From an uncultured Clostridia bacterium (GTDB lineage: Bacteria; Bacillota; Clostridia; Christensenellales; Aristaeellaceae), in contig CALVTQ010000124.1 in NCBI GenBank assembly GCA_944362695.1, positions 34,620-98,619 of the forward strand: 64,000 bases of DNA. Direction: 5' to 3'. The notes beneath the pieces are model-generated. The model made no database searches and was not told the origin of the DNA. It worked only from the letters and a program-made list of their open reading frames with translations. Numbering within the stretch: the stretch's first letter is position 1; each line of letters begins with the position of its first letter. Made by a program: the position numbers and the translations under genes. Of this stretch, positions 1-64,000 are shown one piece after another.

Positions 1-1
1 A

Positions 2-838
2 AATGAGCATCTCAAGGAGGGCCTGCGCGACCTCGCGGCCAGCTTCTCGGACGGCATGGCGGCCTTTGAGGTCACGCCCAAGGGCATGGTGCGTCCGCTT
101 TACGCGAGCGAGAACATCGCGGATTTCTTCGGATACACAAGCGAAGAATGGATGGAGCTCACGAGGCGATACACGCCGGTGGAGACGTTCACCGCGTACA
201 GCGATGTGTCCTTTGACAGCTTTGCGGCGCTGCTGCGCGACGGCGAGGCGGAGTTCACGTACTTCGACAACAAGAGCGAAAATGAGAAGCGCATCAAGGC
301 CATCTGCTCCCAGCGCGAGGCCGACAGCGCCACGTTGCGCTATGTCATGCTCTACGCGATGGAGGACGCCGGGAGCGCCGCGGGCAATCGCCTGCCCGAA
401 AACCGCGCGGTGACCATCCGCACGTTCGGGTATTTCGACGTGTTCGTCGGCGACAAGCCCATCGCCTTCCGCAACAAAAAATCGAAGGAGCTGTTCGCGC
501 TGCTTGTGGACAGGCGCGGCGGATACGTCACCAGCGAGGAGGCCATCGGCTTTCTGTGGGAGGACGAGCCGGTGAACACGGTGACGCTCGCGCGATACAG
601 AAAAGCGGCGCTGCGGCTCAAGAACACGCTGGAGGAATACGGCATCGCGGACGTCGTGGAGGCCGTGGACGGCAAGCGGCGCATCGTCATGGAGCGCGTG
701 ACCTGCGATCTGTATCAATACCTGTCCGGCCGCGAGGAATACGCGCAGCTGTTCAAGGGCAGCTACCTGACCAATTACAGCTGGGGCGAGACGACGCTCG
801 GCGAGCTGACCGGCGCGCTGGACGCATCGCGCGGCTGA
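2..838 (+). CDS. PAS-like sensor domain fused to winged-helix (OmpR/SARP-type) DNA-binding domain, transcriptional regulator; 5' end lies outside the window
   Basis: Frame 2 is open from nt 2 (NEHLKEGLRDLAASFSDGMAAF...), so the listed 56..838 ORF is only part of the gene. C-terminal half TIRTFGYFDVFVGDKPIAFRNKKSKELFALLVDRRGGYVTSEEAIGFLWEDEP...ARYRKAALRLKNTLEE fits the SARP/OmpR winged-helix pattern. TGA at 836-838. Confidence 0.6.
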   Translation, partial: NEHLKEGLRDLAASFSDGMAAFEVTPKGMVRPLYASENIADFFGYTSEEWMELTRRYTPVETFTAYSDVSFDSFAALLRDGEAEFTYFDNKSENEKRIKAICSQREADSATLRYVMLYAMEDAGSAAGNRLPENRAVTIRTFGYFDVFVGDKPIAFRNKKSKELFALLVDRRGGYVTSEEAIGFLWEDEPVNTVTLARYRKAALRLKNTLEEYGIADVVEAVDGKRRIVMERVTCDLYQYLSGREEYAQLFKGSYLTNYSWGETTLGELTGALDASRG

Positions 839-855
839 CGCAAACAAAACACAAA

Positions 856-896
856 CCCCGTGACGGCGCAAAACGCGGCTGTCACGGGGAATTTTG
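856..896 (+). terminator. Rho-independent terminator after the regulator gene
   Basis: CCCCGTGAC (856-864) pairs with GTCACGGGG (881-889), followed by AATTTTG. Confidence 0.55.
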
Positions 897-1073
897 CATA
901 TGGGGATGGAGGCACACTTCGCGAGCCCGCCGAGCATGGCGCATTTGAGCGGGAAGACGGGCGAGGCGATCCGGGCGGGCGGCCCGGCCATGCCCCCGCG
1001 AATCCGGCGGGCCTTTTTTGCATGCGTTCCTTCCTTAATATAAGGCCCGGCAGAGCGGCGGGCGCGAACGGAC

Positions 1074-1102
1074 TTGACTTTTCAAATGGACGTTTGTATA
1101 AT
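1074..1102 (+). promoter_or_regulatory. Sigma-70-type promoter for the rml operon
   Basis: TTGACT (1074-1079), 17-nt spacer, TATAAT (1097-1102). Leaves a ~130-nt leader before rmlA. Confidence 0.6.
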
Positions 1103-1240
1103 AAGCCTGAGCAAGCAAAAAGCGTGCAGACAGGAAGCGATGCGCTGCACATGTTTATATCTGCCGTATTGCCGGGAATCCGCAATGCGCACGACGAGCG
1201 ACACCATACGCAATATGAACAAAGACAGACGGAGGTCAAT

Positions 1241-2128
1241 ATGAAAGGCATTATCCTCGCCGGCGGCGCCGGAACGCGCCTGTATCCGCTGACGATGGTC
1301 ACCAGCAAGCAGCTGCTGCCCGTCTACGACAAGCCCATGATCTACTATCCGCTCTCCACGCTCATGCTGGCGGGTATTCGGGATATCCTGATCATCTCCA
1401 CGCCGGAGGACACGCCGCGCTTTGAGCATCTGCTCGGCGACGGCAGCCAGTTCGGCGTGAACCTGTCCTACTGCGTGCAGCCCAGCCCGGACGGCTTGGC
1501 GCAGGCGTTCCTGCTGGGCGAGAAATTCATTGGAGACGACGCCTGTGCGATGGTGCTGGGCGACAACATCTTCTACGGCAACGGCTTCGGCAGACTGCTG
1601 CGCGCGGCTGTGGCCGATGCCGAGCAAAGCGCGCGCGCGACGGTGTTCGGCTACTACGTCAGCGACCCGGAGCGCTTCGGCGTCGTGGAGTTTGACGAGA
1701 ACGGCAAGGCGATTTCCATCGAGGAAAAGCCGAAGCAGCCCAAGAGCAATTACGCCGTGACGGGCCTGTATTTTTACCCCAAGGGCGTGTCCGCGATGGC
1801 GCACGAGGTCAAGCCCAGCGCGCGCGGCGAGCTGGAGATCACCACGCTCAACGAGATGTATTTGAACAAAGGCCTGCTGGACGTGCAGCTGCTGGGACGC
1901 GGCTTTGCGTGGCTGGACACCGGCACGATGGACAGCCTCGTGGATGCGGCGGACTTCGTGCGCACCATTGAGAAGCGGCAGTCCATCAAGATCAGCGCGC
2001 CGGAGGAGATCGGATACAAGAACGGCTGGATTTCCAAGGAAAAGCTGCTTGAATCCGCCGCGCGCTACGGCAAGAGTCCCTATGGGCAGCACCTCAAGGC
2101 TGTGGCTGACGGAAAGGTAATGTATTGA
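1241..2128 (+). CDS. rmlA: Glucose-1-phosphate thymidylyltransferase
   Basis: [18 protein letters not shown]... nucleotidyltransferase G-loop and full-length RmlA-like sequence. ATG 1241 is preceded by GGAGG at 1231-1235. The upstream part of listed ORF 860..2128 is non-coding. Confidence 0.95.
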
Positions 2129-2129
2129 G

Positions 2130-2699
2130 ATGGCGTTCAAGAGAATTGACACCGCGCTCCCCGGCGTGTATATCGTGGAGCCGCAGGTCTTCGGCGACCA
2201 GCGTGGCTACTTCATGGAGACGTACAACCAGAAGGCGTTCGCGGACATCGGCATCGACGCCGTGTTCGTGCAGGACAACCAGAGCTTCACGGCGGCGAAG
2301 GGCGTGCTTCGCGGCATCCACTTCCAGAACGCGCCGCATGCGCAGGCCAAGCTCGTGCGTGTGATGCGCGGCGCGGTGATGGATGTGGTCGTCGATCTGC
2401 GCAAGGGCAGCCCCACCTACAAAAAATGGGACGCCGTCGAGCTTACCGCCGAGAACAAGCGCATGTTGTTCATCCCGCGCGGCTTCGGCCACGGCTTCAA
2501 GACGCTGACCGACGACGTGGAGTTCTTCTACAAGGTCGACAGCCTGTACAACAAGGAGTGCGACCGCGGCATCCGCTTCAACGACCCGACCATCGGCGTG
2601 GATTGGGGCGAGGTGACCGAGCATCTGCTCTCCGCCAAGGACACCACGTCGCCCATGCTCGACGACAGCGACTGCAATTTCGTATACGGCGAGATCTGA
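2130..2699 (+). CDS. rmlC: dTDP-4-dehydrorhamnose 3,5-epimerase
   Basis: Cupin epimerase pattern (FGDQRGYFMETY, LRGIHFQ, KLVRVMRGAVMDVVVDLR, FIPRGFGHGF). 1-nt gap after rmlA. Confidence 0.93.
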   Translation: MAFKRIDTALPGVYIVEPQVFGDQRGYFMETYNQKAFADIGIDAVFVQDNQSFTAAKGVLRGIHFQNAPHAQAKLVRVMRGAVMDVVVDLRKGSPTYKKWDAVELTAENKRMLFIPRGFGHGFKTLTDDVEFFYKVDSLYNKECDRGIRFNDPTIGVDWGEVTEHLLSAKDTTSPMLDDSDCNFVYGEI

Positions 2700-2729
2700 A
2701 CGGCGAAATAAAACGGGTAAGGTGTGATC

Positions 2730-3647
2730 ATGAAGATTTTTGTCACGGGCGTCTGCGGTCAGCTGGGCCACGACGTCGTGAATGAGCTGAACGCGCGCGG
2801 TCACGAGGCCGTCTCAAGCGACATCGCGCCGCAATACGCGGGCATCGCCGACGGAAGCGCCGTCACGGGCACGCCGTATGTGCAGCTGGACATCACCGAC
2901 GGGGCGCGCGTTGCGACTGTGCTTCGCGAGGTCATGCCCGACGCGGTCATCCACTGCGCCGCATGGACGGCCGTCGACGATGCGCAGGACGAGGACAAGC
3001 GCGCGAAGGTATATGCCATCAACGCGGACGGCACGCGGCACATCGCGGCGGCCTGCCGCGAGCTCGGCTGCAAGATGATGTACATCAGCACGGATTACGT
3101 CTTTGACGGGCAGGGCGAGACGCCGTGGGCGCCGGAGTGCACCGACTACGCGCCGCTCAGCGTTTACGGACAGACGAAGCTCGAGGGCGAGCTGGCCGTG
3201 CGCGAGCTGGTGGAGAAGTTCTTCATCGTGCGCATCGCGTGGGCATTCGGCCTGAACGGAAAGAATTTCATCAAGACCATGCTGCGCCTGAGCCAGACAC
3301 ACGACGAGCTGCGCGTGGTCTGCGACCAGATCGGCACGCCGACCTATACGCTCGACCTTGCGCGGCTGCTCGCGGACATGATCGAAACCGATAAGTATGG
3401 CGTTTACCACGCAACGAACGAGGGCGGCTACATCAGCTGGGCCGACTTTGCGGCCGAGATCTTCCGGCAGGCGGGCAGGACGACGAAGGTCACGCCCGTC
3501 ACCACCGCCGAGTACGGCTTGTCCAAGGCCGCGCGCCCGTTCAACAGCAGGCTCGACAAGCGCAAGCTCGTCGAAAACGGCTTTGCGCCGCTGCCGGATT
3601 GGCGGGATGCGCTGGCGCGGTATCTCAGGGCGCTTGACATCGGCTGA
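2730..3647 (+). CDS. rmlD: dTDP-4-dehydrorhamnose reductase
   Basis: MKIFVTGVCGQLG Rossmann start, STDYVFDG, YGQTKLEGE (YxxxK) motifs. ATG 2730 follows AAGGTG. Confidence 0.9.
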   Translation: MKIFVTGVCGQLGHDVVNELNARGHEAVSSDIAPQYAGIADGSAVTGTPYVQLDITDGARVATVLREVMPDAVIHCAAWTAVDDAQDEDKRAKVYAINADGTRHIAAACRELGCKMMYISTDYVFDGQGETPWAPECTDYAPLSVYGQTKLEGELAVRELVEKFFIVRIAWAFGLNGKNFIKTMLRLSQTHDELRVVCDQIGTPTYTLDLARLLADMIETDKYGVYHATNEGGYISWADFAAEIFRQAGRTTKVTPVTTAEYGLSKAARPFNSRLDKRKLVENGFAPLPDWRDALARYLRALDIG

Positions 3648-3652
3648 AACGC

Positions 3653-3686
3653 ACGCGGCTCAATCGCTGACTGGGCCGCGTTTTTG
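3653..3686 (+). terminator. Rho-independent terminator after rmlD
   Basis: ACGCGGC (3653-3659) pairs with GCCGCGT (3675-3681), followed by TTTTT. Confidence 0.55.
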
Positions 3687-3779
3687 TATGCGCGGGCATG
3701 CGGCGTCCTGCGGGGCGCGCGGGCTTGCGATGAACGGACAGGGAAAGCGGCTTGCCCCGGCGGACGCGAGGAGGTAACC

Positions 3780-4418
3780 ATGAAGATTCTGTTGACATGT
3801 TTTAAGCCGTTCGGCGGCGAGCGCGTCAACCCGGCGCAGCTGGCCGTGCACCGCGTGGCGGACTGCGTTGAAGGCGCGCAGATCGTCAAGCTCGACGTGC
3901 CGGTGGTCTTCGGCGTGTCGGCATGCGTTGTGCACATGGCGATGCGCAGCGAGAGGCCGGACGCCGTGCTCTGCGTCGGACAGGCGGGCGGGCGCAGCGG
4001 CATCACGGTTGAGCGTGTGGCCATCAATGTGGACGACGCGCGCATCGCCGACAACGCGGGCAACCTGCCCATCGACGCGCCCATCGCATCGGATGGCCCG
4101 GCGGCGTATTTCAGCACGCTGCCCATCAAGGCGATGGCCGCGGCCATTCGCGAGGCGGGCATCCCGGCGGGCATATCGAACACGGCGGGGACGTACGTGT
4201 GCAACCACCTGATGTACGGCGTGCTGCATGCCATCGCGAAGGAGTTCCCCGGCATGCGCGGCGGGTTCGTGCATGTGCCGTTCGCGCACGAGCAGGCGCT
4301 TGAGCGCCGCGAACCGTCGCTGTCCGTGGAGGATATGGTCAAGGGGCTCGAGGCGGCGATCGGCGCGATTGTGCGCTTTAAGACGGACATTGCGGCGTCC
4401 GAGGGGCGCGAGTGCTGA
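3780..4418 (+). CDS. pcp: Pyroglutamyl-peptidase I (pyrrolidone-carboxylate peptidase)
   Basis: MKILLTCFKPFGGERVNPA..., LCVGQAGGR, TAGTYVCNHLMY (Cys nucleophile context), FVHVP. ATG 3780 is preceded by GAGGAGG. Confidence 0.9.
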   Translation: MKILLTCFKPFGGERVNPAQLAVHRVADCVEGAQIVKLDVPVVFGVSACVVHMAMRSERPDAVLCVGQAGGRSGITVERVAINVDDARIADNAGNLPIDAPIASDGPAAYFSTLPIKAMAAAIREAGIPAGISNTAGTYVCNHLMYGVLHAIAKEFPGMRGGFVHVPFAHEQALERREPSLSVEDMVKGLEAAIGAIVRFKTDIAASEGREC

Positions 4419-4443
4419 AAGAAATCCTGAAAATACAACAAAA

Positions 4444-4499
4444 AACCGGCTCTGAGCGGGAGATGAGCTCTCGGCAGAGCCGGTTCGTTTTATGTTTTT
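4444..4499. terminator. Bidirectional terminator between convergent pcp and GH42
   Basis: AACCGGCTCTG (4444-4454) pairs perfectly with CAGAGCCGGTT (4475-4485). A-run upstream, T-rich run downstream. Confidence 0.7.
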
Positions 4500-4504
4500 G
4501 CGGA

Positions 4505-6442
4505 TCAGTCGGTGAGCACCTTCATCTCGAAGGGCTCGAGCGCGACCTCGCGTCCGTCCAGCGCGAAGGCCTTGGGCTGATCGTCGTTGTTGAAGACGAA
4601 GCGCGCGCGCACGCCGTCGCCCGTGCGGGTGACGAGCTCGACGCGGTCGGGCAGCTCGACGGTATCGAGCCCCGCCTCATCCGCGGCGGTGCGGGCGATG
4701 CGGTCGTAGACGGGCTGCGTGCCGACGACGCCGATGTAATACACCTTGCCCGTGCCGTAGGCGTTGCGCGTGATGGCGGGGGAGCCCTTGTAATACTCGG
4801 CGTTGTAGCGGGCGAGCACATTGGCGGTGTCGCAAACGAGGATGTCGCACCACTGCCTGGCGTCCATGACCGCGCCGTCGTCAAAGACGATGGGCGTGCT
4901 GTCATAGCCGATGGGGTTGTATTCCTCGGCATGCGCGCCCACCATGTCGCGATACGGGCCGGGGAGCTGGGCCATGATGCAGTTGTTGTGCTCGTCCTTG
5001 ACGCCGCTGCGGGTGGTCAGGATGACGGTGCCGCCGCTCTCGGCGAAGCGATGCAGGCGCTCGACCACGGCGCTGTCGGTGACGTACATCTCCGGCGCGC
5101 AGACGATGCGGTAGCCGCTCAAATCCTCGTGCTGGCCGATGATGTCGACGTTCAGGCCGAGCGCGGTGAACGCGCGGTGGAGCCTCTGCAGCTGCTCGAG
5201 GTAGTAATAGCCGTTGGTCTGCGGCTGAATCTTGAAGGCGTACTCGTGGTCGAAGGCCATGAGGATGGCGACGTCGGATTTGATGGCCGTGTCGCGCAGG
5301 GGCTTGATCTCGCGGACGGCGCTGCACAGATCAGCGAACTCGCGGAAGCGGCGGCCCGGCACGTTGCTGTGGTCGAGCAGGCCGTGCCAGTGCATCTCCG
5401 CGCCGACTGTCGCCGTGCGCCAGCGGAAATGGAGCACAGCGTCCGCGCCGTGGGCAAAGGATTGCAGCGTGAAGCCCTTGATCATGCCGGGGAGCGGCTG
5501 CCTGCCCATCGGGCCCCAGCAGCCCGTGCCGCCGGAGAGCTGCTCCATGATAAAGAACGGCCCGCGCTTGACGCCGCGCATGAGGTCGAGGTGGAACGCG
5601 TGGGAGTAGCACTCCTCGGAGTTGGCCGGCACGGTTGCGGAGGGGTAGTTGTCGTAGGACAGGAAATCGAGGTTTTCAAACGTCTTGTAGAAGTCCTGCA
5701 TGTACTCGCAGAACCAGACGTTGGTCGTCACGGGCCTGCCGGGGCAGTGCTTGCGCAGCAGCGCTGCCTGACGGTTGATGAAGTCGATCACGCTGTCCGA
5801 GCAGAAGCGATAGAAATCGAGCATGCGCGCGGGATTGAGCCATGCGTGCGGATAGGTGCCCACGGGAGGCGCGACCTGAGACCATGCGGAGTATTCGCCG
5901 CTCCAGACCACGTTGCCGTATGCCCTGTTCAGGTTTTCGACCGTGCCGTACTTGGCCGTGAGCCACGCGCGGTATTCTTCGGTGCAGTGCGGGCAGCAGC
6001 AGTGGTAGGCCTCGAGCTCGTTGTCGATCTGCCAGCCGGTGACGGCGGGGTTGCCGGCGTAGTGCCTGGCCATTTCGACCGTGATGCGGTCGGCGTATTC
6101 AAGGAACGTCGGATTGGTCACGCAGCGATGGCCGCGGATGCCCAGGCGGATCGGCGTGCCGTCCTGCTGAATCTGCACGATGTCGGGATGTTTTTCATAC
6201 AGCCACATGGGCGGGCAGCTCGTGGGCGTGCAGAGCACGACGTCGATGCCGCGTTCGGCGAAGAGCGCCACGGCCTCGTCGAGCCACGCGAAGTCGAACA
6301 CGCCGTCCTGCGGCTCGAGGCGGCACCACGCAAACTCCGCCAGGCGCACCAGCTCGACGCCGGTCTCCTGCATGAGATCCGCATCGGCGGCCCACAGGGC
6401 CCTGTCCCAATGCTCGGGATAGTAATCAACGCCGATTCTCAT
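4505..6442 (-). CDS. GH42 beta-galactosidase, cytoplasmic
   Basis: MRIGVDYYPEHW..., WQIDNELE, trimer-type C-terminal domains, length ~645 aa. ATG at 6442 follows AAGGA. No signal peptide. Confidence 0.88.
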   Translation of the reverse strand: MRIGVDYYPEHWDRALWAADADLMQETGVELVRLAEFAWCRLEPQDGVFDFAWLDEAVALFAERGIDVVLCTPTSCPPMWLYEKHPDIVQIQQDGTPIRLGIRGHRCVTNPTFLEYADRITVEMARHYAGNPAVTGWQIDNELEAYHCCCPHCTEEYRAWLTAKYGTVENLNRAYGNVVWSGEYSAWSQVAPPVGTYPHAWLNPARMLDFYRFCSDSVIDFINRQAALLRKHCPGRPVTTNVWFCEYMQDFYKTFENLDFLSYDNYPSATVPANSEECYSHAFHLDLMRGVKRGPFFIMEQLSGGTGCWGPMGRQPLPGMIKGFTLQSFAHGADAVLHFRWRTATVGAEMHWHGLLDHSNVPGRRFREFADLCSAVREIKPLRDTAIKSDVAILMAFDHEYAFKIQPQTNGYYYLEQLQRLHRAFTALGLNVDIIGQHEDLSGYRIVCAPEMYVTDSAVVERLHRFAESGGTVILTTRSGVKDEHNNCIMAQLPGPYRDMVGAHAEEYNPIGYDSTPIVFDDGAVMDARQWCDILVCDTANVLARYNAEYYKGSPAITRNAYGTGKVYYIGVVGTQPVYDRIARTAADEAGLDTVELPDRVELVTRTGDGVRARFVFNNDDQPKAFALDGREVALEPFEMKVLTD

Positions 6443-6454
6443 GGGCAATTTTCC

Positions 6455-7435
6455 TTATATTGCGTCGTTTTTTGCATCGCGCATGGCGGCGGGAAGCTTG
6501 CCCAGCGTGATGGCATAATCGTGATGATAGAGCCTGCGCAGGGCGTCGAAGCTGTTGTGATCCTCGGTCAGCGCGAAGCCGAAGCTCCATGTCATATACC
6601 ACAGCCACGGCACGCGCTCGGCGATGAGCGCATCGGCATCGGGGATGATGCCGGTCTCGGCGATGGCCGCGCCCTTGTGGGGAGCGAAGGCACGAAGGCG
6701 TTCGTACTTGTCGCGGAAAGCGCCGTGCGCATGCGCGGGCGGGTATTGATCCAGAGAGACGATGTCGCAGAATTCGTCGCCGGGGTAGCCATCGGGCGTC
6801 GGGTTGTTCCAGACCCAGATCAGGTTGTCGAGGCGGTGGTGCTCCGTGTAGTAGCGGAACATGAACTTATACAGCCCGACGGCGGCGGCGTTCCCCTTGC
6901 GGCCCCACCAGAACCAGACGCCGTCCGACTCATGGAACGGACGCCAGAGCACGGGCAGGTGCGCATCGCAGAAGGGGCGGAGCAGCTCGGCCATGCGGTC
7001 CAGGTCGTGCACAAAGGCGCGGTGCTCGGCGGTCGTCGGGTCGAGGGCGCGCTCGGGGTCAAACTCCGTGTTGCAGGAGTAGAACGCCTTGTCGCGGCCG
7101 CCCAGCGGCGAGAACCAATGCCATGTGAACGTGATGATGCCGCCGCGCTCGCCCCACGCGCGCGCCAGCTCGAGCGTGCCGCGGTTGTTTTCAACCTCCT
7201 CGATGCACTCGGGCGTGGCGTCGCCGAAATTGATGTTGGGGGAATAGCCGAGCAGCTCGAAGCCGCAGACGGCGGGCAGGTCGCCGGTCTCGCGCTCGAT
7301 GACGGCGAGCTCGGCCTGCTCGCGGGTCTGCGTGTGCTGGCCGGTCAGGATGGCGCGGCCCTCGATGGCGGCGAGGAATTCAAGCAGCTCGCGTGCCTCT
7401 TTTTGAAGATTGGGATTGCATGGAGCGGCGTTCAT
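6455..7435 (-). CDS. GH26-like glycoside hydrolase (mannanase family), cytoplasmic
   Basis: FTWHWFSP, WRPFHESDGVWFWWG (GH26 HE..G.WFWWG acid/base motif), AIAETGIIPD (nucleophile-type E-x-G). No signal peptide. GGAGG RBS. Confidence 0.72.
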   Translation of the reverse strand: MNAAPCNPNLQKEARELLEFLAAIEGRAILTGQHTQTREQAELAVIERETGDLPAVCGFELLGYSPNINFGDATPECIEEVENNRGTLELARAWGERGGIITFTWHWFSPLGGRDKAFYSCNTEFDPERALDPTTAEHRAFVHDLDRMAELLRPFCDAHLPVLWRPFHESDGVWFWWGRKGNAAAVGLYKFMFRYYTEHHRLDNLIWVWNNPTPDGYPGDEFCDIVSLDQYPPAHAHGAFRDKYERLRAFAPHKGAAIAETGIIPDADALIAERVPWLWYMTWSFGFALTEDHNSFDALRRLYHHDYAITLGKLPAAMRDAKNDAI

Positions 7436-7451
7436 GGTGCGCCTCCTTGTG

Positions 7452-9023
7452 TTATTTGCGAATGACGACCATCGCGGCGCTGTACGCGGGCAGGGTGACG
7501 GTCACGTCGCTGCCGGAGACGGAAGCGGCGTTCTCGAGCAGGCGGATCTTGCTGCTGCCGGAGACGGCCCAGATCTCGGCGGTCTGCCAATCGCTATCTC
7601 CGCCGTTCATGTGGATGGTCGCCTCGAGCGGCTGGGTCTCGCTCTTGTTGGTCATCGAGATGGTCACGACGTTCTTATCCGCGCTGCTCACGGCGGCATA
7701 GGCGCTGCACAGCGAGACGTCGTCGGTCTTGGCGGGGACAAGCAGATCGCCGAACGCGCCGCCCTTCTTGTCGTAATTGGTGTAGAGGTTGATGCCGGCG
7801 AATTGATAGCCGTTGCCGCCCCAGATCGACGCGAAATACACGCCCTTCTCGGCGAAGCAGCCCAGCGCCTCGGTCATGGCGATGGTCGCGCTCTCGTTGT
7901 CGCCGCCGAAGTTGTATTCGGTGATGGCGAGCTTGGTGCCGGGGTAGTAGGTCTCAATCGAGGTCAGCACGGTATCCAGAATCGGCACATTTTCCATGCA
8001 CCACTGGCCGATCCAGCTGTTCTCGCTGAAGCCCTCCTCGTACAGCGTGCGCACGGACTGCACGCGGTCCTGATCGCTGATGCGCGCGGACTCGGAGTAG
8101 TAATGGATGTCCAGCACGTCGAGCAGGCGCATGCCGTATTGCTCCTCGGCCTGACGCATCTGGTCGAGGTAGCAGTCCAGATACCAGTGATAGCCCTTTT
8201 CTTCCTTGATCTTCTCCCACTCGTCGCTGATCTCGTCGTCGGCGAGGTGGTCAAAGGCGGTGTAGCCGTAGAGCGCCGGGCCGAAGATCTCGGCGTTGGG
8301 GTCGAGGGCCTTGACGGCGCGGGCCATCTCGATGGACTTGTCCGCCAGCTCCTGCACGCCCACGGGTTCGGGATGCACGCGCGGATGCGTGTGATGCCAG
8401 AGTGCGGGCTCGTTGTCCAGGCTGTACGCCTGAATCCCCTTGGGGCTCTGCGAGTCGCCGTATTTGGTGATGATGTAGTTGACGTACTCGTCCATGTAGA
8501 CCACGCCGTCGGTGAGGTCGGGCGTCTCGGCGAACGGCGCGCCCTTGGTCAGCACGACCCTGTTAAACCTCGCGGAGGGCGCGGTCTCGGCCTCGGAGAC
8601 GTTGCCGTTCTTGTCGGCGGAGACGTAGCCCGCGAGCTGGAGCGTGGCGAGCTTATAGGGGATGCCGTAGAAATTCGCCTCGTTGATCATCGTGGCGACG
8701 TAGGCGGCGGGCTCGTCCGTATCGCCCAGGTGGTTGTCGGAGCTGTGATGCCAGTCCGCACCGGCGTTGGAGGCGTTCGTCTCCCAGTTGTAGGCGGTGG
8801 TGCGGTTGCCGCCCTGCCGGATGGCGTTCGCCTTGACCATGCGGTAGCTGCTGTTGTTGCTGTACTGGTTGACGCCGTAGATCAGCGGGCTGATCGGCTT
8901 GCCCTGTGCGGAGAGATCGACGGTGACGTTCATGTGGTTGGCTTCGGCGAGCGCGCCGTAGGGCATGAGCATGCAGCACGTGGTCAGCAGGGCGGCAGAG
9001 GCGAGCGCGGCCAGTCGTTTCAT
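7452..9023 (-). CDS. Secreted glycoside hydrolase, GH44-like (endoglucanase/xyloglucanase/glucomannanase family)
   Basis: Signal peptide MKRLAALASAALLTTCCMLMPYGALAEA. ISPLIYGVNQ, RQGGNRTTAYNWETNASNAGADW, LDIHYY, LAITEYNFGG. ATG 9023 is preceded by AGGAGGTA; the upstream part of listed ORF is non-coding. Family assignment is from memory of motifs. Confidence 0.62.
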   Translation of the reverse strand: MKRLAALASAALLTTCCMLMPYGALAEANHMNVTVDLSAQGKPISPLIYGVNQYSNNSSYRMVKANAIRQGGNRTTAYNWETNASNAGADWHHSSDNHLGDTDEPAAYVATMINEANFYGIPYKLATLQLAGYVSADKNGNVSEAETAPSARFNRVVLTKGAPFAETPDLTDGVVYMDEYVNYIITKYGDSQSPKGIQAYSLDNEPALWHHTHPRVHPEPVGVQELADKSIEMARAVKALDPNAEIFGPALYGYTAFDHLADDEISDEWEKIKEEKGYHWYLDCYLDQMRQAEEQYGMRLLDVLDIHYYSESARISDQDRVQSVRTLYEEGFSENSWIGQWCMENVPILDTVLTSIETYYPGTKLAITEYNFGGDNESATIAMTEALGCFAEKGVYFASIWGGNGYQFAGINLYTNYDKKGGAFGDLLVPAKTDDVSLCSAYAAVSSADKNVVTISMTNKSETQPLEATIHMNGGDSDWQTAEIWAVSGSSKIRLLENAASVSGSDVTVTLPAYSAAMVVIRK

Positions 9024-9216
9024 ATCGGGATACCTCCTGTGTGTTGTCGCGTGTCGGTTCATACTGATGATATGATAAGGCAAGATCAACAAAATATCAA
9101 GACGGTTTGCAGGAGTTTGCGCGCGATGATCGAATAAAAATTCCAACGCGGAAAGACCGCTGCCGCAGGGGGATGCGAGCGGTGGTATATATAATAAGGA
9201 AGAAACAGGAGTGAAA

Positions 9217-10659
9217 ATGATGAAGGAAAGATGCATGCTGGCCGCGGCTGCGCTCGCGCTGACGCTGCCCTGCGCGATGGCTGAGGAGGCCGTCGTCTAC
9301 GAAGCGGAGTCGGCTTCGCTGCACGGCAAAATCGCGGTTTCGGCGGACGCGGGCGCATCGGGCGGCAAGGTGATCGGCCGGTTCGAGAACGACGCGGACA
9401 CGGCGGATTTCTCCATCAGCGTGCCGCAGGCGGGCGCGTATGACCTGACGTTCGTATGCAAGGGCATCGGCGGCGGCAAGACGAACAAGGTCAAGGTCGA
9501 TGGGCAGCCGCAGGGCGAGTTCACCTGCGCGGGCGAGGAATTCGAGTGCTGCACGCTGCGCGGCGTGCTGCTGGAGGCGGGCGAGCACACGGTGACGGTC
9601 TACAAGTCCTGGGGCTGGATCTGGCTCGACTGCCTGATGGTCACCCCGGCGCAGGAGATCGCCGACAGCGCGTTTGACGTCGAGCCGGCGCTCGTGGACG
9701 CAGACGCCACGCAGGAGGCGCGCGACCTGTTCGCGTATCTGTGCGAGGGGTACGGCGAGGTGACGCTCGCCGGTCAGCACTGCGATCTGGGCTACGACGG
9801 CCCGGAGACGCAGGCGATCTACGCCGTGACGGGCAAGTATCCCGCGATCATCGGCCTTGACATGATGGATTACAGCCCGCAGAGGCAGGCGCTGGGCGCG
9901 CGCAGCACGGCGACGGACGTGGCGCTCGATGTGCATGAGCGCGGCGGCATCGTCACGTTCTGCTGGCACTGGAACGCGCCGACGGACACGCTGATCGAGC
10001 CCATCGACAGGGACACCGGCAGCCCGAGCTGGTGGGGCGGCTTCTACACCCGCAACACAAGCTTTGATATTGCCGCTGTCATGGACGGCAAGGACCCCGA
10101 GGGCAAGGCCGCCATTGACGCGGACATCGCCGCCATCGCCGGGCAGCTGGGCCGCCTTCAGGATGCGGGCGTACCCGTTCTCTGGCGTCCGCTGCACGAG
10201 GCGAGCGGCGGATGGTTCTGGTGGGGCGCGAAGGGGCCGGACGCCTGCAGGAAGCTGTGGGTCTACCTCTACGAGCAGCTCACGGACGTCTACGGCATCC
10301 ATAACCTGATCTGGGTATGGAACGGCCAGAACGCGGACTGGTATCCGGGCGATGCATACGTCGATATCATCGGCCAGGACATCTACGCCGACAAGCACGC
10401 CTACATGCCCGGCAATGCGCTGTTCAACGAGATTCTGGATTACTCCGGCGGCAAAAAGCCCATCGCGCTCACCGAGAATGGCGTTGTGCCGGACATCGAG
10501 CTGATGCGAAGGACGCGCGCCATGTGGATGTGGTTCAATACCTGGTCGGGCGGCTTCGTCCACACGAACGGTCAGTACTCGGAGGCATACACCGAGGCCG
10601 AACTGCTCAATAAAGTCTACAACAGCGAATACGTCATCACGCTTGATGAACTGCCTTGA
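9217..10659 (+). CDS. Secreted GH26-like hydrolase with N-terminal CBM35/CBM6-like module
   Basis: Signal peptide ...LTLPCAMAEE. CBM-like VYEAESASLHG...ISVPQAGAYDLTFVCKG...WGWIWLDCLMV. Catalytic FCWHWNAP, WRPLHEASGGWFWWG, ALTENG. Start could be 9211/9217/9220. Confidence 0.8.
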   Translation: MMKERCMLAAAALALTLPCAMAEEAVVYEAESASLHGKIAVSADAGASGGKVIGRFENDADTADFSISVPQAGAYDLTFVCKGIGGGKTNKVKVDGQPQGEFTCAGEEFECCTLRGVLLEAGEHTVTVYKSWGWIWLDCLMVTPAQEIADSAFDVEPALVDADATQEARDLFAYLCEGYGEVTLAGQHCDLGYDGPETQAIYAVTGKYPAIIGLDMMDYSPQRQALGARSTATDVALDVHERGGIVTFCWHWNAPTDTLIEPIDRDTGSPSWWGGFYTRNTSFDIAAVMDGKDPEGKAAIDADIAAIAGQLGRLQDAGVPVLWRPLHEASGGWFWWGAKGPDACRKLWVYLYEQLTDVYGIHNLIWVWNGQNADWYPGDAYVDIIGQDIYADKHAYMPGNALFNEILDYSGGKKPIALTENGVVPDIELMRRTRAMWMWFNTWSGGFVHTNGQYSEAYTEAELLNKVYNSEYVITLDELP

Positions 10660-10682
10660 GAAAATGAACAAATAAGTTACGG

Positions 10683-10720
10683 GCCGTCCGATGAATTTGT
10701 GTGCATCGGGCGGCTTTCGC
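10683..10720 (+). terminator. Rho-independent terminator after first CBM-GH26 gene
   Basis: GCCGTCCGATG (10683-10693) pairs with CATCGGGCGGC (10704-10714) with one G-U pair, followed by TTTCGCTT. Confidence 0.5.
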
Positions 10721-10767
10721 TTGTAAAAAAGCTAATCATAAAGAAAAATGCAAAGTTCTTATGGGGA

Positions 10768-10787
10768 AAGATTGTACATATTGTATG
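10768..10787 (+). promoter_or_regulatory. Upstream copy of 20-bp operator-like motif AAGATTGTACATATTGTATG
   Basis: 19/20 identical to the copy at 10845..10864. Internal ATTGTA-N3-ATTGTA direct repeat. Lies in an AT-rich intergenic region. Confidence 0.45.
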
Positions 10788-10837
10788 CTTACTTGAAGAA
10801 AGCGATTAAGTAAATTTCGCAATTTTGCAAGTAACTA

Positions 10838-10866
10838 TTGACAAAAGATTGTATATATTGTATGAT
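10838..10866 (+). promoter_or_regulatory. Sigma-70-type promoter for second CBM-GH26 gene and probably the downstream 16-kb operon; overlapped by second copy of the 20-bp motif (10845..10864)
   Basis: TTGACA (10838-10843), 17-nt spacer, TATGAT (10861-10866). Confidence 0.6.
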
Positions 10867-10911
10867 TAGGTGTAAGGTAATTTTCTGTGTACAAAATTAA
10901 CGCGAGGGGGG

Positions 10912-12390
10912 ATGCAAATGCGCAGGAGGATGGTTGTTTGCGCGGGCGCAGCGGCTTGCGCGGCATGGCTGATGCTGGCGATGAGCGGCGCGGCGGCCGA
11001 GGGCGAATACGATGCGATTGCGCAGGCAGAGGCCGGCGGCATGCTCGGCGCGGCGGCCGTCACAGCAGACGGCACGGCGGTCAGTGGGCTCAAGGGCGAT
11101 GGAGACGGCGTGGAGGTCGTGCTCAACGTCCCGGAGGCCGGGCTCTACGACATCATCGTGCGTCAAAGGAGCGCGGACGGCGGCTCGAAGATCAACAAGG
11201 TCTGCGTGGACGGCAAGTGCGTGGGCGAGGTCACCGCGCCGGACGGACAGTGGAGCGACGGCGTCGCGGGCTATGTCTGGCTGGAGGCGGGGGACAACAA
11301 CGTCTCCGTGACCAAGTTCTGGGGCTGGATCGACGTGGACTACATCGCCGCCGTCAAGAGCGCGCCGCTCCCCGACGATATCTACGATGTGGAGCCGGTG
11401 CTCGTCAACCCGAACGCGACGGAGAACGCGCGCAGGCTGATGACCTTCCTTTGCGACAACTACGGCAAGAAGATCATCTCCGGCCAGCAATGCGACGAGG
11501 GCCCCTTCGGCATGCCGGTGGCGGGCGTCTGGCGCGGCATCGGCGGCACGGACTACCCTGCCGTGCTGGGCATGGACCTGATGAACTGCTCGCCGGGCAG
11601 AACCGACAAGGGCCAGACCTCCAAGACGGCGGATTACGCCATCGAATACTGGGAGCAGAACGGCATCACGACGCTGTGCTGGCATTGGTGCCCGGATCAG
11701 AGCTACGACAACGGCAAGGATTACTGGGGCACGTTCTACGCGGAGAACACGAACTTCGACCTCGCCAAGGCGATGAACGGCGAGGACCCGAAGGGATATG
11801 AGTATCTGCTGCGCGACATCGACTGCGCGGCGGCGGAGCTCAAGAAGATGCAGGATGCGGGCGTGCCCATCCTCTGGCGTCCGCTGCACGAGGCGAGCGG
11901 CGGCTGGTTCTGGTGGGGCGCGTCCGGCCCGGAGCCGTACATCGAGCTCTACAAGCTGATGTATGACAGGCTGGTCAACCACCACGGGCTCAACAACCTG
12001 ATCTGGGTTTGGAACGGCCAGGATGCCGCGTGGTATCCCGGCGACGAATACGTCGACATCATCGGCGAGGACATCTACCCCGGCGAGAAGGTCTACGCCT
12101 CGCAGGCGGGCCGCTTCGTCAAGGCGCTTGGCTACACCGACGCGCGCAAGATCATCACGCTCTCGGAAAACGGCTGCATCCCCGACCCGGATGTGTGCAT
12201 GCGCGACGGCGTGATGTGGAGCTGGTGGTGCACATGGAGCGGCGAATTCGTTTTGAAGAGCGAGGGCTCCAACCGCTATTCCGAACAGTACACCGAAAAG
12301 AGCATGCTCAAGAAGGCGTACGCACACGAAAACGTCATCACAAGGAATACGCTTCCGGATTTGAAAACGTATCCCCTGAAGGAAAATTGA
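10912..12390 (+). CDS. Secreted GH26-like hydrolase with N-terminal CBM-like module (paralogue of 9217..10659)
   Basis: Signal peptide ...AMSGAAAEGE. CBM-like VVLNVPEAGLYDIIVRQRS...WGWIDVDYI. Catalytic LCWHWCP, WRPLHEASGGWFWWG, TLSENG. Confidence 0.8.
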   Translation: MQMRRRMVVCAGAAACAAWLMLAMSGAAAEGEYDAIAQAEAGGMLGAAAVTADGTAVSGLKGDGDGVEVVLNVPEAGLYDIIVRQRSADGGSKINKVCVDGKCVGEVTAPDGQWSDGVAGYVWLEAGDNNVSVTKFWGWIDVDYIAAVKSAPLPDDIYDVEPVLVNPNATENARRLMTFLCDNYGKKIISGQQCDEGPFGMPVAGVWRGIGGTDYPAVLGMDLMNCSPGRTDKGQTSKTADYAIEYWEQNGITTLCWHWCPDQSYDNGKDYWGTFYAENTNFDLAKAMNGEDPKGYEYLLRDIDCAAAELKKMQDAGVPILWRPLHEASGGWFWWGASGPEPYIELYKLMYDRLVNHHGLNNLIWVWNGQDAAWYPGDEYVDIIGEDIYPGEKVYASQAGRFVKALGYTDARKIITLSENGCIPDPDVCMRDGVMWSWWCTWSGEFVLKSEGSNRYSEQYTEKSMLKKAYAHENVITRNTLPDLKTYPLKEN

Positions 12391-12397
12391 GGACAGG

Positions 12398-15300
12398 ATG
12401 GTGAAGACATTGAAACGCTTGATTGGGCTGCTGGGCGTGCTTGTGGCGCTGGTGCTTTTGACGGGCGTTGCCGTGGCTGAGGAGACGGCTGCGGCTGACC
12501 CGGCCGCCGCACCCGTGACACAGGCGCTCCCGGACGAGACCGCCGAGGCAGCGGACGAGACCGCCGAGGCAGCGGACGAGACCGCCGTGACAGCGAACGA
12601 GACTGCCGCCACAGCGGACGAGGCAATCCTGGAGCCGGTGCTTCCCGTGAAATCCACGGCGGATTATCACGAGATCGTCGGCACCTACTCCATCGATGCG
12701 ACGATTCCGGCCTATGCCGACTACGTCGAGATGCACGAGGACGCGGTGCGCCCGGATGCGTCGATTGTCGTGGCGGCGGACAGCTTCATTCGCTACGAGG
12801 ATGAGGGTGTGGAGGCCGTGCCGCAGATTCTCGCGGGCTTTGAGGGCTGCGAGGGCAACGCCGTGCTCACCGGCGAGGAATCGCTGATCGAGTGGAAAGT
12901 GAACGTCGAGCAGGCGGGCCTGTACGACATGAGCATCCGCTACTACCCCTACGAGGGCAAGAACAGCGCCATCCAGCGCGCGTTCTTCGTGGACGGCGAG
13001 CTGCCCTACGGCGAGATGGCGACGGTCGAGTTCAACCGCGTCTGGCACAACGGCGACTTCGCCGAGACGATAGATGAAAACGGCGTGACCGTGCTGGCCT
13101 GGAACAAGGACAACCAGGGCAACGACCTCAAGCCCTCCGCCGAGGAGATCCCCGAGTGGGTCGACGGCGCGCTCTACGATTCCAACGGCTACATCACCGA
13201 GCAGCTGAGCGTCTATCTGGACGCGGGCGAGCACACGATCTCGATGCTCGCCATGCGCGAGCCGATGCTCGTCAGCGCCATCACGCTGACCAACACCGAG
13301 CGCCCGGCGGCCTATGCGGACGTCAAGGCGGCGGGCGACGCGGCGGGGCAGAAGGACACCTCCGGCGTCGTGGTGCGCTTTGAGGCGGAGAACGCCAAGA
13401 AGACCTCCTCCCAGATGCTCTATCCTGTGCAGGATCAGTCCAGCGCCGACGTCTATCCGGTGTCCACGCGCTACCTGCTCAACAACACCATCGGCGGCAA
13501 CAACTGGAAGAGCGCCGGCCAGTGGATCGAGTGGGAGTTCGAGGTGCCGCAGGACGGCTACTACGCGCTGTCCATGTTCGCCAAGCAGAACTTCGTGCGC
13601 GGCATCAACAGCTACCGCAAGATCAGCATCGACGGCGTCGTGCCGTTTGACGAGTGGAACGCATACGGCTTCAGCTACGATTCCACCTGGCGCATGGAGA
13701 CCATCGACGACGAGGCGGGCGAGCCGTATCGCGTGTATCTGACGGCGGGCAAGCACACGCTGCGCATGGAGGTCGTGCTGGGCGACATGGCGTCGATCAT
13801 CGCGCAGGTGCAGGACTGCGTGCAGCAGCTCAACGGCATCTACCGTCAGGTCATCTACATCACCGGCGTCGCGCCCGACGAGTTCCGCGATTATCAGATC
13901 GAGGCGAGCCTGCCGGGTCTTGAGGCCGAGCTGATTGCCGTGCAGGAGGAACTGAAGGTCGCGCTGGCGGCGCTGGAGAAGACAGCCGGCACCAACTCCG
14001 ACAAGCTGATCGTGCTGCGCACGATGGACGACCAGCTCGACGAGCTGATCGAGGATCAGGAGCGCTTCACCGAGGTTCTTTCCTCTTATAAGACGAACGT
14101 GCGCGCGTGCGGCAACTGGATCACGCAGGTGCTGGGCATGCCGCTGCAGCTGGACCGCATCTACGTCCACTCGGCCGACACCGACCCTGCGGCGGAGAGC
14201 GGCGGCTTCTTCGCGGGCCTTGCGCACGAGGCGAAGCGCCTGTACTACTCCTTCATCATCGACTACAACCAGGTCGGCAACGTCGCCGGTGAGGACACCG
14301 AGGGCGCCGTGCTCACGCTGTGGGTCGGCACGGGCCGCGACCAGGCGAACGTCATCAAGTCCCTGATCGACGAGCGCTTCACGCCGCAGACCGGCATCGC
14401 CGTCAACGTGCAGCTGGTCGACATGAACACGCTGCTGCGCGCCACGCTTTCCGGCGAGGGCCCGGATGTGGCGATTCAGGTCGCCAACACGAACGGCATC
14501 GCTGGCGCCGTCCTGAACACCGGCAACGACACCGCCGTCAACTACGGCCTGCGCGAAGCCGTGCTCGACCTGTCCCAGTTCGAGGACTTTGAGGAGGTCG
14601 TCGCGCGCTTTGCCCCGGCGTCTCTGGTGCCGCTGTCCTTCGGCGGCGCGACCTACGCGCTGCCGGACACGATGACCTTCCCGATGATGTTCTACCGCAA
14701 GGACATCCTCGCCGAGATCGGCATGGAGGTTCCGCAGACGTGGGACGAGGTCAAGGTCGCCATGACGGTTCTGGCCAAGAACCAGATGGAATTCGGCATG
14801 CTGCCCTCCGAGCAGATCTTTGCGATGCTGCTGTTCCAGAACGGCGGCGAGTACTACACCGAGAACGGCATGGCCTCCGCGCTTGACAGCGAGGTCGCCA
14901 TTAACGTCTTCAAGAAGTACTGCGAATACTACACCGATTACAAGCTCGACCGCGCGACCTCTGTGGAGGAGCGCTTCCGCACGGGCGAGTCCCCGATCAT
15001 CATCGCGGACTACACGACCTACAACAACCTGCAGGTCTCCGCGCCGGACATCAAGGGTCTGTGGGACTTCACCGTCGTCCCGGGCACGGTTCAGGAAGAC
15101 GGCACGATCAACCACATGACCGGCGCGACCGGCTTGGCCGACATCATCATGAGCGCGACCGAGTATCCGCAGGAGAGCTGGGAGTTCCTCAAGTGGTGGA
15201 CCTCCGCGGAGATCCAGACGGTCTACGGCCGCGAGATGGAGGCGCTGATGGGCGCGTCCGCCCGCGTGGCGACGGCCAACCGCGAGGCGCTGGCCAACCT

Positions 15301-15580
15301 GTCCTGGCCGATGAAGGACTACAAGGCCCTCGTCGCGCAGATGGACCAGGTCAAGGGCATCGAGCAGGTGCCGGGCGGCTACTACACCTGGCGTAACGTC
15401 AACAACGCCTTCTACACCATCACCACCGACACGGCGACCAACAACACCACGCCGCGCGAGGCGCTGATGGATCAGGTGTACTACATCGACGCCGAGATCG
15501 ACTACAAGCGCACTGAATTCGGCCTGCCGCTCGCCAATGACGACGCGCAGACCGCGCAGGGAGAGGAGGGCGCCAAATGA
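12398..15580 (+). CDS. Giant (1060 aa) extracellular solute-binding protein: signal/anchor, acidic heptad linker, two CBM-like modules, helical region, C-terminal CUT1 SBP domain
   Basis: N-terminal hydrophobic segment. IEWKVNVEQAGLYDMSIRYYP and IEWEFEVPQDGYYALSMFAKQ modules. C-terminal LTLWVGTGRDQANVIK...GGATYALPDTMTFPMMFYRKDIL...TWDEV typical of family-1 SBPs. 4-nt overlap with the next permease gene. Confidence 0.8.
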   Translation: MVKTLKRLIGLLGVLVALVLLTGVAVAEETAAADPAAAPVTQALPDETAEAADETAEAADETAVTANETAATADEAILEPVLPVKSTADYHEIVGTYSIDATIPAYADYVEMHEDAVRPDASIVVAADSFIRYEDEGVEAVPQILAGFEGCEGNAVLTGEESLIEWKVNVEQAGLYDMSIRYYPYEGKNSAIQRAFFVDGELPYGEMATVEFNRVWHNGDFAETIDENGVTVLAWNKDNQGNDLKPSAEEIPEWVDGALYDSNGYITEQLSVYLDAGEHTISMLAMREPMLVSAITLTNTERPAAYADVKAAGDAAGQKDTSGVVVRFEAENAKKTSSQMLYPVQDQSSADVYPVSTRYLLNNTIGGNNWKSAGQWIEWEFEVPQDGYYALSMFAKQNFVRGINSYRKISIDGVVPFDEWNAYGFSYDSTWRMETIDDEAGEPYRVYLTAGKHTLRMEVVLGDMASIIAQVQDCVQQLNGIYRQVIYITGVAPDEFRDYQIEASLPGLEAELIAVQEELKVALAALEKTAGTNSDKLIVLRTMDDQLDELIEDQERFTEVLSSYKTNVRACGNWITQVLGMPLQLDRIYVHSADTDPAAESGGFFAGLAHEAKRLYYSFIIDYNQVGNVAGEDTEGAVLTLWVGTGRDQANVIKSLIDERFTPQTGIAVNVQLVDMNTLLRATLSGEGPDVAIQVANTNGIAGAVLNTGNDTAVNYGLREAVLDLSQFEDFEEVVARFAPASLVPLSFGGATYALPDTMTFPMMFYRKDILAEIGMEVPQTWDEVKVAMTVLAKNQMEFGMLPSEQIFAMLLFQNGGEYYTENGMASALDSEVAINVFKKYCEYYTDYKLDRATSVEERFRTGESPIIIADYTTYNNLQVSAPDIKGLWDFTVVPGTVQEDGTINHMTGATGLADIIMSATEYPQESWEFLKWWTSAEIQTVYGREMEALMGASARVATANREALANLSWPMKDYKALVAQMDQVKGIEQVPGGYYTWRNVNNAFYTITTDTATNNTTPREALMDQVYYIDAEIDYKRTEFGLPLANDDAQTAQGEEGAK
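12536..12619 (+). repeat. Four tandem 21-bp coding repeats (ETAEAAD x2, ETAVTAN, ETAATAD)
   Basis: GAGACCGCCGAGGCAGCGGAC occurs twice exactly (12536-12556, 12557-12577), followed by two diverged copies. Confidence 0.9.
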
Positions 15581-16503
15581 GTTCACAGTCGCGTCCCGTC
15601 CGGACAAAGCGCCAGGAGCTGGCTCGCCAGATCCGCAATTCGAGAGCATGCTATGCGATGCTCGCACCGTACTTCATCCTGTTCTTCTTCTTCACGGTGC
15701 TGCCGGTGCTCATGTCCATCGTCATTTCCTTCACCGACTGGAACATGCTCCAGTTCCCGAACTTCGTCGGCTGGAAGAACTACATCAAGCTCTTCCTCGA
15801 GGACGAAATCTTCATGACGAGCCTGAAGAACACGCTGATCTTCGCCGTGGTCACGGGCCCGGTGAGCTACATGCTCTGTCTTCTGTTCGCGTGGATCATC
15901 AACGAGTTCAGCCGCATTCCCAGAACGCTGCTGACGCTCGTGTTCTACGCGCCGTCCATCTGCGGCAACGCCTACATGGTCTGGAACCTGATCCTCACCG
16001 GCGACCGCTACGGCTACCTCAACGGTTTGCTGCTGAACCTGGGCATCATCAACGAGCCGATCCTCTGGATGCAGACGGAGCAGTACGTGCTGCCGCTGCT
16101 GATCGTGGTTCAGCTCTGGCTGAGCCTTGGCACGGGCTTCCTCTCGTTCATCGCCGGTCTTCAGACCGTTGACAAGAGCATGTACGAGGCGGCGGCCATC
16201 GACGGCATCAAGAACCGCTGGCAGGAGCTTTGGTATGTCACGCTCCCGGCGATGAAGCCGCAGCTGATGTTCGGCGCGGTCATGCAGATCACGCAGTCCT
16301 TCGCCGTGGCGGATATCTCCATCAACCTCGCCGGCAACCCGTCGGTCAACTACGCCGGCGCGACCATCGTCACGCACCTGCTTGACTACGGCTCCACCCG
16401 TATGGAAATGGGCTACGCGTCCGCGATTGCGACCGTGCTGTTCCTGCTGATGGTCGGAACCAACAAGCTCGTGCAGAAGATTCTGGGAAGGGTGGGTGAG
16501 TAA
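15577..16503 (+). CDS. CUT1 sugar ABC transporter permease (MalF/LplB-like)
   Basis: 6 TM pattern. EAA loop EAAAIDGIKNRWQELWYVTLPAMKP. Confidence 0.9.
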   Translation: MSSQSRPVRTKRQELARQIRNSRACYAMLAPYFILFFFFTVLPVLMSIVISFTDWNMLQFPNFVGWKNYIKLFLEDEIFMTSLKNTLIFAVVTGPVSYMLCLLFAWIINEFSRIPRTLLTLVFYAPSICGNAYMVWNLILTGDRYGYLNGLLLNLGIINEPILWMQTEQYVLPLLIVVQLWLSLGTGFLSFIAGLQTVDKSMYEAAAIDGIKNRWQELWYVTLPAMKPQLMFGAVMQITQSFAVADISINLAGNPSVNYAGATIVTHLLDYGSTRMEMGYASAIATVLFLLMVGTNKLVQKILGRVGE

Positions 16504-16504
16504 T

Positions 16505-17443
16505 ATGGCTGAAAAGCGAATCGGGCAGATGCGCTTTGAGGAGCTGCCGCCGTCGCTGCAAAAGAAGCTGCGCAGGCAGAAGATCGTTCCCAGGCTCAAG
16601 CCCAAAAAGCTCAACCGCTCCGTCGCGGGCAACACGCTGCTGTTCTTCATCATGGGCGTGTGCGCCGTGTTCATGGTGCTGCCGCTGGTCATGATCGTCA
16701 ACAACGCGCTCAAGCCGCTGGACGAGCTGTACCAGTACCCGCCGAAGATCTGGGTGCGCAACCCGCATCTGGAGAACTTCTCCGACCTGTTCACGCTGAT
16801 GAACGACACGTGGGTGCCGTTCTCGCGCTACCTGATGAACACGATCATCATCACCGGCGCGGGCATCCTGGGCCACGTCATCATCGCGTCGCTGGCGGCC
16901 TATCCGCTGGCCAAGCATAAATTCCCCGGCAAGAACATCCTCTTCAGCATGGTCGTCCTCTCGATGATGTTCTCCTGGACGGTCACGCAGATTCCGCAGT
17001 ACGCCATCATCTCCTGGATGGGCATCAACAACACATATCTGGCGCTGATCCTGCCGGCCTGCGCATACGGCATGGGCCTGTATCTGATGAAGCAGTTCAT
17101 GGAGCCGCTGCCGGATTCGCTGATGGAATCGGCGCGCATCGAGGGATGCAGCGAGTGGGGCATCTTCTGGAAGATCGTCATGCCCAACGTCAAGCCCGCG
17201 TGGCTGACGCTGGCCATCTTCCAGTTCCAGTCCATGTGGGGCAACACGGGCTCGCTCTTCCTGCGCGATGAGCAGCTCAAGCCGATGCAGTTCGCGCTGC
17301 AGCAGATTACGGCGGGCGGCGCTGCCCGCGCGGGCGCTGCGGCGGCGGTGACGTTCATCATCGCGGCTGTCCCGATCGCGTTCTTCCTGATGTGCCAGTC
17401 CAGCGTCCTTGAGACGATGACCACGTCCGGCATGAAGGACTAA
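16505..17443 (+). CDS. CUT1 sugar ABC transporter permease (MalG/LplC-like)
   Basis: EAA loop ESARIEGCSEWGIFWKIVMPNVKPA. ATG 16505 is 1 nt after the upstream stop. Confidence 0.9.
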   Translation: MAEKRIGQMRFEELPPSLQKKLRRQKIVPRLKPKKLNRSVAGNTLLFFIMGVCAVFMVLPLVMIVNNALKPLDELYQYPPKIWVRNPHLENFSDLFTLMNDTWVPFSRYLMNTIIITGAGILGHVIIASLAAYPLAKHKFPGKNILFSMVVLSMMFSWTVTQIPQYAIISWMGINNTYLALILPACAYGMGLYLMKQFMEPLPDSLMESARIEGCSEWGIFWKIVMPNVKPAWLTLAIFQFQSMWGNTGSLFLRDEQLKPMQFALQQITAGGAARAGAAAAVTFIIAAVPIAFFLMCQSSVLETMTTSGMKD

Positions 17444-17455
17444 GGAGGGAATGAT

Positions 17456-20221
17456 ATGAAGAAAAAGATAAATTCCTTCCTCGCGTTGATGATGGCGCTG
17501 ATGATTCTGCTCACCAGCGTCCCCGTCATGGCGGAAGAGCTTCCTTATGATACGTACAACTACGACTACTGGATCGACATCTTCAAGACCCCGGCGGCCT
17601 ACGTGCCGGAGGGCAGCGTGCTGGGCACGGACCTCACATTCAACGGTGAGTCCATCGGCGCGTTCTCCGATCCGCAGGACCTGTGCGTTGCGCCGGACGG
17701 CAGCATCTACGTCGCCGACACCGGCAACCAGCGCATCGTCGTGCTCAACAGCCGGATGACCGAGGTCACGAATGTCATCACCGGCTTTGACAACGCGGGC
17801 ATGGCCGACGGCTTCAACAAGCCCACCGGCCTGGCGATCTCCGACGACGGCGACCTGTACGTCGCCGACTCGATGAACCACCGCATCGTGCAGCTCGATC
17901 CGAACGGCGCGCTGGTGAACATCATCGAGATCCCCTCGGCGGCCGCCACGCAGGCGCTCGGCGCGAACAGCTACACCGTCGGCACGCATGTCGAGGGCAT
18001 GAGCGAGATCGCCCGGACGATGACCACCGATGCGGGCGAGACCTACGCCATCGTCAGCCTCCCGGCGGGCAGCCCGCTCGAGGCGACCGACGCGCAGGGC
18101 CTGACCTATACCGTCGTGGCTGAAAGCGACATCGTGCAGCCGTTTACCGTGACCGCGGAAAAGGACGGCGCGAAGCTGGAGCTGAGCGAAAAGGCCGACG
18201 CGATCACCTACACCGGCAAGGACGGCGCGGCGCTGGGCATTTCCACGTTCGACCCGATCCCCAACAAGGACATCTTCATTCACATCGGCCGCCTGGTCAG
18301 GAAGGCGCAGGGCAACCCTGTGAGCATGACCAAAATCTCCACGCTGAGCGTGCAGGGCGTCGCCATCGACGATGAAGGCGCGCTCTACCTCGGCGGCGAA
18401 AAGGGCATCACCAAGCTGACGAACGAGGGCGAACTTGTGCGCACGTTCTCCAGCTACAAGGACGCGGCAGGCGCGCAGGTCTCGCTGACCACCATCAGCG
18501 AGTTCGGCGTGGACGGCGACACCGTCTACATCCGCGACGACGCCAACCGTATCATCGTGCTCGACGCGGAGGGCCACCTCGAGAAGATCATCGCCAGCAA
18601 CGCCATCCGCGTGACCGACGGCGAGGGCAACGAGGTCGCCATGATCCGCCCGAGCGAGGATGACAGCGCGGACAACCCGATCGTGGGCATCGAGGTGCTC
18701 GGCGACAAGCTGATGATCGGCAGAACCGACGGCACCGTCGCCATCACGACGCTCACCGGCGAGCGCATCGCGGCCGTGGAAAACGATTCCGTGCTGCGCA
18801 TGGACGCGCAGGGCAGCATCGTCGAGACGATCACCGGCGCGGTCAGCGGCAAGACCACCGAGCGCTTCGCGGGCCTCACCGGCGTGGCGATGGCGGACGG
18901 CAAGCTCTGCGTCGCGGGCGCGGACAACCGCGTGCTCGTCATCGAGAACGGCAATGTCGTGCATACCGCGCAGAACAACTGCGTGCACGTCACGGATGTC
19001 AAGGGAAACCTGCTCGCGGAGATCACCGGCTATGAGCAGGACGGCGCGTTCGTGAAGTTCGCCGAGGTCGGCGGCGTGCAGGGCGTCGCGCTGGGCTACA
19101 CCGCCGACACGACCAAGCCCGAGACGCAGCGCGTGCAGCGCCAGATCTCCATCGCCACCAGCGAGGACGAACTGATCGTGCTGGATGCGAGCAACAATGT
19201 GACCCGCATCGTCAAGGACCCGGACAGCGAGGTGCTCGAGGACGGATACGTCTTCACGCCGCTCAAGGTGAGCGTGGACTACGCGGGCCGCGTGTACTGC
19301 GTGGCGCAGAACATGTTCGAGGGCATCATGGTCTTTGAGACCAACGGCGACTTCACCGGCTTCTTCGGCACCATCGAGGTCACGATCACCGCGTGGGAGA
19401 AGTTCTGGCGCAAGCTGGCGACCAAGGAGGAGCGCAGCAAGCAGCAGCTCTTCATCCCGACCGAGTTCACCGGCATCGACATCGACGAGGAAGGCTTCGT
19501 CTACGCCTCCAACGTCGATAACGAGGGTGTGCAGGCCGTGCGCCGCCTCAACCCCAAGGGCGAGGACGTCATCCGACTGGGCGCCAACGCAAACCTCGGC
19601 GGCGACCTCATGATCAGCGGCACGAGCCAATACGGCGGCCCGAGCAAGATCGTGGACGTCGTCTACCGCGAGAAGGGCATGTACAGCCTGCTGGACAGCA
19701 AGCGCGGCAGGATCTTCACCTACGATCATGAGGGCAACCTCCTTTACATCTTCGGCGGCATCGGCACGCAAGCCGGCACGCTGACGACGCCTGTGGCCGT
19801 GGAGTTTGCGGGCGACCGCATCCTCGCGCTGGACAGCGCACAGGCGAGCATCCTGGTCTACGCCGAGACGGAATACGGACGCCTCATCAACGAGGCGGTC
19901 GGCCTCCGCTTTGACGGCGACGAATCGCAGGCCGTCGGCCTGTGGGAGCAGGTGCTGCGCATGGACGAGAACAACGAGCTGGCCAACGTCGGCATCGGCA
20001 AGGCGTATCTCTCCGCGGGCGACAACGAGAAGGCCATGGAGTACCTCAAGCGCGGCATGAGCCAGGATTACTACTCCGTCGCGTTCAAGCGCTATCGCAA
20101 CGAGGTGCTCAAGGAGAACGTGCAAGGCATGCTCACGGGCCTGACGGTGCTGGTGATCGCGCTGGTGGTCTTCTTTAAGATCGTCAAGCCGCGCATGAAG
20201 AAGAAAGGAAGGAAGGTGTAA
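17456..20221 (+). CDS. NHL-repeat beta-propeller surface protein with C-terminal TPR-like segment and TM anchor
   Basis: Signal peptide ...LLTSVPVMAEE. Repeated blades such as PQDLCVAPDGSIYVADTGNQRIVVL and PTGLAISDDGDLYVADSMNHRIVQLD. TPR-like ELANVGIGKAYLSAGDNEKAMEYLKRG. Terminal TM LTVLVIALVVFF followed by KKKGRKV. Confidence 0.8.
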   Translation: MKKKINSFLALMMALMILLTSVPVMAEELPYDTYNYDYWIDIFKTPAAYVPEGSVLGTDLTFNGESIGAFSDPQDLCVAPDGSIYVADTGNQRIVVLNSRMTEVTNVITGFDNAGMADGFNKPTGLAISDDGDLYVADSMNHRIVQLDPNGALVNIIEIPSAAATQALGANSYTVGTHVEGMSEIARTMTTDAGETYAIVSLPAGSPLEATDAQGLTYTVVAESDIVQPFTVTAEKDGAKLELSEKADAITYTGKDGAALGISTFDPIPNKDIFIHIGRLVRKAQGNPVSMTKISTLSVQGVAIDDEGALYLGGEKGITKLTNEGELVRTFSSYKDAAGAQVSLTTISEFGVDGDTVYIRDDANRIIVLDAEGHLEKIIASNAIRVTDGEGNEVAMIRPSEDDSADNPIVGIEVLGDKLMIGRTDGTVAITTLTGERIAAVENDSVLRMDAQGSIVETITGAVSGKTTERFAGLTGVAMADGKLCVAGADNRVLVIENGNVVHTAQNNCVHVTDVKGNLLAEITGYEQDGAFVKFAEVGGVQGVALGYTADTTKPETQRVQRQISIATSEDELIVLDASNNVTRIVKDPDSEVLEDGYVFTPLKVSVDYAGRVYCVAQNMFEGIMVFETNGDFTGFFGTIEVTITAWEKFWRKLATKEERSKQQLFIPTEFTGIDIDEEGFVYASNVDNEGVQAVRRLNPKGEDVIRLGANANLGGDLMISGTSQYGGPSKIVDVVYREKGMYSLLDSKRGRIFTYDHEGNLLYIFGGIGTQAGTLTTPVAVEFAGDRILALDSAQASILVYAETEYGRLINEAVGLRFDGDESQAVGLWEQVLRMDENNELANVGIGKAYLSAGDNEKAMEYLKRGMSQDYYSVAFKRYRNEVLKENVQGMLTGLTVLVIALVVFFKIVKPRMKKKGRKV

Positions 20222-20223
20222 CC

Positions 20224-20856
20224 ATGAAAGCGCTTTTTGGCAAGGAGAAGTGGAAGCACCTCTTCTATACGGTAAGCCATCCGGCAGACGGATACTATGA
20301 GATCCGCCACAGGGACAAGGGCAGTCTGGGCATCGCGTTCCTGCTGGTGTTCATCTTCGGTCTGTGCTTTACGCTCAACCGCCTGCTCACCTCGTTCGTG
20401 GTCAACATGATCAACGTGCGCAGCGTCAACCTGCTGCCGGAGATCGCAGGCGTGCTGCTGCTCTACGTGCTGCTGTGCGTGGGCAACTGGTCGATCACAT
20501 GCCTGATGGACGGCGAGGGAAGGTTCAAGGACATCCTCATCGCCGTGGGCTACGCGATGCTGCCGATGATCGTCACCTACATCCTGGCGACGATCCTCAG
20601 CCAGTTCCTGGCGGACGGCGAGCAGGCGTTCTACTCGGTCGTCATGGGCATCGGCATCACCTACACGCTCATCATGGCGCTCACGGGCATCATGCAGGTG
20701 CACAACTACACGCTCGGCAAGACGCTGCTGACGCTGTTTCTGACGCTGATTGCGGCGTTCATCATCATCTTCCTGGTGCTGCTGATCACCAACTTCATCG
20801 GCCAGGTGGTTGCTTTCTTCCAGAGCATCTACACCGAGCTGGTCTTCAGATTCTAA
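20224..20856 (+). CDS. Yip1-like polytopic membrane protein (5 predicted TM)
   Basis: 210 aa, five hydrophobic segments. 2-nt gap after the NHL gene. Family call is from memory of similar clusters annotated YIP1 family. Confidence 0.6.
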   Translation: MKALFGKEKWKHLFYTVSHPADGYYEIRHRDKGSLGIAFLLVFIFGLCFTLNRLLTSFVVNMINVRSVNLLPEIAGVLLLYVLLCVGNWSITCLMDGEGRFKDILIAVGYAMLPMIVTYILATILSQFLADGEQAFYSVVMGIGITYTLIMALTGIMQVHNYTLGKTLLTLFLTLIAAFIIIFLVLLITNFIGQVVAFFQSIYTELVFRF

Positions 20857-20871
20857 GCGGGAGGTGGAAAT

Positions 20872-23493
20872 ATGAAGAAGAATGAAAAGAATGTTTCCGC
20901 GCCCGCCGGCAAGAAGCGCCTCCTCTGGCTGCCGGTCGTGCTGATCGTGGTGGCCATCGCGGCGATCTTCCTTGGCTGGTATCTGAACCGCTATCAGTTC
21001 TACGCGGAGCATGAGCAATACATTGCCGAGCCCGAGGCAGCGCTGCCGGGCAGCGAATTCACGGGTCTTGAGGACGCCGAGCCGAGCGTTGCGGGCATGA
21101 AGCTCGCCGCCAGCAACGACAACCTCAAGCTCTACGCCAACGAAAAGACCGGCGAGGTCGCCGTCTACGACAAGCGCACCGGGCAGACGGTCTACTCCAA
21201 CCCGCCCGAGGCCGACAGCGACGCCATCGCCAACAAGACGAACAAGGGCTACCTCAAGTCCCAGTTCCTCGTGGAATACTACAACGCGGGCCTGACGACC
21301 AACACGTATGACAGCTTCAGCAAGTGCGTGGAGCTGGGCAACATCGCGGCGGAGGCCATCGACGGCGGCGTGCGCTTCATCTACGAGGTCGGCGACGAGG
21401 TCGATATCTTCTACATCCCGCATCTGCTCTCCGACGAGCGCTTCAATGAGCTGTACGAGGGCGCGCCGGACAACGTCAAGAAGCTGATGAAGGGTCAGGA
21501 GAACTCCTTCTACATCCAGGACCCGGAGACGGGAAACTGGGTCATCGGCGAATACGGCGAGACGATGTCCGCCCGCAACCGCAACAGGATCTCCAACAGC
21601 TTTGTCGAGCAGGGCATGACCGAGGAGGAATACTTCGACTGGATGGAGAAGGCGGGCGTTGAGGGCGCCGAGACGCTGGGCTTCACCATCACGCTGGAGT
21701 GGAAGCTGCTCGAGGACGGCGTGCAGTGCACCGTCCCGGCGGACCGCATCGAGGAGCGCGGCGGCGGCAGGGTCGGCAGAATCCAGCTGCTCCCGTTCAT
21801 GGGCGCGGCCTCCACGGATGAGACGGGCTACATGGTCGTGCCCAACGGCTCCGGCTCGCTCATCCGCTTCAACAACGGCAAGACGAACACATCCGCCTAT
21901 AACCAGTACATCTACGACATGGATCTGGTCGATGCGGAATACAACAAGACCCAGAATGTGCAGCCCATCCGCCTGCCGATCTTCGCGATCTGTCGCGAGG
22001 ACAGCACGATTCTGGCGAGCATCGAGAAGGGCTCGTCGCTAGCGCTGCTGACGGCGGACATCTCGGGCCGCAGCCACACCTACAACAACGTGTACGCGAC
22101 GTTCGTGCTGCGCGGCGACGAAAAGCTCTCCATGTTCGGCGCGGGCGAGATGGCGGACATGCCGATCGTGGAAAACGACCTGTATCCCGAGACGCTGACC
22201 GTGCGCTACACGCTGCTGGGCGAGGACTACACGGGATACAGCGGCGTGGCGAGGGCCTACCGCGAGCGCCTGATCGCCGACGGCGTGCTCACGCCCAAGG
22301 CCGAGGGCGGCGACATCCCGTTCTATTACGACGTGATCGGCGGCGTGAAGGAGACGGCCCACACGATGGGCATCCAGCACCTGCGCGTCGCGCCGATGAC
22401 CACGTTTGAGCAGGCGGGCACGATGGCCGGCCAGCTCGCGAGCGCGGGCGTCGGCAACCAGGTCATGAACTTCAAGGGCTGGATGAACGGCGGCTACTAC
22501 CACGACGTGGTGGATAAGATCAAGGTGCTGCGCCAGCTGGGCGGCAAGGACGATCTGGAGAAGCTGAGCAATGCGATGGCCACGCTGGGCGGCGAATTCT
22601 ACGCCGACGCCGCGATTCAGAACGTGAGCCTCGTCTCCAAGCGCTATCGCAGCACGTCGGAGAGCTCCCGCTACTACGGCGCGGGCTACGCGGTCAGCTT
22701 CGGCGAGGTCAACCCCGCGACGCTGCGCCGCACGAGCTCGCTGGGCTATAAGGAGAACCTGTACGACCTGCTCTCCCCGCGCTTCCTGCCCTACTACGTC
22801 GGGCACTACATCGAGGCGATGGAGGACATCGACGTGTCGGGCCTGTCGCTTCGCGACATGGGCAGCGAGCTGCACGCCGACAAGAAGCGCTCCAACCTCA
22901 TCAACCGCGAGGAAGCGCTGATGGTGACCGAGGCGATGATGGATCAGTTCCAGGCCACGGGCAAGGACCTGATGATCGCCGGCGGCAACGGCTACGCGCT
23001 GGAGGGCGTCAAGCACGTCGTGGGTGTGCCGATGTCCGCGACGGAATACTTCATCGTCGATGAGACGATCCCGCTCTATCAGATGGTGACCCACGGCTGC
23101 GTCGATTACGCGGGCATGCCGATCAACACGCTGACCACACAGAACGAGCGCGAGGAGCTGCTCAAGCTCGTCGAGTACGGCGCATCGACCCGCTACATCT
23201 TCACGTGGGAAGAGGCGACGGAGATGAAGTACACCGGCCTCAACAAGTTCTACGCCACGACGTTTGACGCGTGGATGGACGAGGCCGTGGAGAACTACAA
23301 CTACGTCAACGGCGCGCTGTCCGCTGTGAGCAACGCGCAGATCCAGGAGCACTGCTCGCTGTCCGCCACGCTCAAGAAAGTGACGTACGACAACGGCACG
23401 GTCATCTACATCAACTACGGCGATGAGGCCGCAGAGGCGGACGGGGTTACGATTCCCGCCGACGATTATGTGGTGAAGGGAGGCGTGGAGTAA
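20872..23493 (+). CDS. N-terminally anchored 873-aa extracytoplasmic protein, DUF5696-like (possible TIM-barrel glycosidase-like fold)
   Basis: TM LLWLPVVLIVVAIAAIFLGWYL. Large soluble domain with GYMVVPNGSGSLIRF, NFKGWMNGGYYHD. Coding periodicity and GGAGG RBS. Family name recalled, not verified. Confidence 0.55.
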   Translation: MKKNEKNVSAPAGKKRLLWLPVVLIVVAIAAIFLGWYLNRYQFYAEHEQYIAEPEAALPGSEFTGLEDAEPSVAGMKLAASNDNLKLYANEKTGEVAVYDKRTGQTVYSNPPEADSDAIANKTNKGYLKSQFLVEYYNAGLTTNTYDSFSKCVELGNIAAEAIDGGVRFIYEVGDEVDIFYIPHLLSDERFNELYEGAPDNVKKLMKGQENSFYIQDPETGNWVIGEYGETMSARNRNRISNSFVEQGMTEEEYFDWMEKAGVEGAETLGFTITLEWKLLEDGVQCTVPADRIEERGGGRVGRIQLLPFMGAASTDETGYMVVPNGSGSLIRFNNGKTNTSAYNQYIYDMDLVDAEYNKTQNVQPIRLPIFAICREDSTILASIEKGSSLALLTADISGRSHTYNNVYATFVLRGDEKLSMFGAGEMADMPIVENDLYPETLTVRYTLLGEDYTGYSGVARAYRERLIADGVLTPKAEGGDIPFYYDVIGGVKETAHTMGIQHLRVAPMTTFEQAGTMAGQLASAGVGNQVMNFKGWMNGGYYHDVVDKIKVLRQLGGKDDLEKLSNAMATLGGEFYADAAIQNVSLVSKRYRSTSESSRYYGAGYAVSFGEVNPATLRRTSSLGYKENLYDLLSPRFLPYYVGHYIEAMEDIDVSGLSLRDMGSELHADKKRSNLINREEALMVTEAMMDQFQATGKDLMIAGGNGYALEGVKHVVGVPMSATEYFIVDETIPLYQMVTHGCVDYAGMPINTLTTQNEREELLKLVEYGASTRYIFTWEEATEMKYTGLNKFYATTFDAWMDEAVENYNYVNGALSAVSNAQIQEHCSLSATLKKVTYDNGTVIYINYGDEAAEADGVTIPADDYVVKGGVE

Positions 23494-24410
23494 TGAAAAA
23501 ATTGCATGTCTCCATGAGAACAAAGCGCGCGTTCAACGGCTGGATGTTCATCCTGCCGTGGTTCATCGGCTTCATGCTGTTCTATGTGCGCAGCCTGTAC
23601 CAGACGGTGCAGTTCTCTCTGAGCGAGCTGGCGGTTCTGCCCGCCGGCGGCTACGAGCTGGACTTCGTGGGCCTGAAGAACTACATCACGGCCTTCACCG
23701 GCCACGGCACGTTCAAGCAGACGCTCACCACGTCGCTGATGAACATGGTCATCGACGTGCCGCTGATCATCTTCTTCTCGCTGTTCGTGGCGATGCTCCT
23801 GAACCGCAAGATGAAGTGCCGCGGCCTCGTGCGCGCGATCTTCTTCCTGCCGGTTCTGCTCAACTCCGAGGCGATCTCCGGCACGCTGTCCTACGCGGCG
23901 CAGATGATGGCCGGCGGCCTGTCCAGCACCTCCGCGGAAATGGCGGAGGCGGCCTCCTCGGGCAGCGCGGTGAACATGGCGTACTTCATCGCCCTGTTCG
24001 GCGAAATCGCCCTGCCCACGGCTGTGCTTGACTACATCGTCGGCGCGGTCGGCCGAATCAGCGACATCATTCAGGCATCGGGCGTGCAGATCGTCCTGTT
24101 CATCGCGGCGCTGCAGTCCATCACCCCGTCGATGTACGAGGTGGCCAAGATCGAGGGCGCGACCGGCTACGAGACCTTCTGGAAGGTCACCTTCCCGATG
24201 GTCATGCCGCACATCATCACCAACACGATCTACACCATCGTGGACGCGTTCAGCCAGTCCGAGGTCGTCAACCTCGCCTACACGACCGCATTCACGGAGA
24301 GCAACTACGGCCTGTCCTCGTCCTTCAGCGTGATCTCCACGGTCATCACCTGTACGCTGCTGGGCGTGGTGGTCTACCTGATGTCCAAGAAGACATTCTA
24401 CTACAACTAA
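23493..24410 (+). CDS. CUT1 sugar ABC transporter permease (second pair, MalF-like)
   Basis: EAA loop EVAKIEGATGYETFWKVTFPMVMPH. Start overlaps the upstream stop (TAATG). Confidence 0.9.
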   Translation: MKKLHVSMRTKRAFNGWMFILPWFIGFMLFYVRSLYQTVQFSLSELAVLPAGGYELDFVGLKNYITAFTGHGTFKQTLTTSLMNMVIDVPLIIFFSLFVAMLLNRKMKCRGLVRAIFFLPVLLNSEAISGTLSYAAQMMAGGLSSTSAEMAEAASSGSAVNMAYFIALFGEIALPTAVLDYIVGAVGRISDIIQASGVQIVLFIAALQSITPSMYEVAKIEGATGYETFWKVTFPMVMPHIITNTIYTIVDAFSQSEVVNLAYTTAFTESNYGLSSSFSVISTVITCTLLGVVVYLMSKKTFYYN

Positions 24411-24428
24411 GGGGAGGAGGAAGCGAAC

Positions 24429-25367
24429 ATGAAAATCACCGAAAAATGGCAGGCATTCCGCAACTCTCCCCGATATGAGGACCGCAAGGGCGCGCTGATC
24501 AAGACGAGCAAGGGCGTGCTGATGAGCGTGTTCCGCATCATCCTGATCATCGGCATCGCATACGTCATCCTCTCGCCGGTGATCGGCATCGTCTCCCAGT
24601 CCTTCTTCTCGGACAGCGACTCGGCCAACCCGATGGTCTTCACCATCCCGATGAAGCCGACGCTCGAGCGCTATCAGGGTGCATGGCAGGAGCTCAAGTA
24701 TCCGACGACGCTCGCGTGGACGCTGCTGTATACGGTGCTGAACACGGTGTTCCAGGTGCTGATCTGCTCGATGGCGGGCTACGGCTTCGCGCGGTTTGAC
24801 TTCCCGCTCAAGAAGCTGATGTTCGCCTGCGTGGTGATGATGATCGTCATCCCGCAGCACACGATCATGCTCCCGCAGTACATGACGTTCCGCTCGATGG
24901 AGCTCATGCGCTCGCAGATGCCGATGTATATCCTCTCGATCTGCGGCGTCGGCCTGCGCTCCGGCCTGTACATCTACATCTTCAATCAATTTTTCCGCGG
25001 ATTGCCCAAAGAAATTGAGGAAGCGGCATTTGTCGACGGCGCCGGAACGTGGTATACTTATTTCAGGATCATGCTGGTGAACGCCATGCCGGCCGTCATT
25101 ACGGTCACCGTGTTCTCTCTGGTGTGGCAGTACAACGACATGTTCTACGCCAAGCTGTTCCAGATCCCCAACGCGCAGCTGCTCGCCCGCCAGCTCTCCA
25201 CGCTGCAGAGCAACGTCGGCGCGAACCTCAAGATCCTCAACGTCAGCATCCAGAAGCTCTACGTCAACGCGGGCGTGGTGCTGACCATCCTGCCGATCCT
25301 GCTGATTTACCTGCTGCTCCAGAAGCGCTTCGTCGAGGGCGTGGAGCGCTCGGGCATCGTCGGCTAA
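24429..25367 (+). CDS. CUT1 sugar ABC transporter permease (second pair, MalG-like)
   Basis: EAA loop EAAFVDGAGTWYTYFRIMLVNAMPA. GGGGAGGAGG RBS. Confidence 0.9.
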   Translation: MKITEKWQAFRNSPRYEDRKGALIKTSKGVLMSVFRIILIIGIAYVILSPVIGIVSQSFFSDSDSANPMVFTIPMKPTLERYQGAWQELKYPTTLAWTLLYTVLNTVFQVLICSMAGYGFARFDFPLKKLMFACVVMMIVIPQHTIMLPQYMTFRSMELMRSQMPMYILSICGVGLRSGLYIYIFNQFFRGLPKEIEEAAFVDGAGTWYTYFRIMLVNAMPAVITVTVFSLVWQYNDMFYAKLFQIPNAQLLARQLSTLQSNVGANLKILNVSIQKLYVNAGVVLTILPILLIYLLLQKRFVEGVERSGIVG

Positions 25368-25383
25368 GAAACGTTTTAAGCGG

Positions 25384-25470
25384 AGATGCGCATCTTCGTT
25401 TAATAGGCAGGGATTTGCATCCCTGTGTCGAAACCCTAAGGTAAACCCTATGGCAACCCCTGGTCACCCC
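25384..25470 (+). other. Structured intra-operon spacer: two hairpins followed by four phased A(A)CCC(U) repeats
   Basis: AGAT-GCGC-ATCT (25384-25395). CAGGGAT-TTGC-ATCCCTG (25408-25425). AACCCTAAGGTAAACCCTATGGCAACCCCTGGTCACCCC (25432-25470). Confidence 0.4.
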
Positions 25471-25521
25471 GAAGGAAAAGATCCAAACTCCCGAGAGGGA
25501 GGAAAAGAGGAGGTCACTGAA

Positions 25522-27264
25522 TTGAAAAAGGTTCTTTCCTGGCTCCTGATGGCAGTTATGCTGCTGTCGTGCGCTGCGCTGGCGGAGGAGACCGTCGCCG
25601 CGACCGTCATCGACTTTGAGGACGGCAACTTTGCGATGCTCGGCATGAACACCGCTTCCGGCGATGCCGATGCGTCCGTGCTGACCGTTGAGGATTACAA
25701 CGGCAGCAAGGCTCTGCATGTGGACGTGAAGGCTAAGGTGCCGTATGTGGCGCTGAACGTGGAAGGCCTGCTGGGCGACAACCTGGAGAAGGTTCGCTCC
25801 ATCAGCTTCGACGTGGGCGTTGAGCTCGGCTCCGACGGCAAGTTCTACGCCGCCTCCGGCAAGGTCTACACCCTGACCGACGCCGGCGAGACCAAGGTCG
25901 GCTATGACTGGTCCGTCTACCTCGAGCGCAAGAACCCGAAGACCGCGAAGGTCACCCTGGCCGACGTGTTCTTCACCAACGGCGCCGGCGACACCCTGAT
26001 GATCACCAAGGAGAGCGACGCGTTCGTCGATTCCGACAAGTTCCCGGGCGAGGAGCCGCGCGACATCTGGATCGACAACATCCAGTTCCTTGACGAGACC
26101 GGCGCTGCGCTGCCGCTCGACCTGACGGCCGTGTGGACCGCTCCGGTGACCGGCGTTGACCTGTCCAACCTGTCCGTGCTGTCCGGCGCTGTGGCGCTCG
26201 AGGGCATGGCCGTTGAGGGCGGCGCCTGGGGCCAGAACGGCGTTGAGATGACCGAGGAGTTCCTCGCGGCGCTCGTTCCGGGCTCTGTGATCGAGATCTC
26301 CTACGAGTCTGAGGACGGCAGCATGTGGCTGGTGTTCCCGGATTCCGCGGCGGGCTGGATGCGCGTCTGCGACGGCGGCAAGGCCACGACCAACAACTCC
26401 AAGAACATCGCGCAGATCACCTACGAGCAGATCGCTGCTGTGCTGGGTGAGGACACCTCCACGTGGGGCGCGCGCCTGCAGTGCGAGGCTGCGACCAACT
26501 GGAAGGTCTACTCCGTGAAGGTCGGCACCAAGGGCCCGAGGATGGCTCTGACCAATGCCGTCGAGTTCGCCGGCTTCGCCTGCGAGGGCGGCGCCTGGGG
26601 CCAGAACGGCTTCGAGTTCACGCAGGAAGTGCTCGATGCGCTGCAGCCGGGCACTGCGCTGGAGATCAACTTCGAGTCCGAGGACGGCTCCATGTGGATC
26701 GTTCTGCCGGATTCCGCCGCGGGCTGGATGCGCGTTGCTGAAGGCGGCGCTGCGACCATCATCGGCGACAAGGCCTATGTGACCTACGAGCAGATCGTCG
26801 AGAAGTGCGGCGAGGACAAGAGCACCTGGGGCGCGCGCCTGCAGTGCGAGGCGGCGACCAACTGGAAGGTCTTCTCCGTGAAGGTCGGCACCGTGAAGCA
26901 GCTCGTCGGCCTGAAGGACAAGGTTGACTTCGCGGGTTTTGCCTGCGAGGGCGGCGCCTGGGGCCAGAACGGCTTCGAGATGACGCCGGAAATCATCGCG
27001 GCCCTCGTGCCGGGCTCCATCGTCTCCATCTCCTACGAGTCCGAGGACGGCTCCATGTGGATCGTCATGCCGGATTCCGCGGCGGGCTGGATGCGCGTTG
27101 GCGACGGCGGCAAGGCTGCCTGCGACGGCTCTGAGGCGCAGATCACCTACGAGCAGATCGTCGAGATGTGCGGCGAGGACGTCTCCACCTGGGGTGCCCG
27201 CATGCAGTGCGAGTCCGCGACGAACTGGAAGGTCTATTCTGTGAGCGTCGCTCAGGCCCAGTAA
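25522..27264 (+). CDS. Secreted non-catalytic protein: N-terminal CBM-like domain plus three tandem ~121-123-aa repeats
   Basis: TTG 25522 is preceded by AAGAGGAGG. Signal peptide LKKVLSWLLMAVMLLSCAALAEE. N-domain VIDFEDGNF...IWIDNIQFLD. Repeats each contain EGGAWGQNG, ESEDGSMW, PDSAAGWMRV, TYEQI, STWGAR.QCE.ATNWKV.SV. Confidence 0.85.
   Translation: MKKVLSWLLMAVMLLSCAALAEETVAATVIDFEDGNFAMLGMNTASGDADASVLTVEDYNGSKALHVDVKAKVPYVALNVEGLLGDNLEKVRSISFDVGVELGSDGKFYAASGKVYTLTDAGETKVGYDWSVYLERKNPKTAKVTLADVFFTNGAGDTLMITKESDAFVDSDKFPGEEPRDIWIDNIQFLDETGAALPLDLTAVWTAPVTGVDLSNLSVLSGAVALEGMAVEGGAWGQNGVEMTEEFLAALVPGSVIEISYESEDGSMWLVFPDSAAGWMRVCDGGKATTNNSKNIAQITYEQIAAVLGEDTSTWGARLQCEAATNWKVYSVKVGTKGPRMALTNAVEFAGFACEGGAWGQNGFEFTQEVLDALQPGTALEINFESEDGSMWIVLPDSAAGWMRVAEGGAATIIGDKAYVTYEQIVEKCGEDKSTWGARLQCEAATNWKVFSVKVGTVKQLVGLKDKVDFAGFACEGGAWGQNGFEMTPEIIAALVPGSIVSISYESEDGSMWIVMPDSAAGWMRVGDGGKAACDGSEAQITYEQIVEMCGEDVSTWGARMQCESATNWKVYSVSVAQAQ
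26197..27261 (+). repeat. Three tandem coding repeats of 369/363/333 nt inside 25522..27264
   Basis: The conserved TGG of GGAWGQNG falls at 26227, 26596 and 26959 (periods 369 and 363 nt). Confidence 0.9.
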
Positions 27265-27280
27265 TAAAACCCTGTAAATC

Positions 27281-27316
27281 ACATCCGGCCGGCCCTCAAA
27301 AAGCCGGTCGGATGTG
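27281..27316 (+). terminator. Intra-operon hairpin (attenuator or mRNA-stabilising stem) between repeat-protein gene and SBP gene
   Basis: ACATCCGGCCGGC pairs with GCCGGTCGGATGT (one mismatch). The T-run follows only after 9 nt. Confidence 0.4.
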
Positions 27317-27352
27317 CCGCGAGAATTTTTAATTCACAGGAGGTAATGCCCA

Positions 27353-28717
27353 ATGAAAAAAATGACCGCGCTGTTTGTCGCGCTGGTGATGCTGCTGTCC
27401 GTTTGCAGCTTCGCCGTGGCCGAGGAACCCCGTCACATCCTGATCGGCACGACCTGGGATATGTACTGGGATTCCACCCATGAGTCCATCGACGTGAACC
27501 CGTACTACTCCGGCAAGGAAACCGACCAGATGATCTTCGAGAACGTCAAGAAGGTCGAGGAAGAGAACAACGTCACCTTCGAGTATGTGAACATGCTCTA
27601 CGCCGGCGCTCAGGAGTCCATCAACACCTCCATCCTGGCCGGCACGCCCGATGTGGACATCTACACCGTCGGCCTGGCCATCGGCGCTCCGGCCGTTGCC
27701 AACGGCTACGCGGTCGACCTGCGCGACGTGCTGCCGGCGGATCACCCGGTGCTCACCGGCGAGGACCCGATCATGACCTACATCGACACCGGCGACGGCT
27801 CCGTCTCCCTGCTGACCGCGAACAACAAGGAGAACATCGTCGGCTCCACCTATCCGCTGAGCTTCAACCTGCAGATGATCCAGGACGCGAACCTCGAGGA
27901 TCCGCGTGACCTCGTCGAGCGCGGCGAGTGGACCTGGGATAAGTTCCGCGAGTACTGCAAGGCCCTGACCAAGGACACCGACGGCGACGGCACCATCGAC
28001 GTGTACGGCTTCGGCGGCTGGCCGGGAGACTACATGCCCAACATCCTTATGTCCAACGGCACCTACATTGCCGCGACCGCGACCGAGAACCTGTCCTCCC
28101 CGGAGGTTGCCGAGTGCCTGCAGTTCGTCCAGGATCTGAACCTGGTGGACGGCGTCATGTACCCGATCCCGGAGGAGAACGGCTGGGATATCTGCCGCGT
28201 GCTCTATCGTGACCAGAAGGTCGCCTTCTGCCCGAACGCTGCGTGGATCATGTCCTCCAACGACGACTACGGCTACCAGAGCGGCACGCCGGTTCTCGAC
28301 TTCGACATGGTGTTCGTGCCGTGGCCGGTCGGCCCGAGCGGCAATGCCGAGACCAACAAGCATAAGGTCGCTGAATCCTCCTGCTTCATGATCCCGGTCG
28401 GCACCGAGGATCCGGAGCTGGTCTTCAACGTCCTGTACGACATCCAGAACTGGTTCAACGGCGACCTGTCCATCCGCGATGATGAGGAAGCCCTCGACTG
28501 GTGGTATGGCGTCACCGCGAAGGACATCGACCTGCAGGACCACAACTTCGAGGTCATGTACCAGATGGGTCTCAAGCAGCAGTACGAGATGGTGAGCAAC
28601 CTCGGCTTCGAACTGCCTTTCCGTGAGCTGATCGCCGGTGACTACACCGTCGCTCAGTTCCAGGAGACCTACAAGCAGCAGGTGCAGGATGCCATCGACG
28701 GCCTGATGGGCAACTAA
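27353..28717 (+). CDS. CUT1 extracellular solute-binding protein (family 1)
   Basis: Signal peptide MKKMTALFVALVMLLSVCSFAVAEE. 454 aa with SBP-like pattern (DVDIYTVG, WTWDKFREYCKALT, AFCPNAAW). Confidence 0.85.
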   Translation: MKKMTALFVALVMLLSVCSFAVAEEPRHILIGTTWDMYWDSTHESIDVNPYYSGKETDQMIFENVKKVEEENNVTFEYVNMLYAGAQESINTSILAGTPDVDIYTVGLAIGAPAVANGYAVDLRDVLPADHPVLTGEDPIMTYIDTGDGSVSLLTANNKENIVGSTYPLSFNLQMIQDANLEDPRDLVERGEWTWDKFREYCKALTKDTDGDGTIDVYGFGGWPGDYMPNILMSNGTYIAATATENLSSPEVAECLQFVQDLNLVDGVMYPIPEENGWDICRVLYRDQKVAFCPNAAWIMSSNDDYGYQSGTPVLDFDMVFVPWPVGPSGNAETNKHKVAESSCFMIPVGTEDPELVFNVLYDIQNWFNGDLSIRDDEEALDWWYGVTAKDIDLQDHNFEVMYQMGLKQQYEMVSNLGFELPFRELIAGDYTVAQFQETYKQQVQDAIDGLMGN

Positions 28718-28756
28718 TCAGCAGCCGGGCATCTGACCCCCAAAGCGAATACGCGG

Positions 28757-28787
28757 CCCCGGGCGTGAAAGCGTCCGGGGTCTTTCC
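28757..28787 (+). terminator. Terminator at the end of the 16-kb operon
   Basis: CCCCGGGCG (28757-28765) pairs with CGTCCGGGG (28772-28780), one G-U pair, followed by TCTTTCC. Confidence 0.55.
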
Positions 28788-28804
28788 ATCATCATATGCA
28801 TATG

Positions 28805-28841
28805 AAAAGCCGCCCGGATGATGCCGGACGGCGAATTTTTT
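28805..28841 (-). terminator. Terminator of nagB (hairpin with flanking A/T runs, potentially bidirectional)
   Basis: GCCGCCCGG (28809-28817) pairs with CCGGACGGC (28824-28832), one mismatch. AAAA upstream and TTTTTT downstream on the plus strand. Confidence 0.5.
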
Positions 28842-28850
28842 GTGTGCGGC

Positions 28851-29573
28851 TCACTTCATCATCAGCGCGCCGGCCTCGCGGTCGGTCAGCACGACGCAGC
28901 AGGGGTGGAGCTGGAGGATCGACGCGGGGACGCGCGGGGTGATCGGGCCGCGGATCGTCCTGTATACGGCGTCGGCCTTGGCGCTGCCCGTGGCGACGAG
29001 CACGATGCACTTGGCGGCCATGATATTGCCGATGCCCATGGAAATCGCCTGGCGCGGCACGTCATCCGGGCTGGCGAAGAAGCGCGCGTTGGCCTCGATG
29101 GTGCTTTGCGTCAGCGTGACGGTGTGCGTGCCGTATGTGAATTCGCCGGCGGGCTCGTTGAAGCCGATGTGCCCGTTGCGGCCGATGCCCAGCAGCTGAA
29201 TGTCGATGCCCCCGGCGGCGTGGATGGCCTCGTCATATGCGCGCCCATCGGCGGCGGTCTGCCCGGAGGGGAGATGGACGTTCTCCGGGCGCAGATTGAC
29301 TTTGGAGAACAGATGCTCATGCATAAAATAATGATAGCTGGCGGGGCTTTGCGGGTCGATGCCGACGTATTCGTCGAGGTTGAACGTGCGCACGCGGTCA
29401 AAGTCGATCACGCCGCGCTCGTACCACGAGACGAGCATGGCATACGCGGGGATGGGCGTGGAGCCCGTCGCAAGGCCGAGCACGCTGTCGCCCTTGCGCG
29501 TGATCTGCGCCGCAAGGAGCACGCCCGCCGCCTCGCAGGCCGCCTTTGCGTTTTCGTAGACGTGAAATTCCAT
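28851..29573 (-). CDS. nagB: Glucosamine-6-phosphate deaminase
   Basis: LGLATGSTP, FNLDEYVGI, LLGIGRNGHIGFNEP motifs. 240 aa. GGGAGGTA RBS. Confidence 0.92.
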   Translation of the reverse strand: MEFHVYENAKAACEAAGVLLAAQITRKGDSVLGLATGSTPIPAYAMLVSWYERGVIDFDRVRTFNLDEYVGIDPQSPASYHYFMHEHLFSKVNLRPENVHLPSGQTAADGRAYDEAIHAAGGIDIQLLGIGRNGHIGFNEPAGEFTYGTHTVTLTQSTIEANARFFASPDDVPRQAISMGIGNIMAAKCIVLVATGSAKADAVYRTIRGPITPRVPASILQLHPCCVVLTDREAGALMMK

Positions 29574-29624
29574 GGTGTACCTCCCGTTTTGTTTGAGCGT
29601 CCTTGCGCAAACGTGAAGCGCGAG

Positions 29625-30527
29625 TCAGCCGACGACGGCGCGGTGGAGCTGCTTTTCCTTGCGATAGTGCGAGGGGGACGTGCCGATGTGCTTGCGGAAC
29701 ACGCGGTTGAATTGGGAAAAGCTGTTAAACCCGCAGGACTCGGCGACCTGCGTGATGGGGATCTGCGAATTGATGAGCAGGGCCTGCGCGTTGCGGATGC
29801 GCGTCATCTGGATGTAATCGGTGACGGAGAAGCCCGTGACCTCCTTGAATTTATGGGAGAGATAGCTCGCGCTGATGCAGAATTCGCGCGTCAGGAAATC
29901 GAGCGTCAGCTCCTCGCGGTAATGCGCGTGGATGTAGCCCACGACGGTGTAGATCTTCTGCTCGAGCTCGGTCATGACGGCCTGATTGACGTATATGTTG
30001 TGCTGCTGGTTGAGGAAGAGCAGGATCAGGAACTCGACGAACTTCATGTGGATGACGATGTTGCGCATCGAGTCCTGCTTGGGCGCGAGGCGGTAGATGT
30101 CGTTGAGCTTGCCGAAAAGACGCCTTTGCAGCTCCGCGTCGAAGCGGAAGATCGGCACATCGCGGTTGAAGATGTTCATCAGCTGCTCGTATTCGTTGGA
30201 CAGGCCGGGGAACTGCGCGGGCAGGCTGAACTGTATGATGAGCCTGCGGCAGGGCTTGCCGACGGGGTATTGCGTCTTGTGCAGGCGGCTGGGCGATATG
30301 CCGACGATGTCGAACATGCCGATCTCGTGCGGGATGCCGTCGATGAAATGCACGGCCTTGGGACACAGCAGGATGCACATCTCATAAAAAGGATGGAAGT
30401 GCTGGAACTGCATGTTGATGTCGGCGCTGCGCACGTCGTAATCGAAGAAATAGAAAATCGTGTCGGTCTCCTCGTTGACGCGGATGTAATACTTGTCCTG
30501 ATACAGCGCGAGATTCTGAATCATCAT
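29625..30527 (-). CDS. AraC-family transcriptional regulator
   Basis: N-terminal cupin-like sensor. C-terminal double HTH ...LSHKFKEVTGFSVTDYIQMTRIRNAQALL...GFNSFSQFNRVFRKHIGTSPSHYRK. Divergent from the Opp-type operon. Confidence 0.88.
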   Translation of the reverse strand: MMIQNLALYQDKYYIRVNEETDTIFYFFDYDVRSADINMQFQHFHPFYEMCILLCPKAVHFIDGIPHEIGMFDIVGISPSRLHKTQYPVGKPCRRLIIQFSLPAQFPGLSNEYEQLMNIFNRDVPIFRFDAELQRRLFGKLNDIYRLAPKQDSMRNIVIHMKFVEFLILLFLNQQHNIYVNQAVMTELEQKIYTVVGYIHAHYREELTLDFLTREFCISASYLSHKFKEVTGFSVTDYIQMTRIRNAQALLINSQIPITQVAESCGFNSFSQFNRVFRKHIGTSPSHYRKEKQLHRAVVG

Positions 30528-30854
30528 GGCAATCGCCTCGCTTATGACGGTGTAGGCGGCGCAGAGGGCGTCGTTATCGTGATCAGTGTATCACATTTTC
30601 GCGCCGAAGGGAAGCACGTTTTGTGTTCTGGCAGAAAAGGGAAATATTGCTCTTTCGCGCGAATGTATCACATAAATCTATGTAAAATCTATAAAAAGTC
30701 GGCGTAAGAAAGCCATAAAAAAGCATGAAATGCAATATTTAATTTGGAAAAAAGACAGCATATGCATAGATTATTGCGGCGCGTGCTGTATAATAAAATT
30801 AGTTCTGATCTGAAATCGAGGAACATATCGACGACAAGAACAGGAGGAAACCAA

Positions 30855-32747
30855 ATGAAGAAGATGCTATCCGTGCTTCTGGCTGCGATGCTGATCGTGA
30901 CGGCCTTCGGCGCGCTGGCCGAGGCTCCGACCAGCTTCACCGAAGCGCCCTACATCACCAATCTTGGCACCTACGGCGATGTGACCGAGCGTCTGCCGGT
31001 CGCGTCGGACGTCATGGTCGAGGATGCCGACTATCTGGAGATCGGCGTCTACGGCGGCGAGCTGAAGACCTCCGCGTCCACGAGCAACTGGACCGCCGGC
31101 AAGATCATTGAGGAGGGCCTGTTCCGCTTCAAGATCGACGGCACGGTCGAGCCGAACGTGGCCAAGAGCTACGAGGTGAGCGACGATTACACGACGTACA
31201 CCATCCACCTGCGCGAGGGCATGAAGTGGTCCGACGGCCAGCCCTTCACCGCGGAGGACTGCGTGTGGTTCTACAACGCGATCTGCCTGAACAAGGTTGA
31301 CTCCAAGGGCGTTCGCGCCTGCCACAAGGACGCCAACGGCAACCCCGCCGTCGTGGAGAAGGTCGATGATTACACCTTCACCGTGACCTTCGGCACGCCG
31401 AAGTACGACTTCGTCGAGGCCGTCGCGGTCGACCTGAAGTGGCACTGGGCCCCGAAGCACATCTTTGAGAAGATGGTCAACCACATCCTCGCGGGCGAGG
31501 ATGCCGAGGCGCTGGCCGAGGCCAAGGCCATCTGCGGCGTCGAGTTCGCGGACGTCGGCGCGGCGGGCAAGGAGATGCTCTACTACTTCTGGAACTACCC
31601 CGGCATCCCGACGCTCAACCCGTTCGTCATGTCCACCGAGGCGGGCAAGAACGACATCAAGGGCGACTACTACGAGTTCGTCCGCAACCCGTACTACTTC
31701 AAGGTTGACGCGCAGGGCCAGCAGCTGCCCTACGTGGACAAGATCACCTACACCGCGATCCAGAACGTCGATCAGTCCCTGATGCTGCTGCTGGACGGCT
31801 CCGTCGACTGGCAGACCGTGGCGATGGGCTCCCTGTCCACGATCATGAGCGATGCGAACGTGCCGATCACCATCAATGAGTGGCCGGGCGGCGAATGGGG
31901 CAGCGTGACCACCCAGATGCATTGGAACCTCTCCATCGCCGATGAGAAGCTGAACGCGCTGTTCAACAACATCGCCTTCCGCGAGGCTATGAGCATCTGC
32001 GTGGATCGCACCGAGTTCGCGGCGCTGTTCTCCGATGGCTGGCTGGAGGGCGGCCAGGCGGCCCCGTCCGAGGGCGCGCTGGGCTACAGCGAGGAATGGG
32101 CCAAGAAGTGGACCGAATACGACGTCGCCAAGGCCAAGGAGCTGCTTGAGAGCTGCGGTCTGGTGATGGGCGCGGACGGCTACTACGACTTCGCGGACGG
32201 CACCGACTTCACGCTCAACATCGTCTCCGTCGCCGACAGCGGCGCTGCCGACACCTATGCGCTGCTGAAGGTCTACTACGACGCGGCCGGCATCAAGACC
32301 ACCTTCCGCGACTATGACCGCAGCAACATCGACGTCATGACCCAGAGCAACGAGATCGAGTGCATCCTCTACCCGGTGACCGGCATCGGCGATATCTCCA
32401 TCATCCTCAAGCCGAACTCCATGGTGCCCGGCACGGCGACCAACGTCGTCTGGTACGGCAACATGACCAAGGAGACCGCGACGGGCGACCTGCTCGAGCT
32501 CATCAACCTCAAGGAGAAGCTCGACGTGACCGGCGACCCGGCTGAGCGCACCGCCATCGCCGAGCAGATGCTCGCGCTGCACGAGAAGAACATGTGGACC
32601 ATCGCCTATGTCGAGGCGGCCCCGGCGTATCACGCGGTCAATGGCCGTGTCCACAACTTCCCGGCGCAGGGCGTGTGGAGCGATATCTACCGCGACCTCG
32701 GCTTCGCCCACTCTCAGTGCTGGTTCATCCCGGTCGATCAGCAGTAA
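30855..32747 (+). CDS. Family-5 (Opp/Dpp-type) extracellular solute-binding protein
   Basis: ATG 30855 is preceded by CAGGAGGAAA. Signal peptide MKKMLSVLLAAMLIVTAFGALAEA. ~630 aa, YTIHLREGMKWSDGQPFTAEDCVWFYN typical of family-5 SBPs. Confidence 0.85.
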   Translation: MKKMLSVLLAAMLIVTAFGALAEAPTSFTEAPYITNLGTYGDVTERLPVASDVMVEDADYLEIGVYGGELKTSASTSNWTAGKIIEEGLFRFKIDGTVEPNVAKSYEVSDDYTTYTIHLREGMKWSDGQPFTAEDCVWFYNAICLNKVDSKGVRACHKDANGNPAVVEKVDDYTFTVTFGTPKYDFVEAVAVDLKWHWAPKHIFEKMVNHILAGEDAEALAEAKAICGVEFADVGAAGKEMLYYFWNYPGIPTLNPFVMSTEAGKNDIKGDYYEFVRNPYYFKVDAQGQQLPYVDKITYTAIQNVDQSLMLLLDGSVDWQTVAMGSLSTIMSDANVPITINEWPGGEWGSVTTQMHWNLSIADEKLNALFNNIAFREAMSICVDRTEFAALFSDGWLEGGQAAPSEGALGYSEEWAKKWTEYDVAKAKELLESCGLVMGADGYYDFADGTDFTLNIVSVADSGAADTYALLKVYYDAAGIKTTFRDYDRSNIDVMTQSNEIECILYPVTGIGDISIILKPNSMVPGTATNVVWYGNMTKETATGDLLELINLKEKLDVTGDPAERTAIAEQMLALHEKNMWTIAYVEAAPAYHAVNGRVHNFPAQGVWSDIYRDLGFAHSQCWFIPVDQQ

Positions 32748-32874
32748 TCTCCGGCGAACCGAAAGAAAAAGATCATTCAATAAGCGGTAACAAACGTAAT
32801 GATGCGGGAGGACGCTTCTTGTCAAAAGATGCCCCTCCCGCATCTTTTGGTCTACTGAAAGGATGCAAGATGGA

Positions 32875-33870
32875 ATGTTGAAATATATCAAAAAAAGACT
32901 CCTTCTGTTCATCCCGACGATCATCATCATCTCCATCGTGATCTTCTTCATCATCCAGCTTCCGCCGGGAGACTACGTGTCCTCCTACGTGGCGGCGCTG
33001 GCGGCGGAGGGCGAGACCTTCACGCCGGAGGAGATCGCCGCGATGCGCGCGGATTACGGGCTGGACGACCCGTGGTACATCCAGTATTTCAACTGGGTCA
33101 AGGGCATCGTCACGGAGGGTGACTTCGGCTATTCGTTTGAATACGGGCGCTCGGTCTGGAGCGTCATCATGGACAGGCTGTATCTGACGCTGGCCGTGAG
33201 CTTCGTCATCCTCATCTTCCAATACGCCGTGTCCCTGCCCATCGGCATATACTGCGCCAACCATCAGTATTCTGCGGGCGATTACATCTGGTCGTTCATC
33301 GGCTTTTTGGGTACGGCGACGCCGAACTTCCTGCTGGCGATCCTGATGATGTACTGGATCTACATGGCGACGGGCGAGGTGTATCTGGGCCTGTTCAGCC
33401 ACGACATGCTGCAAAACGGCCTGCGCATGGAGTACCTGCCGGAATTCCTGTTCCGCTGCCTGATCCCGCTGATCGTCATCGGCACGTCCGGCACATGCGG
33501 CATCATCCGCACCGTGCGCGCGCAGATGCTCGACGAGCAGGTCCGCCAGTACACGCTGACCGCCCGCGCCAAGGGATGCAGCGAAAAGACGATCATCTAC
33601 AAGTACTGCCTGCGCTCGGCGCTCAACCCCGTCGTCTCCGGCATGTCGGGCAGCCTGCGCACGATCTTCTCCGGCTCGACGGTCTCCGCCATCGTCATGA
33701 ACCTGCAGATTCAGGGCCCCGTGCTCCTGCAGGCGCTCAAGACGCAGGACATGTACCTCGCCGGCACGATCGTCATGATTCAGGCGATTCTCGTCGTCGT
33801 CGGCACGCTGCTCTCGGATATCGCGCTGGCATGGCTCGATCCGCGCATCCGATTCTCTGAAAGGGGGTAA
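32875..33870 (+). CDS. Opp/Dpp-type ABC permease (OppB/DppB-like)
   Basis: MLKYIKKRLLLFIPTIIIISIVIFF canonical N-terminus. Listed ORF start 32863 is also possible. Confidence 0.88.
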   Translation: MLKYIKKRLLLFIPTIIIISIVIFFIIQLPPGDYVSSYVAALAAEGETFTPEEIAAMRADYGLDDPWYIQYFNWVKGIVTEGDFGYSFEYGRSVWSVIMDRLYLTLAVSFVILIFQYAVSLPIGIYCANHQYSAGDYIWSFIGFLGTATPNFLLAILMMYWIYMATGEVYLGLFSHDMLQNGLRMEYLPEFLFRCLIPLIVIGTSGTCGIIRTVRAQMLDEQVRQYTLTARAKGCSEKTIIYKYCLRSALNPVVSGMSGSLRTIFSGSTVSAIVMNLQIQGPVLLQALKTQDMYLAGTIVMIQAILVVVGTLLSDIALAWLDPRIRFSERG

Positions 33871-33876
33871 GGAAGG

Positions 33877-35013
33877 ATGGCATTGTTCAGGAAAAAGCAG
33901 ATGGCAAAGGACGAATCCTACTACCTTGCCTCCCAATGGACGCTGATGTGGCGCAAGCTCAAGCGCCATACGCTGGCGAAGATCTCGCTGGCGATCCTGC
34001 TGGTTCTGTATCTGGGTGCGCTGTTTGCGGACTTCATCGCGCCCTATGGCCTTGAGGAGTTCTCCTCGGTCTACAAGGACACCGGGCCGACCAAGGTCTA
34101 TTTCACCGACGAGAACGGCAAGCTCTGCCGTCCCTACGTCTACAAGCTCGAGAAATTCAACAACCGCGAGACGTGGACGGTCGAGATCCGCGAGAACACG
34201 GAGGAGAAGTATTACCTCGACTTCCTTGTCGAGGGACAGGAATACAAGTTCCTCGGCCTGATCCCCAGCAACCTGCACCTCTACGGCCTTGTCAACGAGG
34301 CGGGCGAGGCCGACCGCTCCGCGCGCATCAACATCCTCGGCGCGGACAGCGCGGGCCGCTGCATCTTCTCGCGCGTGCTCTTCGGCTCGCAGATTTCGCT
34401 GACGATCCCGTTTGTCTCGGCGGCGATTTCCTTCGTGCTGGGCATCCTGCTCGGCGGCATCTCCGGCTACTTCGGCGGCTTCCTCGACACGGCGATTCAG
34501 CGCGTGATCGAGGTCATCTCCGCCATCCCGTCGATCCCGCTGTGGCTGGCGCTCTCCGCCGCCATCCCGCCGGACATCCCGGTCTCGACCATGTATCTGT
34601 ACATCACGGTCATCCTCTCGTTCATCGGCTGGACGGGTCTGGCGCGCGTGGTGCGCGGCAAGTTCATCTCACTGCGCAATGAGGACTTCGTCATGGCGGC
34701 CAAGCTCGCGGGCGTGAGCGATTTCAAGATCATCGTCAAGCACATGGTGCCGGGCTTTTTGAGCTACCTGATCGTCAACCTGACGCTGGGCATCCCCGGC
34801 TCGATCCTCGGCGAGACGTCCATGAGCTACCTCGGCCTTGGCATGAAGTCCCCGGCGACGTCGTGGGGCGTGCTGCTCAAGGAGACGGAGGACCTGGTGA
34901 CCGTGGCCCAGTGTCCGTGGAAGATGATCCCGCTGATCTTCGTGATCGTGACCGTGCTGGCGTTCAACTTCCTCGGCGACGGCATGCGCGACGCGGCCGA
35001 CCCCTATAAATAA
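33877..35013 (+). CDS. Opp/Dpp-type ABC permease (OppC/DppC-like)
   Basis: Long N-terminal loop, then ILGADSAGRCIFSRVLFGSQISL and AKLAGVSDFKIIVKHMVP motifs. Confidence 0.88.
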   Translation: MALFRKKQMAKDESYYLASQWTLMWRKLKRHTLAKISLAILLVLYLGALFADFIAPYGLEEFSSVYKDTGPTKVYFTDENGKLCRPYVYKLEKFNNRETWTVEIRENTEEKYYLDFLVEGQEYKFLGLIPSNLHLYGLVNEAGEADRSARINILGADSAGRCIFSRVLFGSQISLTIPFVSAAISFVLGILLGGISGYFGGFLDTAIQRVIEVISAIPSIPLWLALSAAIPPDIPVSTMYLYITVILSFIGWTGLARVVRGKFISLRNEDFVMAAKLAGVSDFKIIVKHMVPGFLSYLIVNLTLGIPGSILGETSMSYLGLGMKSPATSWGVLLKETEDLVTVAQCPWKMIPLIFVIVTVLAFNFLGDGMRDAADPYK

Positions 35014-35034
35014 GAGCGGAAAGGAGCGTATACG

Positions 35035-36060
35035 ATGGATAACGATACGATTATCGAGATCAAAGGTCTGAAGGTCAACATCAAGATCGACGAAGGTACG
35101 CTGACCGCCGTTCGGGGTGTGGATTTTGAGATCCGAAAGGGCGAGACGCTGGGCCTCGTCAGCGAGTCGGGCTGCGGCAAGAGCCTGACGAGCAAGGCCA
35201 TACTGGGCATCAACGACAAAAAATGCAAGGCCGAGGGCGAGATCATGTTCGACGCCGACGGGCTGGGGCGCGTGAATCTGCTCAAGCTCAATCCGATCGG
35301 CAAGGAGATTCGCTCCGTGCGCGGCAAGCAGATTTCCATGATCTTCCAGGAGCCGATGGTCGCGTTTTCGCCGATGTACACCATCGGCAACCAGATCAAC
35401 GAGGCGACGCTTCTGCACATCACCAAGGACAAGGCCAAGGCGAAGGAGATTTCGCTGGAGGTCATGCGCAAGGTCGGCATCGCCAACGCCGAAAAGCGCT
35501 ACGACCAGTACCCGCACGAGTTCTCCGGCGGTATGCTTCAGCGCGCGCTCATCGCGATGGCGCTGGTCTGCAACCCCAAGCTGCTCATCGCCGACGAGCC
35601 GACGACCGCGCTGGACGTGACGATTCAGGCGCAGATCCTCGAGCTGATGAAGTTGCTGCAGAAGGACTTCGGCATGTCGATCCTCTTCATCACGCACGAC
35701 CTTGGCACCGTGGCGCGCATGTGCGATCGGATCGCGGTCATGTATCTGGGCCGCATCGTGGAATCCGGCACGGCGCTTGAGATCTTCAAGAACCCGCAGC
35801 ATCCCTACACGCACGGCCTGATCGGTTCCGTCCACAAGATCGGCACCAAGAAGCAGGAGCGCCTGTATTCCATCGAGGGCACGGTGCCGCTGGCGCTCAA
35901 TCTGCCGGCGGGCTGCGGCTTCTACGAGCGCTGCCGCAGGCGCATCGACGGCGTATGCAATGTCTACGACCCGGAGCTGGTGAGCGTGGGCGGCGAGCAC
36001 AAGGTCGCGTGCTTTGCCTGCACGGGCTGCCCGGGCGCGAAGGAAGGGGGTAAGGGCTGA
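35035..36060 (+). CDS. Opp/Dpp-type ABC ATP-binding protein (OppD-like)
   Basis: Walker A SESGCGKS, signature FSGGMLQR, Walker B LLIADEPTTALD. C-terminal oligopeptide-type extension with Cys cluster. Confidence 0.92.
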   Translation: MDNDTIIEIKGLKVNIKIDEGTLTAVRGVDFEIRKGETLGLVSESGCGKSLTSKAILGINDKKCKAEGEIMFDADGLGRVNLLKLNPIGKEIRSVRGKQISMIFQEPMVAFSPMYTIGNQINEATLLHITKDKAKAKEISLEVMRKVGIANAEKRYDQYPHEFSGGMLQRALIAMALVCNPKLLIADEPTTALDVTIQAQILELMKLLQKDFGMSILFITHDLGTVARMCDRIAVMYLGRIVESGTALEIFKNPQHPYTHGLIGSVHKIGTKKQERLYSIEGTVPLALNLPAGCGFYERCRRRIDGVCNVYDPELVSVGGEHKVACFACTGCPGAKEGGKG

Positions 36061-37064
36061 TGGCCGAGAACAAGCAGATTCTGGATGTGCAGCACATCCA
36101 CATGCAGTTCAACACCTCCGGCGTGTGCGTGCGCGCCGTGACCGACGTGAGCTTCACGGCGAATGAGGGCGAGACGATCGGCATCGTCGGCGAGTCCGGC
36201 TGCGGCAAGACGACGCTGGGCCGCTGCATCGTGCGCGCGTATCAGCCGACCTCCGGCAAGGTGATGTACACCACGCGCGAGGGCGAGACGCTGGATTTTC
36301 TTCAGATCGACAAGGCGACGATGAAGAAATACCGCAAGGAGATCCAGATGATCTTCCAGGACCCGTATTCCTCGCTCGACCCGCGCATGACCGTGCTGGA
36401 CATCATCAAGGAGCCGCTGGCGGCGAACTTCCCGAAGATGCCCAAGGCCGAAATGGAGCGCCGCGTGATGGACATCGCCGCGAAGGTGGGCCTCAACACG
36501 ACGTACCTCAAGCGCTACCCGCACGCGTTCTCCGGCGGACAGCGCCAGCGCATCGGCATCGCCCGCGCGCTCGTCTTAAACCCGCGCATCATCGTCTGCG
36601 ATGAGGCGGTCTCCGCGCTCGACGTGTCGATTCAGGCGCAGGTCATCAACCTGCTGCACGACCTGCAGAAGGAATTTAACCTCACCTATCTGTTCATCAG
36701 CCACGACCTGTCCGTCGTGGAATACATCTCCGACCGCGTGGGCGTCATGTATCTGGGCAAGCTCGTGGAGTATGCTAGGACGGAGGATCTGTTCAGCAGG
36801 CCGATGCACCCCTACACGGAGAGCCTGCTTTCCGCCGTGCCGATTGCCGACCCGACGGTCAAGACCGAGCGCATCCCGCTCGAGGGCGAGATTCCCAATC
36901 CGGCGAACCCGCCCAGCGGCTGCTATTTCCACACGCGCTGCCGCTACTGCCAGCAAAAATGCAAGGAATGTGCGCCGGAATACCGCGAGATCGAGCCGGG
37001 CCATTTCGTGGCCTGCCATTTCGCGGGCGAGCTGGGGCTGAGGGGTATTTCGTATGACGAATAA
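36060..37064 (+). CDS. Opp/Dpp-type ABC ATP-binding protein (OppF-like)
   Basis: Walker A GESGCGKTT, signature FSGGQRQR, Walker B IIVCDEAVSALD. Start overlaps the upstream TGA. Confidence 0.92.
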   Translation: MAENKQILDVQHIHMQFNTSGVCVRAVTDVSFTANEGETIGIVGESGCGKTTLGRCIVRAYQPTSGKVMYTTREGETLDFLQIDKATMKKYRKEIQMIFQDPYSSLDPRMTVLDIIKEPLAANFPKMPKAEMERRVMDIAAKVGLNTTYLKRYPHAFSGGQRQRIGIARALVLNPRIIVCDEAVSALDVSIQAQVINLLHDLQKEFNLTYLFISHDLSVVEYISDRVGVMYLGKLVEYARTEDLFSRPMHPYTESLLSAVPIADPTVKTERIPLEGEIPNPANPPSGCYFHTRCRYCQQKCKECAPEYREIEPGHFVACHFAGELGLRGISYDE

Positions 37065-37590
37065 GAAAAAGCTCATCATCTTCACCGACAGCGGCGACAC
37101 GATCATCGACGAGGCGACGCAGATTCGCGATGAGCGCGGCATCGTCCTGCGCGCGGACTTCATCCCCGGCGCGGGCGAGGTTTTGAAGCAGCTGCACGAC
37201 GAGGGCTACACCATCGCGCTTGTGGCCGACGGCGAATGGGAGTCGTTTCAGAATGTCTACCGCGAGAACGGTCTGGGCCACTGCTTTGACGCGTGGATCG
37301 TCTCGGAGGTCGTGGGCCAGCAGAAGCCCGCGGCTGTCATGTTCGAGGCGGCATATGAGAAGCTCGGACTGACCGAAGCGGACAAAAATCGCATCGTCAT
37401 GATCGGCAACAACCTCAAAAAGGACATCGCGGGCGCGAACCGGCAGGGCATCACGTCGGTGTGGCTTGACTGGTCGCCGCGCTATTTCCACACGATCGAG
37501 GAGCCGGACTGGACGCCGGATTACACGATCAGGACCCCAGCGGAGCTTCCCGCGCTGATCGCCATGTTGGAGGAAAAGATATCGAAATAA
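37054..37590 (+). CDS. HAD-superfamily-like protein with divergent catalytic motifs
   Basis: IIFTDSGDTIIDE (motif I-like but not DxDxT), GQQKP (motif III Lys), MIGNNLKKDIAGA (motif IV with N in place of the first D). Confidence 0.6.
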   Translation: MTNKKKLIIFTDSGDTIIDEATQIRDERGIVLRADFIPGAGEVLKQLHDEGYTIALVADGEWESFQNVYRENGLGHCFDAWIVSEVVGQQKPAAVMFEAAYEKLGLTEADKNRIVMIGNNLKKDIAGANRQGITSVWLDWSPRYFHTIEEPDWTPDYTIRTPAELPALIAMLEEKISK

Positions 37591-37602
37591 GCGAGGTGGC
37601 TT

Positions 37603-38700
37603 ATGGAAAACATCGCGCACAGAGCTGTGATCGAGGATAAGCTCGGAAGGCTGATCGAGGCGTTTTTGCCCATCCTGTATGAGGACGACGAGACCTTTTT
37701 GGCGGGCATGAAGGACCGCAACCTCGCCGGGGACGACATCAGGCGATACGAGCATTGGGAATGGACGCAGGGCGTCGGGCTTTACGGCCTGTTCAAGATG
37801 TTCGCGCGCACGAAGGACAAAACGTATCTCGACATGCTGACGCGGTTTTTCGACGCGCAGCTCGAGATCGGCTTCCCGGCGTATAACGTCAACACGCTCG
37901 CGCCGTATCTGACGATGTCGTTCGTCGGCGAGTATCTGGGCGAGGAGAAGTATCTCGCGCCCTGCCGCGACGCCGCGAAGTGGATCATGGAAAGCGCCCC
38001 GCGCACGCAGGAGGGCGGCATCCAGCACATGACCAGCGATTCGCTCAACCGCGAGGAGCTCTGGGACGACACGCTGTTCATGGCGGTGCTCTTTCTGGCG
38101 AACATGGGCCGAATCACCGGCGAGCAGGCGTACATCCGCGAGGCGGAATATCAGTTCCTGCTGCACGCCAAATATCTGGCCGACGGGAAGACGGGCCTGT
38201 GGTATCACGGCTGGTGCTTCATCGGGCGGCACAACTTCGCCGGGGCGTTCTGGGGACGCGGCAACTGCTGGATCACCATCGCGATTCCGGAGTTTCTGGC
38301 GATGGGCGGCGTGAGCGAGGAGACTGCGGAAAAGCTGCGGGCGATTCTGCTTGCGCAGGTGCGCAGCCTCGTCAAATGCCAGAACGAAAACGGCATGTGG
38401 CATACGCTGCTGGACGATCCCACGTCCTATGTCGAGTCCAGCGCGACCAGCGGCATCGCATACGGCATGCTGCGCGCCATGCACACGGGGCTGATCGGGA
38501 GCGAATACCGAGAGGCCGTGCAAAGGGCGACGGACGCGATTCTGGGGTACATCGACGACGCGGGCGTCGTGCATCAGGTGTCCTATGGCACGCCGATGGG
38601 CCGCGAGAGCAAGGATTTTTACAAGCAGATCGAGATCAAGCCCATGCCCTATGGGCAGGCGCTTGCGATGCTGCTGCTCATCGAGAGCTTAGAAGAATGA
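37603..38700 (+). CDS. GH105/GH88-fold unsaturated glycuronyl hydrolase (YteR/YesR-like), cytoplasmic
   Basis: WEWTQGVGLYGL, LWDDTLFMAVLFLANMG, GLWYHGW, FWGRGNCWITIAIPEFL are typical of the Glyco_hydro_88 fold. No signal peptide. Confidence 0.8.
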   Translation: MENIAHRAVIEDKLGRLIEAFLPILYEDDETFLAGMKDRNLAGDDIRRYEHWEWTQGVGLYGLFKMFARTKDKTYLDMLTRFFDAQLEIGFPAYNVNTLAPYLTMSFVGEYLGEEKYLAPCRDAAKWIMESAPRTQEGGIQHMTSDSLNREELWDDTLFMAVLFLANMGRITGEQAYIREAEYQFLLHAKYLADGKTGLWYHGWCFIGRHNFAGAFWGRGNCWITIAIPEFLAMGGVSEETAEKLRAILLAQVRSLVKCQNENGMWHTLLDDPTSYVESSATSGIAYGMLRAMHTGLIGSEYREAVQRATDAILGYIDDAGVVHQVSYGTPMGRESKDFYKQIEIKPMPYGQALAMLLLIESLEE

Positions 38701-38820
38701 AAATTTCGGGGAAGCGGAGCGCGTCTTTGCTTCCCCAATTCTGCCAAAAGAGGCATGACAGCGGCGGCTTTCGCGGTGTATAATGAAGAAAAACCGCGCA
38801 CGCGATTGGAGAGGCAGACC

Positions 38821-41775
38821 ATGAATATCGGCAGACAGTGGAGCGAACGGCTGCGCATTTGGGCGGAGCAGTTTCCCAAGCATTATTATAAAAAATACGC
38901 GCCGCTCGACGTTGAATACGCGACGGCGTTCGAGCATTTGTCCTATGAACAGGCGCAGGGGCTTGCCTACGCGCCCGCGCCGGTTGGCACGCGCTGGGGC
39001 CGCAAATGGGAATACGGCTGGTTCCGCACGAGCGTCGTGATCCCGCAGGCGCTCGCCGGAAAGCGCGTCGTGTTTACGCTGGCAACCGCGCCGGAGATGC
39101 TCGTCTTCGTGAACGGCAGGGAGGCCGGCTCCATCGACAGGGAGCACCATCACATCACGCTCTCGCGCTGTGCCGAGGCGGGCGCGCGTTACGAGATCGT
39201 GGCCGAGTGCTATGCCGGTCATGGCGTGCGCAACGAGGGCGGCGGGCCTGTGGCGTTCGGCGAGGAGAGCGTCCCCGAGCCGCCGGAATTTCAGGTCACG
39301 GTCGGCGAATCGAGCTTCGGCGAATGGAACGAGGCGGTGTTCCAGGCCGCGATGGACTACCTGACGCTATACAGCCTCGCAAAGAAGCTGCCGGAGCGTA
39401 GCCTGCGCCTGCACAAGATCGTGCGCGGGCTCAAGGAGTTCACCTACATCGCGGACTTCGAGCTGCCCGAGCCGCAGATGACGCAGTCCGTGACCGAGGC
39501 GAGGAAGGCGCTCGCGCCGCTGCTGGCATGCAAAAACGGCTCGACCGCGCCGGAATTTTCCATATTCGGCCAGTCGCACATCGACCTTGCGTGGCTCTGG
39601 CCGGTCGAGGAGACGATGCGCAAGGCCGCGCGCACATACGGCAACCAGCTCGCGCTCATGGAGGAATACCCCGAATACAAATTCCTGCTGTGCGAGCCGC
39701 CGATCATCGAGTGGCTGCGCGAACTCTATCCGGACGTGCTGCGCCGCGTGAAGGAGCGCGCCGCGGCGGGGCAGATCATCCCGGACGGCGCGCTGTGGGT
39801 GGAATTTGACACGAACATCCCCGGCGGCGAGAGCCTGATCCGCCAGATTGCGCGCGGCAAGCGCTGGTTCCGCGAGGAATTCGGCATCGAGAGCCGCGTG
39901 GCGTGGATGCCGGATACGTTCGGCTTCAACGGCGCGCTGCCGCAGATCATGAAAAAATGCGGCGTGCCGTATTTTGTGACGCAGAAGCTCATCCGCCAGG
40001 ACCCGGAGGCGCAGCCCTTCCCGTACAATACGTTCTGGTGGGAGGGCATCGACGGCAGCCGCGTGCTCGCCCATACATACAAGAATTGCAACGCGGATTT
40101 TTCCCCCGGCGACATGATCACGCGCTGGGAGACCGACCGCGTGCAGGACGAGGACATCGACGGGATGATGTATCCCTTCGGCTTTGGCGACGGCGGCGGC
40201 GGCGCGACGCGGCATATGCTGGAAATCGCGCGGCGATGCGCCGATCTCGAGGGCGCACCGAGGTGCCGCTGGGAAGGCCCGGCGGCGTACTTTGAGCGGC
40301 TGGGCGACCCGGAAAACGTGTTCACCGGCGAGCTCTATCTCGCGTGGCATCGCGGCACGCTGACCTCGCAGGCCAAGACAAAGCGCGGCATCCGCAAGGC
40401 CGAGATCGCGCTGCGCCGCGTTGAATTTGCGATGGCGGCCCGCATGGTCTGCGGAAAGGCGGTCGAGCAGGCGTGGAAGGACGAACTGGACGGGCTTTGG
40501 AAGACGCTGCTGTTCAACCAGTTCCACGACATCGCGCCCGGCTCGTCGATTGCCCGCGTGCATGAACGCGCCGAGGCCGAGCTCGCGCACGTCTGTGAGG
40601 CCGCCGAGCGCCTGATTGTGCGCATGATGGGCGAGCCTTCGGGCGATACCATGGCGTATAATCACCTGAGCTGGCCGCGCACCGTGCGGGGCGTGACGAT
40701 TCCGGCGCAGGGCTGCGCGCGTGTGCCGGATCGTGATATAAACGAGGGCGCAACCGCCGCGTATATCGCGGATGAAGGCGTGTACGAGCTGAAAAACGGG
40801 CGGCTCGTCTGCCGGTTCAATGACCGCGGCGAGCTGATCAGCGCGAGGATTCCCGGCGTCGGGCGCGAATACATGAGCGGCTCGGGCAACCGGCTGCTGA
40901 TGTACAAGGATGTCAACGTCGGCTACGACGCATGGGAGATCGGCAGGATGTACGAGAGCATGCCGGTCGCGCTCGACGAGCCGGTGCGCATCGCGATTGA
41001 GCAAACAGAGCGCGGCGGCTGCCTGATCGTGGAGCGGAAGGTTTCGCAGTCCACGCTGCGCCAGCGCATCGAGCTTTGCGGCGGGCGCGTGGACTTTGTC
41101 ACAGAAATCGACTGGCAGGAGAAGCACAAGCTGCTCAAGGCGGCGTTCCCGGTGGGCGTGCATGCGCCGGAGACGATCTGCGAGATCCAGTTCGGCTATG
41201 TCAAGCGGCCCACGCATCGCTCGTATCAGACGGACAAGGACCGCTACGAGGTCAGCAGCCAGCGCTACACGGCGCTTGCGGACGGCGCGGGCGGCGCGGC
41301 TGTCTTAAACGACAGCAAATACGGCGTCAGCGTCGCGGGCGACGAGATCCGCCTCACGCTGCTGCGCGCACCCATGATGCCCGACATGAACGCCGACAGG
41401 GGCGTGCAGAATTTCACGTATTCGCTGTACCCGTTCGCCGGACAATTCGAGCAGAGCGGCGTGCTGCGCGAGGCGGTCGAGCTCAATGAGCCGCCCGTCT
41501 TCGCGGGCGAGGCGTTGGCGCTCTCGGGCATCCTCGTGCCGGACAAGGAGAACATCGTCGTCGAGACGGTCAAGCCCGCCGACACGGCGCAAAACGCGCT
41601 GCTCGTGCGCGCATACGAGGCGATGGGCATGCCCACGCGCACGCATTTCACGGCGGCGGATGCGATCACGCGCGCCGTCGAGACCGACATGCTCGAGGAA
41701 AACGGAAAACCCGTCGATCTGTCGGCGGTCGATTTCGGCCCGTTTGAGATCAGGACATTTCTGCTGTTTCTATAA
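38821..41775 (+). CDS. GH38 alpha-mannosidase, cytoplasmic
   Basis: FGQSHIDLAWLWPVEET, WMPDTFGF, GFGDGGGG, WHRGTLTSQ. ~985 aa. ATG 38821. The upstream part of the listed ORF is non-coding. Confidence 0.9.
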   Translation: MNIGRQWSERLRIWAEQFPKHYYKKYAPLDVEYATAFEHLSYEQAQGLAYAPAPVGTRWGRKWEYGWFRTSVVIPQALAGKRVVFTLATAPEMLVFVNGREAGSIDREHHHITLSRCAEAGARYEIVAECYAGHGVRNEGGGPVAFGEESVPEPPEFQVTVGESSFGEWNEAVFQAAMDYLTLYSLAKKLPERSLRLHKIVRGLKEFTYIADFELPEPQMTQSVTEARKALAPLLACKNGSTAPEFSIFGQSHIDLAWLWPVEETMRKAARTYGNQLALMEEYPEYKFLLCEPPIIEWLRELYPDVLRRVKERAAAGQIIPDGALWVEFDTNIPGGESLIRQIARGKRWFREEFGIESRVAWMPDTFGFNGALPQIMKKCGVPYFVTQKLIRQDPEAQPFPYNTFWWEGIDGSRVLAHTYKNCNADFSPGDMITRWETDRVQDEDIDGMMYPFGFGDGGGGATRHMLEIARRCADLEGAPRCRWEGPAAYFERLGDPENVFTGELYLAWHRGTLTSQAKTKRGIRKAEIALRRVEFAMAARMVCGKAVEQAWKDELDGLWKTLLFNQFHDIAPGSSIARVHERAEAELAHVCEAAERLIVRMMGEPSGDTMAYNHLSWPRTVRGVTIPAQGCARVPDRDINEGATAAYIADEGVYELKNGRLVCRFNDRGELISARIPGVGREYMSGSGNRLLMYKDVNVGYDAWEIGRMYESMPVALDEPVRIAIEQTERGGCLIVERKVSQSTLRQRIELCGGRVDFVTEIDWQEKHKLLKAAFPVGVHAPETICEIQFGYVKRPTHRSYQTDKDRYEVSSQRYTALADGAGGAAVLNDSKYGVSVAGDEIRLTLLRAPMMPDMNADRGVQNFTYSLYPFAGQFEQSGVLREAVELNEPPVFAGEALALSGILVPDKENIVVETVKPADTAQNALLVRAYEAMGMPTRTHFTAADAITRAVETDMLEENGKPVDLSAVDFGPFEIRTFLLFL

Positions 41776-41784
41776 CCAAAGGCG

Positions 41785-42750
41785 GTGAAGGAATTGCGCA
41801 TAGGCATCGACTTGGGCGGCACGAACATCGCCGCCGGGCTGGTGGATGACAGACTGCACGTCGTGGACAGGATGAGCGTGAAGACGAACGCCCCGCGCCC
41901 GATGGAGGGAATCATCGCGGATATGGTGCGCATGACGCGGGAGCTCTGCGCGCGAAACGGTTTGAGCGCGAGCGAGCTTGACGGCGTGGGCGTGGGCGTG
42001 CCGTGCACGGCGAATCAGCAAAATGGCTGCATGGAGGACGCCAACAACCTCGGCATTGACGACGCGCCGCTCATCGGCCCGCTGAGCGAGCAATTGGGCG
42101 TGCCGGTGCATTTTGACAACGACGCGAACGCGGCGGCGTGGGGAGAATACGTCACCGGCGGCTACGCGGAAGATTCGTTCCTGATGATGACCATCGGCAC
42201 GGGCATCGGCGGCGGCATCATCCTCGACGGCAAAATCTGGGCCGGCATCAACGGCGCGGCGGGGGAGTTCGGCCACATGACGCTGCGCATGGGCGGCGAG
42301 CCGTGCAGCTGCGGGCGGCGCGGGTGCTTCGAGGCGATGGCGTCGGCAAACGCGCTGATCGCGCAGGCGAGGGACGCGATGAAAGACAGCCCCGACAGCG
42401 CGCTGTGGACGCTCTGCGGCGGGGACATCGCAAATGTTGAGGCGAAAACCGTGTTCGACGCGGCGGCTGCGGGGGATCAGACGGCGGGCGCGCTGATCGA
42501 CGCGTACACCACGATCCTCGCCGAGGGCGCCGCGAACCTCATCAACATCTTTGCGCCCGCCGTGCTGTGCGTCGGCGGCGGCGTGAGCCGGGCGGGCGAG
42601 GCGCTGATGAAGCCCTTGCGCGAGAAGACCGCGCGGCTGATTTGCAGCAAGAACGCCAAGCGCAGCACGGTCATCACGGCGGCAAAACTCGACAACGACG
42701 CGGGGATCGTCGGCGCGGCCCTGCTGGGAATGGGGAGGCAAACCACATGA
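41785..42750 (+). CDS. ROK-family sugar kinase (glucokinase/mannokinase/GlcNAc kinase type)
   Basis: GTG start. IGIDLGGTNIAAGLV, GTGIGGGIIL, GEFGHMTL...CSCGRRGCFE zinc motif. Confidence 0.9.
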   Translation: MKELRIGIDLGGTNIAAGLVDDRLHVVDRMSVKTNAPRPMEGIIADMVRMTRELCARNGLSASELDGVGVGVPCTANQQNGCMEDANNLGIDDAPLIGPLSEQLGVPVHFDNDANAAAWGEYVTGGYAEDSFLMMTIGTGIGGGIILDGKIWAGINGAAGEFGHMTLRMGGEPCSCGRRGCFEAMASANALIAQARDAMKDSPDSALWTLCGGDIANVEAKTVFDAAAAGDQTAGALIDAYTTILAEGAANLINIFAPAVLCVGGGVSRAGEALMKPLREKTARLICSKNAKRSTVITAAKLDNDAGIVGAALLGMGRQTT

Positions 42751-44390
42751 GAGCGCATTATGAGCAGATGATTCGCGACACCGAGACCCGCGCGCGGCGG
42801 CATCTGGCGGCGCAGAATTGGGACAAGAACAGCCCGTACTACGGCGCGTTCGTCATGGACGACGGCGTCTACATGCAGAAGCACGCGCTGTACTGCATCG
42901 CGGACATCGGCGCGGTGTATCTGTGCGCGGACTCGGCGATGTATCATGACGAAGCGCTGCTTGATTCGATGCTCGCGGGGCTTGACTACGTGCGCTCCAC
43001 GCAGCACGAAAACGGCCTGTTTGACTACATCACATGCAACTTCTTCTCCGCGCCCGATACGGCGTTCTGCACAGGCATCGTCGTGCATCTGGCCAAGTAT
43101 CTAAAGAAAAAAGGCGCGCTTACGGACGGCGAGGCGCAGCTGCTCGGCAAGCTCGACCCCATCATCCACGACGGCGGGCGCGGGCTGCTTGAGGGCGGCT
43201 TCCACACGCCGAACCACCGCTGGGCCATCGCCGCGATGCTTGCCACGTGCGGCAGGATGTACGGCGAGGACGACCTCATCGACGCGGCGCAGGCGTACCT
43301 TCGCGAGGGCATCGACTGCAACGCGGACGGCGAATACAGCGAGAAGTCGGCGGGCAACTACAACAATGTCAACAATCAGGCGATGCTCTTCCTCGCCGAG
43401 GCGCTGGGCGACGATTCCTTTGAGCAGCACATCATCCGCAACCTGCGCATGATGCTCACGTATCTGGAGCCCGACGACAGCATCTTCACCGGCAACTCGA
43501 CGCGCTTTGACAGGGACAGGCTCGTCTATCCCGACGGGTATTACTGGTATTACGTGTACCTCGGCGCGAAGTACGGCATCTCGGAATTTGCGGCGATGGC
43601 CAATTACATCGTCAAGGTCATGAACGAAAAGCGCCTGCTCTCGCCGAATTTTTTGATCCGCTACATGCTGCATCCCGAGCTGATCGACTTTGAATCGGAC
43701 GCATGCGGCATGCCGGATACGTACCGCGCGCATTACGAGGACAGCGGCATCGCGCGCGTGCGCCGGGACGGTTACACATACACCGTGATGTGCGGCAAGT
43801 CGGACTTTTTGTCCGTGCACAACGGCGGCATCAAGCTCGCGGTCAAGCTCGGCGGCAGCTTCTGCGAGCACCGCGCGTTCAAGGCGGAGACGATGCGCAT
43901 GGACGAGGACGGCGCGTTTCACCTGCATCAGACGATGCGCGGGTGGTATTATCTGCCCTTCCCCGAAAAGCCGCCGACGAGCGACTGGTGGAAGATGGAC
44001 AATGCGTCGCGCCCGAAGAAGCTCGGGCCGAACATGGACATCGACGTGGTCATCCGCGAGACGGAGGACGGCATCGACGTGGATATCGCGACGTCGGGCG
44101 TGGAGGGCGCGCCGTGGCGCGTGGAGCTGGCGTTCAGCGGCATCGACCGCATCAGCAACGAGCACATGACCATGCCCGTGCACGGCGACGAGGTGCTCGT
44201 GCTGCGCGACAGCGACTTCACCGTCTCAAGCGGCGGCGTATGCAGAATGACGGTCGGGCCGTGCTTCGGCGCGCACCACTTCACGGAGGGCAAGGAGGAC
44301 AGCGAGGCCAGGACGCCCGGCGCGGCGACGGTCTATCTGACCGATTACACGGCGTTCCGTCACGTGATTGCCATCAGGCCGCGCGCGTGA
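42747..44390 (+). CDS. Hypothetical 547-aa cytoplasmic protein; N-terminal alpha/alpha-toroid-like half plus beta-rich C-terminal half (heparinase II/III-like architecture suspected)
   Basis: ATG overlaps the ROK stop (ATGA). GGFHTPNHRWAIAAMLATCG and EYSEKSAGNYNNVNNQAM recall toroid lyase/hydrolase active-site helices. No signal peptide. Confidence 0.7.
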   Translation: MRAHYEQMIRDTETRARRHLAAQNWDKNSPYYGAFVMDDGVYMQKHALYCIADIGAVYLCADSAMYHDEALLDSMLAGLDYVRSTQHENGLFDYITCNFFSAPDTAFCTGIVVHLAKYLKKKGALTDGEAQLLGKLDPIIHDGGRGLLEGGFHTPNHRWAIAAMLATCGRMYGEDDLIDAAQAYLREGIDCNADGEYSEKSAGNYNNVNNQAMLFLAEALGDDSFEQHIIRNLRMMLTYLEPDDSIFTGNSTRFDRDRLVYPDGYYWYYVYLGAKYGISEFAAMANYIVKVMNEKRLLSPNFLIRYMLHPELIDFESDACGMPDTYRAHYEDSGIARVRRDGYTYTVMCGKSDFLSVHNGGIKLAVKLGGSFCEHRAFKAETMRMDEDGAFHLHQTMRGWYYLPFPEKPPTSDWWKMDNASRPKKLGPNMDIDVVIRETEDGIDVDIATSGVEGAPWRVELAFSGIDRISNEHMTMPVHGDEVLVLRDSDFTVSSGGVCRMTVGPCFGAHHFTEGKEDSEARTPGAATVYLTDYTAFRHVIAIRPRA

Positions 44391-44402
44391 GGTGAAAGGC
44401 AC

Positions 44403-45059
44403 ATGGACGAAAGAGCGCTGATCGAGCGGGTTCAGCCGCACATTTATCACGACAAAAACGACCCGTTCCCCATACGATACATGGGCTGCACGGTCTTCAC
44501 GCACAGGCGGCGGTCGGACAGCTTCCCCAAATGGGAGATCGACCCGAAGGCCGAGGGCGCGCGGACGATCGTCGAATACGCCGTGTATTACGACTACGAC
44601 ATCCAGCACATGTACGACCTTGAGCACGTGTGGGTGGCGGTCGATGAGCGCGGCGATGTGAAGGACTGCTGGGGCAGCTTCCACGGCAGGCGGCTGCGCA
44701 TGGCGGGCGTGCCGTGGTTTCATATGGAAGGGACGCACCCGGTGGTCTTCTCCCAGCCGGGCAAGCACGCGATGATGCCCGATCCGGCGCTGTTTGAGCT
44801 GATCCCGGACTTTCGCGGGGACTGCACATTGCGCGCGGGCGGCGGGCTGCTGATCCCGGACTTTCTGCGCGGGGCCATGCACACGAGCGGCGAGCTCGAT
44901 GAAAAGATCGCGCGGCACATCCGGCAAAAATTCGCGTTCGTGCCGAGCATGGAATTTGCGCACGCGCCGGTGCGGCCCGAGCAGCTTGTCACGTGGCCGG
45001 AGCTGCTTGAGCGGATTCCCGTGCTGACCGGCGAACAGATTGCCCTGCTCGACGCGTGA
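44403..45059 (+). CDS. Hypothetical 218-aa protein (weak Vps62/DUF946-like resemblance)
   Basis: PHIYHDKNDPFPI, VEYAVYYDYDIQHMYDLEHVWVAVDERG. 12-nt gap after the upstream gene. Coding-like codon usage. Confidence 0.65.
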   Translation: MDERALIERVQPHIYHDKNDPFPIRYMGCTVFTHRRRSDSFPKWEIDPKAEGARTIVEYAVYYDYDIQHMYDLEHVWVAVDERGDVKDCWGSFHGRRLRMAGVPWFHMEGTHPVVFSQPGKHAMMPDPALFELIPDFRGDCTLRAGGGLLIPDFLRGAMHTSGELDEKIARHIRQKFAFVPSMEFAHAPVRPEQLVTWPELLERIPVLTGEQIALLDA

Positions 45060-45135
45060 TGCGGAAAAATTTTCAAAAAAATGCAGATTTGCTGCATGAT
45101 TTGGGTGTGCTGATTCGTCCATATAGTATGGATTG

Positions 45136-45759
45136 ATGCAACGAAACAGACGTACGGCGGCGGCTCGCGGGCCGGGAATGGAGGCGATGGATTTGCGCAC
45201 GAGGACGGCGGTGCTTTTGTTTATCGTGTTCATGGCGGTTGCGGCCATCGCGGGGCTCGCCGAGCAGGTGTTTCCCGTGGAGGAAATGCCGGTCAGGGCG
45301 ATTCTGAGCGAGGCGGCATGCACGATCAGCGGCAGACAGCGCGCGCTTTTCGCCGGTGATGCGGGTGAGGCGACGCGGCTGGCCGTCAAATGCGAGGTCG
45401 TGCGCACGGAGCCGGTGAAATGCGGCATGGACGTGTTCATCAACTACTTCGGCGTCAGCTTTGCGCCGGAGGACGGCGGCTGGGCCGTTGTGCGCGAGCA
45501 CGCCGAGCCGTACATGCTCGCCTGCCGCATTGAGGACGGCGATTGGGATATTGAGCAGATTTACGATCTGCGGGCCGTGGGCAAGCGCTGCGGCTTGACG
45601 GACAGCGACGCGATTCTGGACGCCGCATTTGACGGCAGCCGCGATGCGCAGGGCGAACCGGCGCGCGCACGATTCGAGGATTTGATTGCGAACATCGACG
45701 CGCTTGCGGCGGGCAGCTGTGAGCGCGAGGACCTGACCGTTATGCGGCTTGATAAATGA
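45136..45759 (+). CDS. Hypothetical membrane-anchored protein
   Basis: One TM (AVLLFIVFMAVAAIAGL) followed by a ~150-aa soluble domain. Start uncertain (45133/45136/45178/45187). A strong terminator follows. Confidence 0.5.
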   Translation: MQRNRRTAAARGPGMEAMDLRTRTAVLLFIVFMAVAAIAGLAEQVFPVEEMPVRAILSEAACTISGRQRALFAGDAGEATRLAVKCEVVRTEPVKCGMDVFINYFGVSFAPEDGGWAVVREHAEPYMLACRIEDGDWDIEQIYDLRAVGKRCGLTDSDAILDAAFDGSRDAQGEPARARFEDLIANIDALAAGSCEREDLTVMRLDK

Positions 45760-45776
45760 GCGCATCATGACAAGAC

Positions 45777-45819
45777 GGCTCTGCTCCGCGATTTTGCGGG
45801 GCAGGGCTTTTTTTGTTTT
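45777..45819 (+). terminator. Rho-independent terminator ending the Opp-type operon
   Basis: GGCTCTGCTCCGC-GATTTT-GCGGGGCAGGGCT stem-loop (two G-U pairs) followed by TTTTTTTGTTTT. Confidence 0.8.
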
Positions 45820-45976
45820 GCACAAAATGCGCATAATGACGCGTACATTTGGCCAATAAATCATATAAAATTCAAAAAATAAAAATTTCTGCCTCCGCGC
45901 GCGCAAAAGCGGTGCGCAAGTTCACGTCTAATGAATAAAGGAGACTGCCGATATGGACGGGAAAGGGGTTTTCGAT

Positions 45977-48166
45977 ATGAAGAAATGGATTGGTCTGCTG
46001 CTGGCGGCGGCGCTGCTCGCGCTGGGTCTGGCCGCATGCGCAGAGGGGAACACGACGCTCGACATGAACGACAGCGGCCGATACGATGGGGCCATGTCCA
46101 TGTGCTATGTGGGCGACACGCTGTACATCCTCGGCGGCAGTGCGCTCCACGCTTACGACGGCGAGACGATGACGGTCTGCGTCGATCTCGCGGACACGGC
46201 CATGCAGCGATACAACCCGGTGAGGCCGGAGGACAGCGTGCAGGCCGCCATATGGGACAGGGCCATCGGCCATATCTTCACCGACGGCGAGACGGTCTAC
46301 GGCCTGCATCCCTATTCGGGCGAGGTGTTCGAGGTTGCGGACGGTGAGCTCGTCCACGCCGGACAGGTTCCGCAGGAGCTGCTCTATGCGAGCGAGGAGG
46401 ACATTCACCGCGAGATCCAGGGCGTCGCCTGCGCGGGCGGCGGGCTCGCGCTGCTGTTGGGGACGGACACGTATGAGGAATACGACAAGATCGAGCTGGC
46501 GTACGTCGATTTTGTGAACGGCACGCACACCGTCAGCGCGATTGCGGGCATCAAGTCCATCGCGGCATGCGGGGACGGCCTGCTCGTCTACATCCTGGAC
46601 AGCGAAGGCACGGCGGTCTGGCGCTGCGACGCGAAGGGCGAGGCGCTCTCCGGCGAGGTCGTGCGCCTTGAGGCGGATGGGCAGCCCAGCGGCCTTCAGG
46701 CGTTCGGCGAGGGCGCGGTGTATCTGGACGGCAGCCGCGTATGCCTGACGGACGGGCAGGGCGGCGCGGCGGTCAAGGCATATGTGCCCGTGCAGTACGC
46801 ATACGGCAGCGCACCGGCGGCCTGCTCATCGGGCGGCATGTACGCCTATGCATACTCGAATTACGTCTTCCTGCGCGACATCAGCGGCGAGGACGCGGCG
46901 CAGAAGACCGTGATCACCGTCGCGGGCAGCCTCAGCCCGCAGACCATCATCGAATTCTGCGCAGAGAACCCGGATATCGCGGTCGATTCGCGCGATATCG
47001 GCGACGAAGAGGCGCTGCTGGCGGCGGCTGTGTCAAAGGACGCGGACATCGACGTGTTCGTGCTGTCCGCGCCGGGCGGCTATGCGGGGATGCTCGACGG
47101 CGGCTACCTCGCGCCGGTTGAGAGCGAGACGCTCATCGGGCAGGCGGCCATGCTCTATCCGGGGATTCAGGAGGCCGTCCTGCAGGACGGGTAGCTCTAC
47201 GCCTATCCGCTGCGGGTCGCGCCGCGCTGCTGGATGGTCAACGAGACGAAGTGGAGCGCATACGGGCTGGGCGAATACCCGCAGACGTTCACCGACGTGC
47301 TCGCCATGACCGACCTGTGGTATACGGACTTTGCGGCGGACTACCCCGACGACGCGCTCGCCGAGCTGCAGCAGGCGGGGCTGAAGACCTTCCTGTGCGA
47401 GATGGTCTATGCGTACATTCTGGAAAACGAGGAGAACGGCGCCGCACTGACGTTTGACACGCCGCAGATGCGGCAGGCGCTCGCGGACGCCGCGCAGTAC
47501 GCCTACCTGTTTGACAGCGACCACGAGATGTGGGGCATGCCGATGCTCAGCAGCAATTATATGGGCTTCGGCCACACATACACCGACAGAGACCGCAACC
47601 GCATGATCCGCACGCCCGGTCTCTCGCAGGACAGCAAGCAGCACATGTTCGCCGACGCGCAGCTTCTCGCGGTCAGCGCGGCGTCGCAGCATAAGGACGC
47701 GGCGGTGCGCTTCATCGAGTTCTGCGCGCAGAGCATGACGGCGCAGACGAAATATGAGATGATGCCCTCGCTCATGGAGCCGGTCGAAAACCCGCGATAC
47801 ACGTCGCGCGTGGCCGAGGTGAACGCCGAGATCGACAGCCTGCGCGCGCAGCACGAGGCCGCGAAGACGACGCAGGAGCGCGACACGATCTCCGGCATGA
47901 TCGCCGAGAAGGAGCGCATGCTCGCCTCTCTCGAGGACGCGCGATACACGATCTCCGCGGAGGACATCGCCGTATACAGGGAGATGGCCGAGGGGATGGA
48001 GATCCCGTACCGGTCGGCGTATTTCGGCGATGGCGGCGGCATGAGGTCGCTTGACGAGGTCATCGCGCGGTTCGCGGGCGATGGCTTTGAGGCGTCGGAG
48101 ATCGACGCGATGATCATGGAGCTCGACCGCGTAGCCCACATGGTCAGCGCGGAGGGCGGCAAATAA
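45977..48166 (+). pseudogene. Lipoprotein: beta-propeller-like N-domain fused to CUT1-type SBP domain, interrupted by in-frame TAG at 47192-47194
   Basis: Lipobox LALGLAAC. ORFs 45953..47194 and 47234..48166 are in the same frame, and the frame is open across the TAG (VLQDG-TAG-LYAYPLRVAPRCWMVNETKW). Confidence 0.75.
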
Positions 48167-48233
48167 AATAAGAAGCCAGCTGATGCGCGATATGCGTGTC
48201 AGCCTGCTTCGCATCGGGCGGCAGGTGAAAACG

Positions 48234-48746
48234 ATGAAAAGAGCGTGCGTTTGGCTGTGTCTGGCGGCGATGCTGATGAGCGGCGACGCGGCGGGGGCGG
48301 AGTTCCGCGCGACGGGCGTCAAGCAGGCGTGCTACATGCGCATGCGCGTCTACACGACGGACGAGGGCATATTCCGCCTGGGGACGCGGTGGAGCCTCAA
48401 GGACTGCGGCGCGGACAACCACGCCGTGTTCGTCAGGCATTACGTGCCGCACGACACGATGCCGTACACCAACCTCTTTCGCGTGTGCAAAGTCGACGAG
48501 GACGGCAGCGTGCTCTCCGTGCACGGGGAAAAGTGGTGCACGCCGGGGCTCAACGTGCCGATTTCCAGCGACGATATCGAGATGAATGAATACTACACCG
48601 TCAAGGCGCGCGGCAACACCATGCACTATGAATACGACGGCGTGGAGCGCATCGAGCTGCGCGTGAACATGTATGTCAACATGGACGAGGTGCCGGGGGA
48701 GAAGAAGGTCACCGACGACGACACCGACCACGCGATATTCGATTGA
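48234..48746 (+). CDS. Small secreted Cys-containing hypothetical protein
   Basis: Signal peptide MKRACVWLCLAAMLMSGDAAGAE. 170 aa. Confidence 0.6.
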   Translation: MKRACVWLCLAAMLMSGDAAGAEFRATGVKQACYMRMRVYTTDEGIFRLGTRWSLKDCGADNHAVFVRHYVPHDTMPYTNLFRVCKVDEDGSVLSVHGEKWCTPGLNVPISSDDIEMNEYYTVKARGNTMHYEYDGVERIELRVNMYVNMDEVPGEKKVTDDDTDHAIFD

Positions 48747-48780
48747 CGTGAACATGAGAAGAACGAAACGGAGGCAGGGC

Positions 48781-49845
48781 ATGAAACGCAGAATCATCAC
48801 ACTGGCGGCGATGCTTTTGTGCGTGGCGAACGCGGCGGGCGCACAGGGCATCTTCACCGGCAGGGTCGTCGCGGGCGAGGCGCAGACCGTGCGCGCGCCG
48901 TTCGCGGGCTATGTGCAGGACGTGTTCGTCAAAAGCGGCGAGCGCATCGAGGCGGGCGCGGACGTCGCGCTCATGCAGACGCAAAAGGTCTACGCACCGG
49001 CGGACGGCACGGTCAGCGGCGTGTTCGCCAAAGAGGGCGATTCGGCGAAGGACGCGGCGGATCGCTACGGCGCGGCGATGTACGTCGAGCCCGCCAACCG
49101 CTACCGCCTGGACGCGAGCACGCAGAAGAGCTTCTCCGCGAGCGAAAATAAGTACGTCCACATCGGCGAGACGGTCTATCTCTTCTGCACGCGCGACGGC
49201 AGTCACACCGGCACGGGCTTCGTCGCGGCGCTCGACGAGAAGGATTCCAAGAAGTTCACCGTGGAGGTCACCGAGGGCGAGTTCTACATGAGCGAGACGG
49301 TCGGCATCTTCCGCGACCCGGCGTGCACATACATGACCAAGATCGGGCAGGGGACGGTGATAAGGACGCCGCCCATCGCCGTGAGCGCCGAGGGGAGCGT
49401 GCTGCGCATCCATGTGCGCTCCGGGGACAGCGTCGCGCGCGGCGATCTGCTGATGGAGACGGTGGAGGGCACGCTCGATGCGCTCTCGCCGGTCAGCCCC
49501 GCCGCGAAAAGCGAAAGCGCGGGCATCGTCGCATCGGTCGACGCGAAGCCCGGCGCGAAGGTCGAGAAGGGCGCGGCGATCGCCACGGTCTATCCGGCGG
49601 ACGCGCTGATGCTCGAGATCGAGATCGGCGAGGCGGAGCTGGGCGGCGTCAAGGCCGGCGACGAGGTCGAGATCGAGTTCGGGTTCAGCGCGGAGACGGC
49701 GGCGCGCACGAGCGGCACGATATGCGATATCTCGTATCTGACGGCGGAGAGCGAGGCGGGGTCGGCGGCGTATCACGCGTATGTGTCGTTTGCGCCGGAC
49801 GACGATGTGCGCATCGGCATGACGGCCGTCGTGTATATGAAGTGA
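48781..49845 (+). CDS. HlyD/membrane-fusion-like protein (multiple lipoyl-type hairpins)
   Basis: N-terminal anchor. APFAGYVQDVFVKSGERIEAGADVALM, APADGTVSGVFAKEGD, VRSGDSVARGDLLMETV, AGIVASVDAKPGAKVEKGAAIATV barrel-sandwich hybrid motifs. Confidence 0.7.
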   Translation: MKRRIITLAAMLLCVANAAGAQGIFTGRVVAGEAQTVRAPFAGYVQDVFVKSGERIEAGADVALMQTQKVYAPADGTVSGVFAKEGDSAKDAADRYGAAMYVEPANRYRLDASTQKSFSASENKYVHIGETVYLFCTRDGSHTGTGFVAALDEKDSKKFTVEVTEGEFYMSETVGIFRDPACTYMTKIGQGTVIRTPPIAVSAEGSVLRIHVRSGDSVARGDLLMETVEGTLDALSPVSPAAKSESAGIVASVDAKPGAKVEKGAAIATVYPADALMLEIEIGEAELGGVKAGDEVEIEFGFSAETAARTSGTICDISYLTAESEAGSAAYHAYVSFAPDDDVRIGMTAVVYMK

Positions 49846-49857
49846 CGGGTGGGACGC

Positions 49858-50712
49858 ATGTTCGAGAGAAAAAAATCGGTGCTGCTGTTCCTCGCGCCGG
49901 GGCTGGCGATGCTGCTGATCTTCTATGTGATCCCGTTCGTGGGCGGCATCGGGTATAGCGTGACGGACGGCACGTTCCAAAATGCGTTCGTGGGGCTTGA
50001 GAATTATAAGCGGCTGTGGGGGAACGAGATGTTTTTGCTCGGCCTGCGCAATACGCTGGAGCTGTCGGCGGTGTGCGCGCCGCTGCTGTGGGGCTGCGCG
50101 CTGGGGCTGGCGGCGGGGCTGGAGGAGATGAAGAGGAAGACGGCGCTGTTTCGCTCGTGCGTGCTGATGCCGTATCTGATGCCGTCGTCGGCGATGATGC
50201 TGGTGTGGCTGCTGCTGTTTGACTACGGCGGGCCGGTGAACCGCGTGGTGTGCGCGCTGGGGATGGAGCGCGTGTACTGGCTGGAGGGCGCGGCGCTGCG
50301 GCTGCCGGTGATTCTGATGTTTTTGTGGAAGAACCTCGGGTTCAGCGTGGTGATCTTTTCGGCGGCGCTCGCGGCGGTGCCGGTCGCGGTTCAGGAGTAT
50401 GCGCGGCTGGACGGGGCGGGGTTCGTGACGCGGATGACGCGCATCACGCTGCCGCTGATCGCCCCGAGCGCGTTTCTGGTGTTCGTGCTGGCGTGGATCA
50501 ACGCGTTCCGGATCTTTAAGGAGGTCTACTTCATCGCGGGCGCGTATCCCGATTATTCGGTATATACGCTGCAAAATTATATGAATAACATGTTCGCGAG
50601 GCTCGATTATCAGAATGTGACCGCAGCGGCGTATTCCTTCGCGGCGATTGTGCTCGTGCTGTTCGGCGCGTTGTTCGCTGTGCAGAAACGGGCCAGCGCG
50701 GATCTGTACTGA
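49858..50712 (+). CDS. CUT1 sugar ABC transporter permease (MalF-like)
   Basis: EAA loop EYARLDGAGFVTRMTRITLPLIAPS. 6 TM pattern. Confidence 0.88.
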   Translation: MFERKKSVLLFLAPGLAMLLIFYVIPFVGGIGYSVTDGTFQNAFVGLENYKRLWGNEMFLLGLRNTLELSAVCAPLLWGCALGLAAGLEEMKRKTALFRSCVLMPYLMPSSAMMLVWLLLFDYGGPVNRVVCALGMERVYWLEGAALRLPVILMFLWKNLGFSVVIFSAALAAVPVAVQEYARLDGAGFVTRMTRITLPLIAPSAFLVFVLAWINAFRIFKEVYFIAGAYPDYSVYTLQNYMNNMFARLDYQNVTAAAYSFAAIVLVLFGALFAVQKRASADLY

Positions 50713-51045
50713 GTGGCTTTTGTAGGCGCGAAGCGAAGAAGGGGTCCAGGGGACCGGAGCCTGCCGCCGCCAGTGGCGGATGAAGGCAGGCGGAGCGTCG
50801 GGAACCTTAACGAGCGACCGCAGGGCGCGACTATAAGGTTCCCCGGATTGAATCCCTGGCGGGATCAAAGGGCAGAGCCCTTTGCAGGGTTTGGGACAGC
50901 GTCCCAACGTAACCCCTATGGCGCAGCCACCCAAAAGCCGTCAAGCAGCGAAGCGTCCTTGACGGGGCAGAGCACAAAGCCGCATCAATCCGCCGCCCTT
51001 GTGCCCCGTTCCCCCTAAAAAACTAACACCCAAAAACCAAAGAGA
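50713..51045. repeat. Hairpin-rich non-coding insertion (REP/MITE-like element or structured RNA) between the two permease genes
   Basis: At least six stem-loops, e.g. GGGAACCTTA(50800-09)/TAAGGTTCCC(50835-44), CAAAGGGC-AGA-GCCCTTTG (50866-84), TTGGGAC-AGC-GTCCCAA (50890-906), CCGTCAAG(50938-45)/CTTGACGG(50958-65). GCGAAGC mini-hairpin motif occurs twice. Confidence 0.6.
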
Positions 51046-51057
51046 GGTGTTTTCCCC

Positions 51058-51915
51058 ATGAGAACCCCCGCGCTGAAACGGGCGCTGGGCTATGGCCTGC
51101 TCGCCGCAATGGCCGCCGTGATCCTGCTGCCGGTCGCCTTCACGTTCCTGTATTCGTTCTTTTCGCCGGGCGAGATCCGGGATTTCATGGACATGCGCAG
51201 GAATTACGACACGTCCGTGTTCATGGCGGTGAAGCTGCGCCCGGCGGTGTTCTCGCTGCGCCAGTATTACACGATCCTCATCGAGGACATGACGATCCTG
51301 CGGTATTTCGTCAATTCGGCGATGTATGCGGCGCTGATCCTCGCGGGGCAGGCGCTGGTGATCCCGGCGATGGCGTATGCGCTGTCGCGGTTTCGGTTCT
51401 TCGGCAGGGACGCGATTTTCTTTGCCGTGATCGTGCTGATGCTGCTGCCGTATCAGGTGACGATGGTGCCCAATATGCTGACGATGCGCGCGCTGGGGCT
51501 GATGGATACGGTCTGGGCGATCGTGCTGCCGGCGGTGATCTCACCGTTTTACGTGTTTCTGGTCAGGCAGTTCATGGTCGGCATACCGGCGCAGATGCTC
51601 GAGGCGGCGCAGATCGACGGCGCGGGGACGGTGCGCTGCTTCTTTTATATGGTGCTGCCGTGCTCAAGGCCGATTCTGGGCTGCGCGGCGGCGCTGTCGT
51701 TCGCCGATTGCTTCAACATGGTCGAGCAGCCGCTCGCGTATCTGACATCGCGCACGGACCTGTACCCGCTGTCGGTCATGTTCAATCAGCTGAGCCAGAA
51801 GAGCACGGGCATCGAATTCGCCGGGGCGGCGCTGTATGTGCTGCCCGCGCTGTTCGTGTATATGATCTTTCAGCAGGACATTCTGGCGGGCATACGGCTC
51901 GGCGAACTCAAATGA
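51058..51915 (+). CDS. CUT1 sugar ABC transporter permease (MalG-like)
   Basis: EAA loop EAAQIDGAGTVRCFFYMVLPCSRPI. AGAGAGG RBS. Confidence 0.88.
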   Translation: MRTPALKRALGYGLLAAMAAVILLPVAFTFLYSFFSPGEIRDFMDMRRNYDTSVFMAVKLRPAVFSLRQYYTILIEDMTILRYFVNSAMYAALILAGQALVIPAMAYALSRFRFFGRDAIFFAVIVLMLLPYQVTMVPNMLTMRALGLMDTVWAIVLPAVISPFYVFLVRQFMVGIPAQMLEAAQIDGAGTVRCFFYMVLPCSRPILGCAAALSFADCFNMVEQPLAYLTSRTDLYPLSVMFNQLSQKSTGIEFAGAALYVLPALFVYMIFQQDILAGIRLGELK

Positions 51916-51930
51916 ACGGAGGGCAAAGCA

Positions 51931-53241
51931 ATGCGGAAATTCGCGATACGTGGGCTGGTGTGCCTGGCGGCGGTGGTCGCGCTGAGCATGTTCTTCGCCG
52001 GGACGATCAGGACGATGACCACGGCGAAGGTGCAGATCGTGACGGCGAAGGAGGGCAGGCTCGAGGCACGCGTGACGCTCACGGGCAGGCTCGCGTTCCC
52101 CGAGACGACGCAGGTGAGCGTTCCGGGCGTGGGCGGGGAGATCGCGCTGACGGTTAGTGAGGTCTATGTCGCGCCGGGGCGCTTCGTCGAGGCGGGCGAG
52201 GCGCTGTTCGCCGCGTCGGTGACGGACTATGACAAGCTGATGGCCGGGTATCAGGCCGCGTTTGACGAAGCACAGGGCGAGGCGATGGAGGCCGGACGCA
52301 AGATCGGCGCGATGCGCATGACGCGCGCGGAGGAGATGTGGATCGAGGCATATGACGCGCTCTGCGCAGCGGAGAAGGCCGTGCTGCTCGCCGAGACGGA
52401 TATCGCCGTTCACGATAATCTTCACGGCGAAGACGGCGAGGCGCGCAAATCGCTCGAGGACGCGCTTTCGGCGGCGGAGGGCGAAAGGGAGAGCGCGCAG
52501 GCGGCGTTTGACAGGGCCAACCGGCTCGGCGTCAACATGGAGCTGGCGCAGCTCGTCCTCGGAGAGCGTGAGGCGCGCGAGAAGATGGCGAAGGCGGGCG
52601 AGGATATGGCGAATCTGCGCACGACGGCGGAGCGCGCAGCCTGCGTGTATGCGCCGCATGCGGGCTATGTGGTGGAGACAGCGGTCGAGGCGGGCAAGGC
52701 GTTTGACGGGCAGGGCGCGGCGGTCGTGCTCAGCGCGGAAAGCGCAGACCAGACCGGCGGCGTGCTGCGCGCGGCGCTCGGCGAGACGGGCATGCGCATC
52801 GAGCCCGGCACGAAGGTCGCCATCGCGGGCGCCGGCGCGGAGATCACAGCCGAGATCACGGCGCTCGGCGTCGGCGCGGGCGGGAGCTGGCATGCCGACG
52901 CGGCGCTGACCCGCACGCAGATCGCGGAGCTCGGCGGTGCGGAAAAGCTGATGAACGGCGACGTGAGCATGACGTGCAGCTACCGCGCGCAGACGAGCAC
53001 GACGCTGCTGCCGGTGAGCGCCGTGCGCGGCACGGGCGAGGAGCGCTACGTCTACACCGTCAGCGAGCAGAGAAATGCGCTCAGTGAGACGACGATGACC
53101 GTGACCAGGCAGACGGTGCACGTGCTCGCGCAGACGGAGGACACCGTGTCCATCGAGGAGGGGCTTGGCAGGCAGCGCATCGCTTACATGGAGGACAGAC
53201 CGATCGAGGACGGCGCCGAGGTGATGGTCTATGCGCAGTAA
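51931..53241 (+). CDS. HlyD/membrane-fusion-like protein with long coiled-coil hairpin
   Basis: N-terminal TM. A/E/R-rich ~170-aa helical region, then beta-barrel-like C-terminus (YVYTVSEQ...TVTRQTVHVL). Confidence 0.7.
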   Translation: MRKFAIRGLVCLAAVVALSMFFAGTIRTMTTAKVQIVTAKEGRLEARVTLTGRLAFPETTQVSVPGVGGEIALTVSEVYVAPGRFVEAGEALFAASVTDYDKLMAGYQAAFDEAQGEAMEAGRKIGAMRMTRAEEMWIEAYDALCAAEKAVLLAETDIAVHDNLHGEDGEARKSLEDALSAAEGERESAQAAFDRANRLGVNMELAQLVLGEREAREKMAKAGEDMANLRTTAERAACVYAPHAGYVVETAVEAGKAFDGQGAAVVLSAESADQTGGVLRAALGETGMRIEPGTKVAIAGAGAEITAEITALGVGAGGSWHADAALTRTQIAELGGAEKLMNGDVSMTCSYRAQTSTTLLPVSAVRGTGEERYVYTVSEQRNALSETTMTVTRQTVHVLAQTEDTVSIEEGLGRQRIAYMEDRPIEDGAEVMVYAQ

Positions 53242-54340
53242 GACGGGCGTCGCGCTGGCTGTCGCGGCGGCGCTGCTGCTGGCGTTGGGCTTTTTGTGCA
53301 TGGCGGGCGTGGGGGACAACCTGCAATACGTGCTGCCCGCGCCGCAGACGCTTTCGCAGGCATACGAGCAGGCGCAGCGGCTGCTCTCCGGCATGGGCGA
53401 GACCGTGTCAACGCCTGCTGTCGCGGCGCGCGCACAGGGCGTGAGCATACAAAACGCCCAGAACGGCGAGGCTGCGGAGGCGACGGTCTACGCCGTGGGC
53501 GAGGGATATTTCGATTTTGCGCACGTCACGCTGCTCGAGGGGCGGCTGCTCTCGCCCTATGACATCGCCAACGCGCAGCCGGTCGTGCTGCTGGACAGCG
53601 GCGCGGCGCTGCGGCTGTTTCGCGGGGATTCGCCCATCGGCGGCAGCGTGACGATCGGCGCGCAGGCGTATCGCGTCGTGGGCGTCGTCGCGGGCGGCCG
53701 ACGCACCGGCGAGACGGACGAGCACGTCGCCTGCATCCCCGTCACGGCGGCGCAGGACATGGACACGCTCGAGATCGCGGCGCGCGGCTCCGGGGCGGCG
53801 GCAGCAGCGATATTCGAAAGCACGCTGCGCGCATGGCAGGGCGGCGGCACGTTCTACTTTTATGAAAAGCTGAAGATGGGCGCGTGGCTGCCGCTGCGCT
53901 GGGTGCTGGTTCTGCTGGCTGCGCGTCTGGCGGCGGCGTGTCTGCGCGGCATCGTGCGCTATGCAAAGGGAAGCGCGCGGACGTTTGGCGAGCGGCTCAA
54001 GCACAGCTACGCGGGGGCGCTTATGCCGTTCGCGCTCTTGCGGATGATGCTGGGCGCGGCGATGTGCGCGGGGCTGGCGGCGCTTTTGTGGGGCATCGCG
54101 CTGGCGGCTGCGCAGCCGCTGTACATGTTCGGCGAGTGGGTGCCGGGCGTGTTCGTCGAGCTGTCCTCGCTCGAGCAGACGTTCTGGAATTTGAACGATT
54201 TGAACGCGGCGGGCGTGCGGTATATGAGCCGGGACGCCTGCGTCATGGAGCTCGCGCGCGGTCTGATCCGCTGGGGGACGCTCTGCGCGCTGCTGGGCGC
54301 GGTGTGCGGGCGGCGCAAAGCGCGCGAAGAATCTGCATAA
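53231..54340 (+). CDS. MacB/FtsX-like ABC permease (periplasmic-core domain plus 3 C-terminal TM), no cognate ATPase adjacent
   Basis: TM1, then ATVYAVGEGYFDFAHVTLLEGRLLSPYDIANAQPVVLLDSGAALRLFRGDSPIGGSVTIGAQAYRVVGVV (MacB_PCD-like), then three hydrophobic segments. Overlaps the upstream gene by 11 nt. Confidence 0.65.
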   Translation: MRSKTGVALAVAAALLLALGFLCMAGVGDNLQYVLPAPQTLSQAYEQAQRLLSGMGETVSTPAVAARAQGVSIQNAQNGEAAEATVYAVGEGYFDFAHVTLLEGRLLSPYDIANAQPVVLLDSGAALRLFRGDSPIGGSVTIGAQAYRVVGVVAGGRRTGETDEHVACIPVTAAQDMDTLEIAARGSGAAAAAIFESTLRAWQGGGTFYFYEKLKMGAWLPLRWVLVLLAARLAAACLRGIVRYAKGSARTFGERLKHSYAGALMPFALLRMMLGAAMCAGLAALLWGIALAAAQPLYMFGEWVPGVFVELSSLEQTFWNLNDLNAAGVRYMSRDACVMELARGLIRWGTLCALLGAVCGRRKAREESA

Positions 54341-54443
54341 AATGTCCGTCCGATGACGAAAAAACACGGCGGCCGGCGGCTTTGACGCGCTGGCTGCTTT
54401 TTGTGTGCGATGCGAAGTGCTTCAAACCCGGCCCTGAAAAATG

Positions 54444-54472
54444 TTGACAACACACATACCGGGTGATAGAAT
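54444..54472 (+). promoter_or_regulatory. Sigma-70-type promoter ~470 nt upstream of tagG-like gene
   Basis: TTGACA (54444-49), 17-nt spacer, TAGAAT (54467-72). Confidence 0.55.
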
Positions 54473-54945
54473 TATTGAGGATGCGCATGTGCGATGCGGA
54501 TTCTGTCGGAGAATGAGCGTACATATATTTTGAAATATAACCGAAATTCGGGCGCATGGGCTGAGTGCTGATGCGCCGGTTCCTGAATGGATGAGGCGGA
54601 TTCGCCATCAAAACCGAAGGGAGGGATGCAGCGGGCGGCAGCTTAAAAGGCATGATTTGACACGGATTTTATGGGCAATTCAGGGACCGGGACGGCGGAT
54701 GTGACGCCGCGCCCCAGACGGATGAACAATGGAGACGGCCATGCAGAAGCCGGCAAAGCCTGCGGCGTTCGCGCTCGAGGAAGAGCGCACGGCCAGGCGG
54801 CGAGGCGAAGCGCATGGCGGCTTTTCTTAAAAGCATTGAATAATACAGACAGCCGTCCGGCGCTGCGGTTTTGCGCGGCGAGGTCTGCTGCGGCATCCCG
54901 CTGCATGAGGCGGGTGCTTCTTCCCGTTGGCTAGGAGGGTAAGAA

Positions 54946-55713
54946 TTGAAACAGAAATTGAAGAATTACAGCTTTCTTTTTGAAGAGCTGGTCAAGCGCG
55001 ATTTCAAAAAGAAATATAAGCGGACGGTGCTGGGCATGCTCTGGAGCATCCTCTCGCCGCTTTTGACGCTGCTGGTGATGCGCCTTGTATTCATGGAGTT
55101 CTTCGGGCGCAGCGTCGAGCATTATACCACATACATCTTCTGCGGCAACCTGATCTTCTCGTATTTCAATGAATCCACGTCGCAGGGCATGACGTCCCTG
55201 ATGGGCAACGCACCGATCTTCACGAAGGTGAACGTGCCCAAATATCTGTTCCTGCTGTCCAAGAACGTGCAGGCGCTTTTGAACTTCGGGCTGACGCTGC
55301 TCGTGTTCGTGGTGTTCTGCTTCCTTGACAAGATTACGTTCACGTGGCGCGTGGTCATGCTGATCTATCCCATTGTCCTGCTGCTCTTGTTCAACATCGG
55401 CATGGGCCTGATTCTGTCGGCACTGTTCGTGTTCTTTAGGGATATTCAATACCTGTAGAGCGTCTTCACGATGCTGCTGATGTACATGTCCGCGATTTTC
55501 TACACCCTCGATCCGTTCAGCGCGCAGGCCCAGAACCTGTTCCTGCTGAACCCGATCTACGTCTTCATCAAGTATTTCCGCCAGATCGTCATCGACGCGG
55601 CGATCCCGTCCCTCGGGCTGCACATGCTGATGCTGGCGGACGTGGCGATCGTGCTGGGCATCGGCTGCTGGATGTACAAGAAGTACAACACCAAGTTCCT
55701 GTACTATGTGTAA
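54946..55713 (+). pseudogene. tagG: ABC-2 type polysaccharide/teichoic-acid export permease (TagG/Wzm-like) with in-frame TAG at 55456-55458
   Basis: TTG start after AGGAGGG. ORFs 54946..55458 and 55471..55713 share one frame, and the frame is open across the TAG (FFRDIQYL-TAG-SVFTMLLMYMSAIFY). Confidence 0.75.
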
Positions 55714-55725
55714 CGGAGGGCGTGT

Positions 55726-56499
55726 ATGAGCATACTGGAAGTGCATGACGTCTCCATCCGCTATATGACAGGAGACTTCAAGGAAATCGGTTTGAAGGAA
55801 TACGTCACGCGGAAGCTGACGAAGAATTACAAGGTCATTGAGTTCTGGGCGGACAAGGATGTGACCTTCACGCTTGAAAAGGGCGACATGCTGGGCATCA
55901 TCGGCGCGAACGGCGCGGGCAAGAGCACGCTGCTCAAGGCCATCTCCGGCATCATGGAGCCCACGAAGGGTTGGGTGAAGCGCGAGGGCAAGATCGCCGC
56001 GCTGCTGGAGCTGGCCAGCGGATTTGACGGGGATCTGACCGTGCGCGAGAATACCTATCTGCGCGGGGCGATGCTGGGCTACACGCGCAAATTCATGGAC
56101 GACACATATGGGCAGATCATCGAATTCGCCGAGCTCAGGGAGTTCGAAGACAGGCCGTTCAAGCAGCTCTCCTCGGGCATGAAGAGCAGGCTCGCGTTCT
56201 CCATCGCCAGCCTCGTCGAGCCGGATATCCTGATCCTGGACGAGGTGCTGTCCGTGGGCGACGGTGCGTTCCGCAAAAAGAGCGAGGCGAAGATGCGCGA
56301 GATCATCAACGGCGGCGCGACGACGATTCTGGTGTCCCATTCGATTGAACAGGTGCGCGAAATGTGCAGCAAGATTCTGTGGCTGCACAGGGGACATCAG
56401 GTTGCCTTCGGCGACGACGTGAAGGGCATCTGCGACCAGTATCAGGCGTTTCTGGACGGCAAGCTGAAGCTCGACGCCAACGGCAAGATACTGGCCTGA
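55726..56499 (+). CDS. tagH: Polysaccharide/teichoic-acid export ABC ATP-binding protein (TagH/Wzt-like)
   Basis: Walker A GANGAGKST, signature LSSGMKSRL, Walker B ILILDE. Confidence 0.9.
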   Translation: MSILEVHDVSIRYMTGDFKEIGLKEYVTRKLTKNYKVIEFWADKDVTFTLEKGDMLGIIGANGAGKSTLLKAISGIMEPTKGWVKREGKIAALLELASGFDGDLTVRENTYLRGAMLGYTRKFMDDTYGQIIEFAELREFEDRPFKQLSSGMKSRLAFSIASLVEPDILILDEVLSVGDGAFRKKSEAKMREIINGGATTILVSHSIEQVREMCSKILWLHRGHQVAFGDDVKGICDQYQAFLDGKLKLDANGKILA

Positions 56500-56532
56500 G
56501 CGCATGAGGGCCAACCACAATTCACACAAAGC

Positions 56533-56573
56533 GGCTCTGCTCCGGCAAAGAAACCGGGGCAGGGCTGTGTTTG
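56533..56573 (+). terminator. Hairpin terminator after tagH (weak T-tract)
   Basis: GGCTCTGCTCCGG-CAAAGAAA-CCGGGGCAGGGCT followed by GTGTTTG. Stem arms are nearly identical to the terminator at 45777. Confidence 0.5.
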
Positions 56574-56662
56574 ATGAACGACGATGCGCCGCGTAAGACG
56601 CGCCTTCCGTTGTGTTTTGCGCGGATTGCCCCGATTTGAAGCGAGGAAACGCCGCTTTCCGG

Positions 56663-56691
56663 TTGACGCGATTTTACGAGGATGATATACT
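56663..56691 (+). promoter_or_regulatory. Sigma-70-type promoter for GH31-GH43
   Basis: TTGACG (56663-68), 17-nt spacer, TATACT (56686-91). Confidence 0.55.
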
Positions 56692-56766
56692 TTTATATTG
56701 GAAAACCTTGATGCCGTCTGGCGGTCCGACGCGGCGGCGGAACACACGGAAAGGAAGAAAAAGCAC

Positions 56767-58752
56767 ATGTTCACACAGGTTGACCATGCCCTTCATTACC
56801 GCTGCGACAACGAATTGCTGCGCATCGAGCCGTGGGGGCCGGACGCCTTCCGCGTGCGCGCGACATGCGCGGCGGACTTCACCGGCGGCGAGGATCACGC
56901 GCTGCTGCCCGCTGCGCCCGTGGCCGCTGACATCCACATTGGCGAGCGCGGCGCGAGCATCACAAACGGCCGCATCCGCTGCGAAATCGACTGCTTCGGC
57001 GTGATGACCTTCCTGCGCGACGGCGTGCCTGTGCTGCGCGAATACGAGCGCAACCGATATGCGCCCTCCGACCGCCCGCTCTGCTCCGCGCTGGAGATCC
57101 GGCCGCGGATGTTCGCGCCGTACCCCGGCATGCCCAACAGCCGCCTCACCGTGCGCTTTGAAGCCAATGACGGCGAGAAGCTCTTCGGCATGGGCCAGTA
57201 TCAGCAGAAGCAGCTCGATTTGAAGGGATGCACGCTCGAGCTGGCGCACCGCAATTCGCAGGCGAGCGTGCCGTTCGTCGTGTCGAGCCTTGGCTACGGC
57301 ATGCTCTGGAACAACCCGGCCATCGGGCGCGTGACGTTCGCCCATAACGTGACCGAGTGGGTCGCCGAATCGACGAGCCAGATGGACTACTGGGTCTGCG
57401 TGGGCGGCACACCCGCGCGCATCGAGGAGCTTTACTCCGCCGCGACGGGCCGCGCGCCCATGATGCCCGATTATGCGCTGGGCTTCTGGCAGAGCAAGCT
57501 GCGCTATCAGACGCAGGAGGAGCTGCTCACCGTCGCGCGCGAGTATCACAGGCGCGGCGTGCCGGTGGGCGTGATGGTCGCGGACTTCTTCCACTGGCCG
57601 CATCAGGGCGATTGGCGCTTTGACGAGGACCTTTGGCCGGACGTGAAGGCGATGTGCGACGAGCTGCACGCGATGGGCATGAAGCTGATGGTCTCCGTCT
57701 GGCCGACCGTAGAGGAGGGCAGCGAGAACTACCGCGAGCTGCTCGAGCGCGGCTATCTCGTGCGCTCGGATTACGGCAGCCGCCTGCGCCACCTGGGCAA
57801 CGCCTGCTATCTGGACGTGACCAACCCCGGCGCCCGCCGCTTCCTCTGGGATAAACTCGAAAAGAACTACCGCAGCCTCGGCGTCGATCTTTTCTGGCTG
57901 GACGAGGCCGAGCCGGAATACACCGGCTATCCGTACAGCAACATCCGTTACAGCGTCGGTTCGGACCTTGAGAAGGGCAACCTCTATCCGCGATGCTATG
58001 CGCAGATGGCCTGGGATGGCTTCGCGGCCGAAGGGCAGGACGCGCTCAGCCTCATCCGCTGCGCATGGGCGGGCAGCCAGCGTTACGGCGCGCTCGTGTG
58101 GAGCGGCGACATCGAATCGACGTTTGACTGCATGCGCACGCAGCTCGTCGCGGGCCTGAACATGGGGCTTGCGGGCATCCCGTGGTGGACGATGGACATC
58201 GGCGGCTTCCACAACGGCGACACGCGCGACTCGGCGTTCACCGAGCTGCTCATCCGCTGGTTCCAGCTGGGCACGTTCTGCCCGGTCATGCGCCTGCACG
58301 GCGACCGCGAGCCGCACAGCCAGCCCCTGACCGGCAAGGGCGGCGGCGCTGTCGGAAGCGGCGCGGCAAACGAAATCTGGAGCTACGGCGAGGAGGCCTG
58401 CTCCATCATGAAGCGCATGATCGCCCTGCGCGAAAGCATGCGCGATTATCTGCGCAAGACCATGCGGCAGGCGCACGAGAGCGGCCAGCCCGTCATGCGC
58501 ACGCTGTTTTACAACTGCCCGGACGATCGGGCCGCGTGGGAGATCGACGACGAGTTCTTCCTGGGCGACGACGTGCTCGTGTGCCCCGTGCTCACGGCGG
58601 GCGCGCGCAGCCGCAGCGTCTATCTGCCTGCGGGGCGCTGGCGCGGGCTGTGGGATCACAAGATTTACGAGGGCGGCACGCGGTTTGACGCGGACGCGCC
58701 GCTGGACATCATCCCCGTATACATCAAAGAGGGCAGGCTCGCCGAACTGTAA
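56767..58752 (+). CDS. GH31 alpha-xylosidase/alpha-glucosidase-like hydrolase, cytoplasmic
   Basis: GVDLFWLDEAEPE, WSGDIESTFDCMR, GIPWWTMDIGGF motifs. ATG 56767. Confidence 0.85.
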   Translation: MFTQVDHALHYRCDNELLRIEPWGPDAFRVRATCAADFTGGEDHALLPAAPVAADIHIGERGASITNGRIRCEIDCFGVMTFLRDGVPVLREYERNRYAPSDRPLCSALEIRPRMFAPYPGMPNSRLTVRFEANDGEKLFGMGQYQQKQLDLKGCTLELAHRNSQASVPFVVSSLGYGMLWNNPAIGRVTFAHNVTEWVAESTSQMDYWVCVGGTPARIEELYSAATGRAPMMPDYALGFWQSKLRYQTQEELLTVAREYHRRGVPVGVMVADFFHWPHQGDWRFDEDLWPDVKAMCDELHAMGMKLMVSVWPTVEEGSENYRELLERGYLVRSDYGSRLRHLGNACYLDVTNPGARRFLWDKLEKNYRSLGVDLFWLDEAEPEYTGYPYSNIRYSVGSDLEKGNLYPRCYAQMAWDGFAAEGQDALSLIRCAWAGSQRYGALVWSGDIESTFDCMRTQLVAGLNMGLAGIPWWTMDIGGFHNGDTRDSAFTELLIRWFQLGTFCPVMRLHGDREPHSQPLTGKGGGAVGSGAANEIWSYGEEACSIMKRMIALRESMRDYLRKTMRQAHESGQPVMRTLFYNCPDDRAAWEIDDEFFLGDDVLVCPVLTAGARSRSVYLPAGRWRGLWDHKIYEGGTRFDADAPLDIIPVYIKEGRLAEL

Positions 58753-58776
58753 ATCAAGCCAAAGGGGGCTGTTTTC

Positions 58777-60293
58777 ATGCGCGACGTGAAGGCCGCGACC
58801 GGCACGAACCCCATCATCCCCATGGATTTCCCCGACCCGGACATCCTGCGCGTGGGCGACACGTATTACATGGTCACGACGACGATGTATTTCATGCCCG
58901 GATGCGACATTCTGCGCTCGCACGATCTGATCCACTGGGAGTTCTGCACCCATGTGTATGACGCGCTCGAGGATACGCCCGCCCAGCGGCTCGAGGGCGG
59001 TGCAAACGCCTACGGCAAGGGCATGTGGGCCGCGAGCCTGCGCATGCGCGGCGATACATTCTATATCAGCTTCATCGCCAAGGACACGGGCAAGACGTAT
59101 CTCTACGCCGCGGACAGCGTGGAAGGCCCGTGGCGTAAGGGCGAGATCGAGGGTTTTTATTACGACAGCTCGCTCTTTTTTGACGGCGATGGCCGCGCCT
59201 ACATCGTGCACGGCAATGCGCAGGTGTACATCACCGAGCTTCGCGACGACCTGACCGGCCCCAAGCGCGGCGGGCTCAACCGCATGATTGCCGACAGCGG
59301 GAAGGGCGGTTTTCTGGGCTACGAGGGCTCGCACTTTTACAGGATCGGCGGGCGGTATTATCTGTTCGTCATCCACTCGCGCAGGGATCGCTGGAAGCGC
59401 GTGGAGTCCTGCTTTTCATCGGACAGCTGACCGGCGAATTCACCGGCGGCGTGGTGTTCGAGGACGACATGGGCTTTTTTGACCAGGGCGTGGCGCAGGG
59501 CGGCGTGATCGACACGCCGGATGGGCGCTGGTTCTGCTATCTGTTTCAGGATCGCGGCGCGGCGGGCCGCATGCCCGTGCTCATCCCGATGAAATGGGAA
59601 AACGGGATGCCCGTGATCGGCGAAGACGGCAAAGTGCCGCTCACCGTGCAAAACCGCTGCGAGCGTCCCGGCTGGACAGCCGCTCCGCTTTACGGCGGCG
59701 ACGATTTCATGGGCGAAATGAAGCACTTCTGGGCGTTCAACCACATCCCCGACCGCGCGCTGTGCGGCTATGGCGGCGGGCGCTACGTCATCCGCTTCGG
59801 CAGGACGTGCGGCGATATCACGCAGGCCATCAACACGCTGACGCAGCGCACGCTCTATCCCGGCTGCTTCGCGGCGGTGACGGTGGATGGCAGCGGCCTT
59901 CGCGACGGCGACACAGCCGGAATCTGCGCGCTGCAGGACCGCTGGGCGTTTGCGGGCATCATGCGCGAGGGCGGGAAGCTCTATGTCACGGTGCGCGCGA
60001 AGAACGAAAATGACCCGGCGGCGGGCGCGCAGATCGAGCGCTTTCCCGCGCCGGGCGAGCGCGTACGGCTGGGCGTGCGATTTGATTTTGAAAACATGCG
60101 CGACGAGGCGTCCTTCTATATGCGGCAGGACGGCGCGTGGCGCGCGATTGGCGGAGGATACCGCCACAAAATGGCCTATCTGCTCACGCATTTCACCGGC
60201 TACCGCATCGCGCTCTTCGGCTTTGCGGCGGAGGCGGCGGGCGGCTGCGCGGCGTTTGAGGACTTCGCCTACGAGACGGATGGGCCGCGCTGA
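58777..60293 (+). pseudogene. GH43 beta-xylosidase/alpha-L-arabinofuranosidase with -1 frameshift near 59424-59430
   Basis: NPIIPMDFPDPDILRVGDTYYMVTTT..., EGSHFYRIGGRYYLF in frame 1. Sequence continues as LTGEFTGGVVFEDDMGFFDQG... in frame 3. TGA at 59428-30 arises only from the shift. Confidence 0.8.
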
Positions 60294-60303
60294 CAGACGG
60301 CGT

Positions 60304-60346
60304 AAAAAGCACAGGCATTGCCGCATGGACGTGCCTGTGCTTTTTT
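60304..60346. terminator. Bidirectional terminator between convergent GH43 and GH2
   Basis: AAAAAGCACAGGCA pairs perfectly with TGCCTGTGCTTTTT (60304-60346). Confidence 0.8.
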
Positions 60347-60461
60347 GCATGGATTTTTTGACAAGCCGCGCGTGCGTCATGGCGTCTGCGCGGGACGGCG
60401 AAGGCGCTCAGGCATCCTGCCCGCCGGCGCGCTCGGGCGCGGCATGTTCGATTTTGACACA

Positions 60462-62845
60462 TTACCTTGCGTCGCCGCCAAGCCACGCGATGGCGGCCTG
60501 CGCGCTGCCGAAGGGGCTGGAGGCGAGCACGCGGACGTCGCCGCCGCCCGTGGTCCGCACGATGGCGAGCGCCTCGCCGTAATACGTGTCCGTCGTGTCG
60601 CCGAGGAAGCCGTCGGGGTTGTAGGGGCAGGCGTGGCCGAGCGCCAGAAGCGCGCCGTTTTCGACCCTGACCGAGATTCGCCCGCGCACGAGCGGCTTGA
60701 GCTCGCCGTTATCGTCCGTATAGCGCAGGCGGACATAGCAAAGATCGCCCGGCGCGGCGCTTGCGGTCTCCGGGACGAGCGTCAGGCGCGTCTCGCTGCC
60801 CGCCGTGTGAAGCGATGCGCTCGCGACGGTTTGGCCGCGCCCGTCATAGGCGACGGCGCGCAGCTCGCCGGGGATGAACGGCGTTTTGAAGATGATGCGG
60901 CAGTCCCGGCCGCGGCGCTTGGCGGCGACGCGTTTGCCGTTGATGAAAAGCTCGACGCGGTGCGCGCGGGTGTAGACCTCGACGGTGGCCGTCTCGCCCT
61001 CCATGCCCGCGAAGCTCCACGACGGGATGGCGTCGGTCAGCTTCCACGCGGAGGGGGAATGGCGCTTGCTGCCGCGCCGGACGGGGACGACCGCCAGAGA
61101 CAGCGCATCCAGCCCATATGCGGCGCGGGTGTAGAGCAGCTCGCCGCCCGCGCGGCCCGTGATGTCAAGCCGCCCCGAACCGGCGGTCAGCCAGCCCGGA
61201 CCGTGGGAAAAGTCCGGCGCGTAGTCGCGGTACTCCCATGCGCCGATGCCGGCCTCGCCGAGGTAATCCATGCCCGACCAGACGAAATCGCCGATGAGCG
61301 CGGGATGCTCGCGGGCCATGTCGTAAAACGCGCGGGCGTCGGCGCAGAAGGTCTCCGTGCCGAGGATGACGCGGTCGGGATAACGCCGGATGTCGGCGAG
61401 ATAGCGCCGGATGCCGTAGTTGTACCCGGCGATGTCCATGACGGCGTATGCGCCGCGCGTCTTGCGTCGCTGCCGTGCAGGGCCGCGCCGAGCTTCATGA
61501 ACGACGCGCCGAACACGCCCGCGACGGCGTTGTAAAACTCGCTCCCGGCCATGGCCGCGATGCCGCGCTTTTGGGCGGGCCTGCTCGCTTTTTCGTCGCT
61601 GTACACGCCCAGGCCCAGCGAGAACAGATAATTGAAGAATATGTTGACGCCGCAAGTGACCGGGCGCGTGCCGTCCGGCTCGTGCAGGCGGCGCGTCATG
61701 GCGGCGGTCAGGGCGATGCCGCGCGGCTGGGCGGTCTCGGCGACCTCATTGCCTGTGGAATAGAGGATCACGCTCGGGTGGTTGTAATCCTTGTCCACCA
61801 TGTCGCCAAGGTCCTGCGGCCACCACGCGCCGAGCTCGTCCGCGTAGTCGTATTTCGTCTTGTGAATGTACCACATGTCGGCGTATTCGTCCAAGACGAG
61901 CATGCCGAGCTCGTCACAGGCGTCGAGCAGCGCTTTGGAGCAGGGATTGTGCGCGGAGCGGACGGCGTTGTAGCCCGCGTCGCGCAGAAGCCTGATCTTG
62001 CGGCGCTCGGCGAAGGGTTCGGCGGCAGCGCCCAGCGGGCCGTTGTCGTGATGGATGCACGCGCCGCGCAGGATGACGCGCTCGCCGTTGATGCACAGGC
62101 CGCGCTGCGCCGTGCACTCGACCGTGCGCACGCCGAATGTGACCTCGTCGCTGTCCTCGCCGAAATCGACACGGCAGACGTACAGCGCGGGATCATCGCA
62201 CGACCAGAGCGCCGCGCCGGGCAGCGTCATGGCGATCCCGGCGACGCCGTCCGTGTGCGCATGGGCATGCCAGAGCACGTCTTCTTCGCCCTTTCTGCGG
62301 ATGCCGACGGTGAGCTCGCCGGGGGCGCTGGTCCTGATCTGCACGGCGATGCGGCGCGCGGCGGCGTCCAGCGTGGTGACGCGGATGCCGTTTAATAAGA
62401 TGTGGCGCGCGGGCAGGGTGTACAGGCTCACGGGGCGGTAGATGCCCGATCCGGTGTACCAGCGGCTGTTGGGCTGCTCAGCATTGCGGGCGACGACGCG
62501 CAGCACATTTTCGCCGGGGACGATGTGCGCCGTCAGGTCGGCGTAAAACCGGATGTAGCCGTAGGGGCGTCCGGCGATGCGCTCGCCGTTGAGAAAGACC
62601 TCCGCATTGCGGTAGACGCCCTCAAATTCGGCGAGGACGCGGCCTCCCGGCGGGACTTCGGCGGTCAGCCTGCGCTCGTAGACGTAATCGCCGCCGGCAA
62701 ACCAGCTGATGTTCGCGCCGCCGGGGTTGTCCGCCGCGCGCGGTTCGGCGAGCATGGCGTCGTGGGGAAGATGGACATAACGGCGGCTTTCCTCGCGGCC
62801 GGTCTTCCAGAACAGCCAGGTGTCGTTGAGCGGGATTTTTCTCAT
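60462..62845 (-). pseudogene. GH2 beta-galactosidase-like hydrolase with 1-nt frameshift near 61461-61468
   Basis: N-part (from ATG 62845): NDTWLFW, GVYRNAEVFLNG, NAVRSAHNP, DYNHPSVILYSTGNEV...FMKLGAALHGSDA. C-part in another frame: KTRGAYAVMDIAGYNYG...WSGMDYLGEAG... to TAA 60462. Confidence 0.8.
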
Positions 62846-62890
62846 CGTGCGCACCTCTCTGCGGCGGGTCGTGCATTTGTCTGCAAAACT

Positions 62891-62919
62891 ATCATACGAT
62901 ATCCGGCCCGTAAGTGCAA
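62891..62919 (-). promoter_or_regulatory. Sigma-70-type promoter for GH2 gene
   Basis: On the minus strand: TTGCAC (62919-62914), 17-nt spacer, TATGAT (62896-62891), ~45 nt upstream of the ATG. Confidence 0.55.
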
Positions 62920-63258
62920 GAGATATGGCATGAGCCGGGACGGGATTGACAGAAATCTGTGCAAAAAGTGCAATTCCTTGAAACATGACGGCATGCACGG
63001 TGTGCATCATGATAATTATGTAACGAAAATGCGGCGCGGAAAGGGCGTCTGCCTGAGGCCGGAAAGCGGAATGTATGAGGCGGAATGGGCGGAAAACGGC
63101 GTGCAATGAAATATCCAATAAGGTTATGCATATCTGCAATTGAATGTATCGTATATATAATGAAGTGATGCCCGGCAAAACGTCTGAAAATGCGAAGCGG
63201 GAGAAGGACTATTCTAAAAAAGCTAACGTAAAGTTGTTTGCTTTTAATTCGGCGAATA

Positions 63259-63287
63259 TTGACAAAACATTGAGGGTGCAATATAAT
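63259..63287 (+). promoter_or_regulatory. Consensus sigma-70 promoter ~350 nt upstream of LCP gene
   Basis: TTGACA (63259-64), 17-nt spacer, TATAAT (63282-87). Confidence 0.65.
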
Positions 63288-63643
63288 GGTATGGGATTTG
63301 TTTTACTGTGTGCATTGGGGCGGCGACGCCTTCCGCGGCGGATTGTGCCGGCAACCGTTTTCCCGGTTGGGAAGGCGATGGGCCGCGCCGTTCATACGGG
63401 GAAAAGCGTGCGCGGGATGGACCGCAGCGCCGCTGATGACGCAGAAAAGGGGCTTTTTCGCGCGGCTGAATTCAGATTCCGGCAATGAAGGGCATAGAAT
63501 CTGGATGACGGCACGCGAGACGCAGCCTCGCCGCCCATCGTGCAGGCAGTCTCACCGCATGCACGGCGAGCGACGCCAGGCCGTCGACCCCGCAAAAGAA
63601 TGCAGCCGCCGTTCAAAAAACCGAACCGATGCGGCTGTAAGAG

Positions 63644-64000
63644 ATGGGGGGATGGGCGCTGAAAAGAAGGCATGGAAGGCGCAGGTCCAGAAAGATCGTG
63701 CTCGTTTACGGCGCGGTCGGACTGTTGTTGGTCTGCGTGTTTTTGGGCGCGCTATGGTTTGAAAGACATTCGCAGAAGCCGGAGACGCGCGGAAGTCACA
63801 CGCAGCGCTACGAGTTTGACGAGCTGATCGAGCACGGCGGCGTCACCTACCGCGAGCTCAAGGACATGACGACGATCCTCGTGATGGGCATTGACAAGAG
63901 CAGCCCGAGCGAGACGGACGACATCATGGACTTCCGCGACGGCGGTCAGGCCGACTTCCTGCGGCTCATTGCGATTGACCCGCGCAACAAGGAGGTCATC
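63644..64000 (+). CDS. LytR-CpsA-Psr (LCP) family protein, 3' end outside the window
   Basis: Not in the ORF track (no stop in window). ATG 63644 follows an in-frame TAA. Basic tail, TM IVLVYGAVGLLLVCVFLGALWF, then TTILVMGIDKSSP...DFRDGGQADFLRLIAIDPRNKEV typical of LCP domains. Confidence 0.6.
   Translation, partial: MGGWALKRRHGRRRSRKIVLVYGAVGLLLVCVFLGALWFERHSQKPETRGSHTQRYEFDELIEHGGVTYRELKDMTTILVMGIDKSSPSETDDIMDFRDGGQADFLRLIAIDPRNKEVI

Follow-up and report, generated by a model that had tools for sequence, protein, structure and literature searches.

The window, a 64,000-nucleotide stretch of DNA from an uncultured Clostridia bacterium, carries an ancient eight-gene core in fixed order: a giant binding protein (SBP), permease pair A, an NHL-TPR protein, a Yip1-family protein, a DUF5696 protein and permease pair B. 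The conserved unit is this core with variable enzyme partners, not the operon of the window alone. Here, the lineage-specific partners are two secreted CBM35-GH26 endo-mannanases, a triple-CBM65 protein and a second SBP (SBP2). The resulting cassette is probably a surface glycan capture, trimming and import machine built on a modular Clostridia core and directed, in this organism, at (gluco)mannan. One of its three unstudied membrane proteins, DUF5696, looks in its predicted structure like a new kind of sugar-cleaving enzyme. The cassette is common in human and animal guts. We could not find a description of this modular core of a glycan-harvesting system in the literature searched, where neither the cassette nor DUF5696 was mentioned.

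Gene block and flanking sequence

The features of the block and its surroundings are as follows.

4505-6448, minus: GH42 gene, divergent CAZyme set (Pfam)
6455-7435, minus: GH26 gene without CBM, divergent CAZyme set (Pfam)
7452-9236, minus: GH44 gene, divergent CAZyme set (Pfam)
9211-10659, plus: additional CBM35-GH26 endo-beta-mannanase gene upstream of the promoter-like site (Pfam Glyco_hydro_26 E 2.5e-75, CBM_35 E 4.8e-17)
10770-10787 and 10847-10864, plus: GATTGTAYATATTGTATG, two copies, candidate operator (2 matches vs 0.03 expected)
10838-10866, plus: promoter candidate, sigma-70-like, TTGACA-17-TATGAT (11/12 consensus matches; consensus match only)
10912-12390, plus: secreted CBM35-GH26 endo-beta-1,4-mannanase, first gene of the 11-gene cassette (GH26 E 4.4e-68, CBM_35 E 6.4e-15)
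12398-15580, plus: giant SBP, 1060 aa (Pfam SBP_bac_1 E 4.9e-15)
15577-16503, plus: permease A1, 308 aa, MalF-type role (BPD_transp_1; EAA loop YEAAAIDG)
16496-17443, plus: permease A2, 315 aa (BPD_transp_1 E 1.1e-14; EAA loop ESARIEGCS)
17456-20221, plus: NHL protein, 921 aa, predicted type-I membrane protein (NHL E 1.5e-19, SGL E 1.3e-9, TPR_19 E 7.9e-5)
20224-20856, plus: Yip1-family 5-TM protein, 210 aa (Yip1 E 8.9e-15)
20872-23493, plus: DUF5696 protein, 873 aa (Pfam DUF5696 E 4.6e-190)
23493-24410, plus: permease B1, 305 aa (BPD_transp_1; EAA loop YEVAKIEGAT)
24429-25367, plus: permease B2, 312 aa (BPD_transp_1; EAA loop EEAAFVDGAG)
25450-27264, plus: secreted non-catalytic triple-CBM65 protein, 604 aa from the first ATG (CBM65_1 E 1.2e-77)
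27353-28717, plus: SBP2, 454 aa, ordinary-sized CUT1 SBP (SBP_bac_8 E 9.6e-13, SBP_bac_1 E 3.6e-11)
28809-28832, unstranded: G+C-rich 9-bp hairpin, likely terminator, between the convergent SBP2 and NagB-like genes, just past the last cassette gene
29625-30527, minus: AraC-family regulator (HTH_18 E 2.9e-24), ~900 nt downstream on the opposite strand

The ten co-directional ORFs at 12398-28717 listed in the sequence-only reading are all present on the plus strand with the same coordinates and lengths, and its family assignments, including NHL, Yip1 and DUF5696, were each matched in Pfam. Neither an ATPase nor a regulator was found within the block by Pfam, as had been proposed. In ORF coordinates, the junctions across the ten ORFs are -4, -8, 12, 2, 15, -1, 18, 82 and 88 nt. 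The likely start of the CBM65 protein is codon L25 (base 25522), which gives 580 aa and a junction of 154 nt with permease B2 instead of 82 nt. No convincing plus-strand terminator was found inside the block. For the GH26 domain encoded at 10912-12390, the most similar solved structures all belong to endo-mannanases, first PaMan26A (3zm8, E 7.5e-85) and next 6hpf and 6ueh.

The promoter claimed at 10838..10866 is real as a site, in a region that holds four sigma-70-like sites against 3.7 expected, i.e. the chance level. Its -10 hexamer is overlapped by the 10847-10864 copy of GATTGTAYATATTGTATG, a motif that is absent from the rest of the window and was not found in 92 related loci. The hairpin at 28809-28832 was scored on the minus strand and would act as terminator on the plus strand. 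The AraC-family regulator may be linked to the cassette; in one related locus (L003), a LacI-type regulator occupies the equivalent place. The divergent GH44-GH26-GH42 set (4505-9236, minus) possibly belongs to the same regulon. Two further ORFs were rejected as antisense artefacts, one of 524 aa on the minus strand (9097-10671, opposite the 9211-10659 CBM35-GH26 gene) and one of 629 aa on the plus strand (28818-30707). The antisense nature of the latter, the 9211-10659 GH26 gene, the GH44-GH26-GH42 set and the AraC gene had been absent from the earlier reading.

Conservation of the cassette

Synteny was assessed in 80 loci from species-representative genomes of different species. Forty-eight of these extend far enough for all 11 genes, and in 47 of the 48 the order and strand are identical (GH26, giant SBP, two permeases, NHL, Yip1, DUF5696, two permeases, CBM65 protein, SBP). 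The triad of NHL, Yip1 and DUF5696 genes beside doubled permease pairs, mentioned in the sequence-only reading, is borne out, and far more strongly than that reading supposed. The eight core genes are present in 61/80 loci, the remainder being cut by contig ends. Complete conserved loci span several orders of Clostridia, and in two cases (L001 and L003) the same gene order is found in the genome collection's own gene calls.

Conservation of the neighbourhood, which had been left to be checked, extends to seven distant variants that keep the core order as far as their contigs reach. L084, L085, L087, L088 and L092 contain the whole core; contig ends truncate it in L086 and L091. Every position matches its window counterpart where compared, at a core identity of 23-57% and with different partner genes: GH29 in L086, GH30_2 in L088, and GH31, an esterase, a 2-epimerase and GH130 in L092. 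L084 and L085 have neither an extra SBP nor a GH, and in some variants four permease genes are served by the giant SBP alone. CE2 acetyl-esterases lie downstream in relatives of the cassette. Median identity to the window is 80% in permease pair A, 49% in SBP2 and 47% in DUF5696, as would be expected of a constant core whose specificity parts vary; permease A1 (median 80% across 65 loci) is tied for the most conserved cassette gene.

Binding proteins and permeases

The giant SBP starts with an SPase-I type signal peptide and an acidic linker, and its SBP domain spans residues of about 640-1040 (SBP_bac_1 match at 652-940; PDB match to the Lin1841 SBP, 5ysb, E 2.5e-15). The extra 550 residues are predicted to form two CBM6/35-like beta-sandwiches (~120-300 and ~325-460) and a helical bundle or spacer (463-578), in an AF2 model of usable confidence for residues 85-600 only, the SBP half having a pLDDT <50. 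Foldseek matched the N-terminal domains to CBM6 (2cdo/2cdp) and CBM35 (2w1w) with target TM-scores of 0.65-0.71, and the Pfam CBM_35 match reached 18.8 bits, under the 28-bit cut-off. In three loci (L020, L021 and L027) CBM35-GH26 is fused with the giant SBP into a single chain of ~1500 aa, in which a P/E/A-rich linker takes the place of the SBP signal peptide. A lipobox is missing in 27/28 giant SBP homologues; the Opp SBP of the window also lacks one, and the missing lipid anchor is thus not special to the cassette.

SBP2 presumably serves permease pair B and is the fastest-evolving transport component, with 23-25% identity in distant variants. Both SBPs are of the family-1 type (SBP_bac_1/SBP_bac_8), and their PDB relatives are sugar SBPs. 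All four permeases combine BPD_transp_1 with a retained EAA loop, and a score of just 35-66 bits for B1 against A1 indicates that the two pairs diverged long ago. A MalK/MsmK-type ATPase was found neither in the block nor adjoining the core in any related locus examined, and the other ABC ATPase domains of the window belong to an OppD/F pair. Firmicutes commonly rely on a shared ATPase whose gene lies elsewhere, and the importers may therefore still be functional. The EAA docking loop kept in all four permeases implies that an MsmK-type ATPase encoded elsewhere must power the importers.

NHL and Yip1 proteins

The signal peptide and C-terminal TM anchor (887-914) attributed earlier to the NHL protein are borne out by hydropathy; its TPR-like tail corresponds to a weak TPR_19 match below the Pfam cut-off. 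The NHL repeats score 69.4 bits against a cut-off of 20 (Pfam), and the chain is predicted to form an extracellular beta-propeller followed by the TPR-like helical region. Relative to the common 500-aa form (aligned to the 507-aa P0184), the propeller carries a ~320-aa insertion at residues 165-483. Weak NCBIfam matches connect the protein to ScyF/ScyE-type NHL proteins. The assignment of the next gene as a 5-TM Yip1-like protein agrees with the Pfam profile, covered at positions 3-172 of 173, and with five hydrophobic segments in the hydropathy plot. In P0185-P0191, a signal peptide, NHL, TPR, TM and a 5-TM Yip1 domain occur in a single chain, homologous to both window proteins and of consistent topology. 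The window Yip1 protein is, over its full length, 29% identical to residues 510-720 of P0187 (E 3e-31). To judge from these homologues, the NHL protein has the Yip1 protein as its partner, and the two are fused in other lineages.

DUF5696 as a putative glycosidase

The DUF5696 profile (PF18952) is matched with 633.6 bits against a cut-off of 25.6, over positions 8-612 of 612. Hydropathy gives one N-terminal TM helix (residues ~15-42) and, with a positive N-terminus, an N-in/C-out orientation, in line with the N-terminal anchor suggested before. The AF2 model (pLDDT 76.8, pTM 0.76) was matched by Foldseek to ZgGH129 (5opq, E 2e-28) and NagBb (5wzp, E 5e-26) in both GH129/GH101 fold and domain order, with target TM-scores of 0.63-0.69. 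GH101 and GH36 structures were also matched; E-values over the three families range from 2e-28 to 1e-13 and sequence identity from 8 to 13%. Phmmer against PDB sequences returned nothing at E<=1, and a 30-homologue profile gave a marginal E of 0.017 against NagBb, with which the GW..GGY motif aligns; neither search placed DUF5696 in GH129/GH101 by significant sequence similarity. An hhalign comparison with the GH31 of the window was uninformative for catalytic positions.

In a set of 139 family representatives, N752 is conserved in all 139, R679 in 138, E768 in 135, D730 in 132 and D670 in 129. D662, located where barrel strand 4 ends, is present in just 86, which counts against the reading as an enzyme. 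Conserved aspartates lie after strands of the barrel. D670, D730 and E768 are our guess, made from conservation and strand position, for the candidate catalytic carboxylates. On the strength of the model, DUF5696 is described as a putative retaining alpha-glycosidase with an extracellular GH129/GH101/GH36-like (beta/alpha)8 domain; if active, it would found its own glycoside hydrolase family. It is the fastest-evolving core protein, with 23-32% identity in distant variants where measured. The sequence-only reading had described four envelope proteins as lacking an assigned role, and two of the four now have predicted roles. It had also raised the prospect that the unknowns belong to families with unrelated roles; the comparison returned a glycosidase-like fold for DUF5696 and CBM6/35-like domains for the giant SBP.

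Alternatively, DUF5696 could descend from a glycosidase but have lost catalysis and act as a lectin-like or scaffolding protein, leaving activity or ligand recognition to the NHL propeller. The module would then be a device for capture and sensing in place of trimming, and system A a high-capacity binder or sensor. NHL/SGL propellers include enzymes and extracellular sensor domains, and the ScyF/ScyE-type matches and a similarity to GH129/GH101 that is at fold level only, with a catalytic pair lacking residue-level mapping, are consistent with such a device. Still, we regard it as unlikely, as the three acidic residues together with R679 and N752, kept in 93-100% of 139 diverse members, form an active-site pattern, and the EAA loop of all four permeases argues for real transport.

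Proposed mechanism

Synteny, the predicted folds and two fusion types support the earlier idea of a surface glycan capture and processing apparatus feeding two importers, and all of the checks suggested with it that were run gave results in its favour. Secreted GH26 enzymes would cut the polymer near the cell, and the giant SBP, with its two CBM6/35-like domains and helical spacer, would hold chains or fragments at the membrane together with the CBM65 protein. CBM65_1 is found in three stretches of the latter, and characterised CBM65s bind beta-1,4-glucan-containing polymers including konjac glucomannan, not pure mannan (PMC3576085). The outward-facing DUF5696 domain would then trim captured fragments, and the two type-I ABC importers would take up the products. 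For galactoglucomannan, the obvious candidate reaction of DUF5696 would be removal of alpha-galactosyl branches. This idea is weakened by the presence of DUF5696 in the invariant core, also beside fucosidase and GH30 genes; a substrate other than a side chain of mannan is conceivable. Galactose removal is intracellular in the known mannan loci of Firmicutes, an observation that counts against debranching by DUF5696 outside. As judged by synteny and fusion, the NHL-TPR ectodomain, tethered or fused to the Yip1 membrane domain, may be a membrane-embedded organiser that keeps the non-lipidated SBP and enzymes beside the permeases, and it may itself bind glycan. Co-transcription of the genes, physical association of their products and any enzyme activity are inferred.

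A more far-reaching version can be put forward tentatively: all eight core proteins might form one membrane supercomplex, a single-membrane counterpart of the utilisome, in which NHL-TPR-Yip1 docks SBP and DUF5696 onto the two importers and DUF5696 is a new GH family whose specificity varies by locus. The docked, CBM-bearing SBP would in this arrangement sometimes be fused to its own endo-glycanase.

The DUF5696/NHL/Yip1 trio could also act on the cell's own envelope, locally opening or remodelling a wall glycopolymer or surface layer to give large glycans and non-lipidated SBPs access to the permeases, or retaining secreted SBPs and enzymes at the surface. The trio and permease pair A stay constant while the enzymes vary (GH26, GH29, GH30, GH130), TPR-like and propeller domains typically bind proteins, and the giant SBP and the GH26 fusion have a cleavable-type signal peptide only, without lipobox, so that something must hold them at the surface. 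However, the absence of lipoboxes is a general trait of this organism, genes for wall synthesis or wall anchoring are not linked, and the rapid evolution of DUF5696 is easier to reconcile with a substrate that changes than with a self-glycan that stays constant; an envelope function is accordingly judged quite improbable. The view that two ordinary, independent CUT1 importers lie beside unrelated membrane-protein genes and form no functional unit is very improbable, for although each half resembles a standard SBP with two permeases, and sugar ABC loci often cluster in CAZyme-rich regions like this window, it is already contradicted by the synteny across several Clostridia orders and further opposed by the survival of the core with other partners, by two independent fusion types that join components, by variants with four permease genes and the giant SBP alone, and by the junctions between GH26 and permease B2, which measure -8 to 18 nt.

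Comparison with known systems

The machine proposed here is closest in content to the beta-mannan loci of Roseburia intestinalis, Gram-positive PULs that La Rosa et al. are said to have described in 2019. Shared features are a secreted CBM-bearing GH26 endo-mannanase, a CUT1 SBP with two permeases, CE2-type esterases (here in relatives of the cassette), a neighbouring regulator and an ATPase encoded elsewhere. The present locus likewise has the makings of a Gram-positive PUL, with GH26 twice, two ABC systems and a co-located AraC gene, a candidate regulator. The R. intestinalis loci reportedly have one importer and a lipoprotein-type SBP, and to our knowledge those described are without NHL, Yip1 and DUF5696 genes. 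In contrast, the cassette has two anciently diverged permease pairs, a 1000-aa SBP with CBM-like domains and three additional membrane proteins whose order is fixed, and its core is reused with non-mannan enzymes.

The comparison with Sus-like systems drawn in the sequence-only reading stands as a functional analogy and fails as homology. In the Sus-like systems or "utilisomes" of Bacteroidota, too, surface glycan-binding proteins and a surface glycosidase adjoin the transporter, and a single conserved core recurs in many loci together with enzymes specific to the substrate. Pfam families for a SusC-type TonB-dependent transporter or SusD were absent from the block and its flanks; instead, the cassette uses ABC importers in a single membrane, with no outer membrane, and its complex formation is, unlike that of the utilisome, a prediction.

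With GH129, GH101 and GH36 enzymes (NagBb 5wzp, ZgGH129 5opq, EngBF 2zxq, AgaA 4fnp), the modelled DUF5696 shares an N-terminal beta domain, a (beta/alpha)8 barrel and a C-terminal beta-sandwich. Unlike these enzymes, it is predicted to be membrane-anchored and is always embedded between ABC permease genes.

A precedent for a Yip1-family polytopic membrane protein encoded with an ABC transporter is YknW, the Yip1-family subunit of Bacillus subtilis YknWXYZ, where it has an accessory function. YknXYZ is an exporter of the MacB type that includes a membrane-fusion protein and protects against a toxin (PMC4887032). The partners of the Yip1 protein in the cassette are, by contrast, type-I sugar importers, an NHL-TPR ectodomain and a glycosidase-like protein.

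Architecture of the gene block

Gene calling returned the ten plus-strand ORFs exactly where the sequence-only reading had placed them, and Pfam bore out all of its family assignments; the topologies it proposed are consistent with hydropathy. SBP_bac_1 covers the C-terminal 40% of the 1060-aa protein (the giant solute-binding protein, SBP), each of the four permeases (pairs A and B) carries BPD_transp_1, and the 921-aa protein contains NHL repeats (E 1.5e-19) along with a sub-threshold TPR match. The other members of the block are a Yip1 protein (E 8.9e-15), the 873-aa DUF5696 protein (E 4.6e-190), a protein with three CBM65 modules (E 1.2e-77) and, as the last gene, an ordinary SBP (SBP2). 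From the preceding CBM35-GH26 gene (10912) to the fourth permease, neighbouring genes overlap by no more than 8 nt or are separated by no more than 18 nt. The promoter-like site (10838-10866) agrees with the consensus at 11 of 12 positions, no convincing plus-strand terminator-like site was found within the block, and a strong hairpin lies directly 3' of its last gene. Two neighbours had been overlooked, namely a second CBM35-GH26 gene at 9211-10659 and an AraC regulator just 3' of the block.

An 18-nt direct repeat, GATTGTAYATATTGTATG, occurs at 10770-10787 and 10847-10864, 77 nt apart, and is absent from the rest of the window, against 0.03 occurrences expected. Its second copy shares bases with the -10 hexamer of the promoter-like site. 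The repeat is a candidate operator and is not conserved in the related loci.

Conservation of the cassette

The proposal had been staked on a neighbourhood that recurs in other genomes, and the eleven-gene cassette is conserved far above chance. Close homologues of the DUF5696 protein number in the hundreds among uncultured Clostridia. Scanning one genome per species yielded 80 loci, in which ORFs were called and each assigned to its best-matching window protein. Forty-eight loci were long enough to hold all eleven genes, and 47 of these agree in both gene order and strand: GH26, giant SBP, permeases A1 and A2, NHL, Yip1, DUF5696, permeases B1 and B2, CBM65 protein, SBP2. The eight central genes are present in 61/80 loci, with contig ends cutting the others. 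In two loci (L001 and L003) the deposited gene calls give the same order, followed by a CE2 esterase.

As deposited, the carriers comprise Christensenellales-type MAGs (Aristaeellaceae, Limiplasma, 'CAG:74'), Oscillospiraceae and many Lachnospiraceae (Roseburia, Butyrivibrio, Acetatifactor, Anaerocolumna, Mobilitalea). A single cassette-bearing protein cluster at 90% identity comprises 14,105 sequences; one of its members was read both on a contig from a human-gut metagenome and on an assembled contig of 2.48 Mb, in each case with two CE2 genes next. The cassette is widespread, abundant in guts and unstudied. Three cassette contigs (L012, L013 and L049) were deposited as Alloprevotella, Bacteroidaceae and Anaerolineaceae bins. 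Since L012 and L013 resemble L025, from an Anaerovoracaceae bin, in ORF lengths and identity to the window, these odd names are probably binning or naming errors rather than spread beyond Clostridia. The name 'Faecalibacterium', also deposited for cassette-bearing MAG loci, likewise looks like an artefact, and none of these labels was counted as evidence for such spread.

A modular core and its fusions

Searching with the NHL protein retrieved proteins of 718-768 aa with both NHL and Yip1 domains. The same central order recurs in their loci and in those around distant DUF5696 representatives. The whole core (giant SBP, permease pair A, NHL, Yip1, DUF5696, permease pair B) is found in five distant loci (L084, L085, L087, L088, L092), and part of it in two that are cut by contig ends (L086, L091). 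In L084-L088, every window protein compared finds its best match at the corresponding position. The distant loci differ in what accompanies the core:

L084, L085: no GH26, no CBM65 protein, no second SBP
L086: SBP and GH29 fucosidase
L087: SBP and proteins of no named family
L088: SBP and GH30_2
L091: NHL-Yip1 fusion, on a short contig
L092: GH31, DUF624, SBP, GDSL esterase, 2-epimerase and GH130

A 2-epimerase with GH130, as in L092, is the classical manno-oligosaccharide pathway. The same core was present in every DUF5696 context examined, beside differing partners; the unit of conservation is therefore the eight-gene core, with substrate-specific enzymes bolted on. Graded identities to the window agree with a constant core and variable partners: permease pair A has a median of 80% (48-57% in the distant variants), the giant SBP 63% (30-41%), DUF5696 47% (23-32%) and SBP2 49% (23-25%). 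Similarity between permease pairs A and B is low (only 35-66 bits), so their duplication is ancient. The NHL protein varies in size, from 1310 aa in L001 and 921 aa in the window down to about 500 aa in the majority of Lachnospiraceae; the window protein (17456-20221) is enlarged by about 320 aa inserted within the propeller region (residues 165-483).

Two kinds of predicted fusion protein tie the cassette parts together. In the proteins P0185-P0191, a signal peptide precedes an NHL propeller and a TPR-like region, after which a single TM helix and a short basic loop lead into a five-TM Yip1 domain, i.e. the window NHL and Yip1 genes joined head to tail with consistent topology. In three MAGs, the CBM35-GH26 mannanase and the giant SBP form a single ORF of about 1500 aa:

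L020:1361-5818, mannanase-SBP fusion
L021:1071-5576, mannanase-SBP fusion
L027:1161-5669, mannanase-SBP fusion

A Pro/Glu/Ala-rich linker replaces the SBP signal peptide. As the junction sequences differ among the three and the signal peptide is cleanly missing, an assembly artefact was ruled out.

The DUF5696 protein

DUF5696 is a large family (5,826 clusters at 50% identity, E<=1e-3). The structure model of the window protein (mean pLDDT 76.8, pTM 0.76) is closest in Foldseek to GH129 (ZgGH129, NagBb), followed by GH101, GH36 and GH31 (E 2e-28 to ~1e-8). A 30-homologue profile just reaches NagBb by sequence (E 0.017), aligning the family motif GW.NGGY with GWAQPGY of NagBb; the fold is shared with GH129 and GH101 but sequence membership is absent. 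Across 139 full-length representatives, D670 (129/139), D730 (132/139), E768 (135/139), R679 (138/139), N752 (139/139) and W537 (133/139) are conserved. In the model, D670 and D730 each follow a barrel strand and are separated by 60 residues, a gap resembling the catalytic spacing in GH27/31/36 (clan GH-D), and they may form a clan GH-D-like catalytic pair. D662, the first guess for the nucleophile, was demoted in favour of D670, being kept in only 62% of family representatives; profile comparison with the GH31 of the window gave no usable alignment for mapping catalytic residues. The basic N-terminus followed by a single TM helix indicates that the domain faces outward. DUF5696 is a probable new glycosidase family. 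The L084 protein (L084:12187-17922) reaches 1911 aa, with about 1000 extra C-terminal residues that lack any Pfam match.

Solute-binding proteins, substrate and importers

The giant-SBP model was used for residues 85-600, being unreliable beyond residue 600; this region shows two beta-sandwiches with CBM6/CBM35 matches (target TM-scores 0.65-0.71). A long helical bundle is modelled after them. For the SBP half, the nearest relative in sequence is the Listeria sophoro-oligosaccharide binding protein. Homologues of the giant SBP have a cleavable-type signal peptide without a lipobox in 27/28 cases. AxA-type signal peptides without a lipobox cysteine, unusual for SBPs of a single-membrane bacterium, are found in the giant SBP (12398-12500), in SBP2 orthologues (27353-27430) and in an Opp-type SBP (30850-30940), and a lipobox (LAAC) is present in a neighbouring protein (45953-47194). 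Lack of the lipid anchor as a cassette-specific trait of the giant SBP was consequently rejected, and its absence there is kept as a weak argument.

For the GH26 enzymes, the best matches are proven endo-beta-1,4-mannanases (E 7.5e-85). Characterised CBM65 modules bind beta-1,4-glucan-containing polymers, konjac glucomannan included, with no binding to pure mannan or to guar or carob galactomannan (PMC3576085). Taken with the CE2 esterases in relatives, these relationships suggest that the local substrate is acetylated gluco- or galactogluco-mannan. The ATPase-docking EAA loop is kept in all four permeases, and no linked ATPase was found in any locus.

Surrounding genes

A divergent set (4505-9236), overlooked previously, and the first CBM35-GH26 gene stand back to back, and the set possibly belongs to the same regulon:

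4505-6448, minus strand: GH42 beta-galactosidase
6455-7435, minus strand: GH26 without CBM
7452-9236, minus strand: GH44

Several long ORFs are antisense artefacts of the 62% G+C DNA, which had also escaped notice; those at 9097-10671 (minus), 28818-30707 (plus) and 4412-7465 (plus) have no family match, are antisense to real genes and were rejected as spurious. From 28818 to 64000 the window holds many sugar-use genes, along with an HlyD/permease/MacB-like set:

28851-29573, minus strand: NagB-like
30744-37064: Opp-type peptide importer
37603-38700: GH88
38755-41775: GH38
41785-42750: ROK kinase
48673-54340: HlyD/permease/MacB-like set
56698-58752: GH31
59451-60293: GH43 C-terminal domain
60462-61655, minus strand: GH2 ORF 2, DUF4982 and GH2 C5 domain
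61187-63178, minus strand: GH2 ORF 1, N-terminal, Ig-like and TIM-barrel domains

The division of the GH2 enzyme into two overlapping ORFs (60462-63178) appears to be a frameshift, pseudogene or sequencing error. No Rfam RNA families were found across the window.

Proposed mechanism

Composition, predicted topology, folds, synteny and fusions together suggest a general mechanism, which we hold with moderate confidence. Secreted GH26 enzymes would break the polymer into fragments, while the CBM-bearing giant SBP and the CBM65 protein would hold it at the membrane. The outward-facing DUF5696 enzyme would trim the fragments, and two importers with different SBPs, powered by a shared MsmK-type ATPase, would take up the products. 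The NHL-TPR/Yip1 pair may organise the assembly in the membrane. Any particular DUF5696 substrate would be named with much less confidence. The sole bacterial precedent known to us for the role of a Yip1 protein is YknW, which we take to belong to that family. YknW is an accessory subunit of an ABC transporter (PMC4887032).

It is unlikely that DUF5696 is a dead scaffold with the NHL propeller as the functional head, and slightly less likely that the DUF5696/NHL/Yip1 trio acts on the envelope of the cell itself or keeps secreted proteins anchored. That the adjacency of the genes is meaningless is highly improbable, being contradicted by synteny and fusions.

Comparison with known systems

Full-text literature searches found no paper mentioning DUF5696 or PF18952, and nothing relevant for Yip1, NHL, GH26, ABC transporter, mannan and Lachnospiraceae combined; the cassette also goes unmentioned in a pig-gut mannan paper from 2026, and none of the six large proteins is named by an NCBIfam model. 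If the predictions are true, the cassette would provide a new glycoside hydrolase family and the first nutrient-uptake role for bacterial Yip1 and NHL proteins, explain how non-lipidated SBPs are retained at a monoderm surface, and give a genomic marker for recognising which Christensenellales-like bacteria and Lachnospiraceae are primary (gluco)mannan degraders. Recombinant ectodomains and a single cultured carrier would allow direct tests of these predictions.

In summary, we rate the cassette as an elaborate, modular system for glycan utilisation that is based on ABC transporters and includes an uncharacterised membrane module of three proteins. The locus falls within the working definition of a Gram-positive PUL. 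The sequence-only reading had likened it to Sus-like systems; the functional analogy stands, whereas membership does not, as SusC and SusD are absent. With the mannan loci of Roseburia intestinalis it has GH26, SBP, permeases and CE2 in common, although those loci reportedly contain only one importer and no counterparts of NHL, Yip1 or DUF5696. The usual picture of glycan harvesting by Gram-positive gut bacteria is one of secreted enzymes together with a single lipoprotein SBP and its importer, and the cassette suggests a more elaborate, conserved and reusable surface machine.

Follow-up and report, generated by a model that had tools for sequence, protein, structure and literature searches.

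A conserved Clostridia gene cassette joins CUT1 importer genes to MacAB-like parts without a linked ATPase

The region 45977–54340 of the window (the whole 64,000-nucleotide stretch of DNA that was analysed) is one conserved cassette, not two neighbouring operons, in which the genes of a CUT1 importer stand with those of an adaptor and a MacB-fold protein. What is established is the identity of the parts by fold or family, how strictly they are linked, and that no ATPase is linked to them. The five-gene core encodes a binding protein of ~750 amino acids, two CUT1 type I permeases, an adaptor (MFP2) and a four-helix MacB-fold protein (the PCD protein), to which the lineage of the window adds a further adaptor (MFP1) and a small secreted protein. 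We tentatively propose a CUT1 importer that is powered by a shared ATPase from elsewhere and permanently fitted with an ATPase-less, extracytoplasmic MacAB-like assembly. The literature searched contained no description of this cassette, which represents a real and, it seems, hitherto undescribed type of transporter assembly: a sugar importer hard-wired to two parts that are normally confined to efflux pumps.

Layout and boundaries of the locus

Seven co-directional genes occupy the + strand, in the order and with the spacing given by an earlier, sequence-only reading, which the map of open reading frames bears out. They encode the binding protein (45977–48166, ~729 codons), the small secreted protein (48234–48746), MFP1 (48781–49845), permease 1 (49849–50712, UgpA/MalF-type), permease 2 (51058–51915, UgpE/MalG-type), MFP2 (51931–53241, MacA/YknX-like) and the PCD protein (53231–54340, without an ATPase domain). 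Gaps between the genes are short and the end of the MFP2 gene overlaps the start of the PCD gene by 11 nt; a non-coding, hairpin-rich spacer of 345 bp (50713–51057, + strand) lies between the two permease genes. Upstream, a terminator-like hairpin (45777–45808, + strand; a 14-pair stem with 9 GC pairs, then TTTTTTTGTTT) would, with its T-run, close the preceding gene and mark the 5′ boundary of the transcription unit. The putative 3′ boundary is a promoter-like site (54444–54472, + strand; TTGACA, a 17-nt spacer and TAGAAT with a TG extension, 11 of 12 matches), predicted to start a separate Wzm/Wzt-like unit that comprises an ABC2_membrane permease (54946–55713) and an ABC_tran ATPase (55726–56499). 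This ABC ATPase belongs to that separate pair, and the claim that the cluster itself encodes no ATPase holds.

Conservation of the cassette

Every informative related locus, those in 17 species-representative Clostridia genomes included, retains the core order (large binding protein, permease, permease, MFP2, PCD protein). Five loci (L001–L005) have the cassette order of the window at 57% identity and two more (L006 and L007) have it without the small secreted protein, while the core order persists in 5 of 5 distant family members with enough flanking sequence (L026, L027, L033 and L115 among them). In a reverse test, metagenome loci were picked through permease 2 alone and their flanks then inspected. 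MFP2 was present in 58 of the 59 loci having at least 1.5 kb downstream, MFP2 together with the PCD protein in 39 of 40 having at least 2.9 kb downstream, and the binding protein with permease 1 in 43 of 45 having at least 3.4 kb upstream. Nowhere with a sufficiently long flank was the MFP2–PCD pair seen without the permeases, and in genome and metagenome loci alike the MFP2 gene always lies immediately upstream of the PCD gene. The arrangement recurs in more than 100 independent loci from gut and rumen Clostridia sequences, and its order holds from 78% down to ~27% protein identity across loci of 40–65% GC; it is far beyond chance. The proposal of a single operon mixing importer and exporter parts is supported: orthologous clusters stay contiguous in every informative relative, and a check for their splitting into two operons with their own ATPases found neither a split nor a linked ATPase.

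Across the flanks of informative relatives, the cassette has no consistent neighbour among glycoside hydrolase, regulator or catabolic genes; this is atypical of CUT1 loci for nutrients, and the substrate of the cassette is therefore unknown. The Christensenellaceae-type cassette includes a PT-rich secreted protein of ~700 amino acids, and in L026 an ECF sigma factor and a DUF4367 protein are encoded directly upstream.

Binding protein, permeases and adaptors

In the binding protein, a signal peptide carrying an L-A-A-C lipobox is followed by an N-terminal domain of ~340 amino acids and a C-terminal CUT1-type sugar-binding domain. Neither half alone has a Pfam match; positions 347–668 of a profile built from its orthologues match CUT1 sugar-binding proteins (4zza, 2e-13). 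The description of the N-terminal domain as propeller-like could not be confirmed as written, since searches returned only weak matches, albeit every one to propeller proteins, the best being the propeller with which hybrid two-component sensors of Bacteroides sense glycans (3ott, E = 0.003, not significant); it is possibly a β-propeller. An idea that the module retains a binding protein without a lipid anchor is weakened by the other binding proteins in the window that lack a lipobox and have no such module. The small secreted protein (170 amino acids, Cys-containing) has no family match in HMM searches and its function is unknown; orthologues 65–66% identical occupy the same position in L001–L005 and it is absent from the other loci, so that within the cassette family only the window's clade has it.

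Both permeases match BPD_transp_1 above the gathering score (permease 1 at 4e-15, with UgpA at 3e-26; permease 2 at 1e-7, with UgpE at 9e-19). The EAA loop of permease 1 (EYARLDGAG...ITLP...P) keeps its consensus in 95 loci and the residues of that of permease 2 (EAAQIDGAG...LP...P) are invariant or nearly so in 109 loci. Both permeases retain their ATPase-docking loops, whereas the cytoplasmic loop of the PCD protein is variable. These loops, with the CUT1-homologous binding domain, lead us to infer competence for import.

The adaptor assignments of the earlier reading pass HMM or profile tests. MFP1 matches HlyD_3 (6e-17, above the gathering score), HlyD_D23 (6e-12) and Biotin_lipoyl (3e-12), and in profile comparisons MacA (4dk0/3fpp/5nik_D) and Spr0693 (5xu0) at ~1e-6; it has a cleavable-type signal peptide, two lipoyl-like barrel-sandwich motifs and an HlyD_3 β-barrel, and a long α-hairpin is not evident. 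Most Christensenellaceae-type genome loci have it, as do 25 of the 80 metagenome loci, where the upstream flank is often too short for a call; it is an accessory part, present in many cassettes, not all. MFP2 has no Pfam match; its residues 173–413, spanning the barrel and membrane-proximal regions, match TIGR01730 (RND_mfp) at 8.8e-12, below the curated cut-off, and its profile matches MacA (4dk1, 1.9e-5), HlyD and AcrA. An N-terminal membrane anchor is followed by a lipoyl motif split around an insert of ~140 amino acids, a β-barrel and the membrane-proximal region. Residues 95–236 contain no Pro and 72% helix-favouring residues, and the insert is presumed from this composition to form a long α-hairpin.

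A MacB fold without an ATPase domain

The PCD protein matches MacB_PCD at 4e-17, above the gathering score, and its AlphaFold model (pLDDT 96.9, pTM 0.90) shows the whole MacB/LolE four-helix fold: Foldseek aligned ~400 columns with MacB (5gko_A, 6.6e-14), Spr0695 (5xu1_M) and LolE (7arh_E), and YknZ (5f9q) is a further PDB match. Its layout is TM1, a periplasmic core domain (30–210), TM2, a cytoplasmic turn of ~21 amino acids, TM3, an outer shoulder of 45 amino acids and TM4. The shoulder is the most conserved segment and the cytoplasmic TM2–TM3 loop the least; only ~35 residues are exposed to the cytoplasm (at most 6 at the N terminus, ~21 in the loop and ~8 at the C terminus). The near-invariant Tyr260 at this turn could still be an ATPase docking point. 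None of 94 family members matches the FtsX HMM at E ≤ 1, and the label MacB-PCD/FtsX-like permease is sound for MacB_PCD by both HMM and fold, its FtsX-like part surviving at the level of the fold only.

The missing ATPase

No co-oriented adjacent ATPase was found in more than 100 loci except L001, where an ABC ATPase lies directly upstream of the cassette, the only such case among the first contexts examined. Genome loci have no ATPase within 10 kb, bar one distant opposite-strand match in L014, and ATPase matches in the metagenome loci are limited to 3 of 80, all on the opposite strand and none adjacent. For the CUT1 half this is unremarkable, because CUT1 loci commonly rely on a shared MsmK, as documented in a related setting (PMC12838199); the remaining CUT1 permease pairs in the window also have no ATPase gene. 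Every characterised MacB-type protein, by contrast, works with an ATPase (PMC5985334), so that a member without one is an unprecedented claim. The earlier reading had seen no known mechanism for such a mixture in a monoderm organism. An adaptor with a MacB-type permease is already established in monoderm bacteria, for example YknXYZ and Spr0693–0695 (PMC5985334), so what sets the cassette apart is not that it has adaptors but that it is permanently tied to a type I importer and lacks an ATPase.

Comparison with known systems

As in YknXYZ of Bacillus and Spr0693-0694-0695 of S. pneumoniae, a membrane-anchored MacA-like adaptor stands in a Firmicute beside a four-helix permease that has a periplasmic core domain. 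Both of those systems, however, come with an ATPase in every case (YknY, Spr0694) and lack a binding protein and type I permeases, whereas the cassette has no ATPase, is obligately linked to CUT1 genes and has a PCD protein that does not match the FtsX HMM and whose cytoplasmic loop is variable. Like MalEFGK2, UgpBAEC and MsmEFG plus shared MsmK, it combines two EAA-loop BPD_transp_1 permeases with a sugar-binding domain of cluster-B type, and in CUT1 importers of Firmicutes, too, the ATPase is commonly not in the locus; unlike theirs, its binding protein has an additional N-terminal domain that brings it to about double the usual size, and its locus always has an adaptor and a MacB-fold protein but no consistently linked hydrolase or regulator. 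The cyanobacterial glycolipid exporter DevBCA likewise has an adaptor and a separate MacB-type permease polypeptide of ~380–400 amino acids (MFP1 matches the DevB-type TIGR02971 at 6e-5), but its operon includes the ATPase DevA, uses TolC in a diderm envelope and has no importer components. The ‘orphan’ MacB-type permeases of the ADOP class (TIGR03434) resemble the PCD protein in having MacB_PCD without an adjacent ATPase gene. By the family definition, ADOP proteins are duplicated, bear FtsX domains and come from Acidobacteria, and they are not known to be linked to an adaptor or an importer; the cassette protein matches TIGR03434 over the PCD region only, at 6e-16, far below the cut-off. FtsEX with its coiled-coil partners (EnvC, PcsB, CwlO) is a type VII fold acting on an extramembrane coiled-coil protein, not in transport, and offers a precedent for non-transport roles of that fold. 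FtsX, however, needs FtsE, and its partner is a hydrolase activator outside the MFP family, whereas MFP2 matches RND_mfp.

Interpretation

Chance adjacency of two unrelated operons in this genome, for which only the spacer that splits the cluster speaks, is scarcely conceivable and is refuted by an order kept across genome and metagenome loci, over the full range of identity and GC content, in orthologues that have no spacer. Much less easily dismissed, though unlikely, is that two functions are kept together, a CUT1 importer and an independent MacAB/DevBC-like exporter using an ATPase encoded elsewhere, co-transcribed and linked in their tasks. The MacB fold with its MacA-like adaptor, the near-invariant Tyr260, the ATPase gene adjoining the L001 cassette, the recognised annotation class of orphan permeases that the PCD protein matches and the ATP-driven nature of all characterised MacB-type relatives (PMC5985334) fit such an exporter; the want of a co-oriented adjacent ATPase beyond L001, the poorly conserved cytoplasmic loop and minimal cytoplasmic surface, the negative FtsX HMM in 94 of 94 members and a MFP2–PCD pair never apart from the permeases where the flank sufficed do not. 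Linked tasks of this kind might be the uptake of one compound and the expulsion of another or of a by-product.

Strict linkage and translational coupling would also suit a hybrid machine in which contacts within the membrane transmit the ATPase cycle of the type I importer mechanically to the adaptors and the MacB-fold protein. Conserved ATPase-docking loops in the permeases only, and an enlarged, highly conserved shoulder beside TM3/TM4 that could be the interface, are compatible with this improbable reading, but it is purely inferential, with no complex model, and we know of no earlier case in which a type I and a type VII ABC fold are coupled. A single motor would then power the inward transport step and also move the extramembrane assembly, either outward or as a gate. 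We give little credence, too, to an envelope device that, rather than importing nutrients, acts as a sensor or delivers a glycan, a glycolipid or a surface protein to the cell exterior, with the binding-protein-like part as receptor or chaperone. The lack of conserved hydrolase, regulator or catabolic neighbours, the ECF sigma factor and DUF4367 protein of L026 and the PT-rich secreted protein would accord with it, as would the resemblance to the 3ott propeller were that match significant; yet a binding protein with EAA-loop permeases is the signature of import and, to our knowledge, no type I fold exporter is established.

In the importer with a passive MacAB-like attachment that we favour, the permease pair and binding protein would import a carbohydrate-like solute, energised, as at other Firmicutes CUT1 loci, by a promiscuous ATPase of the MsmK/MsmX type whose gene lies elsewhere. 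The arrangement of MFP2 and the MacB-fold protein may be that of MacAB or YknXZ, in which a ring of adaptors sits on two paired periplasmic core domains, and this motorless assembly would serve the importer as a passive structure on the outer face of the membrane, perhaps as a funnel across the wall zone or as a platform on which the oversized binding protein or its ligand docks. No experiment or complex model supports contact between the MacB-fold protein and the permeases, and their linkage could reflect co-regulation only.

Signs of decay in this strain

The in-frame TAG at 47192–47194 interrupts the binding-protein gene between open reading frames that share a frame. The protein aligns end to end with intact orthologues of 730–781 amino acids, which have L, Q, H or E at this position; the codon is probably a genuine nonsense mutation, as had been suspected, and the cassette would probably be impaired in this strain. 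The spacer, also taken earlier for decay, is a weak sign of it. Its folding gives an MFE of −143 kcal/mol (z = −2.5), with no terminator-like site inside and no Rfam family matched, no orthologous locus has a spacer at this junction, and the ribosome-binding site of permease 2 (AGAGAGG upstream of ATG) is retained. Short modules are shared with L015 (7448–7580 and 15144–15221) and L074 (11067–11121), and the L015 cassette has a comparable hairpin-rich insert at a different junction.

Organization of the cassette

Seven co-directional genes on the + strand lie between a strong terminator-like hairpin (45777–45808) on their 5′ side and a promoter-like site (54444–54472) downstream. These encode a large binding protein (45977–48166), the frame of which is broken once by a TAG at 47192–47194, a small secreted protein (48234–48746), the adaptor MFP1 (48781–49845), permease 1 (49849–50712), permease 2 (51058–51915), a second adaptor, MFP2 (51931–53241), and a membrane protein with a MacB_PCD domain, here called the PCD protein (53231–54340). 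The intergenic gaps are, in order, 67, 34, 3, 345 and 15 nt, and the MFP2 and PCD genes overlap by 11 nt. This reproduces the layout proposed in a sequence-only reading of this DNA, in which short gaps and overlaps were interrupted only by the 345-nt stretch. That reading described a mixture of sugar-importer parts, HlyD-like adaptors and a MacB/FtsX-like permease with no ATPase encoded, and the absence holds for the cluster: the nearest ATPase gene (55726–56499, Wzt-like) is the partner of a Wzm/TagG-like ABC-2 permease (54946–55713) past the promoter-like site. Here we show that the mixture is a single conserved cassette, in which a set of type I importer parts that is complete except for the ATPase is joined by a MacA-like adaptor and an ATPase-less MacB-fold protein.

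Conservation in uncultured Clostridia

Only 11 relatives of the PCD protein emerged from a word-indexed search, yet the gene order is shared on their contigs. Scanning one genome per species gave 17 loci, all from uncultured Clostridia (Christensenellaceae, ‘Ca. Ventricola’, Oscillospiraceae and unclassified), and an exhaustive profile search (E ≤ 1e-30) defined a family of 184 representatives at 50% identity, nearly all of 365–415 aa and matching end to end; the carriers include many uncultured gut and rumen Clostridia. In the closest relatives (loci L001–L005), an intact 730-aa binding protein is followed by a 172-aa protein, MFP1, the two permeases, MFP2 and the PCD protein, with no spacer between the permeases. 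Loci L006 and L007 have the order binding protein, permease, permease, MFP2, PCD protein, with MFP1 present or absent. The commonest order in a tblastn synteny map is a secreted PT-rich protein of ~700 aa, MFP1, a ~775-aa binding protein, permease 1, permease 2, MFP2 and the PCD protein. The five-gene core is kept in every distant family member with enough contig (L026, L027, L033 and L115).

The strongest evidence against an accidental mixture is a reverse test on 80 metagenome loci (GC 40–65%) chosen through permease 2 alone, at 53–72% identity. MFP2 and the PCD gene lie immediately downstream in 39 of the 40 loci with at least 2.9 kb of downstream sequence, and 58 of the 59 that extend 1.5 kb or more in that direction carry MFP2. 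Of the 45 loci reaching 3.4 kb or more upstream, 43 have the binding protein and permease 1. The single exception, L050 (1137–7749), has unrelated ORFs after permease 2 rather than MFP2 and the PCD gene. The outcome that would have refuted the sequence-only reading, two independent operons with their own ATPases, did not materialize, as the core is contiguous and its order conserved in relatives and linked ATPases are almost absent.

The surroundings vary. Downstream of the cassette in L001–L005 (for example, L001 13185–17225) are phage-type integrases, a UPF0122 protein and an IS66 transposase fragment, so these copies may be carried by a mobile element or adjoin one. Directly upstream in L026 (989–2331) come an ECF-type sigma factor and a DUF4367 protein, the sole instance of a regulator seen beside any cassette. 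The first gene of Christensenellaceae-type cassettes (L008 1381–3423, L023 ~1190–3295, L007 3–1361) encodes a secreted protein of ~680–720 aa without a Pfam family, in which long Pro/Thr/Glu-rich linkers are combined with a conserved C-terminal region; the clade of the window has an unrelated 170-aa secreted protein in its place. The binding-protein region is ~1600 aa long in L073–L079, and the L115 cassette contains gaps of ~1 kb without a called gene (4547–5694 and 7584–8633).

Importer components

Both permeases exceed the BPD_transp_1 gathering score of 26.4 bits (56.4 and 32.3 bits), with UgpA and UgpE/MalG as best matches, respectively. Each retains the EAA loop, the coupling helix on which an ATPase docks, in the form EYA.LEGA....ITLP...P in permease 1 (95 loci) and EAa..DGaG..R....lP...P in permease 2 (109 loci). 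The two binding-protein fragments of the window itself match no Pfam or family HMM. A profile built from 16 orthologues aligns at positions 347–668 with CUT1 sugar-binding proteins (4zza, 2e-13; 1eu8, 5e-11), and the orthologues in L006 and L033 carry SBP_bac_8 and SBP_bac_1 annotations. Three criteria for a CUT1 importer—two BPD_transp_1 subunits, an EAA loop in each and a binding protein of the sugar class (SBP_bac_1/8), the last via the orthologue profile—are thus satisfied.

The CUT1-type domain ascribed to the binding protein at first reading is therefore supported through its orthologues, but the propeller-like N-domain ascribed to it remains unproven. For these ~340 residues no significant relative was found: the best PDB match, to the Bacteroides hybrid two-component sensor 3ott, is weak (E = 0.003), as are further PDB matches, mostly to propellers (hemopexin, DDB1, a PQQ-type enzyme), and Pfam matches to Kelch, PQQ_2, SGL and BNR. 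Self-comparison gave internal repeats at E = 0.009–0.03, which is not significant. With weak matches and non-significant repeats alone, the label is plausible as a prediction and no more. The idea that the MacAB-like module of the cassette cages a binding protein lacking a lipid anchor was discarded; ~20 orthologues have no lipobox, but ordinary binding proteins in the window also have none, so the trait is not specific to the cassette.

Lipobox-free binding proteins are unusual for single-membrane Firmicutes. The binding proteins of the window (12398–15577 and 27353–28714) and of L001–L033 in most cases carry AxA-type signal peptides that lack a lipobox, and an L-A-A-C lipobox occurs only in the cassette binding protein of the window. 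Elsewhere in the window, 4505–28717 is a large glycan-utilization region with GH42, three GH26 genes (two with CBM35), GH44, a 1060-aa protein with a C-terminal SBP_bac_1 domain, an NHL-repeat propeller protein, DUF5696, a triple-CBM65 protein and two more CUT1 permease pairs without an ATPase.

Adaptor proteins

Of the two proteins first called membrane-fusion-like, MFP1 clears the HMM thresholds and MFP2 does not. MFP1 scores 62.7 bits with HlyD_3 (6e-17; cut-off 22.2) and 45.7 bits with HlyD_D23 (cut-off 30), also passes Biotin_lipoyl, and its HlyD_3 barrel matches MacA and Spr0693 in profile comparison. Behind a cleavable-type signal peptide lie two lipoyl-like motifs (residues 36–89 and 199–226), and the protein meets the family criterion of a lipoyl-like barrel-sandwich motif plus an HlyD-type β-barrel. 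The ~110 residues between the motifs appear, by eye, β-rich rather than coiled coil, and a long hairpin is not evident.

MFP2 has no Pfam match and reaches TIGR01730 (RND_mfp) over residues 173–413 with E = 8.8e-12 but only 44.6 bits, against a curated cut-off of 94.9. Its profile matches MacA (4dk1, 1.9e-5) as well as HlyD and AcrA, and statistically MFP2 would be a relative of the adaptor family, though one under curated thresholds. An N-terminal membrane anchor precedes a lipoyl motif split around an insert, and barrel and membrane-proximal regions follow. The 142-residue insert (95–236), putatively the α-helical hairpin expected within the lipoyl domain of this family, is proline-free and 72% helix-favouring in sequence.

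The MacB-fold protein

MacB-type proteins have four transmembrane helices, a Porter/Sabre domain and, between TM2 and TM3, a coupling helix that engages the ATPase. An AlphaFold model of the PCD protein was unusable with 12 sequences (pLDDT 53); with a 94-sequence alignment it reached a pLDDT of 96.9 and a pTM of 0.90, showing TM1 (2–25), a core domain (30–210), a long TM2 helix (211–256), a four-residue turn, TM3 (261–299), an outer helix (311–325) and TM4 (334–368). This arrangement of four membrane-spanning helices, in which a large Porter/Sabre domain separates TM1 from TM2, meets the criterion for the fold. In Foldseek the whole chain matches MacB (5gko_A, 6.6e-14, 400 columns), and alignments with MacB, Spr0695, LolE, YbbP and YtrF span ~390–430 columns. 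The sequence profile reaches E. coli MacB (5nik_J) over positions 6–307, from TM1 into TM3.

The label ‘MacB/FtsX-like’ accordingly holds in its first half, through the MacB_PCD HMM (4e-17, threshold passed) and the whole-chain fold, and in its second at the level of fold but not by HMM: the FtsX domain (PF02687, TM2–TM4) was detected in none of 12 PCD members at E ≤ 10 and none of 94 at E ≤ 1. Cytoplasmic exposure is tiny, amounting to an N terminus of at most 6 residues, a loop of ~21 and a C terminus of ~8. In the model, TM2 runs to residue 256 and passes through the turn into TM3 with no separate helix, although this has not been compared with MacB coordinates. Conservation is lowest in the cytoplasmic loop (242–262; mean entropy 3.01), except for a near-invariant Tyr260, and highest in an enlarged outer ‘shoulder’ (296–340; motif P.Y.F.EWVPE..V...SI..FW.L; entropy 2.28). 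As the FtsX HMM and a linked ATPase are not met and the coupling helix is not settled, we do not file the protein as a canonical type VII transporter subunit (MacB/LolCE/FtsX). One family member (P0074, L027 10001–11668) is longer, at 555 aa, the extension including an SCP2_2-like region at the C terminus.

ATPases near the cassette

No MalK/MsmK-type ATPase is encoded in the cassette or elsewhere in the window, a scope that excludes the rest of the genome. A hidden nearby ATPase was ruled out, the window having only OppD/F-like genes at 35–37 kb and the Wzt-like gene at 55.7 kb, both of other systems. The PCD protein has no fused nucleotide-binding domain (369 aa, with at most 6 residues before TM1). 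In the metagenome set, 3 of 80 loci have ABC ATPase matches, in each case on the other strand and not adjacent, and the genome loci add a single distant match, opposite-stranded, in L014. Apart from L001, the only locus with an ATPase directly upstream, no adjacent co-oriented ATPase is present in more than 100 loci.

In L001, that ABC_tran ATPase is accompanied by proteins of 264 and 284 aa without known function (577–2926), and a second pair, of 264 and 287 aa, lies downstream of the cassette (11175–12825). A divergent ATPase and two ABC2_membrane_6 proteins are found beside the L033 cassette (1472–4028). ABC-2-like sets flank these two cassettes; other loci lack them.

Proposed mechanism and relation to known systems

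Firmicutes CUT1 loci commonly depend on one promiscuous ATPase encoded elsewhere, such as MsmK in Anaerocellum bescii, and a trans-encoded shared ATPase is usual in the CUT1 subfamily (PMC12838199). We tentatively infer, at less than even confidence, that the permeases and binding protein would import a carbohydrate-like solute powered by a shared ATPase, and that MFP2 and the MacB-fold protein would assemble MacAB-style on the outer face, with no motor of their own, to serve the importer as a funnel or docking platform. That the assembly is instead an independent exporter recruiting its ATPase in trans seems unlikely. Among the nearest known systems, Gram-positive MacAB-like pumps have the adaptor and the MacB fold in common with the cassette, but they always include an ATPase and never importer parts. 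Ordinary CUT1 importers, conversely, share the permeases and binding domain and never carry an adaptor or MacB-fold protein. A mechanically coupled hybrid of importer and MacB-like parts is improbable, and no better placed is a non-nutritional envelope or sensing device, which can draw on the fact that no hydrolase, regulator or catabolic gene is conserved beside the cassette. Chance adjacency can practically be dismissed, given the reverse test.

DevBCA and the ‘orphan’ ADOP permeases are also among the nearest known systems, and FtsEX provides a precedent for non-transport use of the fold. We found no description of such a cassette in a search of the literature on it and on orphan MacB/FtsX proteins; mentions of ‘MacB’ in PMC12838199 are strain names. 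Adaptors accompany MacB homologues in Gram-positive bacteria (YknXYZ, Spr0693–0695) in a role still debated, and a review of MacB (PMC5985334) treats the function of periplasmic adaptors and MacB-type proteins in bacteria lacking an outer membrane as unsettled. The cassette is a natural experiment on this point, in which a MacA-like adaptor and a MacB-fold protein have apparently dispensed with an ATPase of their own and are invariably linked to a sugar-type importer. Genome annotation does not reveal the unit because its pieces are called ‘ABC transporter permease’ and the like, the entire NCBI name of one PCD-family member. Overall, the finding is real and conserved; its components are of known kinds, and the mechanism has yet to be resolved. 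Were the parts to form one complex, known ways of combining ABC modules would be extended and the capture of large glycans by such bacteria could be explained. Going further, it is possible, if doubtful, that an ATPase-less MacB-fold protein and adaptor ring are structurally integrated with a type I importer as a new class of ABC machine, either driven by the ATPase cycle of the importer or acting as a fixed conduit or dock across the wall zone; adaptors in single-membrane bacteria would then serve uptake, not efflux.

State of the cassette in this strain

The sequence-only reading took the in-frame TAG and the hairpin insertion as signs of decay, of which the first is upheld as a probable nonsense mutation and the second is not clear decay. 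The TAG at 47192–47194 falls inside the binding domain in a ‘DG-x-LYAYP’ motif, at a variable position where orthologues have L, Q, H or E. A second in-frame TAG (55456–55458) interrupts the Wzm/TagG-like permease where all 120 of the closest homologues (77–83% identical, one named ‘uncultured Agathobaculum sp.’) have Trp. Recoding was considered because none of ~50 window genes ends in TAG. Against TAG as a sense codon, the sites correspond to different residues (an invariant Trp and a variable L/Q/H/E), both are single C:G>T:A transitions (TGG>TAG and, plausibly, CAG>TAG), TAG is rare as a terminator in relatives (12 of 173 stops) and no tRNA gene is present in the window. Nonsense mutations or base-call errors would thus be the simpler reading, with recoding unlikely but not excluded, and on a nonsense reading this strain probably has an impaired cassette.

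The 345-bp spacer (50713–51057) is strongly structured (z = −2.5) and retains the ribosome-binding site for permease 2. A known RNA or terminator was rejected, there being no Rfam match and no internal terminator-like site. The spacer shares short modules (GCGAAGCGAAGAAGGGG... and TTGGGGC...GCCCCAA hairpins) with intergenic stretches of other Clostridia (L015 7448–7580 and 15144–15221; L074 11067–11121), and one of the L015 inserts sits inside a cassette, between permease 2 and MFP2. The spacer has the look of a small hairpin element, dispersed and without an Rfam family, that is tolerated within the operon. Beyond the cassette, the promoter-like site is followed by a non-coding leader of ~470 nt, and GC content is 0.57 at 54001–56000, around the Wzm/Wzt-like pair, compared with ~0.63 elsewhere.
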